Source of the DNA: Chiloscyllium plagiosum
Taxonomy: Eukaryota
NCBI RefSeq assembly: GCF_004010195.1
Contig: NC_057757.1
Coordinates: 5,191,464 to 5,255,463, forward strand
Reading direction: 5' to 3'
Length of the DNA: 64,000 nucleotides
Of the stretch, positions 1 to 64,000 are shown piece after piece (within the stretch, counting starts at the first letter, position 1; the number at the start of each line of letters is the position of its first letter). A program made the position numbers and the translations under genes. Under the pieces are notes generated by a model. The model ran no database searches and was not told the DNA's origin. It saw only the letters and a list, made by a program, of their open reading frames with translations.

Positions 1-750
1 AGTGGGCAATATTGAAGGCAAATTGACTACTGGCCTTTTTTTTTCAAAAGAGAAATGGAATATGAAAATGGGCAAGTCATACCAAAATGATATAAGGCAC
101 TAATCAGATCAATGCTGAAATGCTGCTACTAAACAGTTTTGGTCCCCTTATCTAAGGAAAAATATACTGGCATTGGAGGCAATCCAGACAAGGTTCAGTG
201 GGTTGATGTCAGTATGGAGGAATTTTCTTTTGAGGAGATGTTAAGCAGAATGGACCTGTATTCAGGAGATAGAACTGCAGATGCTGGAGATTCAGAGTGG
301 ATAAAGAGTGGAACTGGCAAAAGCACAGCAGGTTAAGCAACATCTAAGGAGCGGGGGAATCGAAGGAACCTTTCGTCAGGAGTTGCACTCATTGGAGTTT
401 ACAAGAATGAGGGGTGACCTTACTGAAACATTTAAGATTCTTATGGGACTTGACGGGCTAGATGTGAAGAGGTTGTTTCCCCTTGTGGGAGAGTCTAGGA
501 CCAGACGTAACCTCACTATGAGGGTTTGTACTTTAAGTCAGAGGAGGAATTTCTCCTCTTTGAGGGCAGTCAATCTGTGAAATTCTTTCTGACAAGGCAA
601 GGTCATCAAGGCTGCGATAGACAGATTTTTTAATGAAGAAGGGGATTAAAGGTCATGGGGAAAAGGCAGGAAAGCAGAGTTGAGGATGATCATATTCGGA
701 GAGCATACTTGATCGGTTGAATGGCTTACTTCTGTTCCTGTGTCTTATGG
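1..750 (+). mobile_element. CR1 LINE 3' fragment (RT C-terminus and 3' UTR) with a small PLE-terminus insert near 270-370
   Basis: Degenerate CR1 ORF2 peptide LHSLEFTRMRGDLTETFKILMGLDGLD..RLFPLVGESRTR; 3' tail cttacttctgttcctgtgtcttatgg. Confidence 0.8.
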
Positions 751-1339
751 CCTTATCTGCTGAGGAGACCTAGTGAATGTCTCTGCAGTTCATCCACAAT
801 TTTGTTTCCAAGTGACGAATTATGATCCTGTCAGAAGCAGGAAGGTCATTTCCAGCAATATCTCCAACCAGTATTAACAAACCAACTCAATTCCTAGGTG
901 ACATTGCAATTACAGAATAAACAAGGCTCTGAGTCAAGGCTGCACCAAGCAGTTGGTGCTGGTATTGAACCAAGACTAACTGATCCTCAGCTGACGCTCT
1001 GCACGCACAGGGGATCTTGCAGCAAATGTGTTCCCTGGTAGCTGCTGCCTTGTCCTTCTAGCGGGGTGTAGAGGTCACACTGCATTTTGTAGATAATACA
1101 CATTGCTGCTGTGTGCATTAGTGGTGGAAGGAGTGAACATGTGAATGTTTAAGGTGGTGGATGGGGTGCAAATCAAGCAGGCCACTTATCCAATGTGGTG
1201 TCAAGCTTCTTGAATGTCGTTGGAGCTGCATTCATCCAGGTCAGTGGGGAGTATCCCATCACACTTCTGACTTGTGCCTTACAGACAGTGCATGGGCTTT
1301 GGGAAGCCAGGAGGTGAGTCACTCTTTAAAATTTGCAAC

Positions 1340-1770
1340 ACTGGCAGACAAGGTGGTTAAGAAGGAGTTTAGCACGCTTGCCTTCGTTGCTCAGACCTTT
1401 GAGTACAGGATTTGGGACGTCATGTTGAGTTTGTACAGGACATTGGTGAGGCCTCTTCTGGAGCACTGTGTCCAGTTCCGGTCGCCCTGTTATAGGAAGG
1501 ATATCATTAAATTGGAGAGGGTTTGGAAAAGATTTACCAGGATGTTGCCAGGAATGGAGGGTTTGAGTTATTAAAAATAGGGTGGGACATTTTTCACTGG
1601 AGCGCAAGAGGCTGAGGGATGCGCTGATAGAGGTTTATACAATCATTAGGAGCATAGAAAAGGTGAACAGCAAGGAACTCTCATTTTGGTTGGGTGTAGC
1701 TCTAAACTAGGAGGCATATTTTTAAAGTGAAATAAGAAAGATTTAAAAAGGACTTTTTACACAGAGAATT
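1340..1770 (+). mobile_element. CR1 LINE fragment
   Basis: Peptide LYRTLVRPLLEHCVQFRSPCYRKDIIKLERV..RFTRMLPGM, typical of the CR1 RT C-terminus. Confidence 0.85.
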
Positions 1771-1789
1771 CACACAGTTACTGCGTAGA

Positions 1790-2080
1790 ATGACATGCAC
1801 ATAAGGACCTTCTTATGCACCCTAGAAAACACTCCAGCTGGGTGCATATCGACCTGGTACGGCAATGCTCTGCCCAGGATCGTAAGAAACAACAGAAAGT
1901 GGTGTGCACAGCCCAGACCATTACAGGAGCCAACCTCCCATCCATGGACTTCATTTACACTTCTTGTTGCTGTGGAAAGGCTGCCAGCATTATCAAAGAC
2001 CCCTCTCAACTGATAAGATTCTCTTCCAACCTCTTCAGTCAGGCAGAAGCTTGAACACATGCACTAACAAGTTCAAGACA
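1790..2080 (+). mobile_element. Rex1/Babar-type LINE RT C-terminal fragment
   Basis: Frameshifted peptides GCISTWYGN and DRKKQQKVVCTAQTITGANLPSMDFIYTSCCCGKAASIIKDPS, typical of Rex1/Babar ORF ends. Confidence 0.7.
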
Positions 2081-3010
2081 GGATTGAATAGTTATATAAA
2101 TTGCCTCAACTGTAGTTATTGGAGATATAGAACAATGAGAGCCACAAATGTCCAAACTTGCTTTATATTCAGAGCACCAAGGAGAGATATACAGCATCAC
2201 AAGCATATAACATCCTAAAGTGCTTGATAGCTAATTAACCTTGTTTGCAATTTATGACACATAAGTGGTGCACAGCAAGCTCCCACAGACAGCAATATGA
2301 TGATGACAGGATTGTCTGTTTCAGTGATATTGAGTGGTAATTGTTAACTCGGAGACACCAATGGGCTACTCCCCCCCCCACCACTCCTGTTCAAATAAAA
2401 TCCCTGGGACCTTTAACATCAGCTCAAATGGGCAGCAGGGGGCCTCTGTTTCACACCTATACAAGTGTGGCTCACCCACAGTACCACAATAGGGTGCCAA
2501 TTTTGCTCTGGAGTGAGTCTGGGATAAATGTTCAAACTTGGCACAGAGGATCCAACGGAAGTATAGAAATGAACCACTGACAGGTACAGGAAAGGCTGCA
2601 CCAAGCACTGGCTCAGCCTGAGAGTCGAGAAGTAACACACGAGTAAATGGGAGATATCAGGAGCAACTGTCCACTGGTCCAATAAATAAGAGTTTAAAAT
2701 AAATACTTGTGATTACAAGGTTCATAAACACCCTTTGGTGTAACAGCTTCTCCTGCTTCCATGGTGAGGTTATGGTCATAATACCTTGTACACATAATTC
2801 AAACAGAATCACAAATGTACTGAATTCATAACTTGAATCGATTTCACTTCAAATAAAAATTATTTTATCCGAAAACATTGCAAATGAAAAAAGCAGTCCT
2901 TTACTTAGCATCCAGGATATATTTTGATGGTGTTGAATGCACGAATGAGTTTCTCCAGAGATACATGTCACAATCCTCCCACTACTGTAAACACTGAGAG
3001 CCACCACTTG

Positions 3011-3424
3011 CTACTGAGGGAGTGTGTGGAAGACTTTGATGTGAATGGCGGAGTTGTTTCTGGTGCGGGTGAGGGGCTCGCCCTCGTCCAGTTCTGGCTC
3101 CAGGTCGTCCACAAGCTCGACAGTCGAGGTGTTGGCGGCGATCTGCAGACTCCCAAAGCTGCCCCCCTGGAGCTGCAGAGCGATGTTGATGGCGCGGTTG
3201 ATGGCCAGCCCCAGGCCATGAATGCAGATCTCGCTAAAGCATCCGCTGTCCAGCATCTTCTGGCAGCGAGCCAGCTGCGCCTTGAAATCCGTCTTCATGT
3301 TGACGTAGATGTCGTTCTTGCGTTTCGGAAGTTTGCGCGGCAGCCTCTTGCGCAGTGTGTACTCCACCTGGTCCATGTCCATTGCCCCCTCCGACGCTGG
3401 TGCTGTGGGCTGGTTTTCAGCCAT
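3011..3424 (-). CDS. POP7: Ribonuclease P/MRP protein subunit p20 (Rpp20, Alba family), 137 aa, single coding exon
   Basis: MAENQ...EYTLRKRLPRKLPKRKNDIYVNMKTDFKAQLARCQKMLD...IHGLGLAINRAINIALQLQ..SFGSLQIAANTSTVELVDDLEP...TRTRNNSAIHIKVF is recognisably vertebrate POP7. The ATG at 3424 lies 5 nt after a polypyrimidine tract and AG acceptor (3431-3430), so the ORF-track extension to 3472 is intronic. Confidence 0.97.
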   Translation of the reverse strand: MAENQPTAPASEGAMDMDQVEYTLRKRLPRKLPKRKNDIYVNMKTDFKAQLARCQKMLDSGCFSEICIHGLGLAINRAINIALQLQGGSFGSLQIAANTSTVELVDDLEPELDEGEPLTRTRNNSAIHIKVFHTLPQ

Positions 3425-3689
3425 ACTCACTGGAAGGATGTAAAGGTAGGAAGAGGAGAGACTGAGTGACATTGTGTGAAGTGAGGAGATGGTGGTGTGG
3501 TGATAATGTTGCTGGACTAGCCATCCCAGATCCCAAGGTAATGCCCAGGGATGTGCGACATATCACACCATTGGCATCTAATGCAATTTAAATTCAAGTT
3601 AATAAATCTGGAATATAAAGCTATGCTCAGTGATGGTGAGCATGTGAATGCTCATCAATTGTCAGAAAAATGTCAGAAAAAGACACGAG

Positions 3690-3920
3690 GAGCAAATTTT
3701 CTTTTTACACAGACTAGTTCGTATATGGAATGAATTTGCAGAGGAAGTGGTGGATTTGGGTACAGTTACAATGTTTAAAAGACATTTAGATAAGTACATG
3801 AATAAGAAATGTTTGGAGGGATATGGGTCAAGCGCAGGTAGATAGAATTAGCTTAATTTGGGATTATGGTCAGCATGGACTGGTTGGACCAAAGGATCAG
3901 TTTCAGTGCTGCGTCACTCT
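3690..3920 (+). mobile_element. CR1 LINE 3' end fragment
   Basis: RIWNEFAEEVVDLGTVTMFKRHLDKYMN plus CR1 3' UTR. Confidence 0.8.
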
Positions 3921-4211
3921 GATTCACTGATACTAATTGCCTTTAGTGAAGGAAATCTGAAACGGTTACCCAGTCTGACTTACTCTAGACCTATGCAATG
4001 ACTCTTAATTGTCCTCTGAAATGGCCAAGCAATAAATACTGGGCCTTGCCAGCAATGCTCATGAAAGAATTAAGAAAAGTAAAACTGACAGTGGTATTTA
4101 AGAACATCCTGAGAGTGTGCTGAACCAAGGAATAATTTAATGAAGGTAGGCGAAGATGCTCTTGTGTCATTGAGTAAAAATGCCAAAATCTGATTTTCAC
4201 TTAACTGTAAT

Positions 4212-4537
4212 CCCTACAGTGTGGAAACAGGCCATTTGGCCCAAAAGGTTTGCACTGATCGTTCGAAGAGTATCCCACCCAGACCCATTCCCCTATACTT
4301 ATTACTCTACATTTCCCCTAACTAATGCAGCTAGCCTACACATCCCTGAACACTATGGGCAATTTAGCACGGCCAATTCACCTAACCTATATGCCTTTGG
4401 ACTGTGGGAGGAAACCAGAGCACCCACAGTAAACCCACGCAGACACAGGGAGAATGTGCAAACTCCACACAGACAGTTGCCCGAGGCTGTAACTGAACCC
4501 AGGTCCCTGGTGCTGTGAGGCAGCAGTGCTAACCACT
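4212..4537 (-). mobile_element. HE1-type tRNA-derived SINE
   Basis: Reverse complement contains cagtggttagcactgctgcctcacag, the central gtggagtttgcacattctcc domain and a CR1-like tail cctgtttccacactgtaggga. Confidence 0.85.
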
Positions 4538-4544
4538 GATATTT

Positions 4545-4810
4545 GGTTCTCTTGTTTCCGTTAGGCGAGGAGACTAGGACCCGTGGACACAGCCTTAGAA
4601 TTAGAGGGGGTAAATTCATAACAGAAATGCGGAGACATTTCTTCAGCCAGAGAGTGGTGGGCCTGTGGAAGTCATTGCCGTGGAGTGCAGTGGAGGCCGG
4701 GACGCTAAATGTCTTCAAGGCAGAAATTGATAAATTCTTGATGTCACAAGGAAGTAAGGGCTACGGGGAGAATGCGGGTAAGTGGAGTTGAAATGCCCAT
4801 CAGCCATTGA
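4545..4810 (+). mobile_element. CR1 LINE 3' fragment running into the minisatellite
   Basis: LFPLGEETRTRGHSLRIRGGKFITEMRRHFFSQRVVGLWKSLP. Confidence 0.85.
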
Positions 4811-5585
4811 TGGCTCCTGGGGCCGAACAGCCAGCCCTCAGCACCCAGGAATGGTGATGGCTCCTGGGGCCGAACAGCCAGCCCTCAGCACCCAGGAATG
4901 GTGATGGCTCCTGGGGCCGAACAGCCAGCCCTCAGCACCCAGGAATGGTGATGGCTCCTGGGGCCGAACAGCCAGCCCTCAGCACCCAGGAATGGTGATG
5001 GCTCCTGGGGCCGAACAGCCAGCTTACTTCTGCTCCTATGTCTTATGGCTCCTGGGGCCGAACAGCCAGCCCTCAGCACCCAGGAATGGTGATGGCTCCT
5101 GGGGCCGAACAGCCAGCCCTCAGCACCCAGGAATGGTGATGGCTCCTGGGGCCCAACAGCCAGCCCTCAGCACCCAGGAATGGTGATGGCTCCTGGGGCC
5201 CAACAGCCAGCCCTCAGCACCCAGGAATGGTGATGGCTCCTGGGGCCCAACAGCCAGCCCTCAGCACCCAGGAATGGTGATGGCTCCTGGGGCCCAACAG
5301 CCAGCCCTCAGCACCCAGGAATGGTGATGGCTCCTGGGGCCCAACAGCCAGCCATCAGCACCCAGGAATGGTGATGGCTCCTGGGGCCCAACAGCCAGCC
5401 CCCAGCACCCAGGAATGGTGATGGCTCCTGGGGCCGAACAGCCAGCCATCAGCACCCAGGAATGGTGATGGCTCGTAGAGTTGAACAGCCAACCCTCATC
5501 ACCCAGGAATGGTGATGGCTCCTGGGGCCGAACAGCCAGCCCTCAGCACCCAGGAATGGTGATGGCTCGTAGAGTTGAACAGCCG
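4808..5585. repeat. 47-bp tandem minisatellite, about 16 copies, in POP7 intron 1
   Basis: Unit tgatggctcctggggccgaacagccagccctcagcacccaggaatgg; atggtgatgg recurs at 4851, 4898, 4945 and 4992. Confidence 0.95.
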
Positions 5586-5960
5586 CACTCACCACGTCGG
5601 AACCGCGAAGCCTCCTCGAGTCGAACAGCTGACACCCACCAGCGGGTAATAGTGGGGTCTTCTAGTCCGCTGCCAAGGCCGGGGCCGGGAAGGTGGTGGG
5701 GAAGGTCTCTGGGCCTAGGCGCCGCCGGTGAAACACAAACCGGGAGCTGGAGCTGGAGCTGGAGCTCGATCCCCGTCACAACCTCCGACCCGCCGCTCGC
5801 AAACACACATGCGCGTGAGGGACCTCAACAACATGGCGGCAGCCCGGGCCCGCACTCAACATCCTGAGTCAACGAGTGTCAGGTACGATGCAAGAGTGCA
5901 CCACACTGCCCACCGAAGCAGACCTCCCGGACAGCACCCCACCAATCAGACGGCTTTACA
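5580..5960. promoter_or_regulatory. CpG-island promoter of POP7 with YY1 motif and CCAAT box
   Basis: High CpG density; AACATGGCGGC (YY1 consensus) at 5830-5840; CCAATCAG at 5942. Confidence 0.7.
5593..5850 (-). other. POP7: Probable non-coding first exon of POP7 (5' boundary uncertain)
   Basis: CpG-rich segment ending at a consensus donor GTGAGT on the minus strand (plus-strand actcac 5587-5592); it pairs with the acceptor at 3430. Confidence 0.7.
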
Positions 5961-6454
5961 ACAACAAAAACTTGTGTTTCCCAAGAGCCTTTACTGCAGT
6001 AATACGTCCAGAGACTAAATATGAAGCAAAATGCAAATACAGGATGACTGATGTCCTGTTATACACATGAGTCTTCCCCATACCAGCTCTTCATATATTT
6101 TAACAAATCTCTTGACAAAGTCTAGGTCTTTCCTTCGTCAGTTGGTGTCTACTTTCACCTCCATTGCATTATCACACACTCCTCTCACTGCTCTGTAAAA
6201 CCATTGTAATCCTGCTTCAAATTCTCCATACGCTCCTTATCAACCAAACTCCATTCTCTCACTTCTCCAAATTACTACAGCCATCTTTACTGGCCCTCAT
6301 TCACTTCCCCTTCTGCCAGTATTCTTTTTCTTAAGTTTACTTATGCATGGGACATTGGCATCACAGGCACTTTGTGTGCATAGATAATTGCCCCTTGAGA
6401 GGGTGCTGGCAATGTTAGTGAGGGAGTTCTAGGATTTGACCCAATGAGCAACGT

Positions 6455-7390
6455 GGAGCGAAGGATGCGAGCATAGGAGGTACAGTTAGTAAGTTTGCAG
6501 ATGACACCAAAATTGGAGGTGTAGTGGACAGCGAAGAGGGTTACCACAGATTACAACAGGATCTGGACCAGATGGGCCAATGGGCTGAGAAGTGGCAGAT
6601 GGATAAATGTGAGGTGCTGCACTTTGGGAAAGCAAATCTTAGCAGGACTTATACACTTAATGGTAAGGTCCTAGGGAGTGTTGCTGAACAAAGAGACCTT
6701 GGAGTGCAGATTCATAGCTCCTTGAAAGTGGAGTCGCAGACAGATAGGATAGTGAAGAAGGCGTTTGGTATGCTTTCCTTTATTGGTCAGAGTATTGAGT
6801 ACAGGAGTTGGGAGGTCATGATGCAGCTGTACAGGACGTTGGTTAGGCCACTTTTGGAATATTGCGTGCAGTTCCGGTCTCCTTGCTATTTGAAAGATGT
6901 TGTGAAACTTGAAAGGGTTCAGAAAAGATTTACAAGGATGTTGCCAGGGTTGGAGGATCTGAGCTACAGGGAGAGGCTGAACAGGCTGGAGCTGTTTTCC
7001 TTGGAGCGTCGGAGGCTGAGGGGTGACCTAGAGGTTTACAAAATAATGAGGGGCATGGATAGGATAAATAGGCAAAGTCTTTTCCCTGGGGTCGGGGAGT
7101 CCAGAACTAGAGGGCATAGGTTTAGGGTGAGAGGGGAAAGATAGAGTCCTAATGGGCAACTTTTTCACACAAAGGGTGGTACGTGTATGGAATGAGCTTC
7201 CAGAGGAAGTGGTAGAGGCTGGTACAATTACAACGTTTAAGAGGCATTTGGATGGGTATATGAATAGGAAGGGTTTGGAGGGATATGGACGGGGTGCTGG
7301 CAAGTGGGACTAGACTGGGTTGGGATATCTGGTCGGCATGGATGGGTTGGACCGAACGGTCTGTTTCCATGCTGTACATCTCTATGACCC
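6455..7390 (+). mobile_element. CR1 LINE 3' portion (RT domain to 3' UTR), relatively young
   Basis: KFADDTK motif at about 6491; 206-aa ORF 6524-7144 with DKCEVLHFG, QRDLGV and LVRPLLEYCVQF; ctctatgac tail. Confidence 0.95.
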
Positions 7391-7637
7391 TATGCTGACA
7401 ATACCAATGTGGTCACTGTTTGGCATGTCCACAAAAATTCTGCAATGTCGTTGCGAATGTGCAAACTCTCACATGCATTGTGTTGGCAACAAATCTGTCC
7501 TTGGGATGAATTGGATATCTTTTTCAAAATGCCAGCACAAACCCGATGGGAAGAATGGCCTGAACTGCTTTTGTTGCATCAAGATCCAAATAAGAATGAA
7601 TCTGTTGTATCTTCAAAAGAATATCTATGAGGTTCTG

Positions 7638-7674
7638 ACACCTGATGAAGGAGCGTCGCTCCGAAAGCTAGTGT
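7638..7674 (+). ncRNA. Minimal type I hammerhead ribozyme motif with intact core
   Basis: ACAC / CUGAUGA / A / GGAGC-GUC-GCUCC / GAAA / GC / UA^ / GUGU: 4-bp stem I, 5-bp stem II, palindromic AGCU stem III. Confidence 0.75.
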
Positions 7675-7760
7675 GCTTCCAATTAAATCTGTTGGACTAT
7701 AACCTGGTGTTGTGTGATTTTTAACTTTGTACACCCCAGTCCAACACCGGCATCTCCGAA
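7638..7760 (+). mobile_element. Penelope-like 3' terminus (family B) with hammerhead motif
   Basis: cctgatgaaggagcgtcgctccgaaagcta...ttggactataacctggtgttgtgtgatttttaac; related copies at about 10520, 36430, 41330 and 61070. Confidence 0.75.
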
Positions 7761-7764
7761 TCTA

Positions 7765-8510
7765 AACTAGTATCACCCACCTGCACTTAGCTCATATCCC
7801 TCCAACCTCCCTCCAAACCTTTCCTATTCATAATGATCTAAGTGTATTTTAAACATTGTAACTGTACCTGCATCCATACTTCCTCAGGAAGTTCATTCCA
7901 CACTTGAACCACCCTCTGTGTGAAAAATTTGCCCCTCACGTCCCTCATACCCCTCTCTCCTGTCATCTTAAAAATATGCTCACTAGTCTTGAAATTCCCC
8001 GTCCTAAAGAAAACACACTCACCGTTAACCCTATCTATATTTCCTCATGATTTTAAGAAAACCTATTAAAAGCTGCAGCTCTATGAGGCATCTCCCACTT
8101 TCTGTGTAAAAAACTTTCCCTCACATCACCTTTGAATTTTTCCCCCTTTTACCTCAAACACATGCCCTCTAGTATTAGACAGTTCAACCTCTGGGAAACA
8201 TATTCTGATTGTCGATCCAATCTGTGCCTCGCATAATTTTCTAACCTTGTATCAGGTCTCTGCTCAGCCTCCGCCCCCTCCACAGAAAACAACCCTAGTT
8301 TGTCCAGCCTCTCCTTATAGCTCATATCCTGCAATCCTCTATAGAGAGTTGTAAAACTCACCATGAACTGAAAGAAAAAGAATTCTCCTCATCCTTATCT
8401 TAAATGGAAGACCCCTATTTTTAAACTGTGTCCCTCATTCTCAGCTCTCCTATAAGGGAAAGCATCCTTTCAGCATCCACCCTGTCAAATCCCCTCAGGA
8501 TCTTACGTAT
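7765..8510 (-). mobile_element. Several CR1 LINE 3' fragments
   Basis: Minus-strand GLQDMSYKERLDKLGLFS and CR1 3' end sequence. Confidence 0.75.
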
Positions 8511-8630
8511 ATCCATGGAACATCATGGATACGATTTGGCAGGACAACGATCACATGAACTTGGTGACTTTGGTGCAACTGCAGGATAAAAAAAAAAATG
8601 TTCTAACAGCCAAGTTCAAGCTGCCATCAC

Positions 8631-8830
8631 GAGAAAGTGAGGACTGCAGATGCTAGAGATCAGAATCAAAAAGTGTGGTGCTGGAAAAGCACAGCCGGTG
8701 AGGCAGCATCCGAGGAGCAGGAGAGTCGACTCTTCATTCCTGATGAAGGGCTTATGCTCGAAATGTCGACTCTCCTGCTCCTTGGATGCTGCCTGGTCAG
8801 CTGTGCTTTTCCGGCACCACACTTTTTGAC
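8631..8830. mobile_element. Palindromic PLE-terminus insert (family A) with hammerhead core at 8740-8767
   Basis: Inverted arms; CTGATGA-A-GGGC-TTAT-GCTC-GAAA-TGTC; imperfect TSD tcaagctgccatca / tcaagttgccagca. Confidence 0.75.
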
Positions 8831-8854
8831 TCAAGTTGCCAGCATACTACCAGG

Positions 8855-9050
8855 CCATAAGGCTGCTGTCTCACAAGAAAGAGGCAACTGGTAGTGGTTT
8901 TAAACTGAGGACCAACTCCTCAGGCGAGGGGAGAGGTTGAGTTGGAGAGTCCTTCATGGTACCCTCAGCCAGTTCAGGAATTGAACCCAAACTAGTGGCA
9001 TAATACCTACTACAAACCAGCCATGCAGCCAACTGAACTAACCAACCCCA
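8855..9050 (-). mobile_element. Second tRNA-derived SINE family (same as 50535-50740)
   Basis: Reverse complement begins ggttagttcagttggctg...gggttcaattcc (A/B-box like) and matches the plus-strand copy at about 50535. Confidence 0.6.
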
Positions 9051-9404
9051 ATAATAGTGGAGGAACTCCTGAAGATGAGGTAATCAGGACAGCTGACTTG
9101 TGGGGGCTTCTAAGACTCTAAGGATGCTAGCATGAAGCTCAACATGAAGGCCCCAAATATCCATTATTGTACCAGGGAGACAATAGCTGGCAACAGAGGA
9201 AAATGGTGAACCCAATCGCAGATTGGCATGCACTCCGGCAACAAGCACCAGTGCTGAAAACAACAACCCACAGTGTCACATGTGGATCATGTAGCTGAAC
9301 GCGCAACGATCAGCTTTCACAGCCATTGGGAAAGTTGCCCAAAGCAAAGATATGGATCACATTCAAAACTTCCATGTCTTGTAGATAGGATGCTCACATA
9401 CCCT

Positions 9405-10120
9405 GCCCATACCACTGCCCCTTGATATTCAATGGTGTTACCATCACTGAATCCCACACTATCAACATTCTAGGGGTGATCATTGACCAGAAACTCAACT
9501 GAAATCACCACATGAACACAGTGGCTACAAGAGCAAGTCAGGGGCTGGGGATATTGTGGTGAATCACCTCCTGACTCCCAAAAACCTGTCCACCATCTAC
9601 AAGGCACAAGTCAGGAGTGGGATGGAATACTCCTCACTTGCCCTGGTTGGGGGCAGCTCCAACAACATTCAAGAAGCTTGACACCATCCAGAACAAAACT
9701 TGATTGGCACCGCATCCACAAACATCCACTCCCTCCATCACCGACGCTCGGTAACAGCAGTGTATAATATCGACAAGAGGTACTGCAGATGTTCACCCAA
9801 GATCCTCAGACAGCACCTTCCAAACCCACAACCACTTCCATCTAAAAGGACAAGGACAGCAGATACATGGGAACACAAGCCCCCTCTAAGTTCTCCTCCA
9901 AGCCACTCATCATCCTGACTTGGAAATATATCGCCATTCCTCCACTATTGCTGGATCAAAATCTTGGAATTCCCTTCCGTAGGGAATTGTGGGTAAACCC
10001 ACAGCAGGTGGACTGCAGCGGTTCAAGAAGGCAGCTCACCCCCACCACCTTCTCAAGGGGCAACTACGAACAGGCAATAAATGCTGGCGAGCGATCGAGA
10101 CTGATATCTGACAAATGAAT
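9405..10120 (+). mobile_element. Non-LTR retrotransposon 3' fragment (CR1/L2-group, clade uncertain)
   Basis: Degenerate LSTIYKAQVRS.MEYS.LA....APTTFKKLDTIQ; same family at 21345-21880 and 24240-25380. Confidence 0.65.
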
Positions 10121-11213
10121 ATTTTTTTAAAAATACACTTGATTCAAGTAATGATCTCAATCAGGATCTTGCTGTGCATCATTTGTGTTTGCTGCACCAA
10201 AGTGTGCCATATAAATGCAGGATCTTGTTATGCAAAACCATATGAGCAAAGCACTGGGATTCAACCTGAAAGGATTAGGATTCAAAAGCAGAGTAGCTAT
10301 CATGAACTTGTATGGAAACCACAGGGCTCACTTTGAATAAGGTGCACAGTTCTATTTCTCATTTATTCGTAGATGATCTTATAGATCGTGAAAAGGTTGC
10401 TAAAGATTGGTGATATAGTGAACAGTGAAGAAGGTTATCTAAGATTACAAAGAGATCTCAATTAATTGGTTCGGCCACTTTTGGAATACTGTATGGAGTT
10501 TGGTCACCCTGCTATAGAAGGTGACAAAGAAGCAGCACTCCAAAAGCGTGTGATTTCGTGTAAACCTGTTGGACTATAACCTGGTATCATCTGACTTTGT
10601 TTGCCCCAGTCCAACACCAGCACCTCCACACCTTTAGGAAAGCGACTGGGGACTTTAAAATGATGAAGGCGGTTGGACAGGGTAGATATGAGGAAGGTGT
10701 TACTGCTTGCAGGTGAGCCATCAATCTCAGACAGATTTTAATAAATCCAGGGGAGAGTTCCGCAGAAACCTCATGATCCAGACAGTGGGGAGAATATGGA
10801 ATTCACTCCCACAGTTGAAGCAAATAGTGTCGGTACAGAGGGGAAACTAGATATGAGGGAGAAGAGTAGAGGTGGGGGTATATTGATGGAGTGAGGTGAA
10901 GACCTGTGGGAGGAGACTCATGTGGAACATAAACCCTAATGCAGACTGAGTGAAGAGCTGACAGACTAGCAGTAACGTTACTGGAGAGCTTTAAGTTTAA
11001 TGTTGTGGTGGAGACAGTTCAAATCCCACATAGCAGGAATTTTAATTGAATACGTGTGGGATATAAAGATACTCTTAATAATGGGGACTGTGGCAGCTAT
11101 CATCAGTTGTCAGAAATTCATCTGATTCACCAATGTCCTTGAGGGAAGGAAATCTGCAGTTCTTACCTGTGCTAGCTTATATCTGACTCCAGACCTTTGG
11201 TAATATGGCGACT

Positions 11214-12347
11214 GAAATGGCCCAGCAAGGTACCCAGTTCAAGAGCAATAAGGGCTCAGCAACAACAGTGATGTCTGAAAGAATGTGTATTTTAAAATGG
11301 ACAAGGGAAGTGGAGACGATCAGGGATTTCCAAAAGGAAACCGGGTGGACACTGGAGGGAAATAATCTTGCAGAGGTCACAAGTATAGAGCATGGAGAAT
11401 GTGACTGACTGGATTGTTCTACATGGACTTGATGGTCTGATGCTGCAATGAATGGGGCAGATAAATGCATTCAGAGTGAGGCCTGAACAGTAACATGGAG
11501 TAAATGGATCGAATGGCTTGTTTTGCCCTTATCACTGTGTGTTTCCGTGCTGGAAATGTGTGTGTTGTGCATGTCCACTTGCATCCACTACCACTGGGAG
11601 CCATTAGGGTGTGCTGCAGATTCAGTGTCAACCCATGAAGTTTCCAGGAATCGAAAATGTGCCTTGAAATTCAAGTTCAAGCAATGCCTTGTGCAATGCA
11701 CAAGAGAGAATCCCTGCCAGTCACGGATGGATGCAGCTCTCTGGAGGTGATTAATGTCTTGCTGAGCAGTCGGCTTCACAGAATTGATGTGATTCATAAT
11801 GCAACAGTGACAAGGGCAAAACAAGCCATTCGATCCATTTACTCCGTGTTACTGTTCAGGCCTCACTCTGAATGCATTTATCTGCCGCATTCATTGCAGC
11901 ATCAGACCATCAAGTCCATGTAGAACAATCCAGTCAGTCACATTCTCCATGCTCTATACCTGTGACCTCTGCAAGATTATTTCCCTCAAGTCTGAAAAAT
12001 GTGTTGCTGGAAAAGCGCAGCAGGTCAGGCAGCATCCAAGGAGCAGGAGAATCTAGGCGGAAGATGTGGCGCTCTTCCTCCAGGCGTCGTGTTGCCATGG
12101 CCTGGCGATGGAGGAGGCCAAGGACCTGCATGTCCTTGGCGGAGTGGGAGGGGGAGTCAAAGTGTTCAGCCACGGGGCGGTTGGGTTGGTTGGTGCGAGT
12201 TTCTTCAAGTATCCACCCAGTTTCCTTTTGGAAATCACTGATCATCTCCACTTCCTCTGCCCATTTTAAAATGCATGTTCTTTCAGGCATCACTGTTGTT
12301 GCCGAGCCCTTATTGCCCTTGGACTGCGTACCTTTCTGGGCCACTTC
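11214..12347. repeat. Inverted duplication: arms 11214-11538 and 11804-12347, right arm split by a PLE insert
   Basis: The arms are reverse complements (mirrored ORFs 11205+ and 11934-), separated by a 265-bp spacer. Confidence 0.9.
11992..12200 (-). mobile_element. Penelope-like fragment (GIY-YIG endonuclease C-terminus plus terminus)
   Basis: TNQPNRPVAEHFDSPSHSAKDMQVLGL...RRLEEERHIFRL; flanked by a tcaagt duplication. Confidence 0.8.
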
Positions 12348-13889
12348 CCCTGCCCGCTTTTGGGCATTGAGTTCCAGGTCACTACTACTTGCTGTGTAAA
12401 GGTACATTTTTCCTCATATCCCTACCTTCCCAGAACTTAAATCTGTGGCCCCCTAGTCTGTGTACCATCAGCTAATGGCACATTTCCCATTGTGGAAAGT
12501 GAAAAGCCTCTGATTCTACCCTTACTGCCTAGCCATCTTCAATCTGATATTAAGTAGGATTTTGACCCAGCAATGCTATATGTATCCAAGTCAAATAATA
12601 TTTGTAACTCAGAGGTGAACTTAGATGTGTTGGGGTTACCACGCATATGCTGTTCGTATCTACCATATTGGACTCATTGTCTTCAGCGACTTGACCAAGT
12701 CATGTTCGGCTCTTGATGATGAGGAAGGATATTGGTCAAGACTTTGGAAATTCTGTGGGCTTGGGGTATGTGCTGACAGTTAAGGGAATGGTGTTCCAAC
12801 AGTTTTTGCCTCAACCAGATGGCAGAGAGTGAGCATTCCCCTACCTTGTTTGCAAAGAGGTTTATCCCCCATCGGCCCTCACTCTTGCATCTATAGCCCT
12901 TTGTTTTTGTCACCGTCCTACAGAAAATGAGTTGTATCTTCTGTGGACCCTGTTCCATCCTTTCAAACCTTTCACTTGGTCTCAGTGGGGAGCTGTGGTC
13001 CCAACATCCAGGTTCAAGTCTGGGACTTGAGCATGAAAAATCAAGGCTGACATCCCAGTATGAACTGGGTACCTTGCTGGGCCAATTCAGTCAGCGTATT
13101 ACCATAGGCTTGGAGTCACATGGAGGCTAGCGCAGGTAAGAATGGCAAATTTTCTTCCCTCAAGGAAACTGGTGAATCAGATGGATTTGACAACTGATGA
13201 TAGCTGTCATACAGTCATAGAGATGTACAGCACGGAAACAGACCCTTTGGTCCAACTCGTCCATGCTGACCAGCTATCCCAATCCAATCTAGTCCCACCT
13301 GACCACTGTCACCATTATTAAGAGTTATTCAATTAAAATTCCTGCTATATGGGATTTGAACTGTCTCCACCACACCATTAAACTTAAAGCTCTCCAGTAA
13401 CATTCCCACTAGACGGTCACCTCTTCACTCAGTCTGAATCAGGGTTTATGTTCCACATGAGTCTCCTCCAATAGGTTTTCATCTCACTCCATTAACATAC
13501 CCACCTCTACTCCTCTCCCTCATACCTAGTTTCCTCTTTGCATCGACACTACCTGTCCCGTAGGAGTGCTACACCTTTACTGAAACATTGAAAACTCAGG
13601 CCACAGCTGGTCTCTTAGATGGATATCAAGCAGGAGGTCACAACCCCAACAGACAAGCAAATAGTTTTTAACCTGGTGGTCCCACATAGTGGTCCCAGTT
13701 CTCTGGGAGAGGAGGGAAGGGTCCTTGAAATGACCCCTTGTGTCACAAGGTCACATCAATCAAAGCGAACCCCAACTGGAAAGTCAATGAATGGGGTAGA
13801 GAGGTCATGTTGCAATTAGGGAGTTGGAGAGGAAGGGTTAGAGTCTCCATAGCACTTGACTACTGATCTCATCATTACACTGTTCAGCA

Positions 13890-14440
13890 CATGGAACACA
13901 GAAATTAGGAGCAAGCGTCAACTCAGTGAGCTTGTTCCATCTTTTAACATGATCATGACTGCTCCGCTATCTCAATGCCAGAACCCTATCACCCTTTTAG
14001 TTTGAGAACTCATGTTCCTTCTTAAATATATTCAGTGACTTGGCCTCCACAGCATTCTTTGGCAGAGAATTCCACAGGTTCACCATCCTCTGAGTGAAGA
14101 AAATTCTCCTCATTTCAATCTTAAATGGCCTACTCTGCATCCTGAGTCTGTGACCCCTTGTTCTAGAGACCCCGGTCTCTGTTTCCAGTCTGTCCAGCCC
14201 TGGGAGGATTTTGTATGTTTTAATGAGATCTCCCACTCATTCTTCCAAACTCCAGTTAAAACAAGCCTATTTAACCCAATCTCTTCTCAAACAATAAGTC
14301 TGTCGAACCTTTGCTGTACTCCCTCTATGGTAAGTATATTCTTTATTAATTAAGGAGACCAAAACTGCACTCAAAAATCCAGGTGAGCTCCCACCCAAAC
14401 ACTGTACAGCTGCAATAAGGCATCCTTAGTTTTTTGTTCA
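13890..14440 (-). mobile_element. CR1 LINE 3' fragment (continues at 14805-14920 and 17250-18130)
   Basis: GDLIKTYKILPGLDRL...TRGHRLRM...EMRRIFFTQRMVNLWNSLP. Confidence 0.8.
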
Positions 14441-14459
14441 AACTCTGTTGTATCAAAGA

Positions 14460-14803
14460 ATCCCTACAATATAAAGCAGACCATTCAGTCCACACCAACC
14501 CTCCACAAAGCAACCCATTCAAATCCCCCCTTCTCCCATTCCCTACAACCCACATTTCGCATTGGCTAATCCACCCAAGACTGCATAGCCCTGGACACTA
14601 TGGGGTAATTTAGCATGGCCAATCCACCGAACCTGCACATTTTCGGACTGTGGGATGAAACCATAGCACCCAGAGGAAACCCACATAGACACAGGGAGAA
14701 CGTGCAAACTCCGCACACAGATAGTCGCCTAAGGGTGGAATTGAATTCTAGTCCCTGGTGCTGTGAGGCAGCAGTGCTAACCAATGAGCCACTGTGCTGC
14801 CCA
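14460..14803 (-). mobile_element. HE1-type SINE
   Basis: tRNA-like head gtggctcattggttagcactgctgcctcacag and conserved central domain. Confidence 0.85.
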
Positions 14804-14923
14804 TTGTAATGTAGGTCAACATACCATTTACCTTGCTAACTGCTTGCTTCACCTGCATGTTTGCCTTCAATGACTGGTTTACAAGGTCACCTAGGTCCCT
14901 TTATGTATTAAAACTTCCCAATC

Positions 14924-17243
14924 TGAAATACCTGCACAGAGGTCGGGTCCCATCACCAAGTCACTCTTTATTTACCTGAGTACAGCTCAGGTTAACTGCC
15001 CCAATCAAGAGGCTCATAGTCAATGAGGTCCATCTGGTCCCAATCACTACAGCCCTTCCCCCCCACCCCCAAAGTCCATGATGTAGGCCTGGTAGCTTTC
15101 GCTTGTAGCTTCAATTGCAACGTTGTTGCCCCAGGTCCGGTTCCTCTGACTCGGGTTTGGACACAGATGGTGTGCACCAGACTGTGGCCTGTCTCTTGCA
15201 ACCAGAAAGTCTCAGGAGAGTTTTCTTCTCTTCTTCAGTGGCTTCCATTTAAGACTCTGAAGTTTCCCTGAGACTAGACAGAGAGGGAGCACCTGTGGTT
15301 TCTGCCAGGCCTTCTGGCTGTTCAGAGCGGCCAACTGTGTTTTCCTCCTGTCCTGTTTTCAAGGTAACAGCTTTCAGGTGATCCACATGTTTATTCAGGA
15401 CATTATCATCTATACAAACTTTGTAAGTCATGGGACCTGACTGCATTAACCCTGTCTTGTACCCATACAGGGCCATTTCCAAGGTTCCGGCACTAAACTT
15501 CACCCCTGAATTGTCTCTCTCTCTTGGAGGAGGCATTTGGCTGGCATTGGAGTTCCTATTGCCATTTCATTCCCCTCTCTCGGTCTGGAAATATCAGCTT
15601 TAACCTGATGTCGAGTCTTCTCCCCATCAGTAACTCCGCTGGAGTTATCCCTGTGGTTGAGTGCAGGATGGACCTATAATCGAACAGGAATGGGATAGTT
15701 TGGTCTCAATTGATGCTGTAGGCTGCTTCTTTAAGCCTGCCTTCAATGTTTGGACCGCTCTTTCCACTAGACCATTGGGTGAGGGAAGATATGGAGCTGT
15801 CCTTATGTGCCAAATGCCATTGGACTTGAGGAAACATTTGAATTCGTTGCTGGTAAATGAAGTCCCATTGTCCGTGACTAATACTTCTGGGAGCCCATGT
15901 ATTGTGAATGGTGCTCAGAGCTTCTTCATCATTGTCCCTGAGTTTGCTGAACTAACTTTATGCACGTCCAACCACTTTGAACAGGCATCCACAATGACCA
16001 GGAACATTCAGCCCATGAAAGGATCAGCATAGCCAACATGCAACCGAGCCCAGCATTTACCCAGCTATTCCCACAAATGTGAGGGTGCTGCTGGTGGCAA
16101 CTTTTGTCCTTGTTGGCACTTGGGCACTGCCCCGTCAACACGGCTGTGTCAGCATCTAGGCCTGTCCATCAGACATAGCTTCTTGTCAGCATCTTCATCT
16201 TGGAACCCCTGGATGACCCTGGTGGAAGTCAGCCAGTGTCTGATGGCAACCTTTACTTGGGTCAATCACCCTTGCTTCCCCACAGTAATTGGTGAAAGTG
16301 GGTACTGCAGATGCTGGAGATTAGAGTAGTGCTGGAAAAGCATAGCAGATCAGGCAGCATCCGAGGAGCAGGTAAATCAATGTTTTGGGCAAAAGTCCTT
16401 CATCGGGAATGAGCTCATCCCTGATGAAGGGCTCCTCACAGTAATATGCTATCTGCGGTGATCTGGTCTCACCAGGTCCAAATAGGTTTCAATCCTGGTT
16501 GCGATGACCCTTTTGTTTCCCCCATTACCACCAGCCAAATAAAACTGATAGCATCTCAGGATTCGAGGAGGTTTGAGTTCCCAATATTAGTTAACCAACT
16601 CTGTCAACTCTTGGCAGGTTTTAGCGATTGGTGCCTCTGGGAACATTAAGCCCCTTATAACCGAAAATGCTGTAGGTCCACATGCAGTCAGAGGATTACT
16701 CATTGCTTTTTATCTGCCCCAATGTCATTTGCCTGGTTAAATATTGCATTCTTTCCACGGTCTTCGACAGCAAGATCAAATGAGTCAAGCTTCCCAAATA
16801 AAGGCATGATGCCAGAAATGCTTACCCCAACTCCAAGATGACAGTTGCAAGCCAATGTTCTTCAGGGACGTCCTGTCTTCTCCCGTCACCACTGAAGTAA
16901 CTGCACAGAGACTGGGTCCTGTCATCAAATCATCCTTTATTTACTAGTGCACATTATACTAGCTGTGGCCAGCCAGTTTGGAGTGCTCAACTGGGAAGAT
17001 TCTAATTTCCTGGGATTTTTTTCCCTTACCCCCACACTATTTTTCCCCAGCATCTATGTCATGTTTGTGCAGATGTAGGACAAAGGGCATGGACAATGGG
17101 ACTTCATTTACCAGCAGGGAATTCAAAACTTTATTTGTATTTTCCTGGTTATTTTGGTCAGCCAAGGCTTTTCTGATTGGCCTAGGTTAACAATCCCAGT
17201 TAAAAACTGCATTGTCAATGAGGTCCACCTGGTCACAATCACA
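14924..17243 (-). mobile_element. Internally deleted Gypsy LTR retrotransposon (gag N-terminus and integrase remnants)
   Basis: Similar termini at 14924-15051 and about 16892-17243; PBS-like TGGTGACG; purine tract before the 3' LTR; gag MPLFGKLDSFD from 16807; integrase GLPEVLVTDNGTSFTSNEF..SPNGLVERAVQTLK; candidate TSD CAATC. Confidence 0.8.
16291..16435. mobile_element. PLE-terminus insert (family A) nested in the Gypsy element
   Basis: ctgcagatgctggaga...gcagcatccgaggagcagg...ccttcatcggg followed by the inverted cctgatgaagggc. Confidence 0.7.
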
Positions 17244-17367
17244 CAATCTATAATAATTTGAATATACTCTGTCATTCTGTTTTTCCTATTAAATTAGATA
17301 CCTTCTCACTAATCCAAGTTATATTGTATTTGTCATGTACACTCCACTCACTCAATTTGTCTTGCAG

Positions 17368-17700
17368 CTTAGATTAGATTAGATTAGATTAGATTAGATT
17401 ACTTACAGTGTGGAAACAGGCCCTTCGGCCCAACAAGTCCACACCGACCCGCCGAAGCGTAACCCACCCATACCCCTACATTTACCCCTTTTACCTAACA
17501 CTACGGGCAATTTAGCGTGGCCAATTCACCTGACTTGCACATCTTTGGAGTGTGGGAGGAAACCGGAGCACCCGGAGGAAACCCACGCAGACACGGGGAG
17601 AATGTGCAAACTCCACACAGTCAGTCGCCTGAGGCGGGAATCGAACCCGGGTCTCAGGCGCTGCGAGGCAGCAGTGCTAACCACTGTGCCACCGTGCCGC
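17368..17700 (-). mobile_element. Young HE1-type SINE with (AATCT)n tail
   Basis: CpG-rich copy of the family; (ttaga)n at 17368-17400. Confidence 0.9.
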
Positions 17701-18180
17701 TTCTTTACATTGTCCTCACCACTCACAATCCCACCTAGTTTTGCGTCATTCATTCACTGATTCAAATCATTGGTATACATTGTGAATAACTGAGCCCAGC
17801 CTGAAAATGACCCATCACTCTGTTTCCTGTCTCAATTCCAAATCCAAGCCAATATGTTATCCTTAAACCCATGTACTTTGACTTTGCACAATAACCTTTT
17901 ATGTGAGATTTTATCAACAACTTACTGAGAATCCAAATACATCATATCCACTTATTCAGCCCAATCTTTTCAACATCCTCAAAAAAATTCTTAGTTTTGT
18001 CAAAATGATTTCCCTTTCATAAATTCATGTCAACTTCAACTAATATTGATGTTTTCTAAATACCCTGTTATCACATGCTTTCTAACTTTCCCACCTACTG
18101 ATGCTGGACTAACTGGTCTTAATTCTCTGTTTTCTCCTTGCATCCATCTTTAAACAGTGGATTTCCTCCCTGTGGAACTA

Positions 18181-18520
18181 GGTGGCATGGTGGGTCAGTG
18201 GTTAGCACTGCTGCCTCACAGCGCAAGGGACTTGAGTTCAATTCCACCCTGAAGCGACTGTTTGTGTGGAGCTTGTACATTCTCTCCAAGTCTGCACTGG
18301 TTTCCTCCTTCAGTCCAAAGATATGCAGGTGTGGTGGATTGATCTTGCTCAATCGCCCATAGTGTCCAGGGATGTACAACTAGGTGGATTGGCCATGGGA
18401 AGTGTAGGGTTACAGGGATAAGGTAAGGGGACAGATCTGGGTGAGATGCTCTTCAAAAGGTTATTGGTGACTTGATGGGCCAAATGGCCTACTTCCACAC
18501 TGTAGGGATTCTATGATTCT
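18181..18520 (+). mobile_element. HE1-type SINE
   Basis: ggtggcatggtgggtcagtggttagcactgctgcctcacag...ttccacactgtagggattctatgattct. Confidence 0.85.
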
Positions 18521-19262
18521 ACATTTGTCACCCTCTAATCTGTTCCAGACCTATAAAACTTTGGATACACTTTCCCAATATGCTTCTGCCTTAAAATAGT
18601 TAAAAGGTGCTAAAATAAGTCAGACATGTTGTTAGACTCCTTTCCATTTCCTTAAGCTCAGTGTCAGAGACAGTCCTGGAGTAACATAGCGGATATGTAA
18701 CTGGACTATTAATTCTGAAGCCAAATGATCTTGATGATATGAATTCAAATCCTGTTGGAGCATCGCATTCAACCGTTTAATACATCTGAACTAAACACTA
18801 GTATCACAGACGGTGATCATGTTGATTGTGGTAAACTCCCATCTGGCTCACTAGTGTCTTTAAGGGAAGAAAGTCTGCCAACCTTCCCCAGTCTGCCTTA
18901 CATGTGACTCTAGACCCACAGCAATGTGGTTGATTCTTAACTGCTGTCTGAAATGGCTTGGCAAACCACTTGTATACCTGAATTATTAACTCTGTCTGTC
19001 CCCTCGTTCTTATTTCAGGTCTCCAGCATCTGCAGTGTTTTGTAGCAAGCAACTCTTTGTCTTCAAGAAACTACCTCACCTTCTCTAAAGGCGATTCATT
19101 TTAATTCACTCATGAGGAATAGGCCTCACTGAAGGCTAGTTGCCCTGGAAGGGTGGTATTGAACTGCCTTATGAACTGCTGCGGTCCATGTGCTGTAGGT
19201 ATATCCACGATGCTGTTAAGGAGGGAGTTCCAGGATTTTGATCCAGTAACAGTGAGGAACAG

Positions 19263-19948
19263 GGGTATTGAGGTATTGAGGACTAAAGTCAAAGTAGACC
19301 CGATATCTCTTCTCTTAGATCTACCAAATTTACCATCTTTAGACGGGCATGGGAAGAAACTATTTAATATTCTTGCATACTGTGCACAGAAGAATATTCT
19401 GATGAATTGTGTGTCTGAGAACCTGCTGGGCTTGCTGGGATGGCAGAAGTTAATTATGGAGCACATTCCCTTGGACTTTTTTACAAACATTGTGCACCAC
19501 ACAACAGACCATTTTGATAAGACATGGCAGCCCTACTTGAGTTATTTGGATATAGATTTGTCAGTTATCTTAACTATGGCATTTATTTAACCAGGATGGT
19601 TAGATTTGTCAAGCCTGGGTCCTGGAGGGGGTCTCCTGACTTAATAAGGGTACATATACAATGCTCCCATTCCTTTGCTTGGAGCTTTGCCCCGAGCATA
19701 GCTGTTCTGTATTTTGTGTATTTTTTTGTTTTTTTTTGCTTTTCTTTCTTTTTTTTGGTGTTGCTTTGCACAATGTTAGGGTTTGTTTTGTATTATAGGG
19801 TAGGTTAGTAGTTAGTAGACAGTAGTTGTATTGTAATTTGTGGTTTTTTTCCTTATTATACTGATATTTGTTATGATTGTATCTTTCAATAATTTTATAT
19901 GCTTGTAAAGTTAAAAAAATTTGCTAATAAATATATTTACAAAAAAAA
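19263..19948 (+). mobile_element. 5'-truncated L1-like LINE (ORF2 C-terminus, 3' UTR, poly(A))
   Basis: CAQKNILMN..GWQKLIMEHIPLDF..HFDKTWQPYLSYL; AATAAA plus A-tail; near-TSD aacagtgaggaacag / aacagtaaaggaacag. Confidence 0.75.
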
Positions 19949-21114
19949 CAGTAAAGGAACAGTGATTGGATGGGAAATAAACTTACAGGGCTGTGGGATA
20001 GAGCAGGGGGAATTGAGACTGACTGGTTTACTCTACAGAGACAGGATGGGGCCTGATGACATTTTCTAATGGACATTCATCCTTAACACCTCCCAGTAAG
20101 AATTCACATGATAGTGATCAGCAGAGGGACTGAGAGTTGATATTTTTCCCTTTCTTAGTACAAGGCCATTAAAGCCAGTTGTCAAGCTCTGAGCGACTAC
20201 CCTTGCTCAGATCAGCTAACTGAGCGAAACTATTTGGTCATCGTGGCTCAGTGCCATGTGACTAGTTCAGACACATAGCAAAACGAGGGCAATCTTGCCA
20301 AACCTGTGACCTCTACACACCTCTAGGTGGGATGAGGGATGAGGGAGGATGGTGCACTCTTTGGTCACCCTGCTGGCTACATCCTGGGCTAGTCTTACAG
20401 CTGGAACAGGGCCAGACTGTCAAGGTACCAGAGATGCCCAGGGCCAAAGGAGACGATGTCGGCACAGAACTTGCACTGTTGGACGAGGTGTAGGGTAGAA
20501 GTAAGCACCAGATCCCTACCCCCCAAAAAGCACACAGCATTCCTGCTGCAGCCAGAGTGTAAACATCTCTGAATGACTGAATTGGATCTGCCTGCGGAAC
20601 AGACCGTTCGTCCTAACAATAGAAAGGTTTTGACTCTGGAGCTATCCAGAGAATTCTCTGCCTGTTGCATAAAGAGGCTGAGGCTATGCTCCTTTTTATC
20701 TGCACTGCAGTGCACTGCGTGGTCAGTGCACAACTCCTGGCAGAATCTGCACTGCAAGGGTCTGGTTTTGAATCGGAGTGGTATTGAAAGGACCTTTAAA
20801 GAATAGCGAAACAAATCAAATTGAACACATACCAGTTGCAGAGAAGATAATCTCTTGCTCTTGCTATCTAACAAGCAGCCAAGAGAGACTGTGGCTCATT
20901 GCAATTCTCAGTATGGGTGACAATGATCAGGCCAGTCCCATTTGAGTAAAGCCACTGGACACTTGGACCTTGATGTCACAAGGTTGCAGCTCAAATCTTC
21001 TGCGTGAAAAGCTGTTTAGAGCGGTCACATGTCTCACCAAATGCTTTGTGGCAGAATCCAGTCTTGTGTTACTGTTTGTGACACACCCCACTCTTTGTGT
21101 GACCCACTCTGTTC

Positions 21115-21340
21115 TGACCTAAGGGGCAACCTTTTCATGCAGAGGGTGGTGCGTGTATGGAATGAGCTGCCAGAGGAAGTGGTGGAGGCTGGTACAATTA
21201 CAACACTTAAAAGGCGTCTGGATGGGGAAATGAATAGGAAGGGTTTAGCGGGATATGGGCCAAACACAGGCAAATGAGACTAAATGGCATGGATGAATTG
21301 GATCGAAGATTTCTGTTTCTGTGCTGTACAACCTATGACC
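21115..21340 (+). mobile_element. CR1 LINE 3' end
   Basis: DLRGNLFMQRVVRVWNELPEEVVEAGTIT. Confidence 0.85.
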
Positions 21341-21344
21341 CTGA

Positions 21345-21880
21345 AAGCAGGACAAAAGCTAGGAAAGCTGCAGCAAGTAACTCACCTCCCCGAAACTTGT
21401 CTGCCATGCACAAGTCAGGACTGTGATGGAATATTCCCCACTTGCTCGGATGAGTGCAGGTTCAACAAGACTCAAGAAGCTCAACATCATCCAGAGACAA
21501 AGTAGCCCGCTTGATTGTAATCACAATCACCAAAGCTCGATCCCTCCACCACCATCGCTGAGTAGCAGCAGTGTGCACCATCTACAAGATGCACTGCAGA
21601 AATTATCCAAGGCTCCTTAGATAGCACCTTCCAAACCTATCACCACTATCAACTCGAAGGGTGCAGGCAAACAGACACATAGTAACACCATCACCTACAA
21701 GTTCCCTTCTAAATTATATACCTTCCTGATCTCTCCCCAACAGCATTGTGTGTTTACCTACAGCAAAGGAATTGCAGTGATTCATGAAGACAGCTCACCA
21801 CCACCTTCTCAAAGGCAACTAGAGATTAGCAACAAATGCTGGCCCAGCCAGTGATATCCACATCCTATGAATGAATAAAA
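21345..21880 (+). mobile_element. Non-LTR retrotransposon 3' fragment (same family as 9405)
   Basis: MEYSPLA.MSAGSTRLKKLNIIQ and shared 3' sequence. Confidence 0.65.
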
Positions 21881-21911
21881 GATGCATTGCTTTTCCAAAG
21901 AAACGTTATCG

Positions 21912-22232
21912 AATCCCTACACTGTGGCAGCAGGCCATTCTGCCCATACTGATCCTCTGAAGAGGATCCCTCCCAGACCCACCCTATCCCTGTATTTCCC
22001 ATGGCTAATCCACCAAACCTACACATCTCTGGACACTATGGGCAATTTAGCATAGCCAACCTAACCTGCACTTCTTTGGACTGTGGGAGGAAACCAGAAT
22101 AGCCAGTGGAAACCCATGCAGAAACAAGAGAACGTGCAAACTCCACACAGACATTCACCTGAGGCTGGAATCGAGCCTGAGTTCCTAGCACCGTGAGGCA
22201 GCAGTGCTAACCACTGAGCCACCATGCCACCC
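21912..22232 (-). mobile_element. HE1-type SINE
   Basis: Family head and central domain on the minus strand. Confidence 0.85.
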
Positions 22233-22508
22233 ATATAGGGCTCAAATGTTAACTTTGTTTCTCTCTCCACAGAAGCTGTCAGAGCTACTGAGTTTCTCTC
22301 GCACTTTCTGTTGTTTTTAATTCCAGTTGCTTTTGTTAATGTTAGGTTTTATAATGTCTGTAATAAGTTATTTGTTCGAAATTTATGAATACAAATCACC
22401 TTTCCAAAGTCATTGGATAGAAACCTTTACTGTGGTGAAGTTTTCTTTCTTCCAAGGTACGATGATGATCAGTACTGTATTTCTACCTATGCAATCTATG
22501 ACTGGTCA

Positions 22509-22750
22509 TTAGATTAGATTCTATACAGTGTGGAAACAGGCCCTTCGGCCCAACAAGTCCACACCGACCCTCTGAAGAGCAACCCACTGCACATCTTTGG
22601 ACTGTGGGAGTAAACCGGAGCACCCGGAAGAAACCCACGCAGACACGGGGAGAATGTGCAAACTCCACACAGTTGCCCGAGGCGGGAATTGAACCCGGGT
22701 CCTTAGTGCTGTGAGGCAGCAGTGCTAACCACTGAGCCACCGTGCCACCC
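22509..22750 (-). mobile_element. HE1-type SINE (internal deletion)
   Basis: Family head, central domain and aatct tail. Confidence 0.85.
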
Positions 22751-23008
22751 TTAATATTTATTTATCCATAATATTTATGGAACAGACAGTTTCACGACTT
22801 GCTAGGTGGCAACCTTCATTTCTGCATAGAAATAGGCAAGGTGCTTATTATGATGTTTTCAATAGGTCACTCAGGACAGTTTGTGGGTCACTGAAGAGAG
22901 TTCAAAGATTACAGCTGCTTGGAGAAAGAAACAGACAGAGACACCGACTCCATGTTAGACAGGGCTGCCATTAGTCGTATTACTGGGAAGGCATCTAAAG
23001 GATGTGGA

Positions 23009-23348
23009 GTTCAGCTGGGACAACACATCCATCCTAGGACAGGCCAAACAGAGACATGCACGGGAATTCCTAGAAGCATGGCATTCCAACCAGAACTCTA
23101 TCAACAAGCACAGTGACTTGGAGCCGATTTATCACCCTCTGAGAAAAAGAATGGGAAATGGCATCACCACAGGAAATGACATCACCACAAGAAGTGACAT
23201 CATCAACCCAAAGAAACCCAAACATATAAACAGAAAGCAGGAATCATCAGCAATGCTTCGTCCGGACGCTCACTGAAGATGTTACCTAGTATGGTGACGA
23301 AACATCTCAACATGAACCTTCCAGCTCAGCGAGCAAACCTACATCCAC
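23009..23348 (+). mobile_element. 5'-truncated Penelope-like element (family C) with hammerhead core at 23273-23306
   Basis: GIY-YIG C-terminus FSWDNTSILGQAKQRHAREFLEAWHS..SINKH; CTGAAGA-T-GTTACC-TAGTAT-GGTGAC-GAAA-CATC; TSD AGGATGTGGA (22999-23008 / 23349-23358). Confidence 0.8.
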
Positions 23349-24239
23349 AGGATGTGGACTTGGTGCAAAGTCAATAGTTGGATGGCTTTGTGGTGTTGGA
23401 ACTTGAAACAAAGTTCTAGGAGTTAGCAAACAGCTAAGTATTGGAGTTAAGTTTCTGGGAAAGTACTGGAACCTATGGGGGCGCAAAAGAAAACATGAGC
23501 AATGAATAGTTCAGTGGAGAGGGTGTTGAAAAGCTCACAAGCTTGTTGCAACTGAGCTAAGGGAAAAAAAATCAGGGCAGTTCTAACTTGGTGAAGCTAA
23601 CAGTCAGTGAAAAGCTGGAGTTCAACCTATGAAGTGCAGTTTCAGAGTCGAAAGGAACATTGACCCAGGAAAGAAGAGTGATTAACAGAATATGAATAGT
23701 TGTTACAACAGCCCATGATGGAACAACTCTTGAGAGGGAGTTTCAAGACCAGATTTTAAAGTGGAGAATTGTGATCCCTTTTGCAGTGTGATGAGATTTG
23801 TTCACAGACTGTGTCATTAACATCTGGATAGAGTTGTTGAGAATTCTGTCAGATTTGTGTTGATCACAGTTCCATTGCATATGCCCTGTTGGGTGTTCAG
23901 CCACATGTTAATTCTGGGAGTTAGATATAAGTTATACATGTATTGTATCATTATATGACTCTTCGAATGTTGTATAGTAAAGTTTATTGTGGTTGTTGTT
24001 CAAAACAAATGGAATCTTGTGGCTTTATTCCGTCATTAAGTCCTCTGGATCTCACACTTTGTCGAGTTTTTTTTAAAAAGTACTGGTCCCTCGCCAGACT
24101 ATAACACAAACTTGGCAGTCATTGTAGTGACACACTCCAGTCTCTGTTGATATTTACTCTGTGAGGCATACTTATGTCTCTATGGTACTCCATGTGACAC
24201 AGTCCAATCCCTGTGTTACTCTGTGTGCCACAAACTTGC

Positions 24240-25380
24240 TCAGGAATAACCTGCTCACTGACACTCAGTTTGTGTTGTGCAAGGGTGACTCAGTTCCTGA
24301 GTCATTATTGATGAAGGGCTTATGCCTGAAATGTCGATTCTCTGCTCCTCGGATGCTGCCTGGTCTGCTGTGCTTTTCCAGTGCCGCACTTTTCGATCCT
24401 GAGTCATTACAACCTTGTTTGAAACATAGACAAACAGTTGAACTCCAGCGGTGAGGTACAAGTGACCATGACATAAATGCTGCATTTGGCCAAATGTGGG
24501 ATCAAGACATCCTAGTAAAACTACAATCAATGCGACTCAGGGAGGTGGGACCGAGTCTCCTTTGGTTGGAGTCCAACCTGGCGCGAAGGAAGATGGTCGT
24601 GGTTGTCGGAAGTCAGATATCTCAGTTCCAGGACATTTCTGCTGGAGTTCCTCCAGGTAATATTCTGGCCCAACCATCTTCAGCTGCTTCATCAATGACT
24701 TACTGTCCAACATCAGATCAGAAGTAGAGATGTTTGCTGATGATTGCTCAATGCTACTCCTCAGGTACTGAAATGGCCATGTCCATTTGCAGTAAGACCT
24801 GGTCAACATCTAAGCTTGGGTTGATAAGTGGCAAACAGCATTCATGCCACATAACGGCCATCTCCAAGAAGAGAAAATCACACCTTGACATTTAATGGCA
24901 TTACCATCACGAAACACCCAAATATCCTGGGGGGTTACCATTGACCAGAAATTGAATACAGACCAGCTCTGTGGCTACAGGATCACCTCATAAGCTAGGA
25001 AATCTATGGCAAATAACTCACTTCCTATCTCTCCAAAGCCTGTCTACCATCTATAAGGCACAAATCAGAAGTGTGATAGAATACCCTCCACTTGCCTGGA
25101 TGAATACAACTCAAAAAGCACTTGAGAAACTCAACATTATTCAGGACAAAGCACCCCTTCTTCACTGGCACCCTATCTACACTTCAATATTCACTCTCTC
25201 CAATGCGAGCAGTGAGTACTGGCTACAAGATGCACTGCTGTAACTCACCAGAGGAACAAAAGTAGGAAGCGTATGGGAGCACCACAACCTAAATGGTCTT
25301 CTCAAAGTCAAACACCACCTTGACTGGGAAATCTATTGCATTCTTTTATCATCACCGTTGCAAAAACCTGGAATATTTTC
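24240..25380 (+). mobile_element. Non-LTR retrotransposon RT fragment with a PLE-terminus insert at about 24305-24396
   Basis: SAGVP.G.IL.P, MFADDC and LSTIYKAQIRSVIEY motifs across frameshifts. Confidence 0.75.
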
Positions 25381-25500
25381 ATTTTTCGCGGGATGTGGCC
25401 ATTGATGGTTTGGCCATCATTTCGATTCATTATTATTTAGCTATTCCATCCTTAACTGCCCTTGAATTGAGCAGCTTAAGAGTCAACCACATTGCTATGG

Positions 25501-26297
25501 TATGACGTAGGGTGTGTGATTAATATATATTCCAGTATCATTTATTTTTGTGATTGGATTTTTGAATTTTGAACTCATAGCACATGGGGTTTTTTGTGTG
25601 ACTGTTCGATTTTAATAAATAACTTGCAAGTATTTATTTTAAAATAGTTTGGTGAGAGAACCAAGTCGTGACAGGTTCTTGTTTACAGTGGAAGAGTTCA
25701 CAAATGAACAAAATACACACTGTAGGACATTGGGCTTTCTGATGGAAAATTCTGAATTTGTTTTTGTTAATTTAAGGGGGAAATGCTTATAGCTTGAGAG
25801 AAATCTTTCAGTTTTGGTTTCATTTTGCGGCACCACAGGTTTTTAGCTGAAGATGCATTTGTAAAGCAATTGCACCTGTGAAAGGGAAAAATTGGTTTAG
25901 ATTTGTTAGAAGTAAAGAGTTCAGTAACAGTTCCATGTCAGCAGTGTTTGGGTAAACCAACAAGTTGCCTTAAATGTATAGAGAAGATGCAGAAAGAAAT
26001 TCTCTCATGTGAATATTGTTTGGGAAACTGTAAAGGAATATTTTTGAGATTAATGCGATTACAATTCTTACTATGTGTTTCAAAATCTTTAAACGTGCAT
26101 TAAATGTTTATTCTATTTTGTCTTCATTTCCTCTGCAAAATAAATCTGTTTAATTGTTAAAATACAAATCTGCAACACTGCATACATGTATTTCAGTGAG
26201 AGTTTACCTCATTAAAGCCAAAGGTAAATACAAAATCAAGCCAGATTTTGATCTAGAAACGGACTTATCCAGTAATAAATTTAGGTGACTCACAACA
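25501..26297. mobile_element. Probable solo LTR (about 800 bp)
   Basis: Interrupts a repeat that reads agagtcaaccacattgct | gtgggtc; ends in ...CACAACA; internal AATAAA; near-TSD ATGG/GTGG. Confidence 0.45.
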
Positions 26298-28004
26298 GTG
26301 GGTCAAGAGTCATGTGAGATCTTGACCAGATGAGAATGGAAGATTACCTTCCTGAAAAGATACTAATAAATCAGCGGTAGTTTGGCAGTGTTCAGATTTA
26401 TTGAGTTCAAATTCCACCATCTGTCACAGTGGTACTTCAACTGATGTCTTCCAGAAAATTATTGTGGGCCTCTGGATTATAGATCCAGTGATATTACCAC
26501 TGCACCCACATCTCCTAGTTACTCTGTGCTTCTGTTTTGTGGTGTTTACATTGACAGTGGAGGGTAAAATTGTAAAATAACAGGCAGCCAAGAAATTTGG
26601 AATTAAACATTAATTATTTCTTGCTGAAATTAAATATTCATTATTGTACATGTTTTATTTAGCCGCAGAAGGCTTGAGCTGAGACCAGTCCAATGCAAGG
26701 GGGTTTGTACTTTTGTGACCCACTGGCAGTTGAAGGGTTAATAACAAGAAAAGTAAAGAATTGCATTTGTGTAATACTTTCTCACAACCGCCGAATATCT
26801 TCAAACATTTTATACGCAATTTAGCCCTTAATGAAGAGTAGTCACTGTTGTAATGTAGCAACTGTGATATAGTGGTCCCAAGCCACGTATGAAACTAGAC
26901 ACCAATATGTTTCCTGATCATTTATTAGCCACAGATCGCAGCATTATCTTTGTTTGCTCACTAGTACTTCCCTCCTGTGTAGCACCAGTCTCTCTTTATG
27001 CCTTTCTGATCAATCACAAATGAATGAAGAAATTCACATCAAGGTTTGGATGGGTTGGGTTGGGGCAGGATCAGGGGTGGGGGGAGTGATGCGATGCCCT
27101 TTTGAAATGCCTGCACAGTCTCAATGGTCCGAATGGTCTCCTTCTGAGTTAAAGTAGCCGAGGTACAGCTTTAAGTCAAAACAAATCTTGTCTGAGCAGT
27201 CCTCATTTAGCCCGAGTGTCCATGCAAATGTTTACTGCACACTTGCCAGCTTCAGATCAGTGTCAGTGACACGGATACAGCCTCTGCTATTTACAACCAA
27301 GGCTCTCTACGATCCCTTTGTCGCATCTCTGACAATTCCAAGGCTTATCTGATTGGACAGGTCCTGCAAACAAGTACACATGGGCTGATTGATTACTGTG
27401 CATGCGGTGACTCTGGCAGTTCGACATGTTCTGCAGCACGTAGGAGGCTGCCTTTGGCTGGAAGCCCACATTTCTACAAAGAATTCACCTAGGTTTCCTT
27501 TCTTGGAGCACTGCATACAAATAACAAAGGCTGGAGCCCTCAAAAGTGTGTGCCTCAGGATTGAGATGTCCCCGCTGAGCCTACTGGCTCTGCCAGATGT
27601 CTGTCCTCCTCCAGGAATGATTACACTTGATGACCCTGGGTTGACCTGGCAGATTGCCTTGTGGGATCTTTGATGATTCTGAGACAAAGGACTGTCTGGA
27701 AAGTTTACATCAGTGATCTGGCGTCTCTCTGGGTGGTTGTAGCGGTGGGACCGGCACCAGTTCTACAGAATTTGACCCAATACTACCTCATGACCCTAGG
27801 TCTCTCATTCAACATTCTATTCATTATTATTTATAGACAGGGCAGTTTGGCGTCAGGTTTTGCTATCGGCAGAGGTAGTAAACACACCATTTTTGTAGTT
27901 GACTGTGTTTTTTTAATCTCTGCATAGTTCAAACAACATGCAACAAGCACTATGGAATCGAATTCCAAACAGTACTCTGGGACAAGGTGTCAACTGAAAT
28001 ACAG

Positions 28005-28205
28005 AGTAGACAAGCATGAGGCTGGAAGAACACGGCAAGCCAGGCAGCATCAGCAGGTGGGGAAGTCAATGTTTTGGGTGTGATCCAGCTTCAGGACCTG
28101 AAACATTGACTTGTCCACCTGCTGATGCTGTCTGGCTTACTGTATTCTTCCAACCTCCTGCTTGTCAACCTTGGTTTCTAGCGTCTGCAGTTTTTTTTGC
28201 CTCAA
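28005..28205. mobile_element. Palindromic PLE-terminus insert (family D)
   Basis: Inverted arms ggctggaagaacac.gcaagccaggcagcatc; ctgaaatac duplicated on both flanks; same family at 58605 and 63330. Confidence 0.65.
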
Positions 28206-28209
28206 GCTG

Positions 28210-28790
28210 AGCTGAAATACTCACGTCTGGCAGCATCCATGGACAGAAAGCAGAGTTAACATTTCAGGTCCACTGACCCTTCTTGAGAACTGATTGTAGC
28301 TAGAAAACTGTTAGTATACATGCTGAAGATGGGGTGGGGAGGGGGGTAAACAATAGGTGGACGAGATGCCCAGAGAGAGAAAAACAGTTGAGCAGAGGAA
28401 GGAATAGGTAAAGGTCAGTCTGAAGAATCAATGGTTGCTAATGAGGACCATAAGTCGCTTACAATAGGATGGCTATGTCAGTAACCCATTTGAATAATAA
28501 TGTGGAGTTTGGAGTAGGGGCATAGGAGAAGGTGCTCAAGCCCAAAAATGATTTAACTCAATATTGAGTCCAAGAGGCTGCAGGGTCGTCAAGCAGAAAA
28601 TAAGGTGCTGTTCTTTCAGCTTATGCTGAGCTTTGCTGGAGCATTGCAGCAGGCCTGAGACAGAGATAATGGCCAGGGAACATAGTGGTATGTTGAAGTG
28701 ACAGGTAATTGGAAGCTCCGTCTTTTTTGTGGACAGAACGTAGCTGTTCCACAAAGCGGTCACCCAGTCTGTGTTTCATTTCCCCAGTGA
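28210..28790 (-). mobile_element. Penelope-like element 3' fragment (GIY-YIG plus terminus)
   Basis: LPITCHFN..CSLA.ISVSGLLQCSSKAQHKLKEQHLIFCLTTLQPLGLNIE; degenerate hammerhead core near 28255-28290. Confidence 0.75.
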
Positions 28791-28857
28791 GTCTACACCA
28801 GGATCACTGGATGTAGTTTTGGTATTCTTACCTAGGGAAAGATATACTTGCCATTAG

Positions 28858-29090
28858 GGTCTATTCCCAAGGATGCACAACAAGACAAGCATCAACTGCA
28901 TCAGGAAGAGCATCAAATACGCTCTTTGGCCTACCTGAAACCTATTAGTCTTCCAGTGCAAAGTGTTGGCCTTGACTGACGCTTGCAGTCAGACACATTT
29001 CAAGGTCCAGGACTATGTGCTGAAGGACGCACTAAAGCTTGGGGCAGCAGCTGCAAAGGCGCAATGGGGAAAGACCACTGTCTAAGGTCT
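28858..29090 (+). mobile_element. Tx1-like LINE ORF2 C-terminal fragment
   Basis: ALW...NLLVFQCK...KVQDYVLKDALKLGAAAAKAQWGKTTV*. Confidence 0.65.
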
Positions 29091-29324
29091 TTCTGTAAAA
29101 ATATAACGGATCTCTGTTAAGTTTCAAGATAGCCTTATGGGAATATAGATTCCTTTCATGATTAAAAAAAATGCTCTTTTGTTGCAACTGGATTGAAGCA
29201 GTAAAAATGTATTTCAAAATTTCATGATTTTCTGCAAAGTCTGTATTGATCTGTGTTGCAATTGCTTCTTTTTACAGATATTTTATGTTTATTTTTGATA
29301 TGTGGAACAAATGTTCACCAAGGT

Positions 29325-30540
29325 GATGGGATTGAGGAGAGATTGAGGAAACTGGGCCTGCATTTTCTGGAGTCTAGAGGAATGAGAGATGATCTCATGC
29401 AAACATACAAAATCCTCGCCAAGGACTGGCAGGCTAGATGCTGGAAGGATATTTCCACTGGCTATAGGGGTTGAGGGCTCTAGTGAACACACACAGTCTC
29501 GGAAATGGGGCAGACCACTTTAGAATGAAATGAGGAGGAATTTCTTCACTCAGAGAGTGATAATATTTGGAATTCTATTCCCCAGAGGGCTGTAGAGACT
29601 CAGTCATTGAGTATGTTCAAGGCAGAGATCGATAAAGACATCAAGGGATATGGCGATAAGATGGGAAATGGTGCTGAAATGTAAGGGTCAGCTATTATGT
29701 CATGGGTTCAAAGGGCTAAATTGCTGATATCTACTTCTATTTATTCTAATTTTATTGTTTTATTACAGGAAATGCAAAAGTCAAATTGTGCACAGCAACC
29801 CCCTTCAAATGGCAATATGATAATCAGCCAGATCATCTCAATTTTTCACGATGTTGATTATGGGACAAAAAGGTACATAATTCTTTGAAGTTGGCATCAC
29901 ATAAGATGGATGGTAAAAAAGACATTTAGCATGCTTGCCTTCATTGCTCAGTCCTTTGAGTATAGGAATTGAAAGTCATGTTGAGGTTGTACAGGACATT
30001 GGTGAGGCCTCTTCTGGAATAATGTGTCACTATAACGCCCAGTAAAAAGAAGGAAATTATTAAGCTGGACAGGGTTCAGAAGACATTTACCAGGACGTTG
30101 CCGGGTATGGGAGGTTTGAGTTACAATGAAAGGCTGGGATTATTTTCATGGAGTGTAGGTGGTTGAGAGGCAACCTTATAGAAGTTTATAAAATCCAGAG
30201 GGGCACAGATAGAGTTAATATGGTAGTTGTCTTGTCTCTGGGAAGATGGATTCAAGACCGGGGGCATATTTTTAAGGTGAGAGGAGAGAGATTTAAAAAG
30301 ACATGAGGGGCAAATGTTTTACACAGAGGGTGGTTCACGTGTGGAATGAACTTTATGAGGAAGTGTTGGATGTCAGTACAATGTTGAAAAGATGTTTGGG
30401 TAAGTACATGAAAAGGAAAGGTTTGGAGGGATATGGGCCAGCAACAGGCAGGTGGGACTAGTTTAGTTTGGGGTTATGTTTGGCATGAACTAGTTGGACC
30501 GAAAGATCTGCTTCCATGCTGTATGTCTCTATGACTCTAT
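29325..30540 (+). mobile_element. Two CR1 LINE 3' fragments (29325-29740 and 29900-30540)
   Basis: EERLRKLGL..LE.RGMR.DL..TYKIL; ctctatgactctat tail. Confidence 0.8.
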
Positions 30541-30836
30541 TGGCTTCAAGCCTCCTCTCTTCAACACGGAGCCTTTGCATCTTTTACATTCACTTACGTA
30601 GATCACTGGGACGTCACTTTAATGTATAATCTGAAAGACAACAGGGACAAAACTTCCAAGCAGCAGAATCAAAGAGCCATATAGTGGTAAGCAACAAGTT
30701 ATTAGTGGAAACCATACATTGCCAAACAGATGCTTGTAATATCTTCTCAACCCCAAATGCATTTTTCTGCACAAACACTGGCAAACACCATGTGGAAAAC
30801 ATGCAGGCTTCCAGGCAATTGTCGGCAAACATTTTG

Positions 30837-30838
<2 letters not shown>

Positions 30839-30871
<33 letters not shown>
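30839..30871. repeat. (CA)n microsatellite
   Basis: Uninterrupted AC run. Confidence 0.95.
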
Positions 30872-30873
<2 letters not shown>

Positions 30874-31859
30874 CAGTAACCAGAGACATCGGAATTGTTG
30901 CAATTTCCATTTGGATGCCCACCGATTTGGGAATCATGAGCATCTCCGATTTCCATTCGCAACTGTGCCTTCAGCTGCTTGGTTCCCAACCTCTGGAATT
31001 CCCTCTCGAAACCTCTCCACCTTTCTCTCTCCCTCTCTGTCTCTCTCTCTCTCTCTCCGTCTCTTTGCTCCTTAAAAATTTCCCTCAAAATGACCTCTTT
31101 GACAATGCTTTTGATCACCTGTTCTCGCATCCACAAATATGGTGCCAAGTCTAGGACTGAGTAGATTCTAGGGAAGCACCTTGAGACAATGAACTACTTT
31201 AAGATGCTATGTAAATTTCAGTTATTGATGGGGAGTTTAAAAATAAAGTTGTTTACTCAGCTACAGTGGAAAGAAATCTGAATGCTATTAAAAATATCTT
31301 TTGGCAAATGCAGGGATTTCTTTGTTGCTTGTTCATTCTTGAGTCATAGAGTCATACAGCATGGAAACAGACCCTTTGGTCTGAGATGTGAATATCACTG
31401 GGAAGGCTCTTGTTTATTGCCCATCCCTACTACTTGCCTTGTTTTTGAATGGTTTATACGACTGGGCAACTTTTCCAACTCAACGGGAAGAATAATAACG
31501 ATTCATGAATGGATGAGTGGCACTGGGAAGTTCACCATCTCCCATGCTGCAGATGGGGCTGCACTGCGATGAGCAGGTTCAACTCCAGAATTCTGTCCCT
31601 CAGCATTCGAGATGTTGGAATATGGGTTGCGTCTCCAGGAGAAGAGAGTATGTTGCCTACATCCAGCCAAGACTGTCGAAGAACAGAATGCTGACTGATG
31701 CTGGAAATCTCAATTCCAAATGGAAAATGTTCAGCAGGTCTCCTTCTTTCCTTCATGGAAATTGCTGTTAAAACAGGAATTTGTTGCTCATCCCTAATTG
31801 CTTGTAAATTAAGTGCTTGCTGGGCCATTGCGGAGGGCAGTTAAAAGCCCACAGATTAA

Positions 31860-32220
31860 GAAAGGTCTGTGTTTCAGCTCTCAACTTCTCCCTCCATCAG
31901 CATCGCCTTACGCTGGCTCAGAGCTGCCCTGCACTCCCTCCCTAACTCTATTTCATCCTCATTTGACATTCCAACAAGAAGCATTTCCTTTTCCTTTCAA
32001 GCATTAAGGAACGCAAGATGCACCCACACCCCTCTGGAACCTTCCTCTCCTCCCCTCCCCTCTGACTCCATCCCATCTCCTAACCCCAATTCCTGTCATG
32101 TACTTACTATCTCTTCTGACCTCCTGCTCTCTGATGCCGAACGTTCTGTACTCAGCAATGGTCTTAGTTTCATCCTCCTGCACCCCCACTTCAATGAATT
32201 TCAGGCATGACATCACATTG
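31860..32220 (+). mobile_element. Penelope-like ORF N-terminal fragment
   Basis: VLTISSDLLLSDAERSVLSNGLSFI resembles the pre-RT motif of PLE ORFs. Confidence 0.55.
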
Positions 32221-32354
32221 AACCTTTTACTTTTTCCCCAATCCCCAACCTCTTTACTGAGACTCAGGGTTCAATTTAGATTTAGTACTTGGTATCTAAA
32301 TTTAAAGGTTGGTTCAAACATAGAATAGCTTAGAGTCACAGTCAGATCAAGGAT

Positions 32355-32561
32355 ATAGTGCCGGAAAAGTACAGCAGGTCAGGAGCATCTGAGGAGCAGG
32401 AGAATCGATGTTTCGGGCATAAGCCCTTCATGAATCCTGATGAAGGGTTTATGCCTGAAACGTCGATTCTCCTGCTCCTCGGATGCTGCCTGACCTGCTG
32501 TGTTTTTCCAGCACTACACTCTCGACTCTGATCTCCAGCATGTGCAGTCCTCACTTTCTCC
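32355..32561. mobile_element. Palindromic PLE-terminus insert (family A) with head-to-head hammerhead cores
   Basis: Perfect 12-bp TSD CAGATCAAGGAT (32343-32354 / 32562-32573); plus-strand core at 32437-32464. Confidence 0.85.
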
Positions 32562-33863
32562 CAGATCAAGGATGGTCTAAGTTTAGAGTTAGAACTGGCT
32601 TTAGGCTTAGAAATATGGTTAGGCTTATGGCAGTTTAGGATTATGTTAATATTTCCTCAGATGTTGACTTTTTTGATTTCCAAATTAAGTTTTCTTTTTA
32701 AAAAGTAGCACAAAACTTTCAATAACACAACTCCCTGTCTATAGGTCTGTCAATATTTATTCTCAAGGATTACCCTTGAAGATCTTGATGTAATATTGAG
32801 ATGCCTTTGGAATTTAACTGCTGTTAAATCAGCACCTTCAATAGCAGAAAGAGAAAATAGAAAGGACACTGGTGGTGGTTGGGATTTTTAAGAGGATGAC
32901 ACAGCTAAACGAAATCATCAATCCTTACAAAACCTCGGTATTCAGGAGGTTAACCATTTGCAAACAGATTTTGGGAGGTATGACAGCAGTATAGTGGCCA
33001 GTGGGTGCACAGACTTACCACAGCATGGTCTCATCTGCTTTCAGTATCACTAAGCAAACAAAACTCTAATGGGATTAACCTTTAACCCCTGGGCAAGCTG
33101 AGCTATCTAGATTTGACAATCACAGGCGCCGTGTTTTGTTGACAGACGCCTAACATAAAGGCGACTGTGGAATGCCGAGTATTTGTGGCTGCTGTGGGGA
33201 CTCTTGGCAATGTTCCCTTCCACAGACACCCACTCGCAGCGACTGTCTTGTCTCTGTCCTCCACCACCCCCTCACCCGCCAAACCCTCCACCCAGCCCGA
33301 GTAGAATGAACTTTTAAGAGATCACAGCTATAGTCACCTTGACTTTCCAAGTATCATTAAATAGATTCAAGTCTCAAATTGTTCAGCTGAAAGTGAAGGG
33401 AGACATAAAGAACCTGTCATCGTGACAACAAAACTGATATTTCAGGCATAGCAGCAAAGAATTGGAACTGACATACCGCCTGATGTAAGAAGCCTCATCA
33501 TGGCATGTATCTATGGCAACAAATGAACTTAAAACATCCCAAAGCACAATACTGGACTGCCAGAAAATAAGCAACATTTGATACTAAGCCATAAAAAGGA
33601 AGAGTGACAAGGGCACAGCTACAAATGCTGGGACAATTAAAATCGGGAATGTGCAACGGGCTAGCGTTGTGTTAAGTGTCACACTCAATATACCTTTAAG
33701 GGACATGCTCATGACATCATCACTGTACCATAACATATAACCTGAAGATATCATACTCCATCTTGTCGCAGGTCACTTAAAACCTGACAGGCTAATCTCT
33801 TATCTTAATATTAGATGCATACGGGCCTCAAGAATATAATATTCATACATATATTCTTCAATA

Positions 33864-34155
33864 TAACGATATTGGGGTGGCACAATGGTCAGCACTGCTG
33901 CCTCACAGTGCCAGAGACCCAGGTTCGATTCCCACCTCGGGTGACTGTCTGTGTCGAGTTTGCACATTCTCCCCATGTGGGTTTTCTCCAGGTGCTCTGG
34001 TTTCCTCCCAAAATCCAAAGATGTACAGGTCAGGTGAATTGGCCATGCTAGGTTGTCCATAGTGTTAGGTGCATTAGTTAGGGGAATGGGTCTGGGTGGG
34101 TTACTCGGTGTGGACTTGTTGGGCCAAAGGGTCTGTTTTCATACTGTAGGGAACC
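33864..34155 (+). mobile_element. HE1-type SINE
   Basis: Family head, central domain and tail. Confidence 0.85.
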
Positions 34156-37100
34156 TTAAAAAAATTATCAATCCTCAGTTTACATTTTTACTTATTCATA
34201 GGACTTTGGAACGTTAGCTAGCCCAGCATTTATTGCCCATCCCTAAATGCCTAATGGGCAGTCAAGAATCAACCAGATGTCTAGAACCACCCTGGACTCT
34301 GTGGGCCTAGAGTCACACGTAGGTCAGACTAAGTAAGGGCAACAGTTTCAGTTCCTAAGGGACATTAGTGAATCAGATGGGTTTTCTCCCTGATAATCTG
34401 GCAACAGCTTTCCGGACGTCATTAGACTCTCAATTCCAGGTTTTTATTGAATTAAAATTCCAACACTTGACATGGCTTGAACTCAGGTCCCTAGAACATT
34501 TCCTGAGTGTCTAGATTAACAGTTTAGTGATAAGACCACTGGCCATTGCCCTCCCCTCCTTGTTCGATTAAGGGAGATGCCTTAATTGATGTTAGATTAC
34601 GTACAAGACCCTGCTGGAAGCAAACTCCCCAATCAGAGCCAGAGGCCAGAGTGCAGACATGTCAGAAGGCAAAGATGGGACTTGTAAACACCAGTGTAAG
34701 TTGGTCAGTATCAGTTAGAGAATGGTGGGTTTTTACTACAAGCCATGCCTTCAGCAACCTGGGTCCTAAATTCTGGAATTAGCTCTCTAAACCTCTCTTT
34801 CACTCCTCCACTTCATTCCAACAAACTGAACTCTTTGACCAAGCTTTTGGTCATCTGTCCCTAATATCAGCAGATTTTGCTTTACACCACTCTGTGAACA
34901 GCCCTAGAGATTTCTTTTAAAGACATCAAAGGGGTTATGGAGCTGCAAAGTGTCGTTCTTGTTGACTAGTCAGGACAATATTCTGTGACAATGAAAATAA
35001 TGTTGAAGCAATTGAGTCAGACAAGACAATCTGATGAAAAATTATCACCCCTATTATTCAAGTAATAGGGTAACAACCATTCATTTTGATTCTAGCCTGC
35101 TACAATATCATTGCTGTGTGATTAACAACACCCATGGTTCCTGTTTGACAGAAAGTAAAGGAAAGAGGGTTATCAAGAACCTTTATATAGGGAGAAACTG
35201 TTTCCACTGACCGGATAATCATAAGGCACGTGATTTGATATAGTCAACGAAAATCCCAGATGGAAATGAAACTTTTTAAAAATTCAGTGAAAGACCAATG
35301 GAGACTGATTCAATGGGAATTTTCAAGAGGGGAACTGGGCAAGTCCTTAAAAAAAGATGTTTTCCATACTTATGGGCAAGGAGCCAGGACTAATTGGAGA
35401 GCTCTGCTGGGAGGTCCAGTGGTGTAATGGTTAGTGTGCCTGTCTCCACATATCGTGGAAGGTTACGGTGATGCTCTTGGACTAAGTCCTGACTTGAGCA
35501 GTGCCTCCGACCTGAGCATAGCTTCTAGAATCCCGTCATAGACCATATCACCCCTTTGTGTCCGATGTTGTGGGTTCAAGTCCCTCACTAGGACTTGATG
35601 GCCAAGGAAGATGTGTTAAAGATGTCACCTGGAAGTCCTCCTGATATATCCAGTGCAGGCATTTAGAGTTGGGCAGCCTTGGTCAGCCAGAACCATGAGG
35701 TTTCTGCAGCACAATGATCTTCTCATGTTAAAGTAAGTTAAAAACCTCGCAAACAGGGGGAATGTTGGTGGGGAAATGAAGGGGGTCAGTTCTCCATGGC
35801 AAATATTCTGCTTACTTTGAGGAAGGATAGCACAATCGCAATTGATAAATTGGCCTTCTTCTCTGTCACAATCAGGTTACTGATTCCTTTGGCGGGAAAT
35901 GTGGAAGAAGGTGACACTTTATTTTTATCTGTGATTTCAAACACGTAGGGAGGTCAGTCTGAAGCAGAGTGGTTGTGATCCATTTCATAAGACCACAAAA
36001 ATAGCAGCAAAAGTAGGCCATTCACTCTATTCAATGAGCTCATGGCTGATCTGATAATCCTCAACACCACAATCCCAAACTTTTCCCTGTAATCCTTGAT
36101 TTTCCAACTGATTGAAAGTCTATCTCAGCCCTCTGCGATAAAGAATTCCACAGACTCTTTACCCTCTGAAAGGAGAAATTCCTCTTCATCTCTGTCTGAA
36201 ATGGGTGACACTTACTCTGAGATTATGCCCATTGTCCTAGGATCTCCCATAAGCAGAAACAACCTCTGCAAAACAATAAAGGCCCTTTAATCTGTTCTGG
36301 TGTCATTGACTCTGAGATACATATTGCCCACCAGAGAACACTCCTTGCTCTTATTTAGAATAGCGTCTTTTACATCAGAATGGCAAAGCAGATAGGGGCT
36401 TTCATTTAACAGCCCAGCTAAATATTGATGTGGAGGTGCCAGTGTTGAACCAGGGTGGACACATGACACCAGGTTATAGTCCAACAGGTTTATTCGAAAT
36501 CACAAGTTTTTTTAGCATATCCCCTTCATTAGGTGAAGTGCCGCATCTCCTGTGTACCGCTCTGGAGCTTTAGCATAGAACTTGAGTCCCTCGTGTCAGA
36601 CGTGATCCACTTAACTCAAGAGTACAGCTGGCAATGAGACAAACATTGCAACAGTGTACTAAACTTCAAAAGTATATCATGAGCTGTAAACTGCTTTCCA
36701 AATCCTACAAAGAAGTCGTAATATAAATGAACAGCTTTCTTTAACAGGCAGTTTCAACCCAATTCTTTTGTGGCCCCTATTTCACGAGGGTGCTTGACAC
36801 TGCCTTCACATGCCTGCAACGTGCTGTCCTCGCTTCGTGCAACACTTCCTTCATCTCCCTTCCCTTGTCACACTCTGGCGATAACACCTCTATACTTAGA
36901 ATGCAGAGATCTGCGTCAGAGACTCTTGCGTTTTTCTGCCTGCCACAGTTCAGATCGATTACACCAGCGGTGCACTGACCAAATTTGTCCTAACAGAGCC
37001 TTAATTCTTCCTGGCTGATGCCCAGTAATCCAACTTGTTAATCTCAACTGAAATTCAATGGATGTTTCTTTGGGGGATCGAATCTCTACCTCCCTCAGCC

Positions 37101-37530
37101 AACATTGACAAAGATCTCAATGACAAGCCAAGGCTATCAGAGGCTGAAGCATCCAAGGGTAGTGGTGGCGTGGGGGGTAATTGGAAATGTGTACTTCTCA
37201 TTTTTACTCTTGCGTGAGATGTTGGCATAGCTGACTAGACTTGACAACATTTGCTGCCCATCCCTAATTGCCCTTGAACTGACTGGCTTCTTGGCGATTT
37301 CAGAGGGTAGTTAGTTAAAAGTCAATCGCATTGCTGTGCATCTGGAGTTACACCTTGGCCAGATCAGATAAGGATGACAGATGTCTAGGAATATTCAGGA
37401 CTGAATAAGAAGGAAGAAAATTATTGGAGGCGTTCGTGGAGTATAGAATTAGCAGGGGGAATCTTAAGAAAGTAATGGGAGACTAAACAGTGAAAAACAC
37501 TGCTGGGTAAAAAAAGTTAGGGAGAAGCCA

Positions 37531-37882
37531 AGGTGGCATGGTGGCTCAGTGGTTAGCATGCGGCCTCACAGCGCAAAGGACCCAGGTTTGATTCCACCAT
37601 CGAGTGACTGTTTGTGTGGAGTTTGCACATTCTCCCCATAACTGCGTGGATTTCCTCTGGGTGTTCCAGGTTCCTCTGTCAGTCCAAAGATGAGCAGGTT
37701 AGGTGGATTGACCATGCTAATCTGCCCAGGGATGTGAAAGGTTAGGTGGATTAGCCATGGGGAATGCAGGGTTAGAGGGATGGGGTAGGGGAATGGGGCT
37801 GGGTCTGAGTGGGATGCACTTTGAAGGGTTGGTGTGGACAGGCTGGACTGAATGGCCTGTTTCCACACTGTAAGGATTCTAT
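37531..37882 (+). mobile_element. HE1-type SINE inserted in CR1
   Basis: Family head, central domain and tail. Confidence 0.85.
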
Positions 37883-39670
37883 AATCTATATCATGGAGAA
37901 GAGGATAGCCAGGGAAAAGGAAGGGACCATTACGGGCCAAGGGAGCAAACTGTGTTTGGAGGCAGAGGATGACGGGAGGGTGTTAAATGAGTCCTTCACA
38001 TCTGCCTTCGCTTAGGAAAGGAGGATGTAAATGATGAATTTGGGGAGAGGGATATGATGTTCTTGAGAAGATGGACATAGGGAGTGAAGGAGGTATTGGA
38101 GGATTAAAAGTGAACCAACCTTCCCAGGTCTGGGTGAGTTGTATCCCAGGCTGCTGTGGGAAGCAAGGGATTAAATTACAAGGCTGTGACCCAAATGTTT
38201 AATTCCTCTGTCCACAGGTGCCACAGAACTGAACCAAATATGGTTCCACTTTTCAAGAAGGGTGGTAGAGATAAACCAGGTAATTACAGATCAGTGAGTC
38301 TCACATCAGTGGGAGGAAACAACTGGAGAAAATTCTGAAGGAGAGAATTAATTTCCACTTGGAGAGCTGAGGTTTGATCAGGGATAGACAGCACGGCTTT
38401 GTCAAAAGCAGGTCATGCCTAAAACATTTGATTGAATTTTTCAAAGAGGTAATCCGGTGTGTAGGTGAGGGTGGTGGAGTTGATGTAGTTTACATGGACT
38501 TCAGCAAAGCTTTTGACAAGGTCCCCCATGGGAGACTCGTGAAGAACATAAAGGTACATGGGATTTAGCTTAATTTGGCAAGGTGGATCCAAAATTGGCT
38601 TTGTGATTGGAGATAGAGAGTGGTGGTAGAAGGCTGCTTGTGTAACTGGAGACTGGTGCTCAGTGGCATACAGGGATCAGTGCTGGTTCTTTTATTGTTT
38701 GTGGTATATAAAAATGGTACAGATGAGAATGTAAGGGTGAGATGATTGGCTGGGTGGTTAATAGCGAGGAAGAAGATCTGAGTTTGCTGGAAGACATAGA
38801 CAGGTAGATCAGATGGGCAGATGGAATTTAACCTTGAAAAGTTTGGGGTGCTGCCCCTTGGAAGAGGTAACAAGACAAGGGAGTACTCAACGAATGGTAG
38901 AACACTAGGAAACTCAGAGGAACAGTGGGATCTTGGGGAGTTTGATTGCAGGGCAGGTTAATACGATAGTTAAGAAGGCATATGGGACACTTGCATTTAT
39001 GGCTTGTGGAACAGATTATAAGAGCGGGGAGGTTATATTGGACTTTGGTTGCTTCAGCCACAGATGAAGAACTGTGTGCAGCTCTGGTTGTCACATTATA
39101 CGAAAGGATGTGATTGTTCTGGAGGGGGTGCAGAACAGATTTATCAGGATGTGGCCTGGGTTGTAGCAGTTTAGCAGTGAAGAGAGGTGGTATAAGCTCA
39201 AATTGTTTTCTTTAGAGCAAGAAGGCGGCGGGGGGGTTCTGATTTAAGGTGTATAAGATAATGAGGGGCCTGGATAGGGTGGACAGGAAGCAGCTGTTCC
39301 CCTTAGTTGAAGGGTCAATAACCAGGACGCATCATGTTAAGGTGAAGAGCAGGAGGTTTACAGACGACTTGAGGACTTTTTTTTCTCCCAAAGCGTGGTG
39401 GGAATCTGGAATGCACTTGTGGTGGGAAATGCCACAGCCAACTTTCTCTCTGTGCTGTGTACCAGCGCAGCCATTCCAAGGTTTCTTCCACAGAGATCAG
39501 CATCTGCACATGCAGCTGACAAGAAAATTAAAGGGAATGTTACTCACAAAGAACACTTGGAATTTCACAACATTCAAGGCTATGGGTCAAGTGCAGAAAA
39601 GTGGGATTAATGTCGATAGGTCAGTGCAGACTAAAGAAGGCTAAAGACCCCTTCTGCACTGCATGATTTC
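37880..39670 (+). mobile_element. Degenerate CR1 LINE covering the RT domain
   Basis: VPLFKKGGRDKPGNYRSVSLTSV; QHGFVKSRSCL..LIEFF; VDVVYMDFSKAFDKVPH. Confidence 0.9.
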
Positions 39671-39880
39671 CTTCCTTAAAGGCTACCACTAAACCAACTT
39701 TACAAACTAGCTTTCAATTCCAGATCTGTTAATTGAATTTAAGTTGTAACAGCTGTCACTGCATGATTTGAACCCAGATCTCCAGAGAATTAGGCTATGA
39801 TTACTGAACAAGTGACATTACCACTACACTTTTAACTTGCCTCAGCTCAAACAAAGCTGCTGTAAGATATAACCAACTAG

Positions 39881-40015
39881 GAGAAAGTGAGGACTGCAGA
39901 TGCTGGAGTACCAGAGTTGAAAAATTCCTGAAGAAGGACTTATGCCTGAAACGTCGATTCTCCTGCTCCTCGGATGCTGCCTGGCCTGCTGTGTTTTTAC
40001 AGCACCACATTTTTC
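39881..40015. mobile_element. PLE-terminus insert (family A), hammerhead core at 39928-39955
   Basis: CTGAAGA-A-GGAC-TTAT-GCCT-GAAA-CGTC; inverted 5' piece; caacta duplicated on both flanks. Confidence 0.7.
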
Positions 40016-40481
40016 AACTAAGTTATAATCAACACTGTTATAGCTAGGATTGATCATGTTACTGTGAATTTTATTTCCATTAGAAACTTTATTTTCAGCC
40101 CTTGGTTGGTCCTTTGTCACAGAACATTAAAAGGAAAGGGAACTACTCACTTGTTTTACCCTTTCACAGGACACAGAAATCACTGAATGGGCCAACATTT
40201 TATTGCCATCCCTAAAGGGTGGTGGTGAGCTGCCTGTCTGAATCGCTGCAGACGTGTGGTGTGGGTGCTGTTTGGTAGGCAGCTCCAAACGTTTGACCCA
40301 GTGACAATGAAGGGATGGTGACATATTTCCAAGTCAAGATGGTTCACACAAAAGCATACTTACTCCCCAAACCCATTTCCCTGCCATTCAATAAGATTGT
40401 GTCTGATTTGACAACCTGACTCCATATAACTACCTTTACCAAATGTCCCTTAGTAGCTCAGGGAGACAGAAATCTATCAAT

Positions 40482-40543
40482 GCTGAAAATGTGTTGCTGG
40501 AAAAGCGCAGCAGGTCAGGCTGCAGTCCTCACTTTCTCCTCGA
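40482..40543. mobile_element. 62-bp PLE-terminus mini-insert
   Basis: Perfect 14-bp TSD AGAAATCTATCAAT (40468-40481 / 40544-40557). Confidence 0.75.
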
Positions 40544-41322
40544 AGAAATCTATCAATCTCATTTTTAAAATTAACAACTGGTCTAGAATCAGTTGGCACT
40601 TTGAGAAGACAATGTGTGTAGAGCTGTTTGCTAATTTCATTCCTGAAAGGTCTGGCTCTAATTTTTCGACCATACCCTCTAGTCCTAGACTGCCTGACTA
40701 GCAGAAACAATCTTCTCTCAACTCTAATATTAGTTCCCTTTGACATCTTTTCAAATTTGGATCAAATCACCCCTTAACTTTCAGGAAATACAATTCTCTG
40801 TACCCAATACAAGGGATGATGGGGGGCTGGGGTTAAAATTCAGTATCTGTAAAAGATTAGGAGGCCCTTCTCCCCAAGAGTCTGAAAAGTCTCAGGTTAT
40901 CCAGACCATAATGATCTAGTTAAATGTAACTACAAAACAGCATATTAAACTTTAGGATGTACTTTTCCTCCAGCACATACGTTGTAAATAGTGTAAAACA
41001 GTAAGAATGTGCAACCTTCCAAAGCCACAACCTCTACCACTGAGAAAGCCAAAGGTGCCTGATGCGTGGAACGATAATGTGCAAGTTCTCCTCCAATTCT
41101 ATCAATCTAGTAAGTAAATGGCAAGGATCTGGCAGATGGAGTACCATGTTGGTAAATATGAGGTCATCCAGTTTGGAGGAATAATAGCAAAGTGGACAAT
41201 TATTTAAATGGTGAAAATTTCAGCATGCGGCTTTGCAGAGGGACTTGAGTGTCCTTGTGCATATATCACAAAAAGCTGATCTGCAAGTGCAGCAGGTAAT
41301 GAAGAAGGCAAATGGAATATTG

Positions 41323-41549
41323 ACATGATTTGGAGATGCCGGTGTTGGACTGGGGTGGAAAAGTTAAAAATCACACAACACCAGGTTATAGTCCAACAGG
41401 TTTATTTGGAAGCATTAGCTTTCGGAGCGCCGCTCCTTCAGCAGGTGTTGAATATTCTCCACAATTACCTGATGAAGGAGCAGCGCTCTGAAAGCTAGAG
41501 CTTCCAAATAAACCTGTTGAACTATAACCTGGTGTTGTGTGATTTTTAA
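41323..41549. mobile_element. Palindromic PLE-terminus insert (family B) with two opposed hammerhead cores
   Basis: Minus core about 41416-41444, plus core 41469-41497; 13-bp TSD AAATGGAAT(A/G)TTG. Confidence 0.85.
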
Positions 41550-41936
41550 AAATGGAATGTTGTCCTTCATTGGCAGAGGGATGGAGTTTAAAAACAGGGA
41601 GATTATTCTGTATAGGGTGCTGGTGAGGTTACACCTGGAGTACTGTGTACAGTTTTGGTCTCCTTACTTGAGAAAGAATATACTGACACTGGACGGGGTG
41701 CAGAGGGGGTTCACAAGGTTAATTCCGGAGTTGAGAGGGTTGGCTTATGCGGAGAGATTGAACAGACTGGGATTATATTCTTTGGAATTTTAGAAGAATG
41801 AGGGGGGGGAGTCTTATAGAAACATATAAAATAGATAAGGAAGTAGATAAGCTAGAATCAGGGAGGTTGTTTCCACTGGGGGGGTGAAACTAGAACGAGG
41901 GGCATGGCTTCAAAATAAGGCAGGGGGAAGCAGATT

Positions 41937-42200
41937 TAGATTAGATTCCCTACAGTGTGGAAACAGGCCCTTCAGCCCAACAAGTCCACACCAACCCACC
42001 CGCCTACATTTACCCTTTCACCTAACATTACAGGCAATTTAGCATGGCCAATTCACCTAACCTGCACATTTTGGACTGTGGGAGGAAACCCATACAGACA
42101 TGGGGAGAACGTGCAAACTCCACACAGTCAGTTGCCTGAGGCAGGAATTGAATCCAGGTCTCTGGCGCGGTGAGGTAGCAGTGCTAACCACTGTGCCACC
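41937..42200 (-). mobile_element. HE1-type SINE
   Basis: Family sequence on the minus strand. Confidence 0.85.
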
Positions 42201-42839
42201 CATAGGACAGAGTTGAGGAGGAACTTCTTCACCCAAAGGGTTGTGAATCTGTGGAATTCCCTGCCCAGGGAAGCAGTTGAGGTTGCCCCATTGAATGTTT
42301 TAAGGCAGAGATAGATAGATTTTTGAACAATTAAGGGTTACAGTGGCCAGGGTGGGTAAGTGGAGCTCAGTCCACGAGCAGGTCAGCCATATTGAATGGC
42401 AGAGCAGGCTCGACTGGCCAAATGGCCTACTCCTGCTCCTTTTGCTTTTGTTGTGAGGAACTGTGCTGCCATTCCTCCAGCGTTGTTGGGTCAAACGCTG
42501 GAACTTTCCTTTCTAATGGCACTGTGGGTGTCCCTAGGGACTACAGCGTTTCAAGAAGGCACCTCACCACCACCATCTTGAGAGGCAATTAGAGAAGAAG
42601 GTAGCTCATCACCACCTTCTGGACAGTAGTTGGGGAATAATGACCACATGTCGTGAAAGGATTTAAAAAAAAAATCAGTATCATGTCAAATAAATCTGTC
42701 ATTATAAATGGAGAATTGAATGCACAATTTTGTAAAGTTATACTGTGTGTGGGGGTGGGAGTGCAGGGCTGAATACTTCTGGATGCCCCTATTGCACACA
42801 CTCCCAGTGACAGACTTTCAGAAACTTATGTGTAAAACT

Positions 42840-43376
42840 GCCCTCAGTCACATGTGCTTTGTGCGAGCTGGGGCCCGGCTAGAAACGTGCTCCGAGGTAC
42901 GTGGGAGGGAGTTCGGCGTCTCAAAGAGCAGTGCTCAGATATACGGGGAATATTCTGGCTTCCAAGTCCCCGCTTTAAATTCCCCCCTCCGTGCGAGTCT
43001 CAGGAACTCCAGTAAAAAGAGAGAGAGAGGGAGGGAGGCTGCGCCTGGGTCCTGCTCCCTTGTGCAGACTGCTGTAGACTGGGAAAGACAGAAATCAGAA
43101 CAGAAACGACCCTCCGGGAGTCCTCGCAACTGTCCCACCGCTTCTTTAACCTGCATCTCCGGAGACCCTCTGACATTTACGTGTATCTCTGACTTGGATT
43201 ACCTGGAGGGAGAATTCCAGACAAGCTAACCCCTCTACATCTCCTCCAGAAAGCACAATTTGGAGTTAAAACTGTGAGATAAACGGTTTGCAGCAATTTC
43301 TGATCCTCCAATGGGAAACAGATTCACGCATGGCAGCTCAAGAAATGTAATCGCAGAGAACCATGAAGTTTTGGAT
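42840..43376 (+). promoter_or_regulatory. Putative EPO promoter/5' UTR: CpG-retaining, HRE cores, TATA-like and GATA motifs
   Basis: ACGTG 42885-42889, TACGTG 42898-42903, TTTAAA 42974-42979, TACGTG 43178-43183, AGATAA 43277-43282. Confidence 0.55.
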
Positions 43377-43389
43377 ATGGGGATATCAG
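43377..43389 (+). CDS. EPO: Erythropoietin coding exon 1 (ATG GGG ATA TCA G; MGIS + G, phase 1)
   Basis: 13 coding nt followed by a GTAAG donor, the same size and phase as vertebrate EPO exon 1; splices in frame to exon 2. Confidence 0.8.
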
Positions 43390-44819
43390 GTAAGCGGTTT
43401 GGAGTGGTGTTCCCTGGAGAGTTAGTCTTTATTAAACTCACTCACACATACACAGCCCCATTCACTCTCAATCATTTACAGCCACACATTCCCTCACTCA
43501 ATCTCTTTCACCCACTCTTACTCACACATACAAACACACTCACCTAGTCAGTCTCACACACACACTCTTCTTACCTACAGTTATTCTAGTGCTGTCAAAC
43601 TGTGTTTTCAACTGTTGAAGGTATGGCCAATTACCTCTGCCAACTTAATCTTTACAGTTTAATAAAAGCCGATAAAGAGAGACTGTATGGCCTGTTTGCG
43701 GCTTCCAGGCTGTTTTTAAAAAAGACACTTTTTGGGAAGTTTTCCTATGAGAACCCAGCACTGAGCTTTGGACAGGCGGGCTGAGTCCAGATCTGCCAAG
43801 TCTTGCTATTGTTGTGACAATAACAATTTATATTTAGATGACCCATTTCATGGGATTAAATGAGTACTGAGTGCCAAAGTGTCGAGGTGCCAAACAGTGG
43901 GCGAGAAAAGGAAAGAAAAAGATCATTTTTGGAGCTATAAAATCCTGAGGGGAACTTGGCAGGGTGGATGCCAAGATGATATTTTCTCTCCATAGGGGAG
44001 TCTAGGGGGCACACCGTTTAAAACTTGGGTGGGTGGAGATAAGTCAAACATTTTTCTTGCAGAGGGTTGTTAATCTTTGAAGCCCTTTGGCTGAGTCACT
44101 GGATATGATCAAGGCTGAATTGGATAGATTTTTTGCCCCACGAGGGAATCGAGGTTTTGGAGGGCAGACAGGAAAGTGGAGTTGAGGCCACGATCAGATC
44201 AGTCATAATTGTACTGGATGGTACAAACAGCCTACTCTATAGCCTGCAATAAAAATACAGAGTGCTGCAGAAATTCAGCAGGTCTAGTAGCAACTGCAGG
44301 GAGCCAAACAGATTTAACATTTTCAATCCCTTCTTTCAACTCTCATAATCCTAGTTCTTGTGTTCTGATTTATACAAGGCGATCCCAAAGGACTTCTCAA
44401 GTGTATTTTTGGCAGGGTTGTGAAGACTTCAAAGGCTTTTTAGGGTAGATGGAGCGATATATTTGCTTTTCCTTAGAACAGGTTGCTACTCTGAAACCAG
44501 AGGCTATAATAATGAGGAATGCCTCTCCACATCATACGGGATTGATTAGGAGACTCTTTCAGTTTTGCCACCTGCAAAGGAGAGAATTTGAAGGCTTATA
44601 AACAACTTGCTTGGTCTCGTTATACTCTCTTGGCCATTGTGTCCTGGAGTGGCACTCGAATCTGCAGAGGGGGAACATGACCAACGACACATCAAATCCT
44701 GAGGAAGCTTTTTGGGAAAATGATGAATGCGAAGAAGGGTTAGTGCCTGGGGACATCGTTGTGTGGAGAAGCTGAAATTGTTCTCGTCAGAACAGAGAAA
44801 CGATAGAGTCTTTTAGAGT

Positions 44820-45430
44820 CAGAGAGTCATAGAGATGTACAGCACGGAAACAGACCTTCCAGTCCAACTTGTCCATGCCGACCAGATATCCCAACTTAAT
44901 CTAATCCCATTTGCTAGCACTTGGCCCACATCACTCCAAACCCTTCCTATTCATTTACCCATCCAGATGCCTTTTAAATGTTGCAATTGTACCAGCCTCC
45001 ACCACTGGCAGCTCATTCCATTCATGCACCACCCTCTGCGTGAAAAAGTTACCCCTTAAGTCCTTTTTATATCTTTCGCCTCTCACCCTAAACCTACACC
45101 CTTTAGTACTGGACTCCAAACCCCAGGGAAAAGACTGTCTATTTATCCTCGAGATTTTATAAACCTCTAACAGGTCACCCTCAGCCTTTGACACTCCAGG
45201 GAAAACAGCCCCAGCCTATTCAGCCTCTTCCTATAGCTCAAATCCTCCAACCCTGGCAACATCCTTGTAAGTCTTTTCTGAACCCTTTCAAGTTTCACAA
45301 CATCCTTCCGATTGGAAGGAGATCAGAATTCCAAAAGTGGCCTAACCAATGTCCTGTATAGCTGCAACATAACCTGCCAACTGCTATACTCAATGCTCTC
45401 ACCAATAAAGGAAAGCGTACGAAATGCCTT
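44820..45430 (-). mobile_element. CR1 LINE 3' portion
   Basis: FRVRGERYKKDLRGNFFTQRVVHEWNELP; ctatgactct tail. Confidence 0.9.
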
Positions 45431-46494
45431 TTAAAATCATAATGGGTTTTGATTGACTAAATGAGGTGAAATTGTTGCCATTGATGAGGGATTTTCTAAC
45501 CAGATGGATACAGATTTAAGACAATTGGCAAAAGATCCAGAAGGATCAAAAGGTTTTTTTTAATGTAGCAGTTTATTGAGATCTGGAAAGTACTGCTTGA
45601 AAGGACAGTGGAAGCAAATTCATAAGGAACTTTCAAAAGGGGATTTGGATAAATACTCATGGAGAGAAAATTCACAGCGTTTGTGGGGAAATTAGGACTG
45701 ATTAGAGAGCCCTTTTAAAGAGTTGGTACAAACATGACTGGCCAAACAGCTTCCTGCTGTGCTGTAAAATTCTGTGAAATAGTGAGAGGCAATAGTTCAG
45801 GGAGCAAGAGACGGAAGGTCAGGACTGGAAACTAAGTTACTGGTGGTGGTGTGAAATTGGAAGGGAGACATGTAGCAAGCGAGGTTAATAGAATGGGGAC
45901 AAAAGGTCTGGAGGATGCAGAAGAACATGTTTTGCTGGGAGATTGAAGGCATTGAGCCCAACACATAGAAGCCAAGAGGTGACAAGGATGAACCTCTATG
46001 GGCTTTGATTTGGTCTACCACATCAAGAAGGAGTTTCATTCACTGCAGTGTAAAATGTTTGCTATTTTGTTGCCTGAAAGACTGAATGCAGTTCTACATG
46101 TCCAAGTGGATTTTGCAGTATGTCTCACTCTCTGTATTAGAAAATGTTATTGCGACTTAGCACCCTTAAATAAAGCAGCACTGTCACCTCTCCACACCAT
46201 CCCTGAAGCAGCTGACGCTCGCTCTGCGTAAGTACTTCACGAACCCAATTCCTTATTGGAACGTTGAGGGGGCCGAGCTTCATTTCCTGATGTGGCGACA
46301 CCTTCTGTTTTATATCACGCTTTCACCAGGCAAAGGGCTCAGGCGCTGCGGAATCTTCCACTAGACATCACTCGGGTAGGATGATCGGCTGCTCGAGCAG
46401 GGCAGTTCGAGGTAGGTGAGATTCCGAGTGAAAGCATGGTTGTTATGAAGGCAGTGTAGAAGCTAGGGTGGAGTGAGCAACAAGGATAGCCAAA

Positions 46495-46880
46495 GGCTGA
46501 CGGACAAGACTGTTGAGCTAAGAAAGAAAGTCCTGAATTTACATAGTGCTCTTCACAACCTTGGGATATCTCTTTCAGAGCATTACAGCCAATTGAATAC
46601 ATTTAAAAAATATTGTTGCTTTCATTATGTAAGCGAATTTGTTAACCATCAGATAGTCTGTTTTAGTAATGTCAATTGAGGGATAAAAACTGGCCAGGAA
46701 ACCGGGATCTGCTCGTCTCGTCTCCAAACTGAGATCTCTTGTGGCCACTTGACAGGGTGCATGGGGCCTCAGATGAACATCTCATCTGAATGTTGGCAAG
46801 GCAATGCTCTCCCTTGGCACTGCACTGGCAATGCCAGCTAGGATTTTCTTTGTCCCCCCAACCCCTCTCACTCAGAGGTG
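46495..46880 (-). mobile_element. Old Deu-domain SINE-like repeat (similar copy at about 2200-2590)
   Basis: Reverse complement resembles cagtgcagt..agggag..ttcagatgagatgtt..gaggcccc and ends in a ctttctttctt tail. Confidence 0.4.
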
Positions 46881-47160
46881 AGAATGCCTCATCCAGCCAT
46901 GGTTGGGGATTGCGCAGAGTTTGGAGGAACTTGCAAGCCTGGACAAAGACCTTTTGAAGTGGGCTTAGCAGGTTGGATGGAGAGCTTGGCGATAGTGGGG
47001 CTAATAAATTTCCACAAGTTCCTGAGCAACCATTCAGGACATCTGCTTTACAGTGGGGTTTAAACGTTTGTAGAATTAGCGGTAGAAAGGAAAGATGTGT
47101 AGAGAGTTAGCAGCTGCATCGGTGCACGAGCAATAGAAATAGGGAATTTATTTAGGAAGA

Positions 47161-47465
47161 CGGTGGCTCAGTGGTTAGCACTGATGCCTCATAGCACCAG
47201 GGACCCAGGTTCAATTCCGGCCTCGGGCAACTGTCTGTACGGAGTTTGCACATTCTCCCCTTGTTTGCATGAGTTCCCTCCGGGTGCTCCGGTTTCCTCC
47301 CACAGTCCAAAGATGTGCACGTTAAGTGAATTGGCCATGCTAAATTGTCCATGGTGTTATGTGCATTCCTCAGAGGAAAATGGGTCTGGGTGGGTTACTC
47401 TTCGATGTGGACTTATTGGGCCAAAGGGCCTGTTTCCACAATGTAGGGAATCTAATCTAATCTAA
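47161..47465 (+). mobile_element. HE1-type SINE
   Basis: Family sequence with aatct tail. Confidence 0.85.
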
Positions 47466-49265
47466 AAACGAACATGAATTTATAATATATCTTCAGGCCA
47501 TCTCATAAGACTGTCTAGCCAAGGAACTCGTGAACATTTCTTTAAAGCATCATGAGTTTTTTTAGCTGACATGGCAGCCACTTGTGACAAGGATATTTTC
47601 TCCTTGTGGAAGCGACTAGGTAAAGGGGACACAGATTAAAGTAAGAGGTCTTATATTTCACATGGAGATGAGGTGGTATTTTTCTTCTGAAAGGATCGTG
47701 AGTCTGTGGAACTCTTCCCCAAGTGTGGGGGAGGCAAAGTCATAGAATATTTCTAAGGCAGAGAAGGTAGATACTTGGCTAACAAGGGAGTTGATGGTTA
47801 TTTGCTGGTGAAATGTGGGGTTGAGATCACAATCAGATCAGCCATGATCTAATTCAATGGTGGTTCAGGCTCAAGGGGCCCAGTGGTTTCTTCTGCTCCT
47901 AATTTGTATGTATATAGGAAGCTTCCATGCAAGTAATTGCTTCTACACATGAAAAGTTTAAGAATGAGAGTGCACAGATTTAAAGCATTTGATGAAAGAA
48001 GCAAAAGTGATGTGGGGGAAAAAAAGGTTTTCTCACAGGAATGACTGAGGACTGTGTTGCTTGAGACTGTGGTAGAAGTAGATCCAATCACTACTTTCAA
48101 GAGTGAATTGGACTATTAACTGAAAAGGAGAATGCACAGGGTTATGAGGAGGTGGGAAAATGTCATTAAATGAACTTGTTTGAAGAGCTGGTACAGACAT
48201 GATGGGTTGAATGGCTTCTCTGTACTGTAACAATTCTGTGTTGCTGTGAAGCTCTGGGCTGGAGTTGTATTTGAACCTGCAGTCACTGGGGAGGTTAACA
48301 ACTGCTCTCTCTGGTGTGCCTGCTCTTCAATTTCTTTCTCCTGTGCCAGAGCAGACACAGAAGCAAAGAGTTCACTATCGATCAATTTATAAATGACTCG
48401 CGCTCTAATGGCTATTGATTCAATGTGTGGAACTAAGATGCTCAGACCAAACACTTCATTTAGCTCATGCCACGAGTCATAGAGTCATAGAGATGTACAG
48501 CATGGAAACAGACCCTTTGGTGCAACCAGTCCATGCCGACCAGATATCCCAACCTAATCTCGTTCCACCTGCCAGCACTAGGGAATGACAGTTGGCTTGA
48601 GTTCACTGGAAATCAGCCAAGTTCTCTGCTGTTGCTTGCTGATGAGGGACCCTGATTTGAAAGTGTCTGCGTGTGGACATGAGATATGGTGGGGATTGGG
48701 CTCGGTTGTTATGTCGCAACTGTGGATTAACCAGTAACTGCCCATATACAAAGTCCACCAGCCCACATGAGCAAGTGAGCTTGGCAGACCAGTTAGACCT
48801 TATCCTGCTGCCAGCCTCCTTAAGCACGTCTCATGACTTTAGTCAAATCCTGTTCAACCTTACATTGAGCCAAAGCAATGCTTTTCTAAAGCTGGAAATT
48901 GCTGGAGAAACTCAGCAGGTCTGTCAGCATCTGTGGAGAGAGAATAGAGTTAATGTCTTGAATCCAGTGACCTTTCTTCAGAGTTCCTTGAGAAATGTTG
49001 TTTTTGTTTCGGATCTTCAACATCCGCAGTTCTTTGTTTTGCTTTTCGAAAGCTGTTGCCATGTCAGAAAAAGTGGCAGCAATCTGTGGACAGTATGTTC
49101 CTGTATGCAGCACTGTAATCAAGAGCAGCTTATTTATTACAGTAATGGTAATTAAGGGATGAATATTGATTGGGATGCCAAAAGAAAATCTCCTAGTTGC
49201 CTACTGGTTCAAGATGGGATGTTTTTTAACATCCTTTTCAGAGACCAGACGGAGCTTCATTTTCA

Positions 49266-49512
49266 TAGAATCCCTTTAATGAGGAAACAGGCCATCTGGT
49301 CCATCAAGTCCACAGTGACCCTCCAAAGAGCAGCATTCCTGTCCAGACCCACCCCATCCCCACAGCCAATCCATTTAACCTGCACATCTTTGGACTGTGG
49401 AAGGAAACTGGAGGACCTGGAGGAAACAGCTGCAAATTCCACATAGACAATAACCCGCGGGTGGAATCAAACCCAGGTCCCTGGCGCTGTCAGGCAGCAG
49501 TGCTAACCACGG
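49266..49512 (-). mobile_element. HE1-type SINE (partial)
   Basis: Family sequence on the minus strand. Confidence 0.75.
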
Positions 49513-50176
49513 AGTACTGAGTTTAAAGTTACTTCCAAAATACTGCACTTCTAATAGCACAGCACTCCCTCAGTAGTGCTACTAGAGGCAAGGCCTGGGA
49601 CACTGCAGTACATCGAGGCAAATAGCTCGATCCTGGAGCACTAGGGGGCACGATGTTCTAGCTGTGTGGGTTCCTGGGCAAAGAGCGGCATGCGATTTCT
49701 TTCCTTGCCCCTGACAGGGAGTGTCAGCCTCAATGCAAAAGTATGGAGTGAAATTTGAAACTGGAACCTCTGGGTCCAGAAGGAATGGTTACAATGAAGC
49801 TAGGACTGAGCGGCAATTAGATTGGAAAATTTGCATTCTTCCTGTATAACCTTGAAGGACCTGAAGGCTGAAGTTTCAGATCTCCTTGTTGTACCTTCAA
49901 GTGAAATCTTTCTTTCAATTCTTTTGTGCAATTTGGTCATCACTGGCTAGGTCAATATTTATTGTCCATCCCCAGTTGCCCCTATCACAGCCATTCTGAG
50001 GTGCATTTGAAACACTGCTGTTCCTCTGGTATAGATAACCCACAGTGCTGTTAGAAATTTTGACCCAATGACAGCAAAGAAATAGTGTAGTATTTCCAAA
50101 TCCAGGTGGTGTGTGGCATGGACGGGAGCTTTCAGATGGTGGTGTCCTCATGTGTCTGCTGCCCTTGTTCTTAGAG

Positions 50177-50495
50177 ATTAGATTAGATTCCCTACAATGT
50201 GGAAACAGGCCCTTCAGCCCAACCAGTCCACACTGACCCTCAGAAGAGTAACCCACCCAGACCTATTTCTTTCTGACTAATGCACCTCGCACTATGGGCA
50301 ATTCACCATGGCCAACTCACCTGACCTGCACATCTTTGTGACTGTGGGAGAAAACTGGAGCACCCGGAGGAAACCCATGCAGACATGGGGAAGAATATGC
50401 AAACTCCACACAGACAGTCGCCCAAGGCTGGAATCGAACCTGGGACCCTGGTGCTGTGAGGCAGCAATGCTAACGACTGAGCCAACGTACCACCC
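50177..50495 (-). mobile_element. HE1-type SINE
   Basis: Family sequence on the minus strand. Confidence 0.85.
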
Positions 50496-50534
50496 ATTTA
50501 ATGGCTTAACAGTCCCCTTTCTGCACTATATTTT

Positions 50535-50740
50535 ATGGTGGTTAGCTCAGTTGGCTGGTTGGCTGGTTTGAGACACATAGTGATGCCAACAGCCTGGGTT
50601 CAATTCCTGTACTGGCTAAAGTGACAATGAGGATCTCGCCTTCTCGGCCTCATCCCTGATCCGAGGTGTGGTGACCCTCAGGTTACATTCATCATCAGTC
50701 AGCTCTCTCTCCACCGACAGAGCACCTTATGGTCCTGAGG
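50535..50740 (+). mobile_element. Second tRNA-derived SINE family
   Basis: ggttagctcagttgg (A box) ... gggttcaattcc (B box); matches the minus-strand copy at 8855-9050. Confidence 0.6.
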
Positions 50741-52517
50741 ATCTATACTGACTTTACCTTCTAGGTTGCAGAAGGTGCAGGTTGGGGAGATGCTGTCAAA
50801 GAAGTTTGGTGAGTTGCTGCAGTGAACCTTGTTGATGGTATACACTGCTGCAGATGTGCATTGGTGGGGTTGGAAGTGAATGTTGAAGATGGTGGATGTG
50901 GGACCAGCCAAGAGTCCTGGATGGCGTCAAACCTCTTGAGTATTGTTGGATCTACATCCAGGTTAAAGAAGGAGGTTTGAGGATAGCTAGCTTGGGTCTT
51001 ATAGGAAAGAGAAAAGAGGTGAATTAATAAAGATTTAGGTTAGAATTCCAGAGCTCAGGGTATAGGTTATTGTAGACCTAGTCATCAATTGGGGCCACTG
51101 CTAAGTCAGTCTACAGCTCGACGTGAGGAGATGCAGAGAGTAGACACATAGACTAACTCTTTTACTGAATTCACCCTCCTTCCGCGTTTTGCTAATAATT
51201 CAGTCAACAAAGGTTTGGAATCACAAGTGAGAGCTTTTGCCAACACTTTGATCCTGTGTCCTGCTGAAACGCTAGTTTTCCTGTTTTCCAAAGTCACTGA
51301 GGTGAATAGCGCAGCCGCATCCAAGTGGAAGCGAGCTATGCATCAGGAGAAAAGAATTAGAGGATTTCTACTTTTGTACTAATTCATGGAAATGTGCACA
51401 ATATTCACAGTTCTGGCCAAAAATCAGAAGCACCAACACTGCAATTCCCTCAAAGCTATTGCTTCCCAAAACCATTTTAAAGTCAGCAAAGCCCACCCAG
51501 CAATCATCCTCTTATGTGAAATTTAGAAATCACCTTGTGTTTGAAGTAGCAGTTACAAGAGAGAAAAAAATAGGTGCTTCGAAGCCAAGAAAATGTATTG
51601 TGATGATGTCATTAAATGTAAGAGCAGAAATGGCTGAGGTATGGATATCAATACAATCTTGGCAAAGGTTTCAAAAGCATAGTCTGACCAAGACATCCTA
51701 GATACAATATTAGCCCTGCCTGCCCAATGAGAATGGTGTCGTCATGCATTAAAATAACACCACATAGGTATCTTCGTCACTGACTGAATTTCTGCATTTT
51801 CTACAGTGTCAAGGCTCCGAAGTTACAGACGGGCAGAGGGTCTAGTTAGCTGGATCAAAATGTAATTTGAAAATTGTCAACTGGAGGTGTACTTAGGCGA
51901 TTTGGATGTGGAGTTTGACCTGCTCAATTTTTTTCCGTTCATCGAGTTTAGTCTGTCTTCTATGGCTGGATCTGCAGATGTAGCTATTGTCACTTCCTCC
52001 ATCCCTTACCTTGCCACTTCCCAAACCTTTTCACACAGCGTGCCATCAAAATGGAATTCTTGATCCTTGACTGATTCAGCTAAGGCCATGAGTTAATTCA
52101 ATCCACAGGGCAGACTGAATGAAAGATACAACAGAGGAAGAAATGAATCCATGTGGGTGGCTTCTCATGAAAGGGTTACTAGGTAACCTGAGATGAAATA
52201 CAGTGTGTCATGAAATGCTGAGGGACTACGGAAAACTGAGAGTTAGGCAACATTTGCAAGGTCACTGTGAACCTAACACAGTAGAGAAAGCTGGCAAATG
52301 ACCATAAAGAGATATGCTTCAGAGTCTCATCCTTTTTATAGAGGACTGCGTGGTGTGCAATTATAGACAGAATCTTTTACTCCTGTTAGGGAGTTTATCT
52401 TATGAGTAAAAGTTGGACATATTGGGCTGGTATTCACTGGAATTGACAAGAATGAGAGGTGATCTCATTGAGACGTAGAAGATCCTGAGGGGACTTAATT
52501 GGCTTCTGGGACATAGA

Positions 52518-52654
52518 TGAAACTTTATTGCTGGAACAGCACAGCAGGTCAGGCAGCATCCAGGGAACAGGAGATTCGACGTTTCGGGCACAGGCCCTGT
52601 TCCAGCAATAAAGTTTCAACTTTGATCTCCAGCATCTGCAGACCTCACTTTCTC
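52518..52654. mobile_element. Palindromic PLE-terminus insert (family A variant)
   Basis: Perfect 15-bp TSD CTTCTGGGACATAGA (52503-52517 / 52655-52669); inverted tgaaactttattgctggaacag arms. Confidence 0.8.
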
Positions 52655-52664
52655 CTTCTGGGAC

Positions 52665-53605
52665 ATAGAGTCATAGAGAAGTACAGCACGGAAACAGACC
52701 CTTTTGTCCAACTCGTCCATGCCGATTAGATATCCCAACCCAATTTAGTCCCACCTGCCAATGCCCAGCCCATATCCCTCCAAAGCCTTCCTATTCATAT
52801 ACCCATCCAGATGCCTCTTAAATGTTGCAATTGTACCAGCCTCCACCACTTCCTCTGGCAGCCCATTCCACCCATGCACCACCCTCTGCATGAAAAAGTT
52901 GTCCCTTAGGTCTCTTTTATATCTTTCCCCTCTCACCCTAAACCTCTGCCCTCTAGTTCCCGACTCCCCCACCTCAGGGAAAAGACTTTGTCTATTTACC
53001 CTATTCATGCCCCTCATGATTTTATAAACCTCTATAAGGTCACCCCTCAGCCTCTGACGCTCCAGGGAAAACAGCCCCAGCCTATTCAACCTCTCCTTAT
53101 AGCTCAAATCCTCCAAATTTGGCAACATTCTTGTAAATCTTTTTTGAACCTTTTCAAGTTTCACAACATCCTTCTGATAGGAAGGAGACCAGAACTGCAT
53201 GCAGTATTCCAACAGTGGCCTAATCAATGTCCTGTACAGCTGCAACATGACCTCCCAATCCTGTACTCAGTACTGTGACCTATAAAGGAAAGCATACCAA
53301 ATACCTTCTTCACTATCCTATCTACCTGCGACTCTATTTTCAAGGAGCAATGAACCTGCACTTCAAGGTCTCTTTGTTCAGCAACACTCCTTAGGAACTT
53401 ATCATCAAGTGTATAAGTACTGCTAAGATTTGCTTTCCCAAAATGCACCACCTCACATTTATCTAAATTAAACTCCATCTGCCACTCCTTAGTCCATTGG
53501 CTCATCTGACCAAAATCCCATTGTAATCTGAGGTAACCTTCTTCGCTGTCCATTACACTTCCAACTTTGATGTCATCTGCAAACTTACTAACTGTACCTC
53601 TTACT
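52665..53605 (-). mobile_element. CR1 LINE 3' portion
   Basis: ORFs 53224-53640 (SKFADDIK, FNLDKCEVVHFG) and 52745-53248 (LIRPLLEYCMQFWSP). Confidence 0.95.
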
Positions 53606-53734
53606 AGAACTGGGTGACTGAAAACATTTAAGACAAACATAGAAAATTTCTTTCTCTCAAAAGATCGTCAGTCTGTGCAATTCTCTTCCCAAATGTAATA
53701 GAAACCACATCTTTGAATATTTTAAGAGAAGACT

Positions 53735-54160
53735 TTGAGCTATAGGAAGAGGCTGTATAGGCTGGGCCTATTTTCTCTGGAGTGTTGGAGGCTGAGAGGT
53801 GACATTGTAGATAACTATAAAATCATGAGGGGCATGGATAGGGTGAAAATTCCCCACAGTAGGGGAGTCCAAAACTAGACGACATAGGTTTAAAATGAGA
53901 GGAGAAAGATATAAAAGGGACCTGAGGGGCAACTTTTTCATGTAGAGGTTGGTTGTGTATGGAACGAGCTGCCAAAGGAAGTGGTGTAGGTAGGTATAAT
54001 TACAACATTTAAAAGACGTCTGGATGGGTACATGAATAGGAAGGGTTTGGAGGGATATGGCCCAAGTGCTGGCAAATGGGACTAGATTAATTTAGGAAAT
54101 CTGGTTTGTATGGATGAGTTGGACTGAAGGATCTGTTTCGTGCTGTACATCCCCATGAGT
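53735..54160 (+). mobile_element. CR1 LINE 3' end
   Basis: Same family sequence as 6455-7390. Confidence 0.85.
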
Positions 54161-54504
54161 CCGTCGTTCGTCAAGAATAAAGCCGGATCAGTTGGGGGTG
54201 AGGGGGTGGGCAAACTGAAGTTGCGGCCACAGTTAGAGCAGGAATAACAAAGCAGGTTTGAAGGGCTTAATTTATATGTATAAATTTATATGTTAAATTC
54301 ATGGAAGTCAACAGAGAGACGATAGACCCAGTATAGATTTCTGGAGGTAAAGGTTTTGTATTCTAACCCCCAGGCTTCCCACAATCCTAGTTCTACTGAT
54401 TGAAATATTCCGCAATCTTTGGTGATAATCATAAATTCAGCAATCCTGGTCCATGTTTGATTGCCAGCTAGTAGTAGCTAGAAGAACGTTTAATTATTGA
54501 AAGC

Positions 54505-55860
54505 ATCATAGAATCATAGAGTCCAGAAGAGGATCTTCGGTTCCTCAAGTAGGTGCCACCAAAAATATACTACTACCTACACCAGTTCCACTTTCCAAGG
54601 CCCGTAGCCTTGAATGTTCTGACACTTTAAGTGACTCATCCAAGTATCTTTTGAAGGTTGTGAGGTTTCTCATCTCTACCCTCCCAGAGCCCTCACTACC
54701 CCCTCCGTGAAAAGGCTTTTCCTCAAATCCCCTTCTGTCTTTTCCTTTAGAATTAGTCCCCCTCATATCAACCCTTCAGCTAAGAGAACAGCTGCTTTCC
54801 ATTCACCCTGTCCATGCTCCTCATAATCTTATACACCTCTGGCAGTTACCCTTTTAACCTTCTCTGCCCCGAAGAAAACAACCCGAGCTTATTCAGCCTC
54901 TCTTTGTAGCTGAAATGCTCATTCCAGGCCAAACTTGGTTTATCTCCTTTGCACTCTCTCCAGTGCGATCACAATTCTTCCTGTGGTCCAGCTGTGGCCT
55001 TACCAAAGTTCTGTACAGCTCCAACATGACCTTCTCTCTCTTAAAATCTATGCCACAATTGATAAAGCTAAGCATTTTCTATGCCTTCTTAATTACCCTA
55101 TTAACCTGTCCTGCCACCATCAGGGAACTGCAGACCCAAGATTCCTCTGTTCCTCTGAGCTTCCCAGTGTCCTGCCATTCAGTGAGTATTACCTTGTCTT
55201 GTTTCTTTTTCCAAAAAGCATCACTTCACACTTTTCAGGCCACTGATCTGGCCATCTGACAAACCTGTGTATATCTTCCTATAATAGAAACATAGAAAAT
55301 AGGTGCATGAGTAGGCCATTCAGCCCTTAGAGTCTGAATTCAACATGATCATGGCTGATCAGGTAATTTCAGTATCCCATTCCTGCTCTATCTCCATATC
55401 CTTGATCCCTTTATCTGCAAGGGCCACATCCAGCTCCCTCTTGGATATATCGAATTAACTAGCCCGAACAGCTTTCTGTGGGAGAGAATTCCACAAGTTC
55501 ACATAGAGTCATAGGGAGGTACAGCATGGAAACAGATCCTCGGTCCAACTTGTCCATGCTGACCAGATATCCCAACCCAATCTAGTCCCACCTGCCAGCA
55601 CCCATCCCATATTCACCCCAAACCCTTCCTATTCATATAATCTTTCTGAGTGAAGAAGTTCTTCCTCATCTCAGTCCTGAATGGCTTACCTTCTATTCTT
55701 AGACAGTGACCCCTAGTTTTGGACTTCACCAACATTGGGAACATTCTTCTGGCATTTAGCCTGTCCAGTCCCATCAGGATTTTATATGTTTCTATGAGAT
55801 CCCCCCCCATTCTTTGAATTTCCAGTCAGTACAAGCCCAGTCAACCTGGTCTTTCCTCAT
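54505..55860 (-). mobile_element. Nested CR1 LINE 3' fragments
   Basis: MLELYRTLVRPQL; GDLIETYKILMGLDRL..KTRGHCLRIEG. Confidence 0.8.
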
Positions 55861-56142
55861 AATACTGAACTTGCCAGCAATGCCCATATCCTCCAGATGG
55901 CCTTCAACTAGGGTTCCAGGATAAGATGACTCCTTTCCTGATTTTTACATATCTTCTGGTAACAAAGCATTGGGTGTCATTTTGAGATCTCCCCTCAAGG
56001 CATACAATGAGACACCAGCAATCCTACCCCCTATACTCATTCAGAGGTTTTTATACACTTAGATCCAGGTTTGTCATAAATTTGTATCGCATGTTAACTG
56101 CTGGTTCTTTTTTCTTATTTTTTTTTTCTCCTCCAATCCAAG

Positions 56143-56273
56143 GACTTTTTGCACTCCTGGTGATGTTACTCGGTTATATAAAGCCAGCAAAGTCGACTCC
56201 ACTCCACCCCATCTGTGACATCAGAGTGCTGGACAAGTACATTAGAGAGGCAAAGGATGCTGCAGATTCAACG
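56143..56273 (+). CDS. EPO: Erythropoietin coding exon 2 (signal peptide and helix A)
   Basis: Strong polypyrimidine tract, AG at 56141-56142 and GTATG donor at 56274. Encodes (G)LFALLVMLLGYIKPAKS-TPLHPICDIRVLDKYIREAKDAADST, which aligns without gaps to human mature APPRLICDSRVLERYLLEAKEAENIT; phases 1/0 as in EPO; POP7 is the neighbour. Confidence 0.93.
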
Positions 56274-56575
56274 GTATGCCATTCTGTGCATGTGTGTGGC
56301 CTGTTTATAGTGTAATGCAGTGACTTCCAACTGGGCTTCAGTCTGATACCTGATGCGAATGTTAATCCAGAGCTCCAGTGGTGGGTTAGAAAGTCAATGC
56401 TGCAGGCAGTTTTCACTGCATTGCATAGAATCTGCTAAAGTCGAATAATTTCCTATATAACTTGTGCTCTGATTTACTTTTTTTAAAATTTGGGACATTT
56501 GAGGACGAATCCAAGGTCAAGATACCAAATTGGTTGAAGGGGCAAGAGTAACTTCTAGGATAAATCAAGAATTCA

Positions 56576-56885
56576 GGTGGTACAATGGCTCAGTGGTTAG
56601 CACTGCTGCCTCACAATGCCAGGGACCTGGGTTTAATTCCACCCTTGAGCGACACTGTGTGGAGTTTGCACATTCTCCCTATGTCTGCATGGGTTTCCTC
56701 TGGGTGCTCTAGTTTCTTCCCACAGTCCAAAGATGGGCAGGCTAGATGGATTGGCCATGGGAAATGCAAGGTTACAGTGATAAGGTAGGAAGGTGGGTCT
56801 GGGTGGGATGTTCCTCAGAGAGTTGGTGTGGACTGGATGAGCCAAATGGCCTGCATCTACACTGTAGGGATTCTATGATTCTATG
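56576..56885 (+). mobile_element. HE1-type SINE
   Basis: Family sequence with attctatg tail. Confidence 0.85.
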
Positions 56886-57465
56886 AATTATTGGCATGTT
56901 GACAAAATTTGTGGTCTGTTACCCAATTCATTGAGAATCTAGGAAAACCTTACAAGGCAATCATTAAACCAGTTTAGGAAATAATAAGGTGGTTGACCAA
57001 ATGGGTTTGGCCCAAGAGATAAGTTTTAAAGAAGTAGGGAGAGGCGGAGTTATTTAGGCCTGAGGCCTATATGTCAAAACTGGAGGGGTGCTGAAGAGGC
57101 TAGAATTGGACAAGTACAGAGATCTTGGAGGGTTGTGGAGCTAGAGGAGATTGAGAAGAACCAATACAAATCCAAGGGTCAAGTGATTACAGCACAAAAT
57201 AAGGTCATTCTATAATTCCTTTTATGAATGTTAAGTGTGGGTTGAATAGTGTTCTATACACTGTGCAGGGAAATGGCAATTTACCTCGTACACTACTTCC
57301 CAGACTTTGTGACCCTATTTTATAGCGTCCGGTTTCATACAACAACAGAGTAGGTGAGGCCAAATCTCACAGTGCAGCTGTGCCCTTGCTAATGTATTTT
57401 GTTTTGTTCATTCCTGGGATGTGGGTGTCACTGAGCAAGGCCAGAACCTGTTGCCTATCCCTCTG

Positions 57466-57766
57466 GTGGCACGATGGCTCAGTGGTTAGCACTACTGCCT
57501 CACAGTGCAAGGGACCTGAGTTTGATTCCAGCCTTGGGCGATTGTGTGGAGTTTGTACATTCTCCCTGTGTCTGCATGCGATTTCCTCTGGATCCCTCCA
57601 TAGTACAAGGATGTGCAGGTTAGGTGAATTGGCCATGATAAATTGCCCACAGTGTTCAGGGATGTGTGGATTAGGTGCATTAGTCAGTAGAGGAATGGGG
57701 GGGGAAATGGGTTGGTGTAGACTTGTTGGGCTAAATGGCATGTTTCCATTCTAGTGATTCTATGAT
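57466..57766 (+). mobile_element. HE1-type SINE
   Basis: Family sequence. Confidence 0.85.
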
Positions 57767-58604
57767 TTCAGTGGGCATCAACTACATTGCTGTTGGTTTC
57801 AAGTGATATTTTAAGTAGACTGGGTAACAACAGCAGCTTTCCCTTCCCTGAACTGTATTAGTGAACCAGATGGGTTTTTAAAACAAATGATGATTGTTGT
57901 CATGGTCACTGCTATGGAGACTTGCTTTCAAATCCAGCTTAATTGATTGAATTTAAAATCCACGAACTGACACAGTGGGATTTGAACCAATGTCACATTA
58001 ACGTGGCCATCTGGATTACTGGCTGGTGAAATTCTCACTATCTACCCTGATAGTTCGGAAAAATGATTGCCTCCAGGATAGGAAACAAGAAAAATGAGGG
58101 AAATTAACCCAAAATCTGCCCATCTCCTGTAAGTTTGAGGCTCTGTGATATAACATTAATGAGCAATATCAAAGCTCCAACTTCAAATCCGATAAGTCTA
58201 ATCTGGGCCTGTAGCCAAAATGTGTTTGTAAATTTAAACCAATACTATGTGAAGTGGCGATAATCTAGGACTGCATTCTTGAATCACTCTGGAAGGTTAA
58301 GGGGTGAGATGATCAAACCTTTCAAGATATTAAGGAGAATGCATTTGCTGGATAGAGAGAAATTATTTCCACTGGTTGCAAAATCTTGGAAATCCTGGAG
58401 AATACAGCTTTCTCTATAGCTCAAGGGTTTCATGAATGATTCACCAAAGTTATGCTCGGGGATAGGAAGAACCCTCTTAGAAATTTGAGACTTCTCTGAA
58501 CATGGATTGCATTACTAATTGAGATTTTGTGGGGCTGGGAGGTTGTTTCTAATATATTGCCCAACTGTATTTCTAAAATGCAACCAGCCATTTCAGATAA
58601 AGGA

Positions 58605-58772
58605 TTAAAAAAACTGTAGATGCTGGATTCCAAGGTAGACAAGCAGAAGGCTGGAAGAACACAGCATGCCAGGCAACGTCAGGATTGAAGAAGGGTTACA
58701 CCCGAAATGGTAACTTCTCCACCTCCTGATGCTGCCTGGCTTACTGTGTTCTTCTAGCTTCCTGGTTGTCTA
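58605..58772. mobile_element. Palindromic PLE-terminus insert (family D), degenerate hammerhead
   Basis: TTGAAGA-A-GGGT-TAC-ACCC-GAAA at about 58685-58707; inverted arms. Confidence 0.65.
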
Positions 58773-59689
58773 TCCCAGAGCAAGAGCCAACTAGTTGACC
58801 TATGAGGGGGCAAATTTACCAAATGATCCAATAATGTCCATACTGCTTTGTTTGTTCTTCCCAGAAATGTCTTATCAACTGCAAAGGGATTACACAATGG
58901 TTACCTCTGCTGGGTAGAAACCTGGAAGACAGGAATGGGTGGAGGCCATTCAGCCCATTGAGCCTGCTCCAGCATTCACACATATCATGGCTGATCATCA
59001 ACTTCTTTACCATTTTTCCCATATTCCTTGGTGTCATAGTATTACAAAGTCTATCAACTTCAGTCTTGAATCTACTTCAGTAGACCTCCAGGGTAGACAA
59101 CTCCAAACATTTATCCCTCTGAGTGAAAATAATTATCCCTATTTCAGTCCCAGGTGGCCTGACTCTTACTCTGAGACTGCCTCCTAATCTTTGACTGCAC
59201 CGAGCCTGAGGAAACATCCTTCCTGCATCTACCTTGACTGTAAGAATATTGTATGTTTCTCAGAGACTATCACATATTCAAAAACGTGCACACAAGATCT
59301 ACCTCTTCCCCCACCCCTCACTCTATAGTCTGATACATTTAAGCAATGAGTCATTGGTGAACATTGACCTGAAAGGTTCAAAAACTCTGATCTGCCAGGA
59401 GTCAGCTGCTTTGCAGTAGGTTTAGCTCAGTTGATCTTGGCAGAAATTCAGTCAGGGTTCCCACTCCTCATGGCCTTTTAGACTAACAGGGAAGTGCCAT
59501 GTATGGCTATCAGATGATCGACATCTGGCAAGGACCTCACAAAACAAAAGTATGGTGAGGACCGAATTTGCGCAATCGAAAATAAAAACAGAAGGAGCTG
59601 GAGAAATTCAGCCAGTTTGGCAGCATCTCTGTAGAGAGGAACAGAGTTAATGTTTTGAGTCCAATATGACTCTTTTAGAGTAATAACGC

Positions 59690-60440
59690 TGTAGAGCACA
59701 GAAACAACTCCTTTGGTCCAACTCATCCATGCTCACCAGATATCCTAAATTAATTTAGTCGCATTTGCCATATCCCTCCAAACCCTTCCTATTCATATAC
59801 CCATCCAGATGCCTTTTAAATGTAATAAATGGACCTGCCTTCACCATCTCCTCTGGCCGCTCATTCCATACATGTACCACCTTCTGCGTGAAAAAGTTGC
59901 TCTTTAGGTCCCTTTTATATCTTTTCCCTCTCATCTTATACTAATGCCCTCTAGAACAAAAAGCAAAGAAAATTTACAGCCCAGGTACAGGCCTTTTGGC
60001 CCTCCAAGCCTGAGCCGAACCAAATGTACTGTCTAAACCTGTCGGTCAATTCCTAAGCATCTGTATCCCTCTGCTCCCCACCTACTCATGCATCTTTGCA
60101 GACACATCTTAAATGAATCTCCCGTGTCTGCCTCTACCACCCCTGCTGGCAACGCGTTCCAAACACCCACCACTCTCTGTGTGAAGTACTTGCCGCGTGT
60201 ATCCCCCTTAAACTTTCCACCTCTCACCTTGAATGCGTGACCTCTCGTTATTGAATCCTTCTACTCTTGGACTTTCCTACCGTGGAAAAATGACCTTGGC
60301 TAATGACGCTATCCATGCCCCTCATGATTTTATAAATCTCTATAAAGGTCACCCCTCAGCCTCCAATGCTCCAGGAAAATAGTCCCAGCCCATTCAGCCT
60401 CTCCCTGTAGCTCAAACCCTTCAACCCTGGCAACTTCTGA
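59690..60440 (-). mobile_element. Nested CR1 LINE 3' fragments
   Basis: RGGKFKGDTRGKYFTQRVVGVWNALP and CR1 3' UTR. Confidence 0.85.
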
Positions 60441-60787
60441 ACTTATGACTTTAGCGGAATCTTTGTCAAGCCCAGGCGAATTTGAGGCGGGACTCTGCTT
60501 TTGACCTCACCCTCGAGATGTCCCATTCACCTCAAATGCCACCACACTTCGCAGGACTGACCGATTTTCCCTAAGAAGTTCCAGGTGTTCTATCCAGTGT
60601 ACACACCGTGGGAAGTGGCCCAAAGCAGATCCCACACTCCCATCCCAGTGGCAGTCAGTTTGACGAAGATAATCATTACTGTTAGAAATGAGTAGCTAAT
60701 AAGTAAAGTAGCCAGTCCATTTGTATCCCTCCAACTGGGCAGCCTGTGCCACTTCAGAATCTCACTCCCCTGGCCTCTGCTCCTCTG

Positions 60788-60990
60788 AGAGAAAGTGAGG
60801 ACTGCAGATACTGGAGATCAGAGTTGAGAGTGTGGTGCTGGAAAAGCACAGCAGGTCAGGCAGCATCCGAGTAGCAGCAGAATCGATGCTTTGATTCCTG
60901 ATGAAGAGCTTATGCCCAAAACATCGATCCTCCTGCTCCTCAGATGCTGCCTGACCTGCTGTGCTTTCCCAGTGCCACACCTTTCAACTT
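60788..60990. mobile_element. Palindromic PLE-terminus insert (family A)
   Basis: Inverted arms; core CTGATGA at 60898 with GAAA mutated to AAAA. Confidence 0.75.
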
Positions 60991-61068
60991 TGTCCTTTTG
61001 CCTATAGTGGCAGTATAAAGAATATGGGCGGAAGGAAAACAAGACAGAAGTTCACCAGTGCCAGGATG

Positions 61069-61293
61069 TACAAAGTTAAAAATCATACAACAGCAGGTTA
61101 TAGTCCAACAGGTTTATTTGGAAGCACTAGCTTTTGGAGCGTTGCTCTTTCATCAAGTGGTTGTTGAAGGTGTTGAAGGAGCAGCGCTCCGAAAGCTAGT
61201 GCTTCCAAATAAACCTGTTGGCCTATAACCTGCTGTGGTGTGATTTTTAACTTTGCACACCCCAATCTAACATTGGCACCTCCAAATTATGAT
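61069..61293. mobile_element. Palindromic PLE-terminus insert (family B)
   Basis: 10-bp TSD TGCCAGGATG (61059-61068 / 61294-61303); two opposed, mutated hammerhead cores. Confidence 0.8.
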
Positions 61294-62187
61294 TGCCAGG
61301 ATGGAATGCCATTCTTTTTGAGAACATCTTTCTAAGTGACTGTGCTGAAATGAAGATGACTCATGTTACTGTTCCATTGCTCAGACAGCTTTATCAGATT
61401 CCACTTCCACTATTGTTGTGAAAACAGTTAGTGGCACTGTCAAAATAGCTGAGTGAGAAATCTCACATCAGTATGTCAAGCATTTGCATGATAACATCCC
61501 TCACAGTCATTTGTCAGCTCTGGATTTTAATGAAACGACTGCTTTTATTTATTTATGTAAATCCCCAAAGCAGACTAATAGCTCCTCATTTGCTGTCTTT
61601 AAAGTTATTCATCTATCAAGTAATCTGTGGGAGGCACACTCCTCAGGAATGTGTCTTTTCATAAGTGCTTTAGGGGTTTGTATTCAGGCACCGGTGGTGG
61701 AGGTTTGATATACAAGGGCTCTGGATTAGTGGTGCTGGAAGAGCACAGCAGTTCAGGCAGCATCCAAGGAGCTTCGAAACCTTCATCAGGAATAAAGGCA
61801 GTGAGCCTGGAGCATGGAGAGATAAGCTAGAGGAGGGTGGGGGTTTGGCCGAACTGGTCCTCACCCTTAACAATTTCTCCCACTCCCTCCAGACCAAAGG
61901 GGTAGCCATGGACACACGTATGGGCCCCAGCTGTGTCTGTCTCTTTGTTGGCTACGTAGAACAGTTGATCTTCCGTAATTACACTGGCACCACTCCCCAC
62001 CTCTTCCTCCGCTACATTGATGACTGCATTGGTGCCACCTCATGCTCCCGCAAGGAGGTTGAGCAATTCATCAACTTCACCAACACATTCCACCCTGACC
62101 TTAAATTTAACTGGACCATCTCTGACACCTCCCTCCCCCTCCTGGACCTCTCCATCTCCATCAGTGACGACAGACTTGACACTGACA

Positions 62188-63033
62188 NNNNNNNNNNNNN
62201 NNNNNNNNNNNNNNNNNNNNNNNNNNNNNNNNNNNNNNNNNNNNNNNNNNNNNNNNNNNNNNNNNNNNNNNNNNNNNNNNNNNNNNNNNNNNNNNNNNNN
62301 NNNNNNNNNNNNNNNNNNNNNNNNNNNNNNNNNNNNNNNNNNNNNNNNNNNNNNNNNNNNNNNNNNNNNNNNNNNNNNNNNNNNNNNNNNNNNNNNNNNN
62401 NNNNNNNNNNNNNNNNNNNNNNNNNNNNNNNNNNNNNNNNNNNNNNNNNNNNNNNNNNNNNNNNNNNNNNNNNNNNNNNNNNNNNNNNNNNNNNNNNNNN
62501 NNNNNNNNNNNNNNNNNNNNNNNNNNNNNNNNNNNNNNNNNNNNNNNNNNNNNNNNNNNNNNNNNNNNNNNNNNNNNNNNNNNNNNNNNNNNNNNNNNNN
62601 NNNNNNNNNNNNNNNNNNNNNNNNNNNNNNNNNNNNNNNNNNNNNNNNNNNNNNNNNNNNNNNNNNNNNNNNNNNNNNNNNNNNNNNNNNNNNNNNNNNN
62701 NNNNNNNNNNNNNNNNNNNNNNNNNNNNNNNNNNNNNNNNNNNNNNNNNNNNNNNNNNNNNNNNNNNNNNNNNNNNNNNNNNNNNNNNNNNNNNNNNNNN
62801 NNNNNNNNNNNNNNNNNNNNNNNNNNNNNNNNNNNNNNNNNNNNNNNNNNNNNNNNNNNNNNNNNNNNNNNNNNNNNNNNNNNNNNNNNNNNNNNNNNNN
62901 NNNNNNNNNNNNNNNNNNNNNNNNNNNNNNNNNNNNNNNNNNNNNNNNNNNNNNNNNNNNNNNNNNNNNNNNNNNNNNNNNNNNNNNNNNNNNNNNNNNN
63001 NNNNNNNNNNNNNNNNNNNNNNNNNNNNNNNNN
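62188..63033. other. Assembly gap (846 N)
   Basis: Run of N. Confidence 1.
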
Positions 63034-63113
63034 CCCAATGTACTCTCTGCTACTTTCTCCCCACCCCCACCCTCCTCTAGCTTATCTCTCCACGCTCCAG
63101 ACTCACTGCCTTT

Positions 63114-63149
63114 ATTCCTGATGAAGGGCTTTTGCCCGAAACGTCGATT
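63114..63149 (+). ncRNA. Minimal hammerhead ribozyme motif with intact core
   Basis: CUGAUGA / A / GGGC-UUUU-GCCC / GAAA / CG / UC^; palindromic ACGU stem III; GUC triplet; weak stem I. Confidence 0.7.
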
Positions 63150-63329
63150 TCGAAGCTTCTTGGATGCTGCTTGAACTGCTGTGCTCTTCCAGCACCACTA
63201 ATCCAGAATCTGGTTTCCAGCATCTGCAGTCATTGTTTTTACCTCATACGAGGGCTCTGGTTTATCCTGAACTTGTTTACTGTAGACCACTGTCACAGTG
63301 GCATTTCAAAGCCTGCTATTTCACAGATC

Positions 63330-63490
63330 AGAGACAAAAAAACTACAGGTGCTGGAATCCAACGTAGACAGGCAGGATGCTGGAAGAACACAGCAAGCCA
63401 GGCAGCATCAGGAGGTGGAAAATCTGAAACACTGACTTCTCCGCCTCCCGATGCTGCCTGGTTTGCTGTGTTTTTCCATCCTCCTGCTAT
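63330..63490. mobile_element. Palindromic PLE-terminus insert (family D)
   Basis: Inverted arms gctggaagaacacagcaagccaggcagcatc / gatgctgcctggtttgctgtgtttttcca. Confidence 0.65.
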
Positions 63491-64000
63491 TTTACAGGTG
63501 GCTGGTGGAATTTGCTGGTACATTTGCTTCCTTGATTCAAAGCATGTATCTGCTGGGAGATGTTGCTCCGATATTTATTCCACTTGGGGCTGAGAGGGAA
63601 GGCGGGGAGAAGGTGGGTTGAACAGGTCACTATGGAGTTGGTAAATGAACAGGAGGATGAATGGTTTTAGGGTTTTTATCAGGGGTTTTCGGGGGAATGA
63701 TGTTTGTGGGGACAGGAGTCAGGGGAAAGGTGTTGCGTTGAGGGTTCCAGTTTTGATGTGCATTGTTGCAACCAGAGGATTATCAACACGGTATGTGTGT
63801 GTATGACAGGCATAGAGTTGACTAATGCTTTCAGCTAATTTAACATGCTTGTGAACTCAGAGTTTGTTACCTCAGTGTCGATTGATTATAACTGCCTCGG
63901 TCAGCACTTGAGCGCTGTCAGGTTCTCTTGCCAATGATGTGGATTGCAAAGTTGAGGCAGGGTTTCAGTGCTCTATATTTACCCCACATCTAATCTGTTG

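Follow-up and report, generated by a model that had tools for sequence, protein, structure and literature searches.

A 64-kb stretch of the Chiloscyllium plagiosum genome, referred to here as the window, raises the question of whether its scattered hammerhead-like motifs are genuine and, if so, whether they represent a working set of ribozymes or the remains of transposition. A search for exact CUGANGA and GAAA boxes with one extra nucleotide and a stem II of at least 4 pairs returned 6 matches in the window, whereas 8 dinucleotide shuffles each gave 0. When one core mismatch was tolerated, the window gave 10 matches, all 10 of them family members, versus 0–6 per dinucleotide shuffle. An additional copy at 39928 keeps both core boxes exact with a broken stem II, bringing the totals to 7 copies with both boxes exact and 11 with no more than one core mismatch, 4 copies being fully intact. 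The motifs are genuine and exceed chance expectation. The first-pass annotation had counted at least ten CUGANGA...GAAA motifs, a figure reached if one mismatch is allowed but not with exact boxes, and its density of one motif per 5–6 kb describes the near-exact copies, whereas the spacing of intact ones averages about 16 kb in the window and 19–21 kb genome-wide. Its palindromic stem III in the best-preserved copies is kept together with the NUH triplet only at 7642, 32437, 41469 and 63118, but was lost through CpG-type changes in three exact-core or near-exact copies, at 8740 (AUGU), 23273 (ACAU) and 24308 (AUGU). When decayed relics are included, the window contains 28 family tail matches.

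The motif architecture is shared across families. An extra nucleotide lies between A9 and G10.1 in 78 of 84 exact-core matches (762 kb), in all 53 with a palindromic stem III and, as annotated, in 11 of the 11 window copies with at most one core mismatch. There is no helix III; instead, a palindromic A-N-N-U precedes H17, being ACGU in families B, C and D and AGCU in family A, and the G10.1-C11.1 pair is present. Across seven subfamilies, the short stem I (2–4 pairs) covaries, with C-G, U-A or A-U as its innermost pair, stem II reads GGGC, GGAGC, GGGU or GU(U/C)ACC, and stem III reads ACGU or AGCU, while at least two contiguous stem I pairs are found in 48 of 61 intact copies. The minimum-energy fold takes the hammerhead shape in one of the four intact window copies, and the dimeric hammerhead is not the minimum-energy cofold of two copies, a method that is uninformative on tertiary fold. 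We classify the motifs as minimal type I hammerheads, predicted to self-cleave, in the pLTRs of at least four Penelope-like families.

Minimal hammerheads in the pLTRs of metazoan Penelope-like elements (PLEs) were described by Cervera and De la Peña in 2014 (PMC4209133), who had already reported the extra nucleotide after A9, the palindrome and covarying families; the class being published, the motif is not a new RNA. Compared with the min-HHRs of that study, stem II is short (4–5 bp) in families A, B and D. In an Rfam scan of the window at E ≤ 10, none of the 19 matches was a hammerhead, and the motif is missed entirely. The top miRNA-like matches of the scan lie on inverted PLE arms.

The Penelope-like affiliation proposed by the annotation was borne out. 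At one locus (L207), an ORF matches RVT_1 (E 2.8e-6) and GIY-YIG (E 6.5e-4), both slightly under the Pfam gathering cut-off, carries a CxxC linker and is followed 366 nt downstream by a family B motif; a reverse transcriptase (RT) fragment in the window is 87% identical to this ORF. A single ORF with RT and C-terminal GIY-YIG was demonstrated for family B only, while families A and D follow ORFs that are 31–42% identical to it by tblastn. In the 3′ repeat the motif lies downstream of the RT-endonuclease ORF and in the 5′ repeat upstream of it, and target duplications accompany copies. At 5 of 15 loci chosen by N-terminal ORF, the D-type repeat runs on into shared sequence, and past the tail no shared continuation was found among 55 B1-type, 13 B3 and 20 A copies, overlapping loci aside. 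Searching PDB sequences with the ORF gave 0 matches. Long open frames at candidate full-length elements were mostly assembly gaps. Families A, B and D are probably Neptune-like, membership being assigned by the CxxC linker at L207 and, for A and D, by tblastn identity. Family C, whose coding fragment has no Pfam match, is putatively Poseidon-like from a C-terminal motif and the position of its ATG. Neptune-clade PLEs (Craig et al. 2021, PMC8557442) share the RT, a Zn-finger-like linker and the C-terminal GIY-YIG, as well as 5′ truncation, an inverted 5′ copy and an optional 30–40 bp tail.

All four families occur in the window. Family A is represented by a stub at 7638–7762 (+), in which an intact hammerhead (7642–7670; stem II GGAGC/GCUCC, AGCU, H17 = A, predicted cut 7670/7671) precedes a long tail, by decayed A-like relics at 10527–10628 (+, core broken) and 36426–36535 (−), and by two head-to-head pairs. 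One pair, at 41327–41549, joins an intact plus-strand core (41469–41497) to a minus-strand core with A6 changed (41444–41416) and folds into a hairpin of −137 kcal/mol; in the other, at 61064–61287, both cores are broken. The putative Poseidon-like family C locus at 22959–23346 (+) consists of a coding fragment and then a hammerhead (23273–23306) with stem II GUUACC/GGUGAC, an extra U and the broken stem III noted above. Family D has left relics at 28006–28287 (−), comprising a core with G5 changed (28287–28258) and a second D-type inverted pair (28006–28197), a relic with a broken GAAA box at 48916–48982 (−), and a stub at 58607–58772 (+). The four stem II types of the annotation are all present, but the GGGU/ACCC one, in this last stub (58685–58711), belongs to a copy with C3 and stem III broken.

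Family B has left pairs, stubs and relics. The head-to-head pair at 8660–8829 (+) has an exact core on its plus arm (8740–8767), without the palindrome, and folds into a single long hairpin of −133 kcal/mol. A second such pair at 32358–32560 (+), flanked by a 12-bp target duplication and folding at −140 kcal/mol, carries an intact plus arm with a weak stem II containing two G-U pairs (32437–32464) and a broken minus-arm core. A relic with an inverted arm at 16294–16412 (−) has U4 and G12 changed, a stub at 24302–24396 (+) has C3 changed, stem III broken and a 13-bp direct duplication on both flanks, a B2 inverted pair at 52512–52613 (−) lacks the 5′ core box, and a pair at 60789–60984 (+) has G12 changed with stems II and III broken. 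The window also contains a 5′-truncated Neptune-type element at 61709–63260 (+), with a target duplication, an inverted terminal arm, the RT fragment (61845–62186), an assembly gap and a 3′ pLTR, in which an intact hammerhead (63118–63145; GGGC/GCCC, ACGU, C) is followed by a long tail to about 63245.

The annotation anticipated a very large genome-wide count, and a pattern search upheld it. A family-agnostic pattern run over the whole genome (3.56 Gb) gave 166,323 matches versus 246 in the reversed control, and exact family patterns gave 16,037 (B3/B4), 10,677 (A), 14,098 (C) and 722 (D), with 0 control matches for each. From 61 intact motifs drawn from 120 pieces of 10 kb (1.148 Mb), about 190,000 structurally intact motifs are extrapolated. 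The pattern count exceeds the highest figures found in the literature, where descriptors differ between studies: for min-HHRs, about 4,000 in coelacanth and about 9,000 in Xenopus tropicalis (PMC4209133). One searched supplement file of that paper contains no shark term, and a literature search, which most subscription papers fell outside, turned up no count of such motifs in a shark. The supplements of a preprint (10.64898/2026.07.22.740005) include one chondrichthyan genome, which lies outside this comparison.

Once inserted, these motifs have been left to decay. Core changes numbered 37 in 70 long copies, versus 38.7 expected from the tail rate, and 86 versus 98 expected in 150 copies; G12 was changed in 16 of the 70. 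Family B cores seemed more conserved before base-type matching (7/436 versus 109/2187 in the tail, p = 0.0008), but after matching the core-tail difference persisted only for A, in the 150-copy set (p = 0.03). Cores thus decay neutrally after insertion, with 60 of the 328 sampled termini still intact; therefore, selection worked on replicating source elements and not on dispersed copies. The annotation's step from covariation to selection stands insofar as all three stems covary from family to family, but it does not extend to the dispersed cores, which are a fossil record of transposition.

The ends of the copies indicate how they were made. Among the 139 of 200 family B copies that passed the identity filter, 48 start at −36 to −29 from the predicted cut site, 2 at −45 to −37 and 2 at −3 to +3, so that starts pile up at an initiator-like site 0–8 nt before the core, and their density drops about tenfold upstream of −36. 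An intron ending at the pile-up was ruled out, there being no AG at that position. Family A starts are diffuse (16/51 at −45 to −29), and family C has no pile-up near the motif. The 3′ ends are bimodal, lying about 60 and about 95–99 nt past the predicted cut site. In hand counts of the first 100 matches listed, an extra G occurred at the family B start in 65 versus 37 at a control position (p = 1e-4; p = 0.03 once T is set aside) and at the family A start, predicted beforehand from a TATAAA 30 nt upstream, in 77 versus 15 (G:A ratio, p = 3e-4). In an unbiased sample, copies starting exactly at −32 showed no G excess (5 G, 4 C, 4 A). Copies that begin right at the cut site (508, versus 334 at +4 and 249 at −2) outnumber those at neighbouring positions at most twofold, and by eye at 30 loci most were inverted-arm junctions with GA/GGA microhomology, some being small deletions; at most a small minority would stem from cleavage.

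Altogether, we place at about 85% the reading that these motifs are minimal hammerheads belonging to the terminal repeats of four or more PLE families and carried by short insertions, most of them broken, for which capped, uncut RNA was the likely template. Transcription would start at the initiator a few bases before C3, reverse transcription would prime inside the tail, as it does in vitro for an anole element, and the RT would run through the uncut motif to the cap, copying the cap G. Two such cDNAs from opposite target strands could then join head to head. In a few full or tandem source elements, where selection presumably keeps the motif, it may cleave, though only slowly, when dimeric or together with the element's protein, as the literature suggests. 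Uncut RNA is the dominant template in vitro for the Anolis Poseidon element PAc (Frangieh et al. 2024, PMC11167929), and in L1 cap copying is betrayed by an untemplated G (PMC9341517). PAc resembles the present copies in having two 3′ ends about 35–40 nt apart (the "tail") with the motif upstream, and both target strands are extended in vitro; family C likewise has an ATG where stem II begins, whereas families A, B and D differ from PAc in being probably Neptune-like. The PAc study is biochemical, and the sections consulted report neither a genomic 5′-end pile-up nor a cap G; no report of a cap G at PLE 5′ ends was found elsewhere, most subscription papers being outside the search.

A doubtful though serious alternative accepts the same PLE stubs and attributes the 5′ pile-up to the folded motif causing RT stalling or trimming, or to antisense self-priming, as proposed for head-to-head junctions (PMC3846280), with the extra G arising by microhomology and not from a cap. 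Of 21 G cases inspected by eye at 30 loci, 8 have the G also in the target duplication, 6 extend the inverted arm and 7 have no template; since 14 of the 21 have a possible template, microhomology accounts for part of the G excess, and the 13 unbiased copies without an excess also fit this explanation. Stalling and microhomology are harder to reconcile with the sharp fall in starts upstream of −36, with a G excess that is position-specific in two families against same-family controls, and with a family A position predicted ahead of the count.

Copying from capped, uncut RNA also compares favourably with two readings that grant the motifs an active role after dispersal. That they form a host-selected complement cleaving read-through transcripts is scarcely credible: the extrapolated number of intact motifs and family reads on both strands in one RNA run speak for it, but cores decay as tails do, 268 of the 328 sampled termini are broken, same-strand intact motifs in the 120 sampled pieces lie at least 807 nt apart, an inverted arm accompanies 66 of 102 truncated family B copies and three window pairs fold into long hairpins burying the motif. 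Single minimal motifs, moreover, did not cleave in vitro (PMC4209133), nor did 8 of 9 Xenopus dimers (preprint 10.64898/2026.07.22.740005). Neutral decay, few intact termini, absence of close intact neighbours and buried inverted pairs mean that the annotation's "ribozyme complement" was overstated. It is also very improbable that the stubs are non-autonomous retrozymes spreading via self-cleaved circular RNA. Animal retrozymes, which originate from pLTRs, are present in one chondrichthyan genome (same preprint), and non-LTR retrozymes share pLTR kinship and very-high-copy type I hammerheads (126,247 in axolotl; PMC7229834 and the preprint), but they have canonical motifs, tandem repeats and circular RNAs, whereas the motifs here are minimal and dispersed, with no head-to-tail tandem units in the 120 pieces and no short head-to-tail spacing among their 61 intact motifs. 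Ragged 5′ ends, two fixed 3′ ends, target duplications and the modest count of cut-site starts also argue against retrozymes.

The PLE hammerhead cleaves poorly and was dispensable for insertion in vitro. Since the copies arose in vivo, their ends are evidence from the animal that templates were as a rule uncut and probably capped, and they point to precise starts, at −32 for family B and −37 for family A relative to the cut site. We tentatively extend the reading, as a possibility short of an even chance, to a hammerhead population denser than any counted so far, at about 47 exact-core motifs per Mb, and to a fossil record, of roughly a million termini, of Neptune-type transcription starting 4–8 nt before the catalytic core and of cap-first copying of uncut RNA. 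The mRNA would then carry the hammerhead at its extreme 5′ end, and cleavage, by removing a capped leader of about 32–37 nt, would act as a decapping switch out of translation or into circularisation rather than as a step needed for insertion.

Of two raw-read RNA runs, one contained 2,471 family reads (family A left out) and the other 0; the reads show no pile of ends and come from a polyA single-cell library, which cannot show cut ends. Both kinds of start are present in the window: the family B stub at 39924–40024 (+), with exact boxes and a broken stem II, begins at −32, and a family B tail at 11986–12413 (−) begins precisely at the predicted cut site (12053). This tail is fused to a fragment that, without a Pfam match, resembles by eye the C-terminus of an endonuclease.

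With both strands scanned, the window holds six motifs that combine exact CUGANGA and GAAA boxes with the extra nucleotide after A9 and no fewer than 4 pairs in stem II, against none in eight dinucleotide shuffles. Grouped by stem II and by the tail, i.e., the downstream sequence, the copies form family A (GGAGC), family B (GGGC; several subfamilies), family C (GUUACC) and family D (GGGU), and the claim of the first-pass annotation that hammerhead motifs from at least four families are present is borne out, the motifs being real and of a known kind. Permitting one core mismatch gives 10 motifs vs 0-6 per shuffle. At 39928 lies a seventh copy with exact boxes whose stem II is broken; fully intact hammerheads number four (7642, 32437, 41469, and 63118), and every other copy is defective in a core base, in stem II or in the stem III palindrome. 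A tail-based search returned 28 matches in the window, and Rfam, scanned to E ≤ 10, gave no hammerhead there. Genome-wide, the cleavage triplet is GUU, ending in U, in each of the 12 family D copies inspected; many family C copies have it too.

The same annotation placed the motifs on the termini of Penelope-like elements (PLEs), and this is supported by L207, a locus of the same genome whose ORF carries RVT_1 and GIY-YIG matches, both slightly below Pfam cut-offs, together with a CxxC linker, and is followed 366 nt downstream by a family B motif. PMC8557442 defines Neptune/Nematis-type PLEs by RT, linker, and C-terminal GIY-YIG. The L207 ORF and the window RT fragment (61845-62186) share 87% identity, and the insertion at 61709-63260 shows a textbook PLE layout of target duplication, inverted arm (a head-to-head copy), RT piece, and 3' repeat with motif and tail. 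An assembly gap (62189-63033) interrupts this sole RT-bearing insertion of the window, and most long frames of the same PLE family elsewhere in the genome are likewise filled by assembly gaps. ORF pieces upstream of family A motifs share 37-42% identity with the L207 ORF, and one upstream of a family D motif shares 31%. At 5 of 15 loci picked by N-terminal ORF, the D-type repeat continues into shared sequence, so the motif is present in the 5' repeat too. The family C motif is preceded by a coding fragment different from that of the other families and, as in the anole Poseidon element, its stem II opens with an ATG, from which we infer a Poseidon-like clade.

A very large genome-wide number had been expected, and a family-agnostic pattern indeed matched 166,323 times in 3.556 Gb, compared with 246 for the reversed control; exact family patterns gave 16,037, 10,677, 14,098, and 722 matches. 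In 120 evenly chosen 10-kb pieces, drawn from larger contigs only (1.148 Mb without N), we counted 61 structurally intact motifs and 333 tails (1 per 3.4 kb), which extrapolate to ~190,000 and about a million, respectively. Earlier surveys count about 4,000 minimal hammerheads for coelacanth and about 9,000 for Xenopus (PMC4209133), and 126,247 canonical hammerheads for axolotl (PMC7229834), a rough comparison with the shark count, as the descriptors differ. Our analysis adds a controlled genome-wide count, a base-matched neutrality test, and same-family junction-G controls.

Covariation had been read as selection on ribozyme structure, which holds between subfamilies and fails for inserted copies. 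Stems I, II, and III all covary between subfamilies: at its innermost pair stem I has C-G, U-A or A-U, four versions of stem II occur, and stem III reads either ACGU or AGCU. Within families, inserted copies are not protected, with 37 core changes against the 38.7 that base-matched tail positions predict for 70 copies reaching well upstream, and 86 vs 98 in 150 copies. The general base, G12, belongs to a CpG, and 16 of the 70 copies carry a change there. An apparent conservation of the family B core in an unmatched comparison (p = 0.0008) proved an artefact of composition and subfamily mixing. Intact termini made up 60 of 328 sampled, and the closest same-strand pair of intact motifs lies 807 nt apart; for minimal motifs, PMC4209133 reports no cleavage by singles and weak cleavage by dimers. 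By motif match, 66 of 102 truncated family B copies carry an inverted arm, and three head-to-head pairs in the window fold as hairpins of -133 to -140 kcal/mol in which the motif is buried. Head-to-head PLE arms also account for Rfam matches to miRNA precursors, which score below the gathering threshold, at 61097-61227, 63375-63485, 28029-28147, and 32382-32488; hairpins of this kind could enter small-RNA silencing.

At the predicted cut site we counted 508 starts, and two positions close by gave 334 and 249; most of the 30 cut-site loci read are arm junctions with microhomology. One family B tail in the window, 11986-12413 (-), begins precisely at this site (12053) and is joined to endonuclease-like coding sequence that runs the same way, a fusion that could reflect a template jump from cut RNA or a deletion. 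Uncut RNA was probably the dominant template of the stubs, or short insertions, which agrees with in vitro work on an anole element, whose ribozyme is described in PMC11167929 as protein-assisted and dispensable for insertion.

Family B 5' ends, mapped in 139 of 200 copies (the other 61 failed on identity, match length or N), pile up directly upstream of the core: relative to the cut site, 48 lie within -36..-29, 42 over -28..-4, 2 within -45..-37, and 37 further upstream, with 2 at the cut site and 8 downstream. Family A ends are diffuse, and the same analysis found no pile-up in family C. The family B mode, -32, is the A of what we take to be an initiator-like pyrimidine-A motif. Among exact copies of subfamily B1 genome-wide, 5,724 have a non-element base at -33 and 15,396 continue. 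That base is G in 65 of the first 100 B1 matches listed, vs 37 at a control position, and at the family A start predicted from an upstream TATAAA, G occurs in 77 of 100 vs 15 at a control, both counted by hand in contig order; with T set aside, the excess gives p = 0.03 for family B and p = 3e-4 for family A. In L1, an untemplated G is taken as a copied cap (PMC9341517); read the same way, the stubs would probably derive from capped, uncut RNA, and a cDNA ending in C would look for G partners in target or arm. Plain microhomology could also supply a junction G, and 14 of 21 inspected cases fit it, through target duplication (8) or the inverted arm (6), while 7 lack a template. Of the 13 family B copies that end at -32 in the unbiased sample, only 5 have the G, and the 78 RNA reads with loose ends there, of mixed sequence, repeat the genomic junctions.

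At the 3' side, ends fall into two clusters, which lie at about +54 to +65 and +97 to +99 for family B, and near +55 to +62 and +93 for family A. They correspond to the pair of internal priming sites demonstrated for the anole element in PMC11167929. Tails of families B and D share a block at about +20 to +50 resembling branch point, pyrimidine tract, and AG, with a putative splice or protein-binding role.

Elsewhere in the window, an unbroken ORF at 3011-3562 (-) matches Rpp20/POP7, an RNase P/MRP subunit (PF12328, E 3e-23), and 4716-5678 is a tandem array of 47-bp period with at least 16 overlapping register copies. Repeated RT-like coding fragments and 3' ends at 6440-7394, 44816-45333, 52660-53667, and 59670-60248 resemble CR1-type LINEs. 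An abundant dispersed repeat of 200-300 bp, unrelated to the hammerhead families, occurs on both strands (4197-4545, 17386-17709, 47160-47465, and others).
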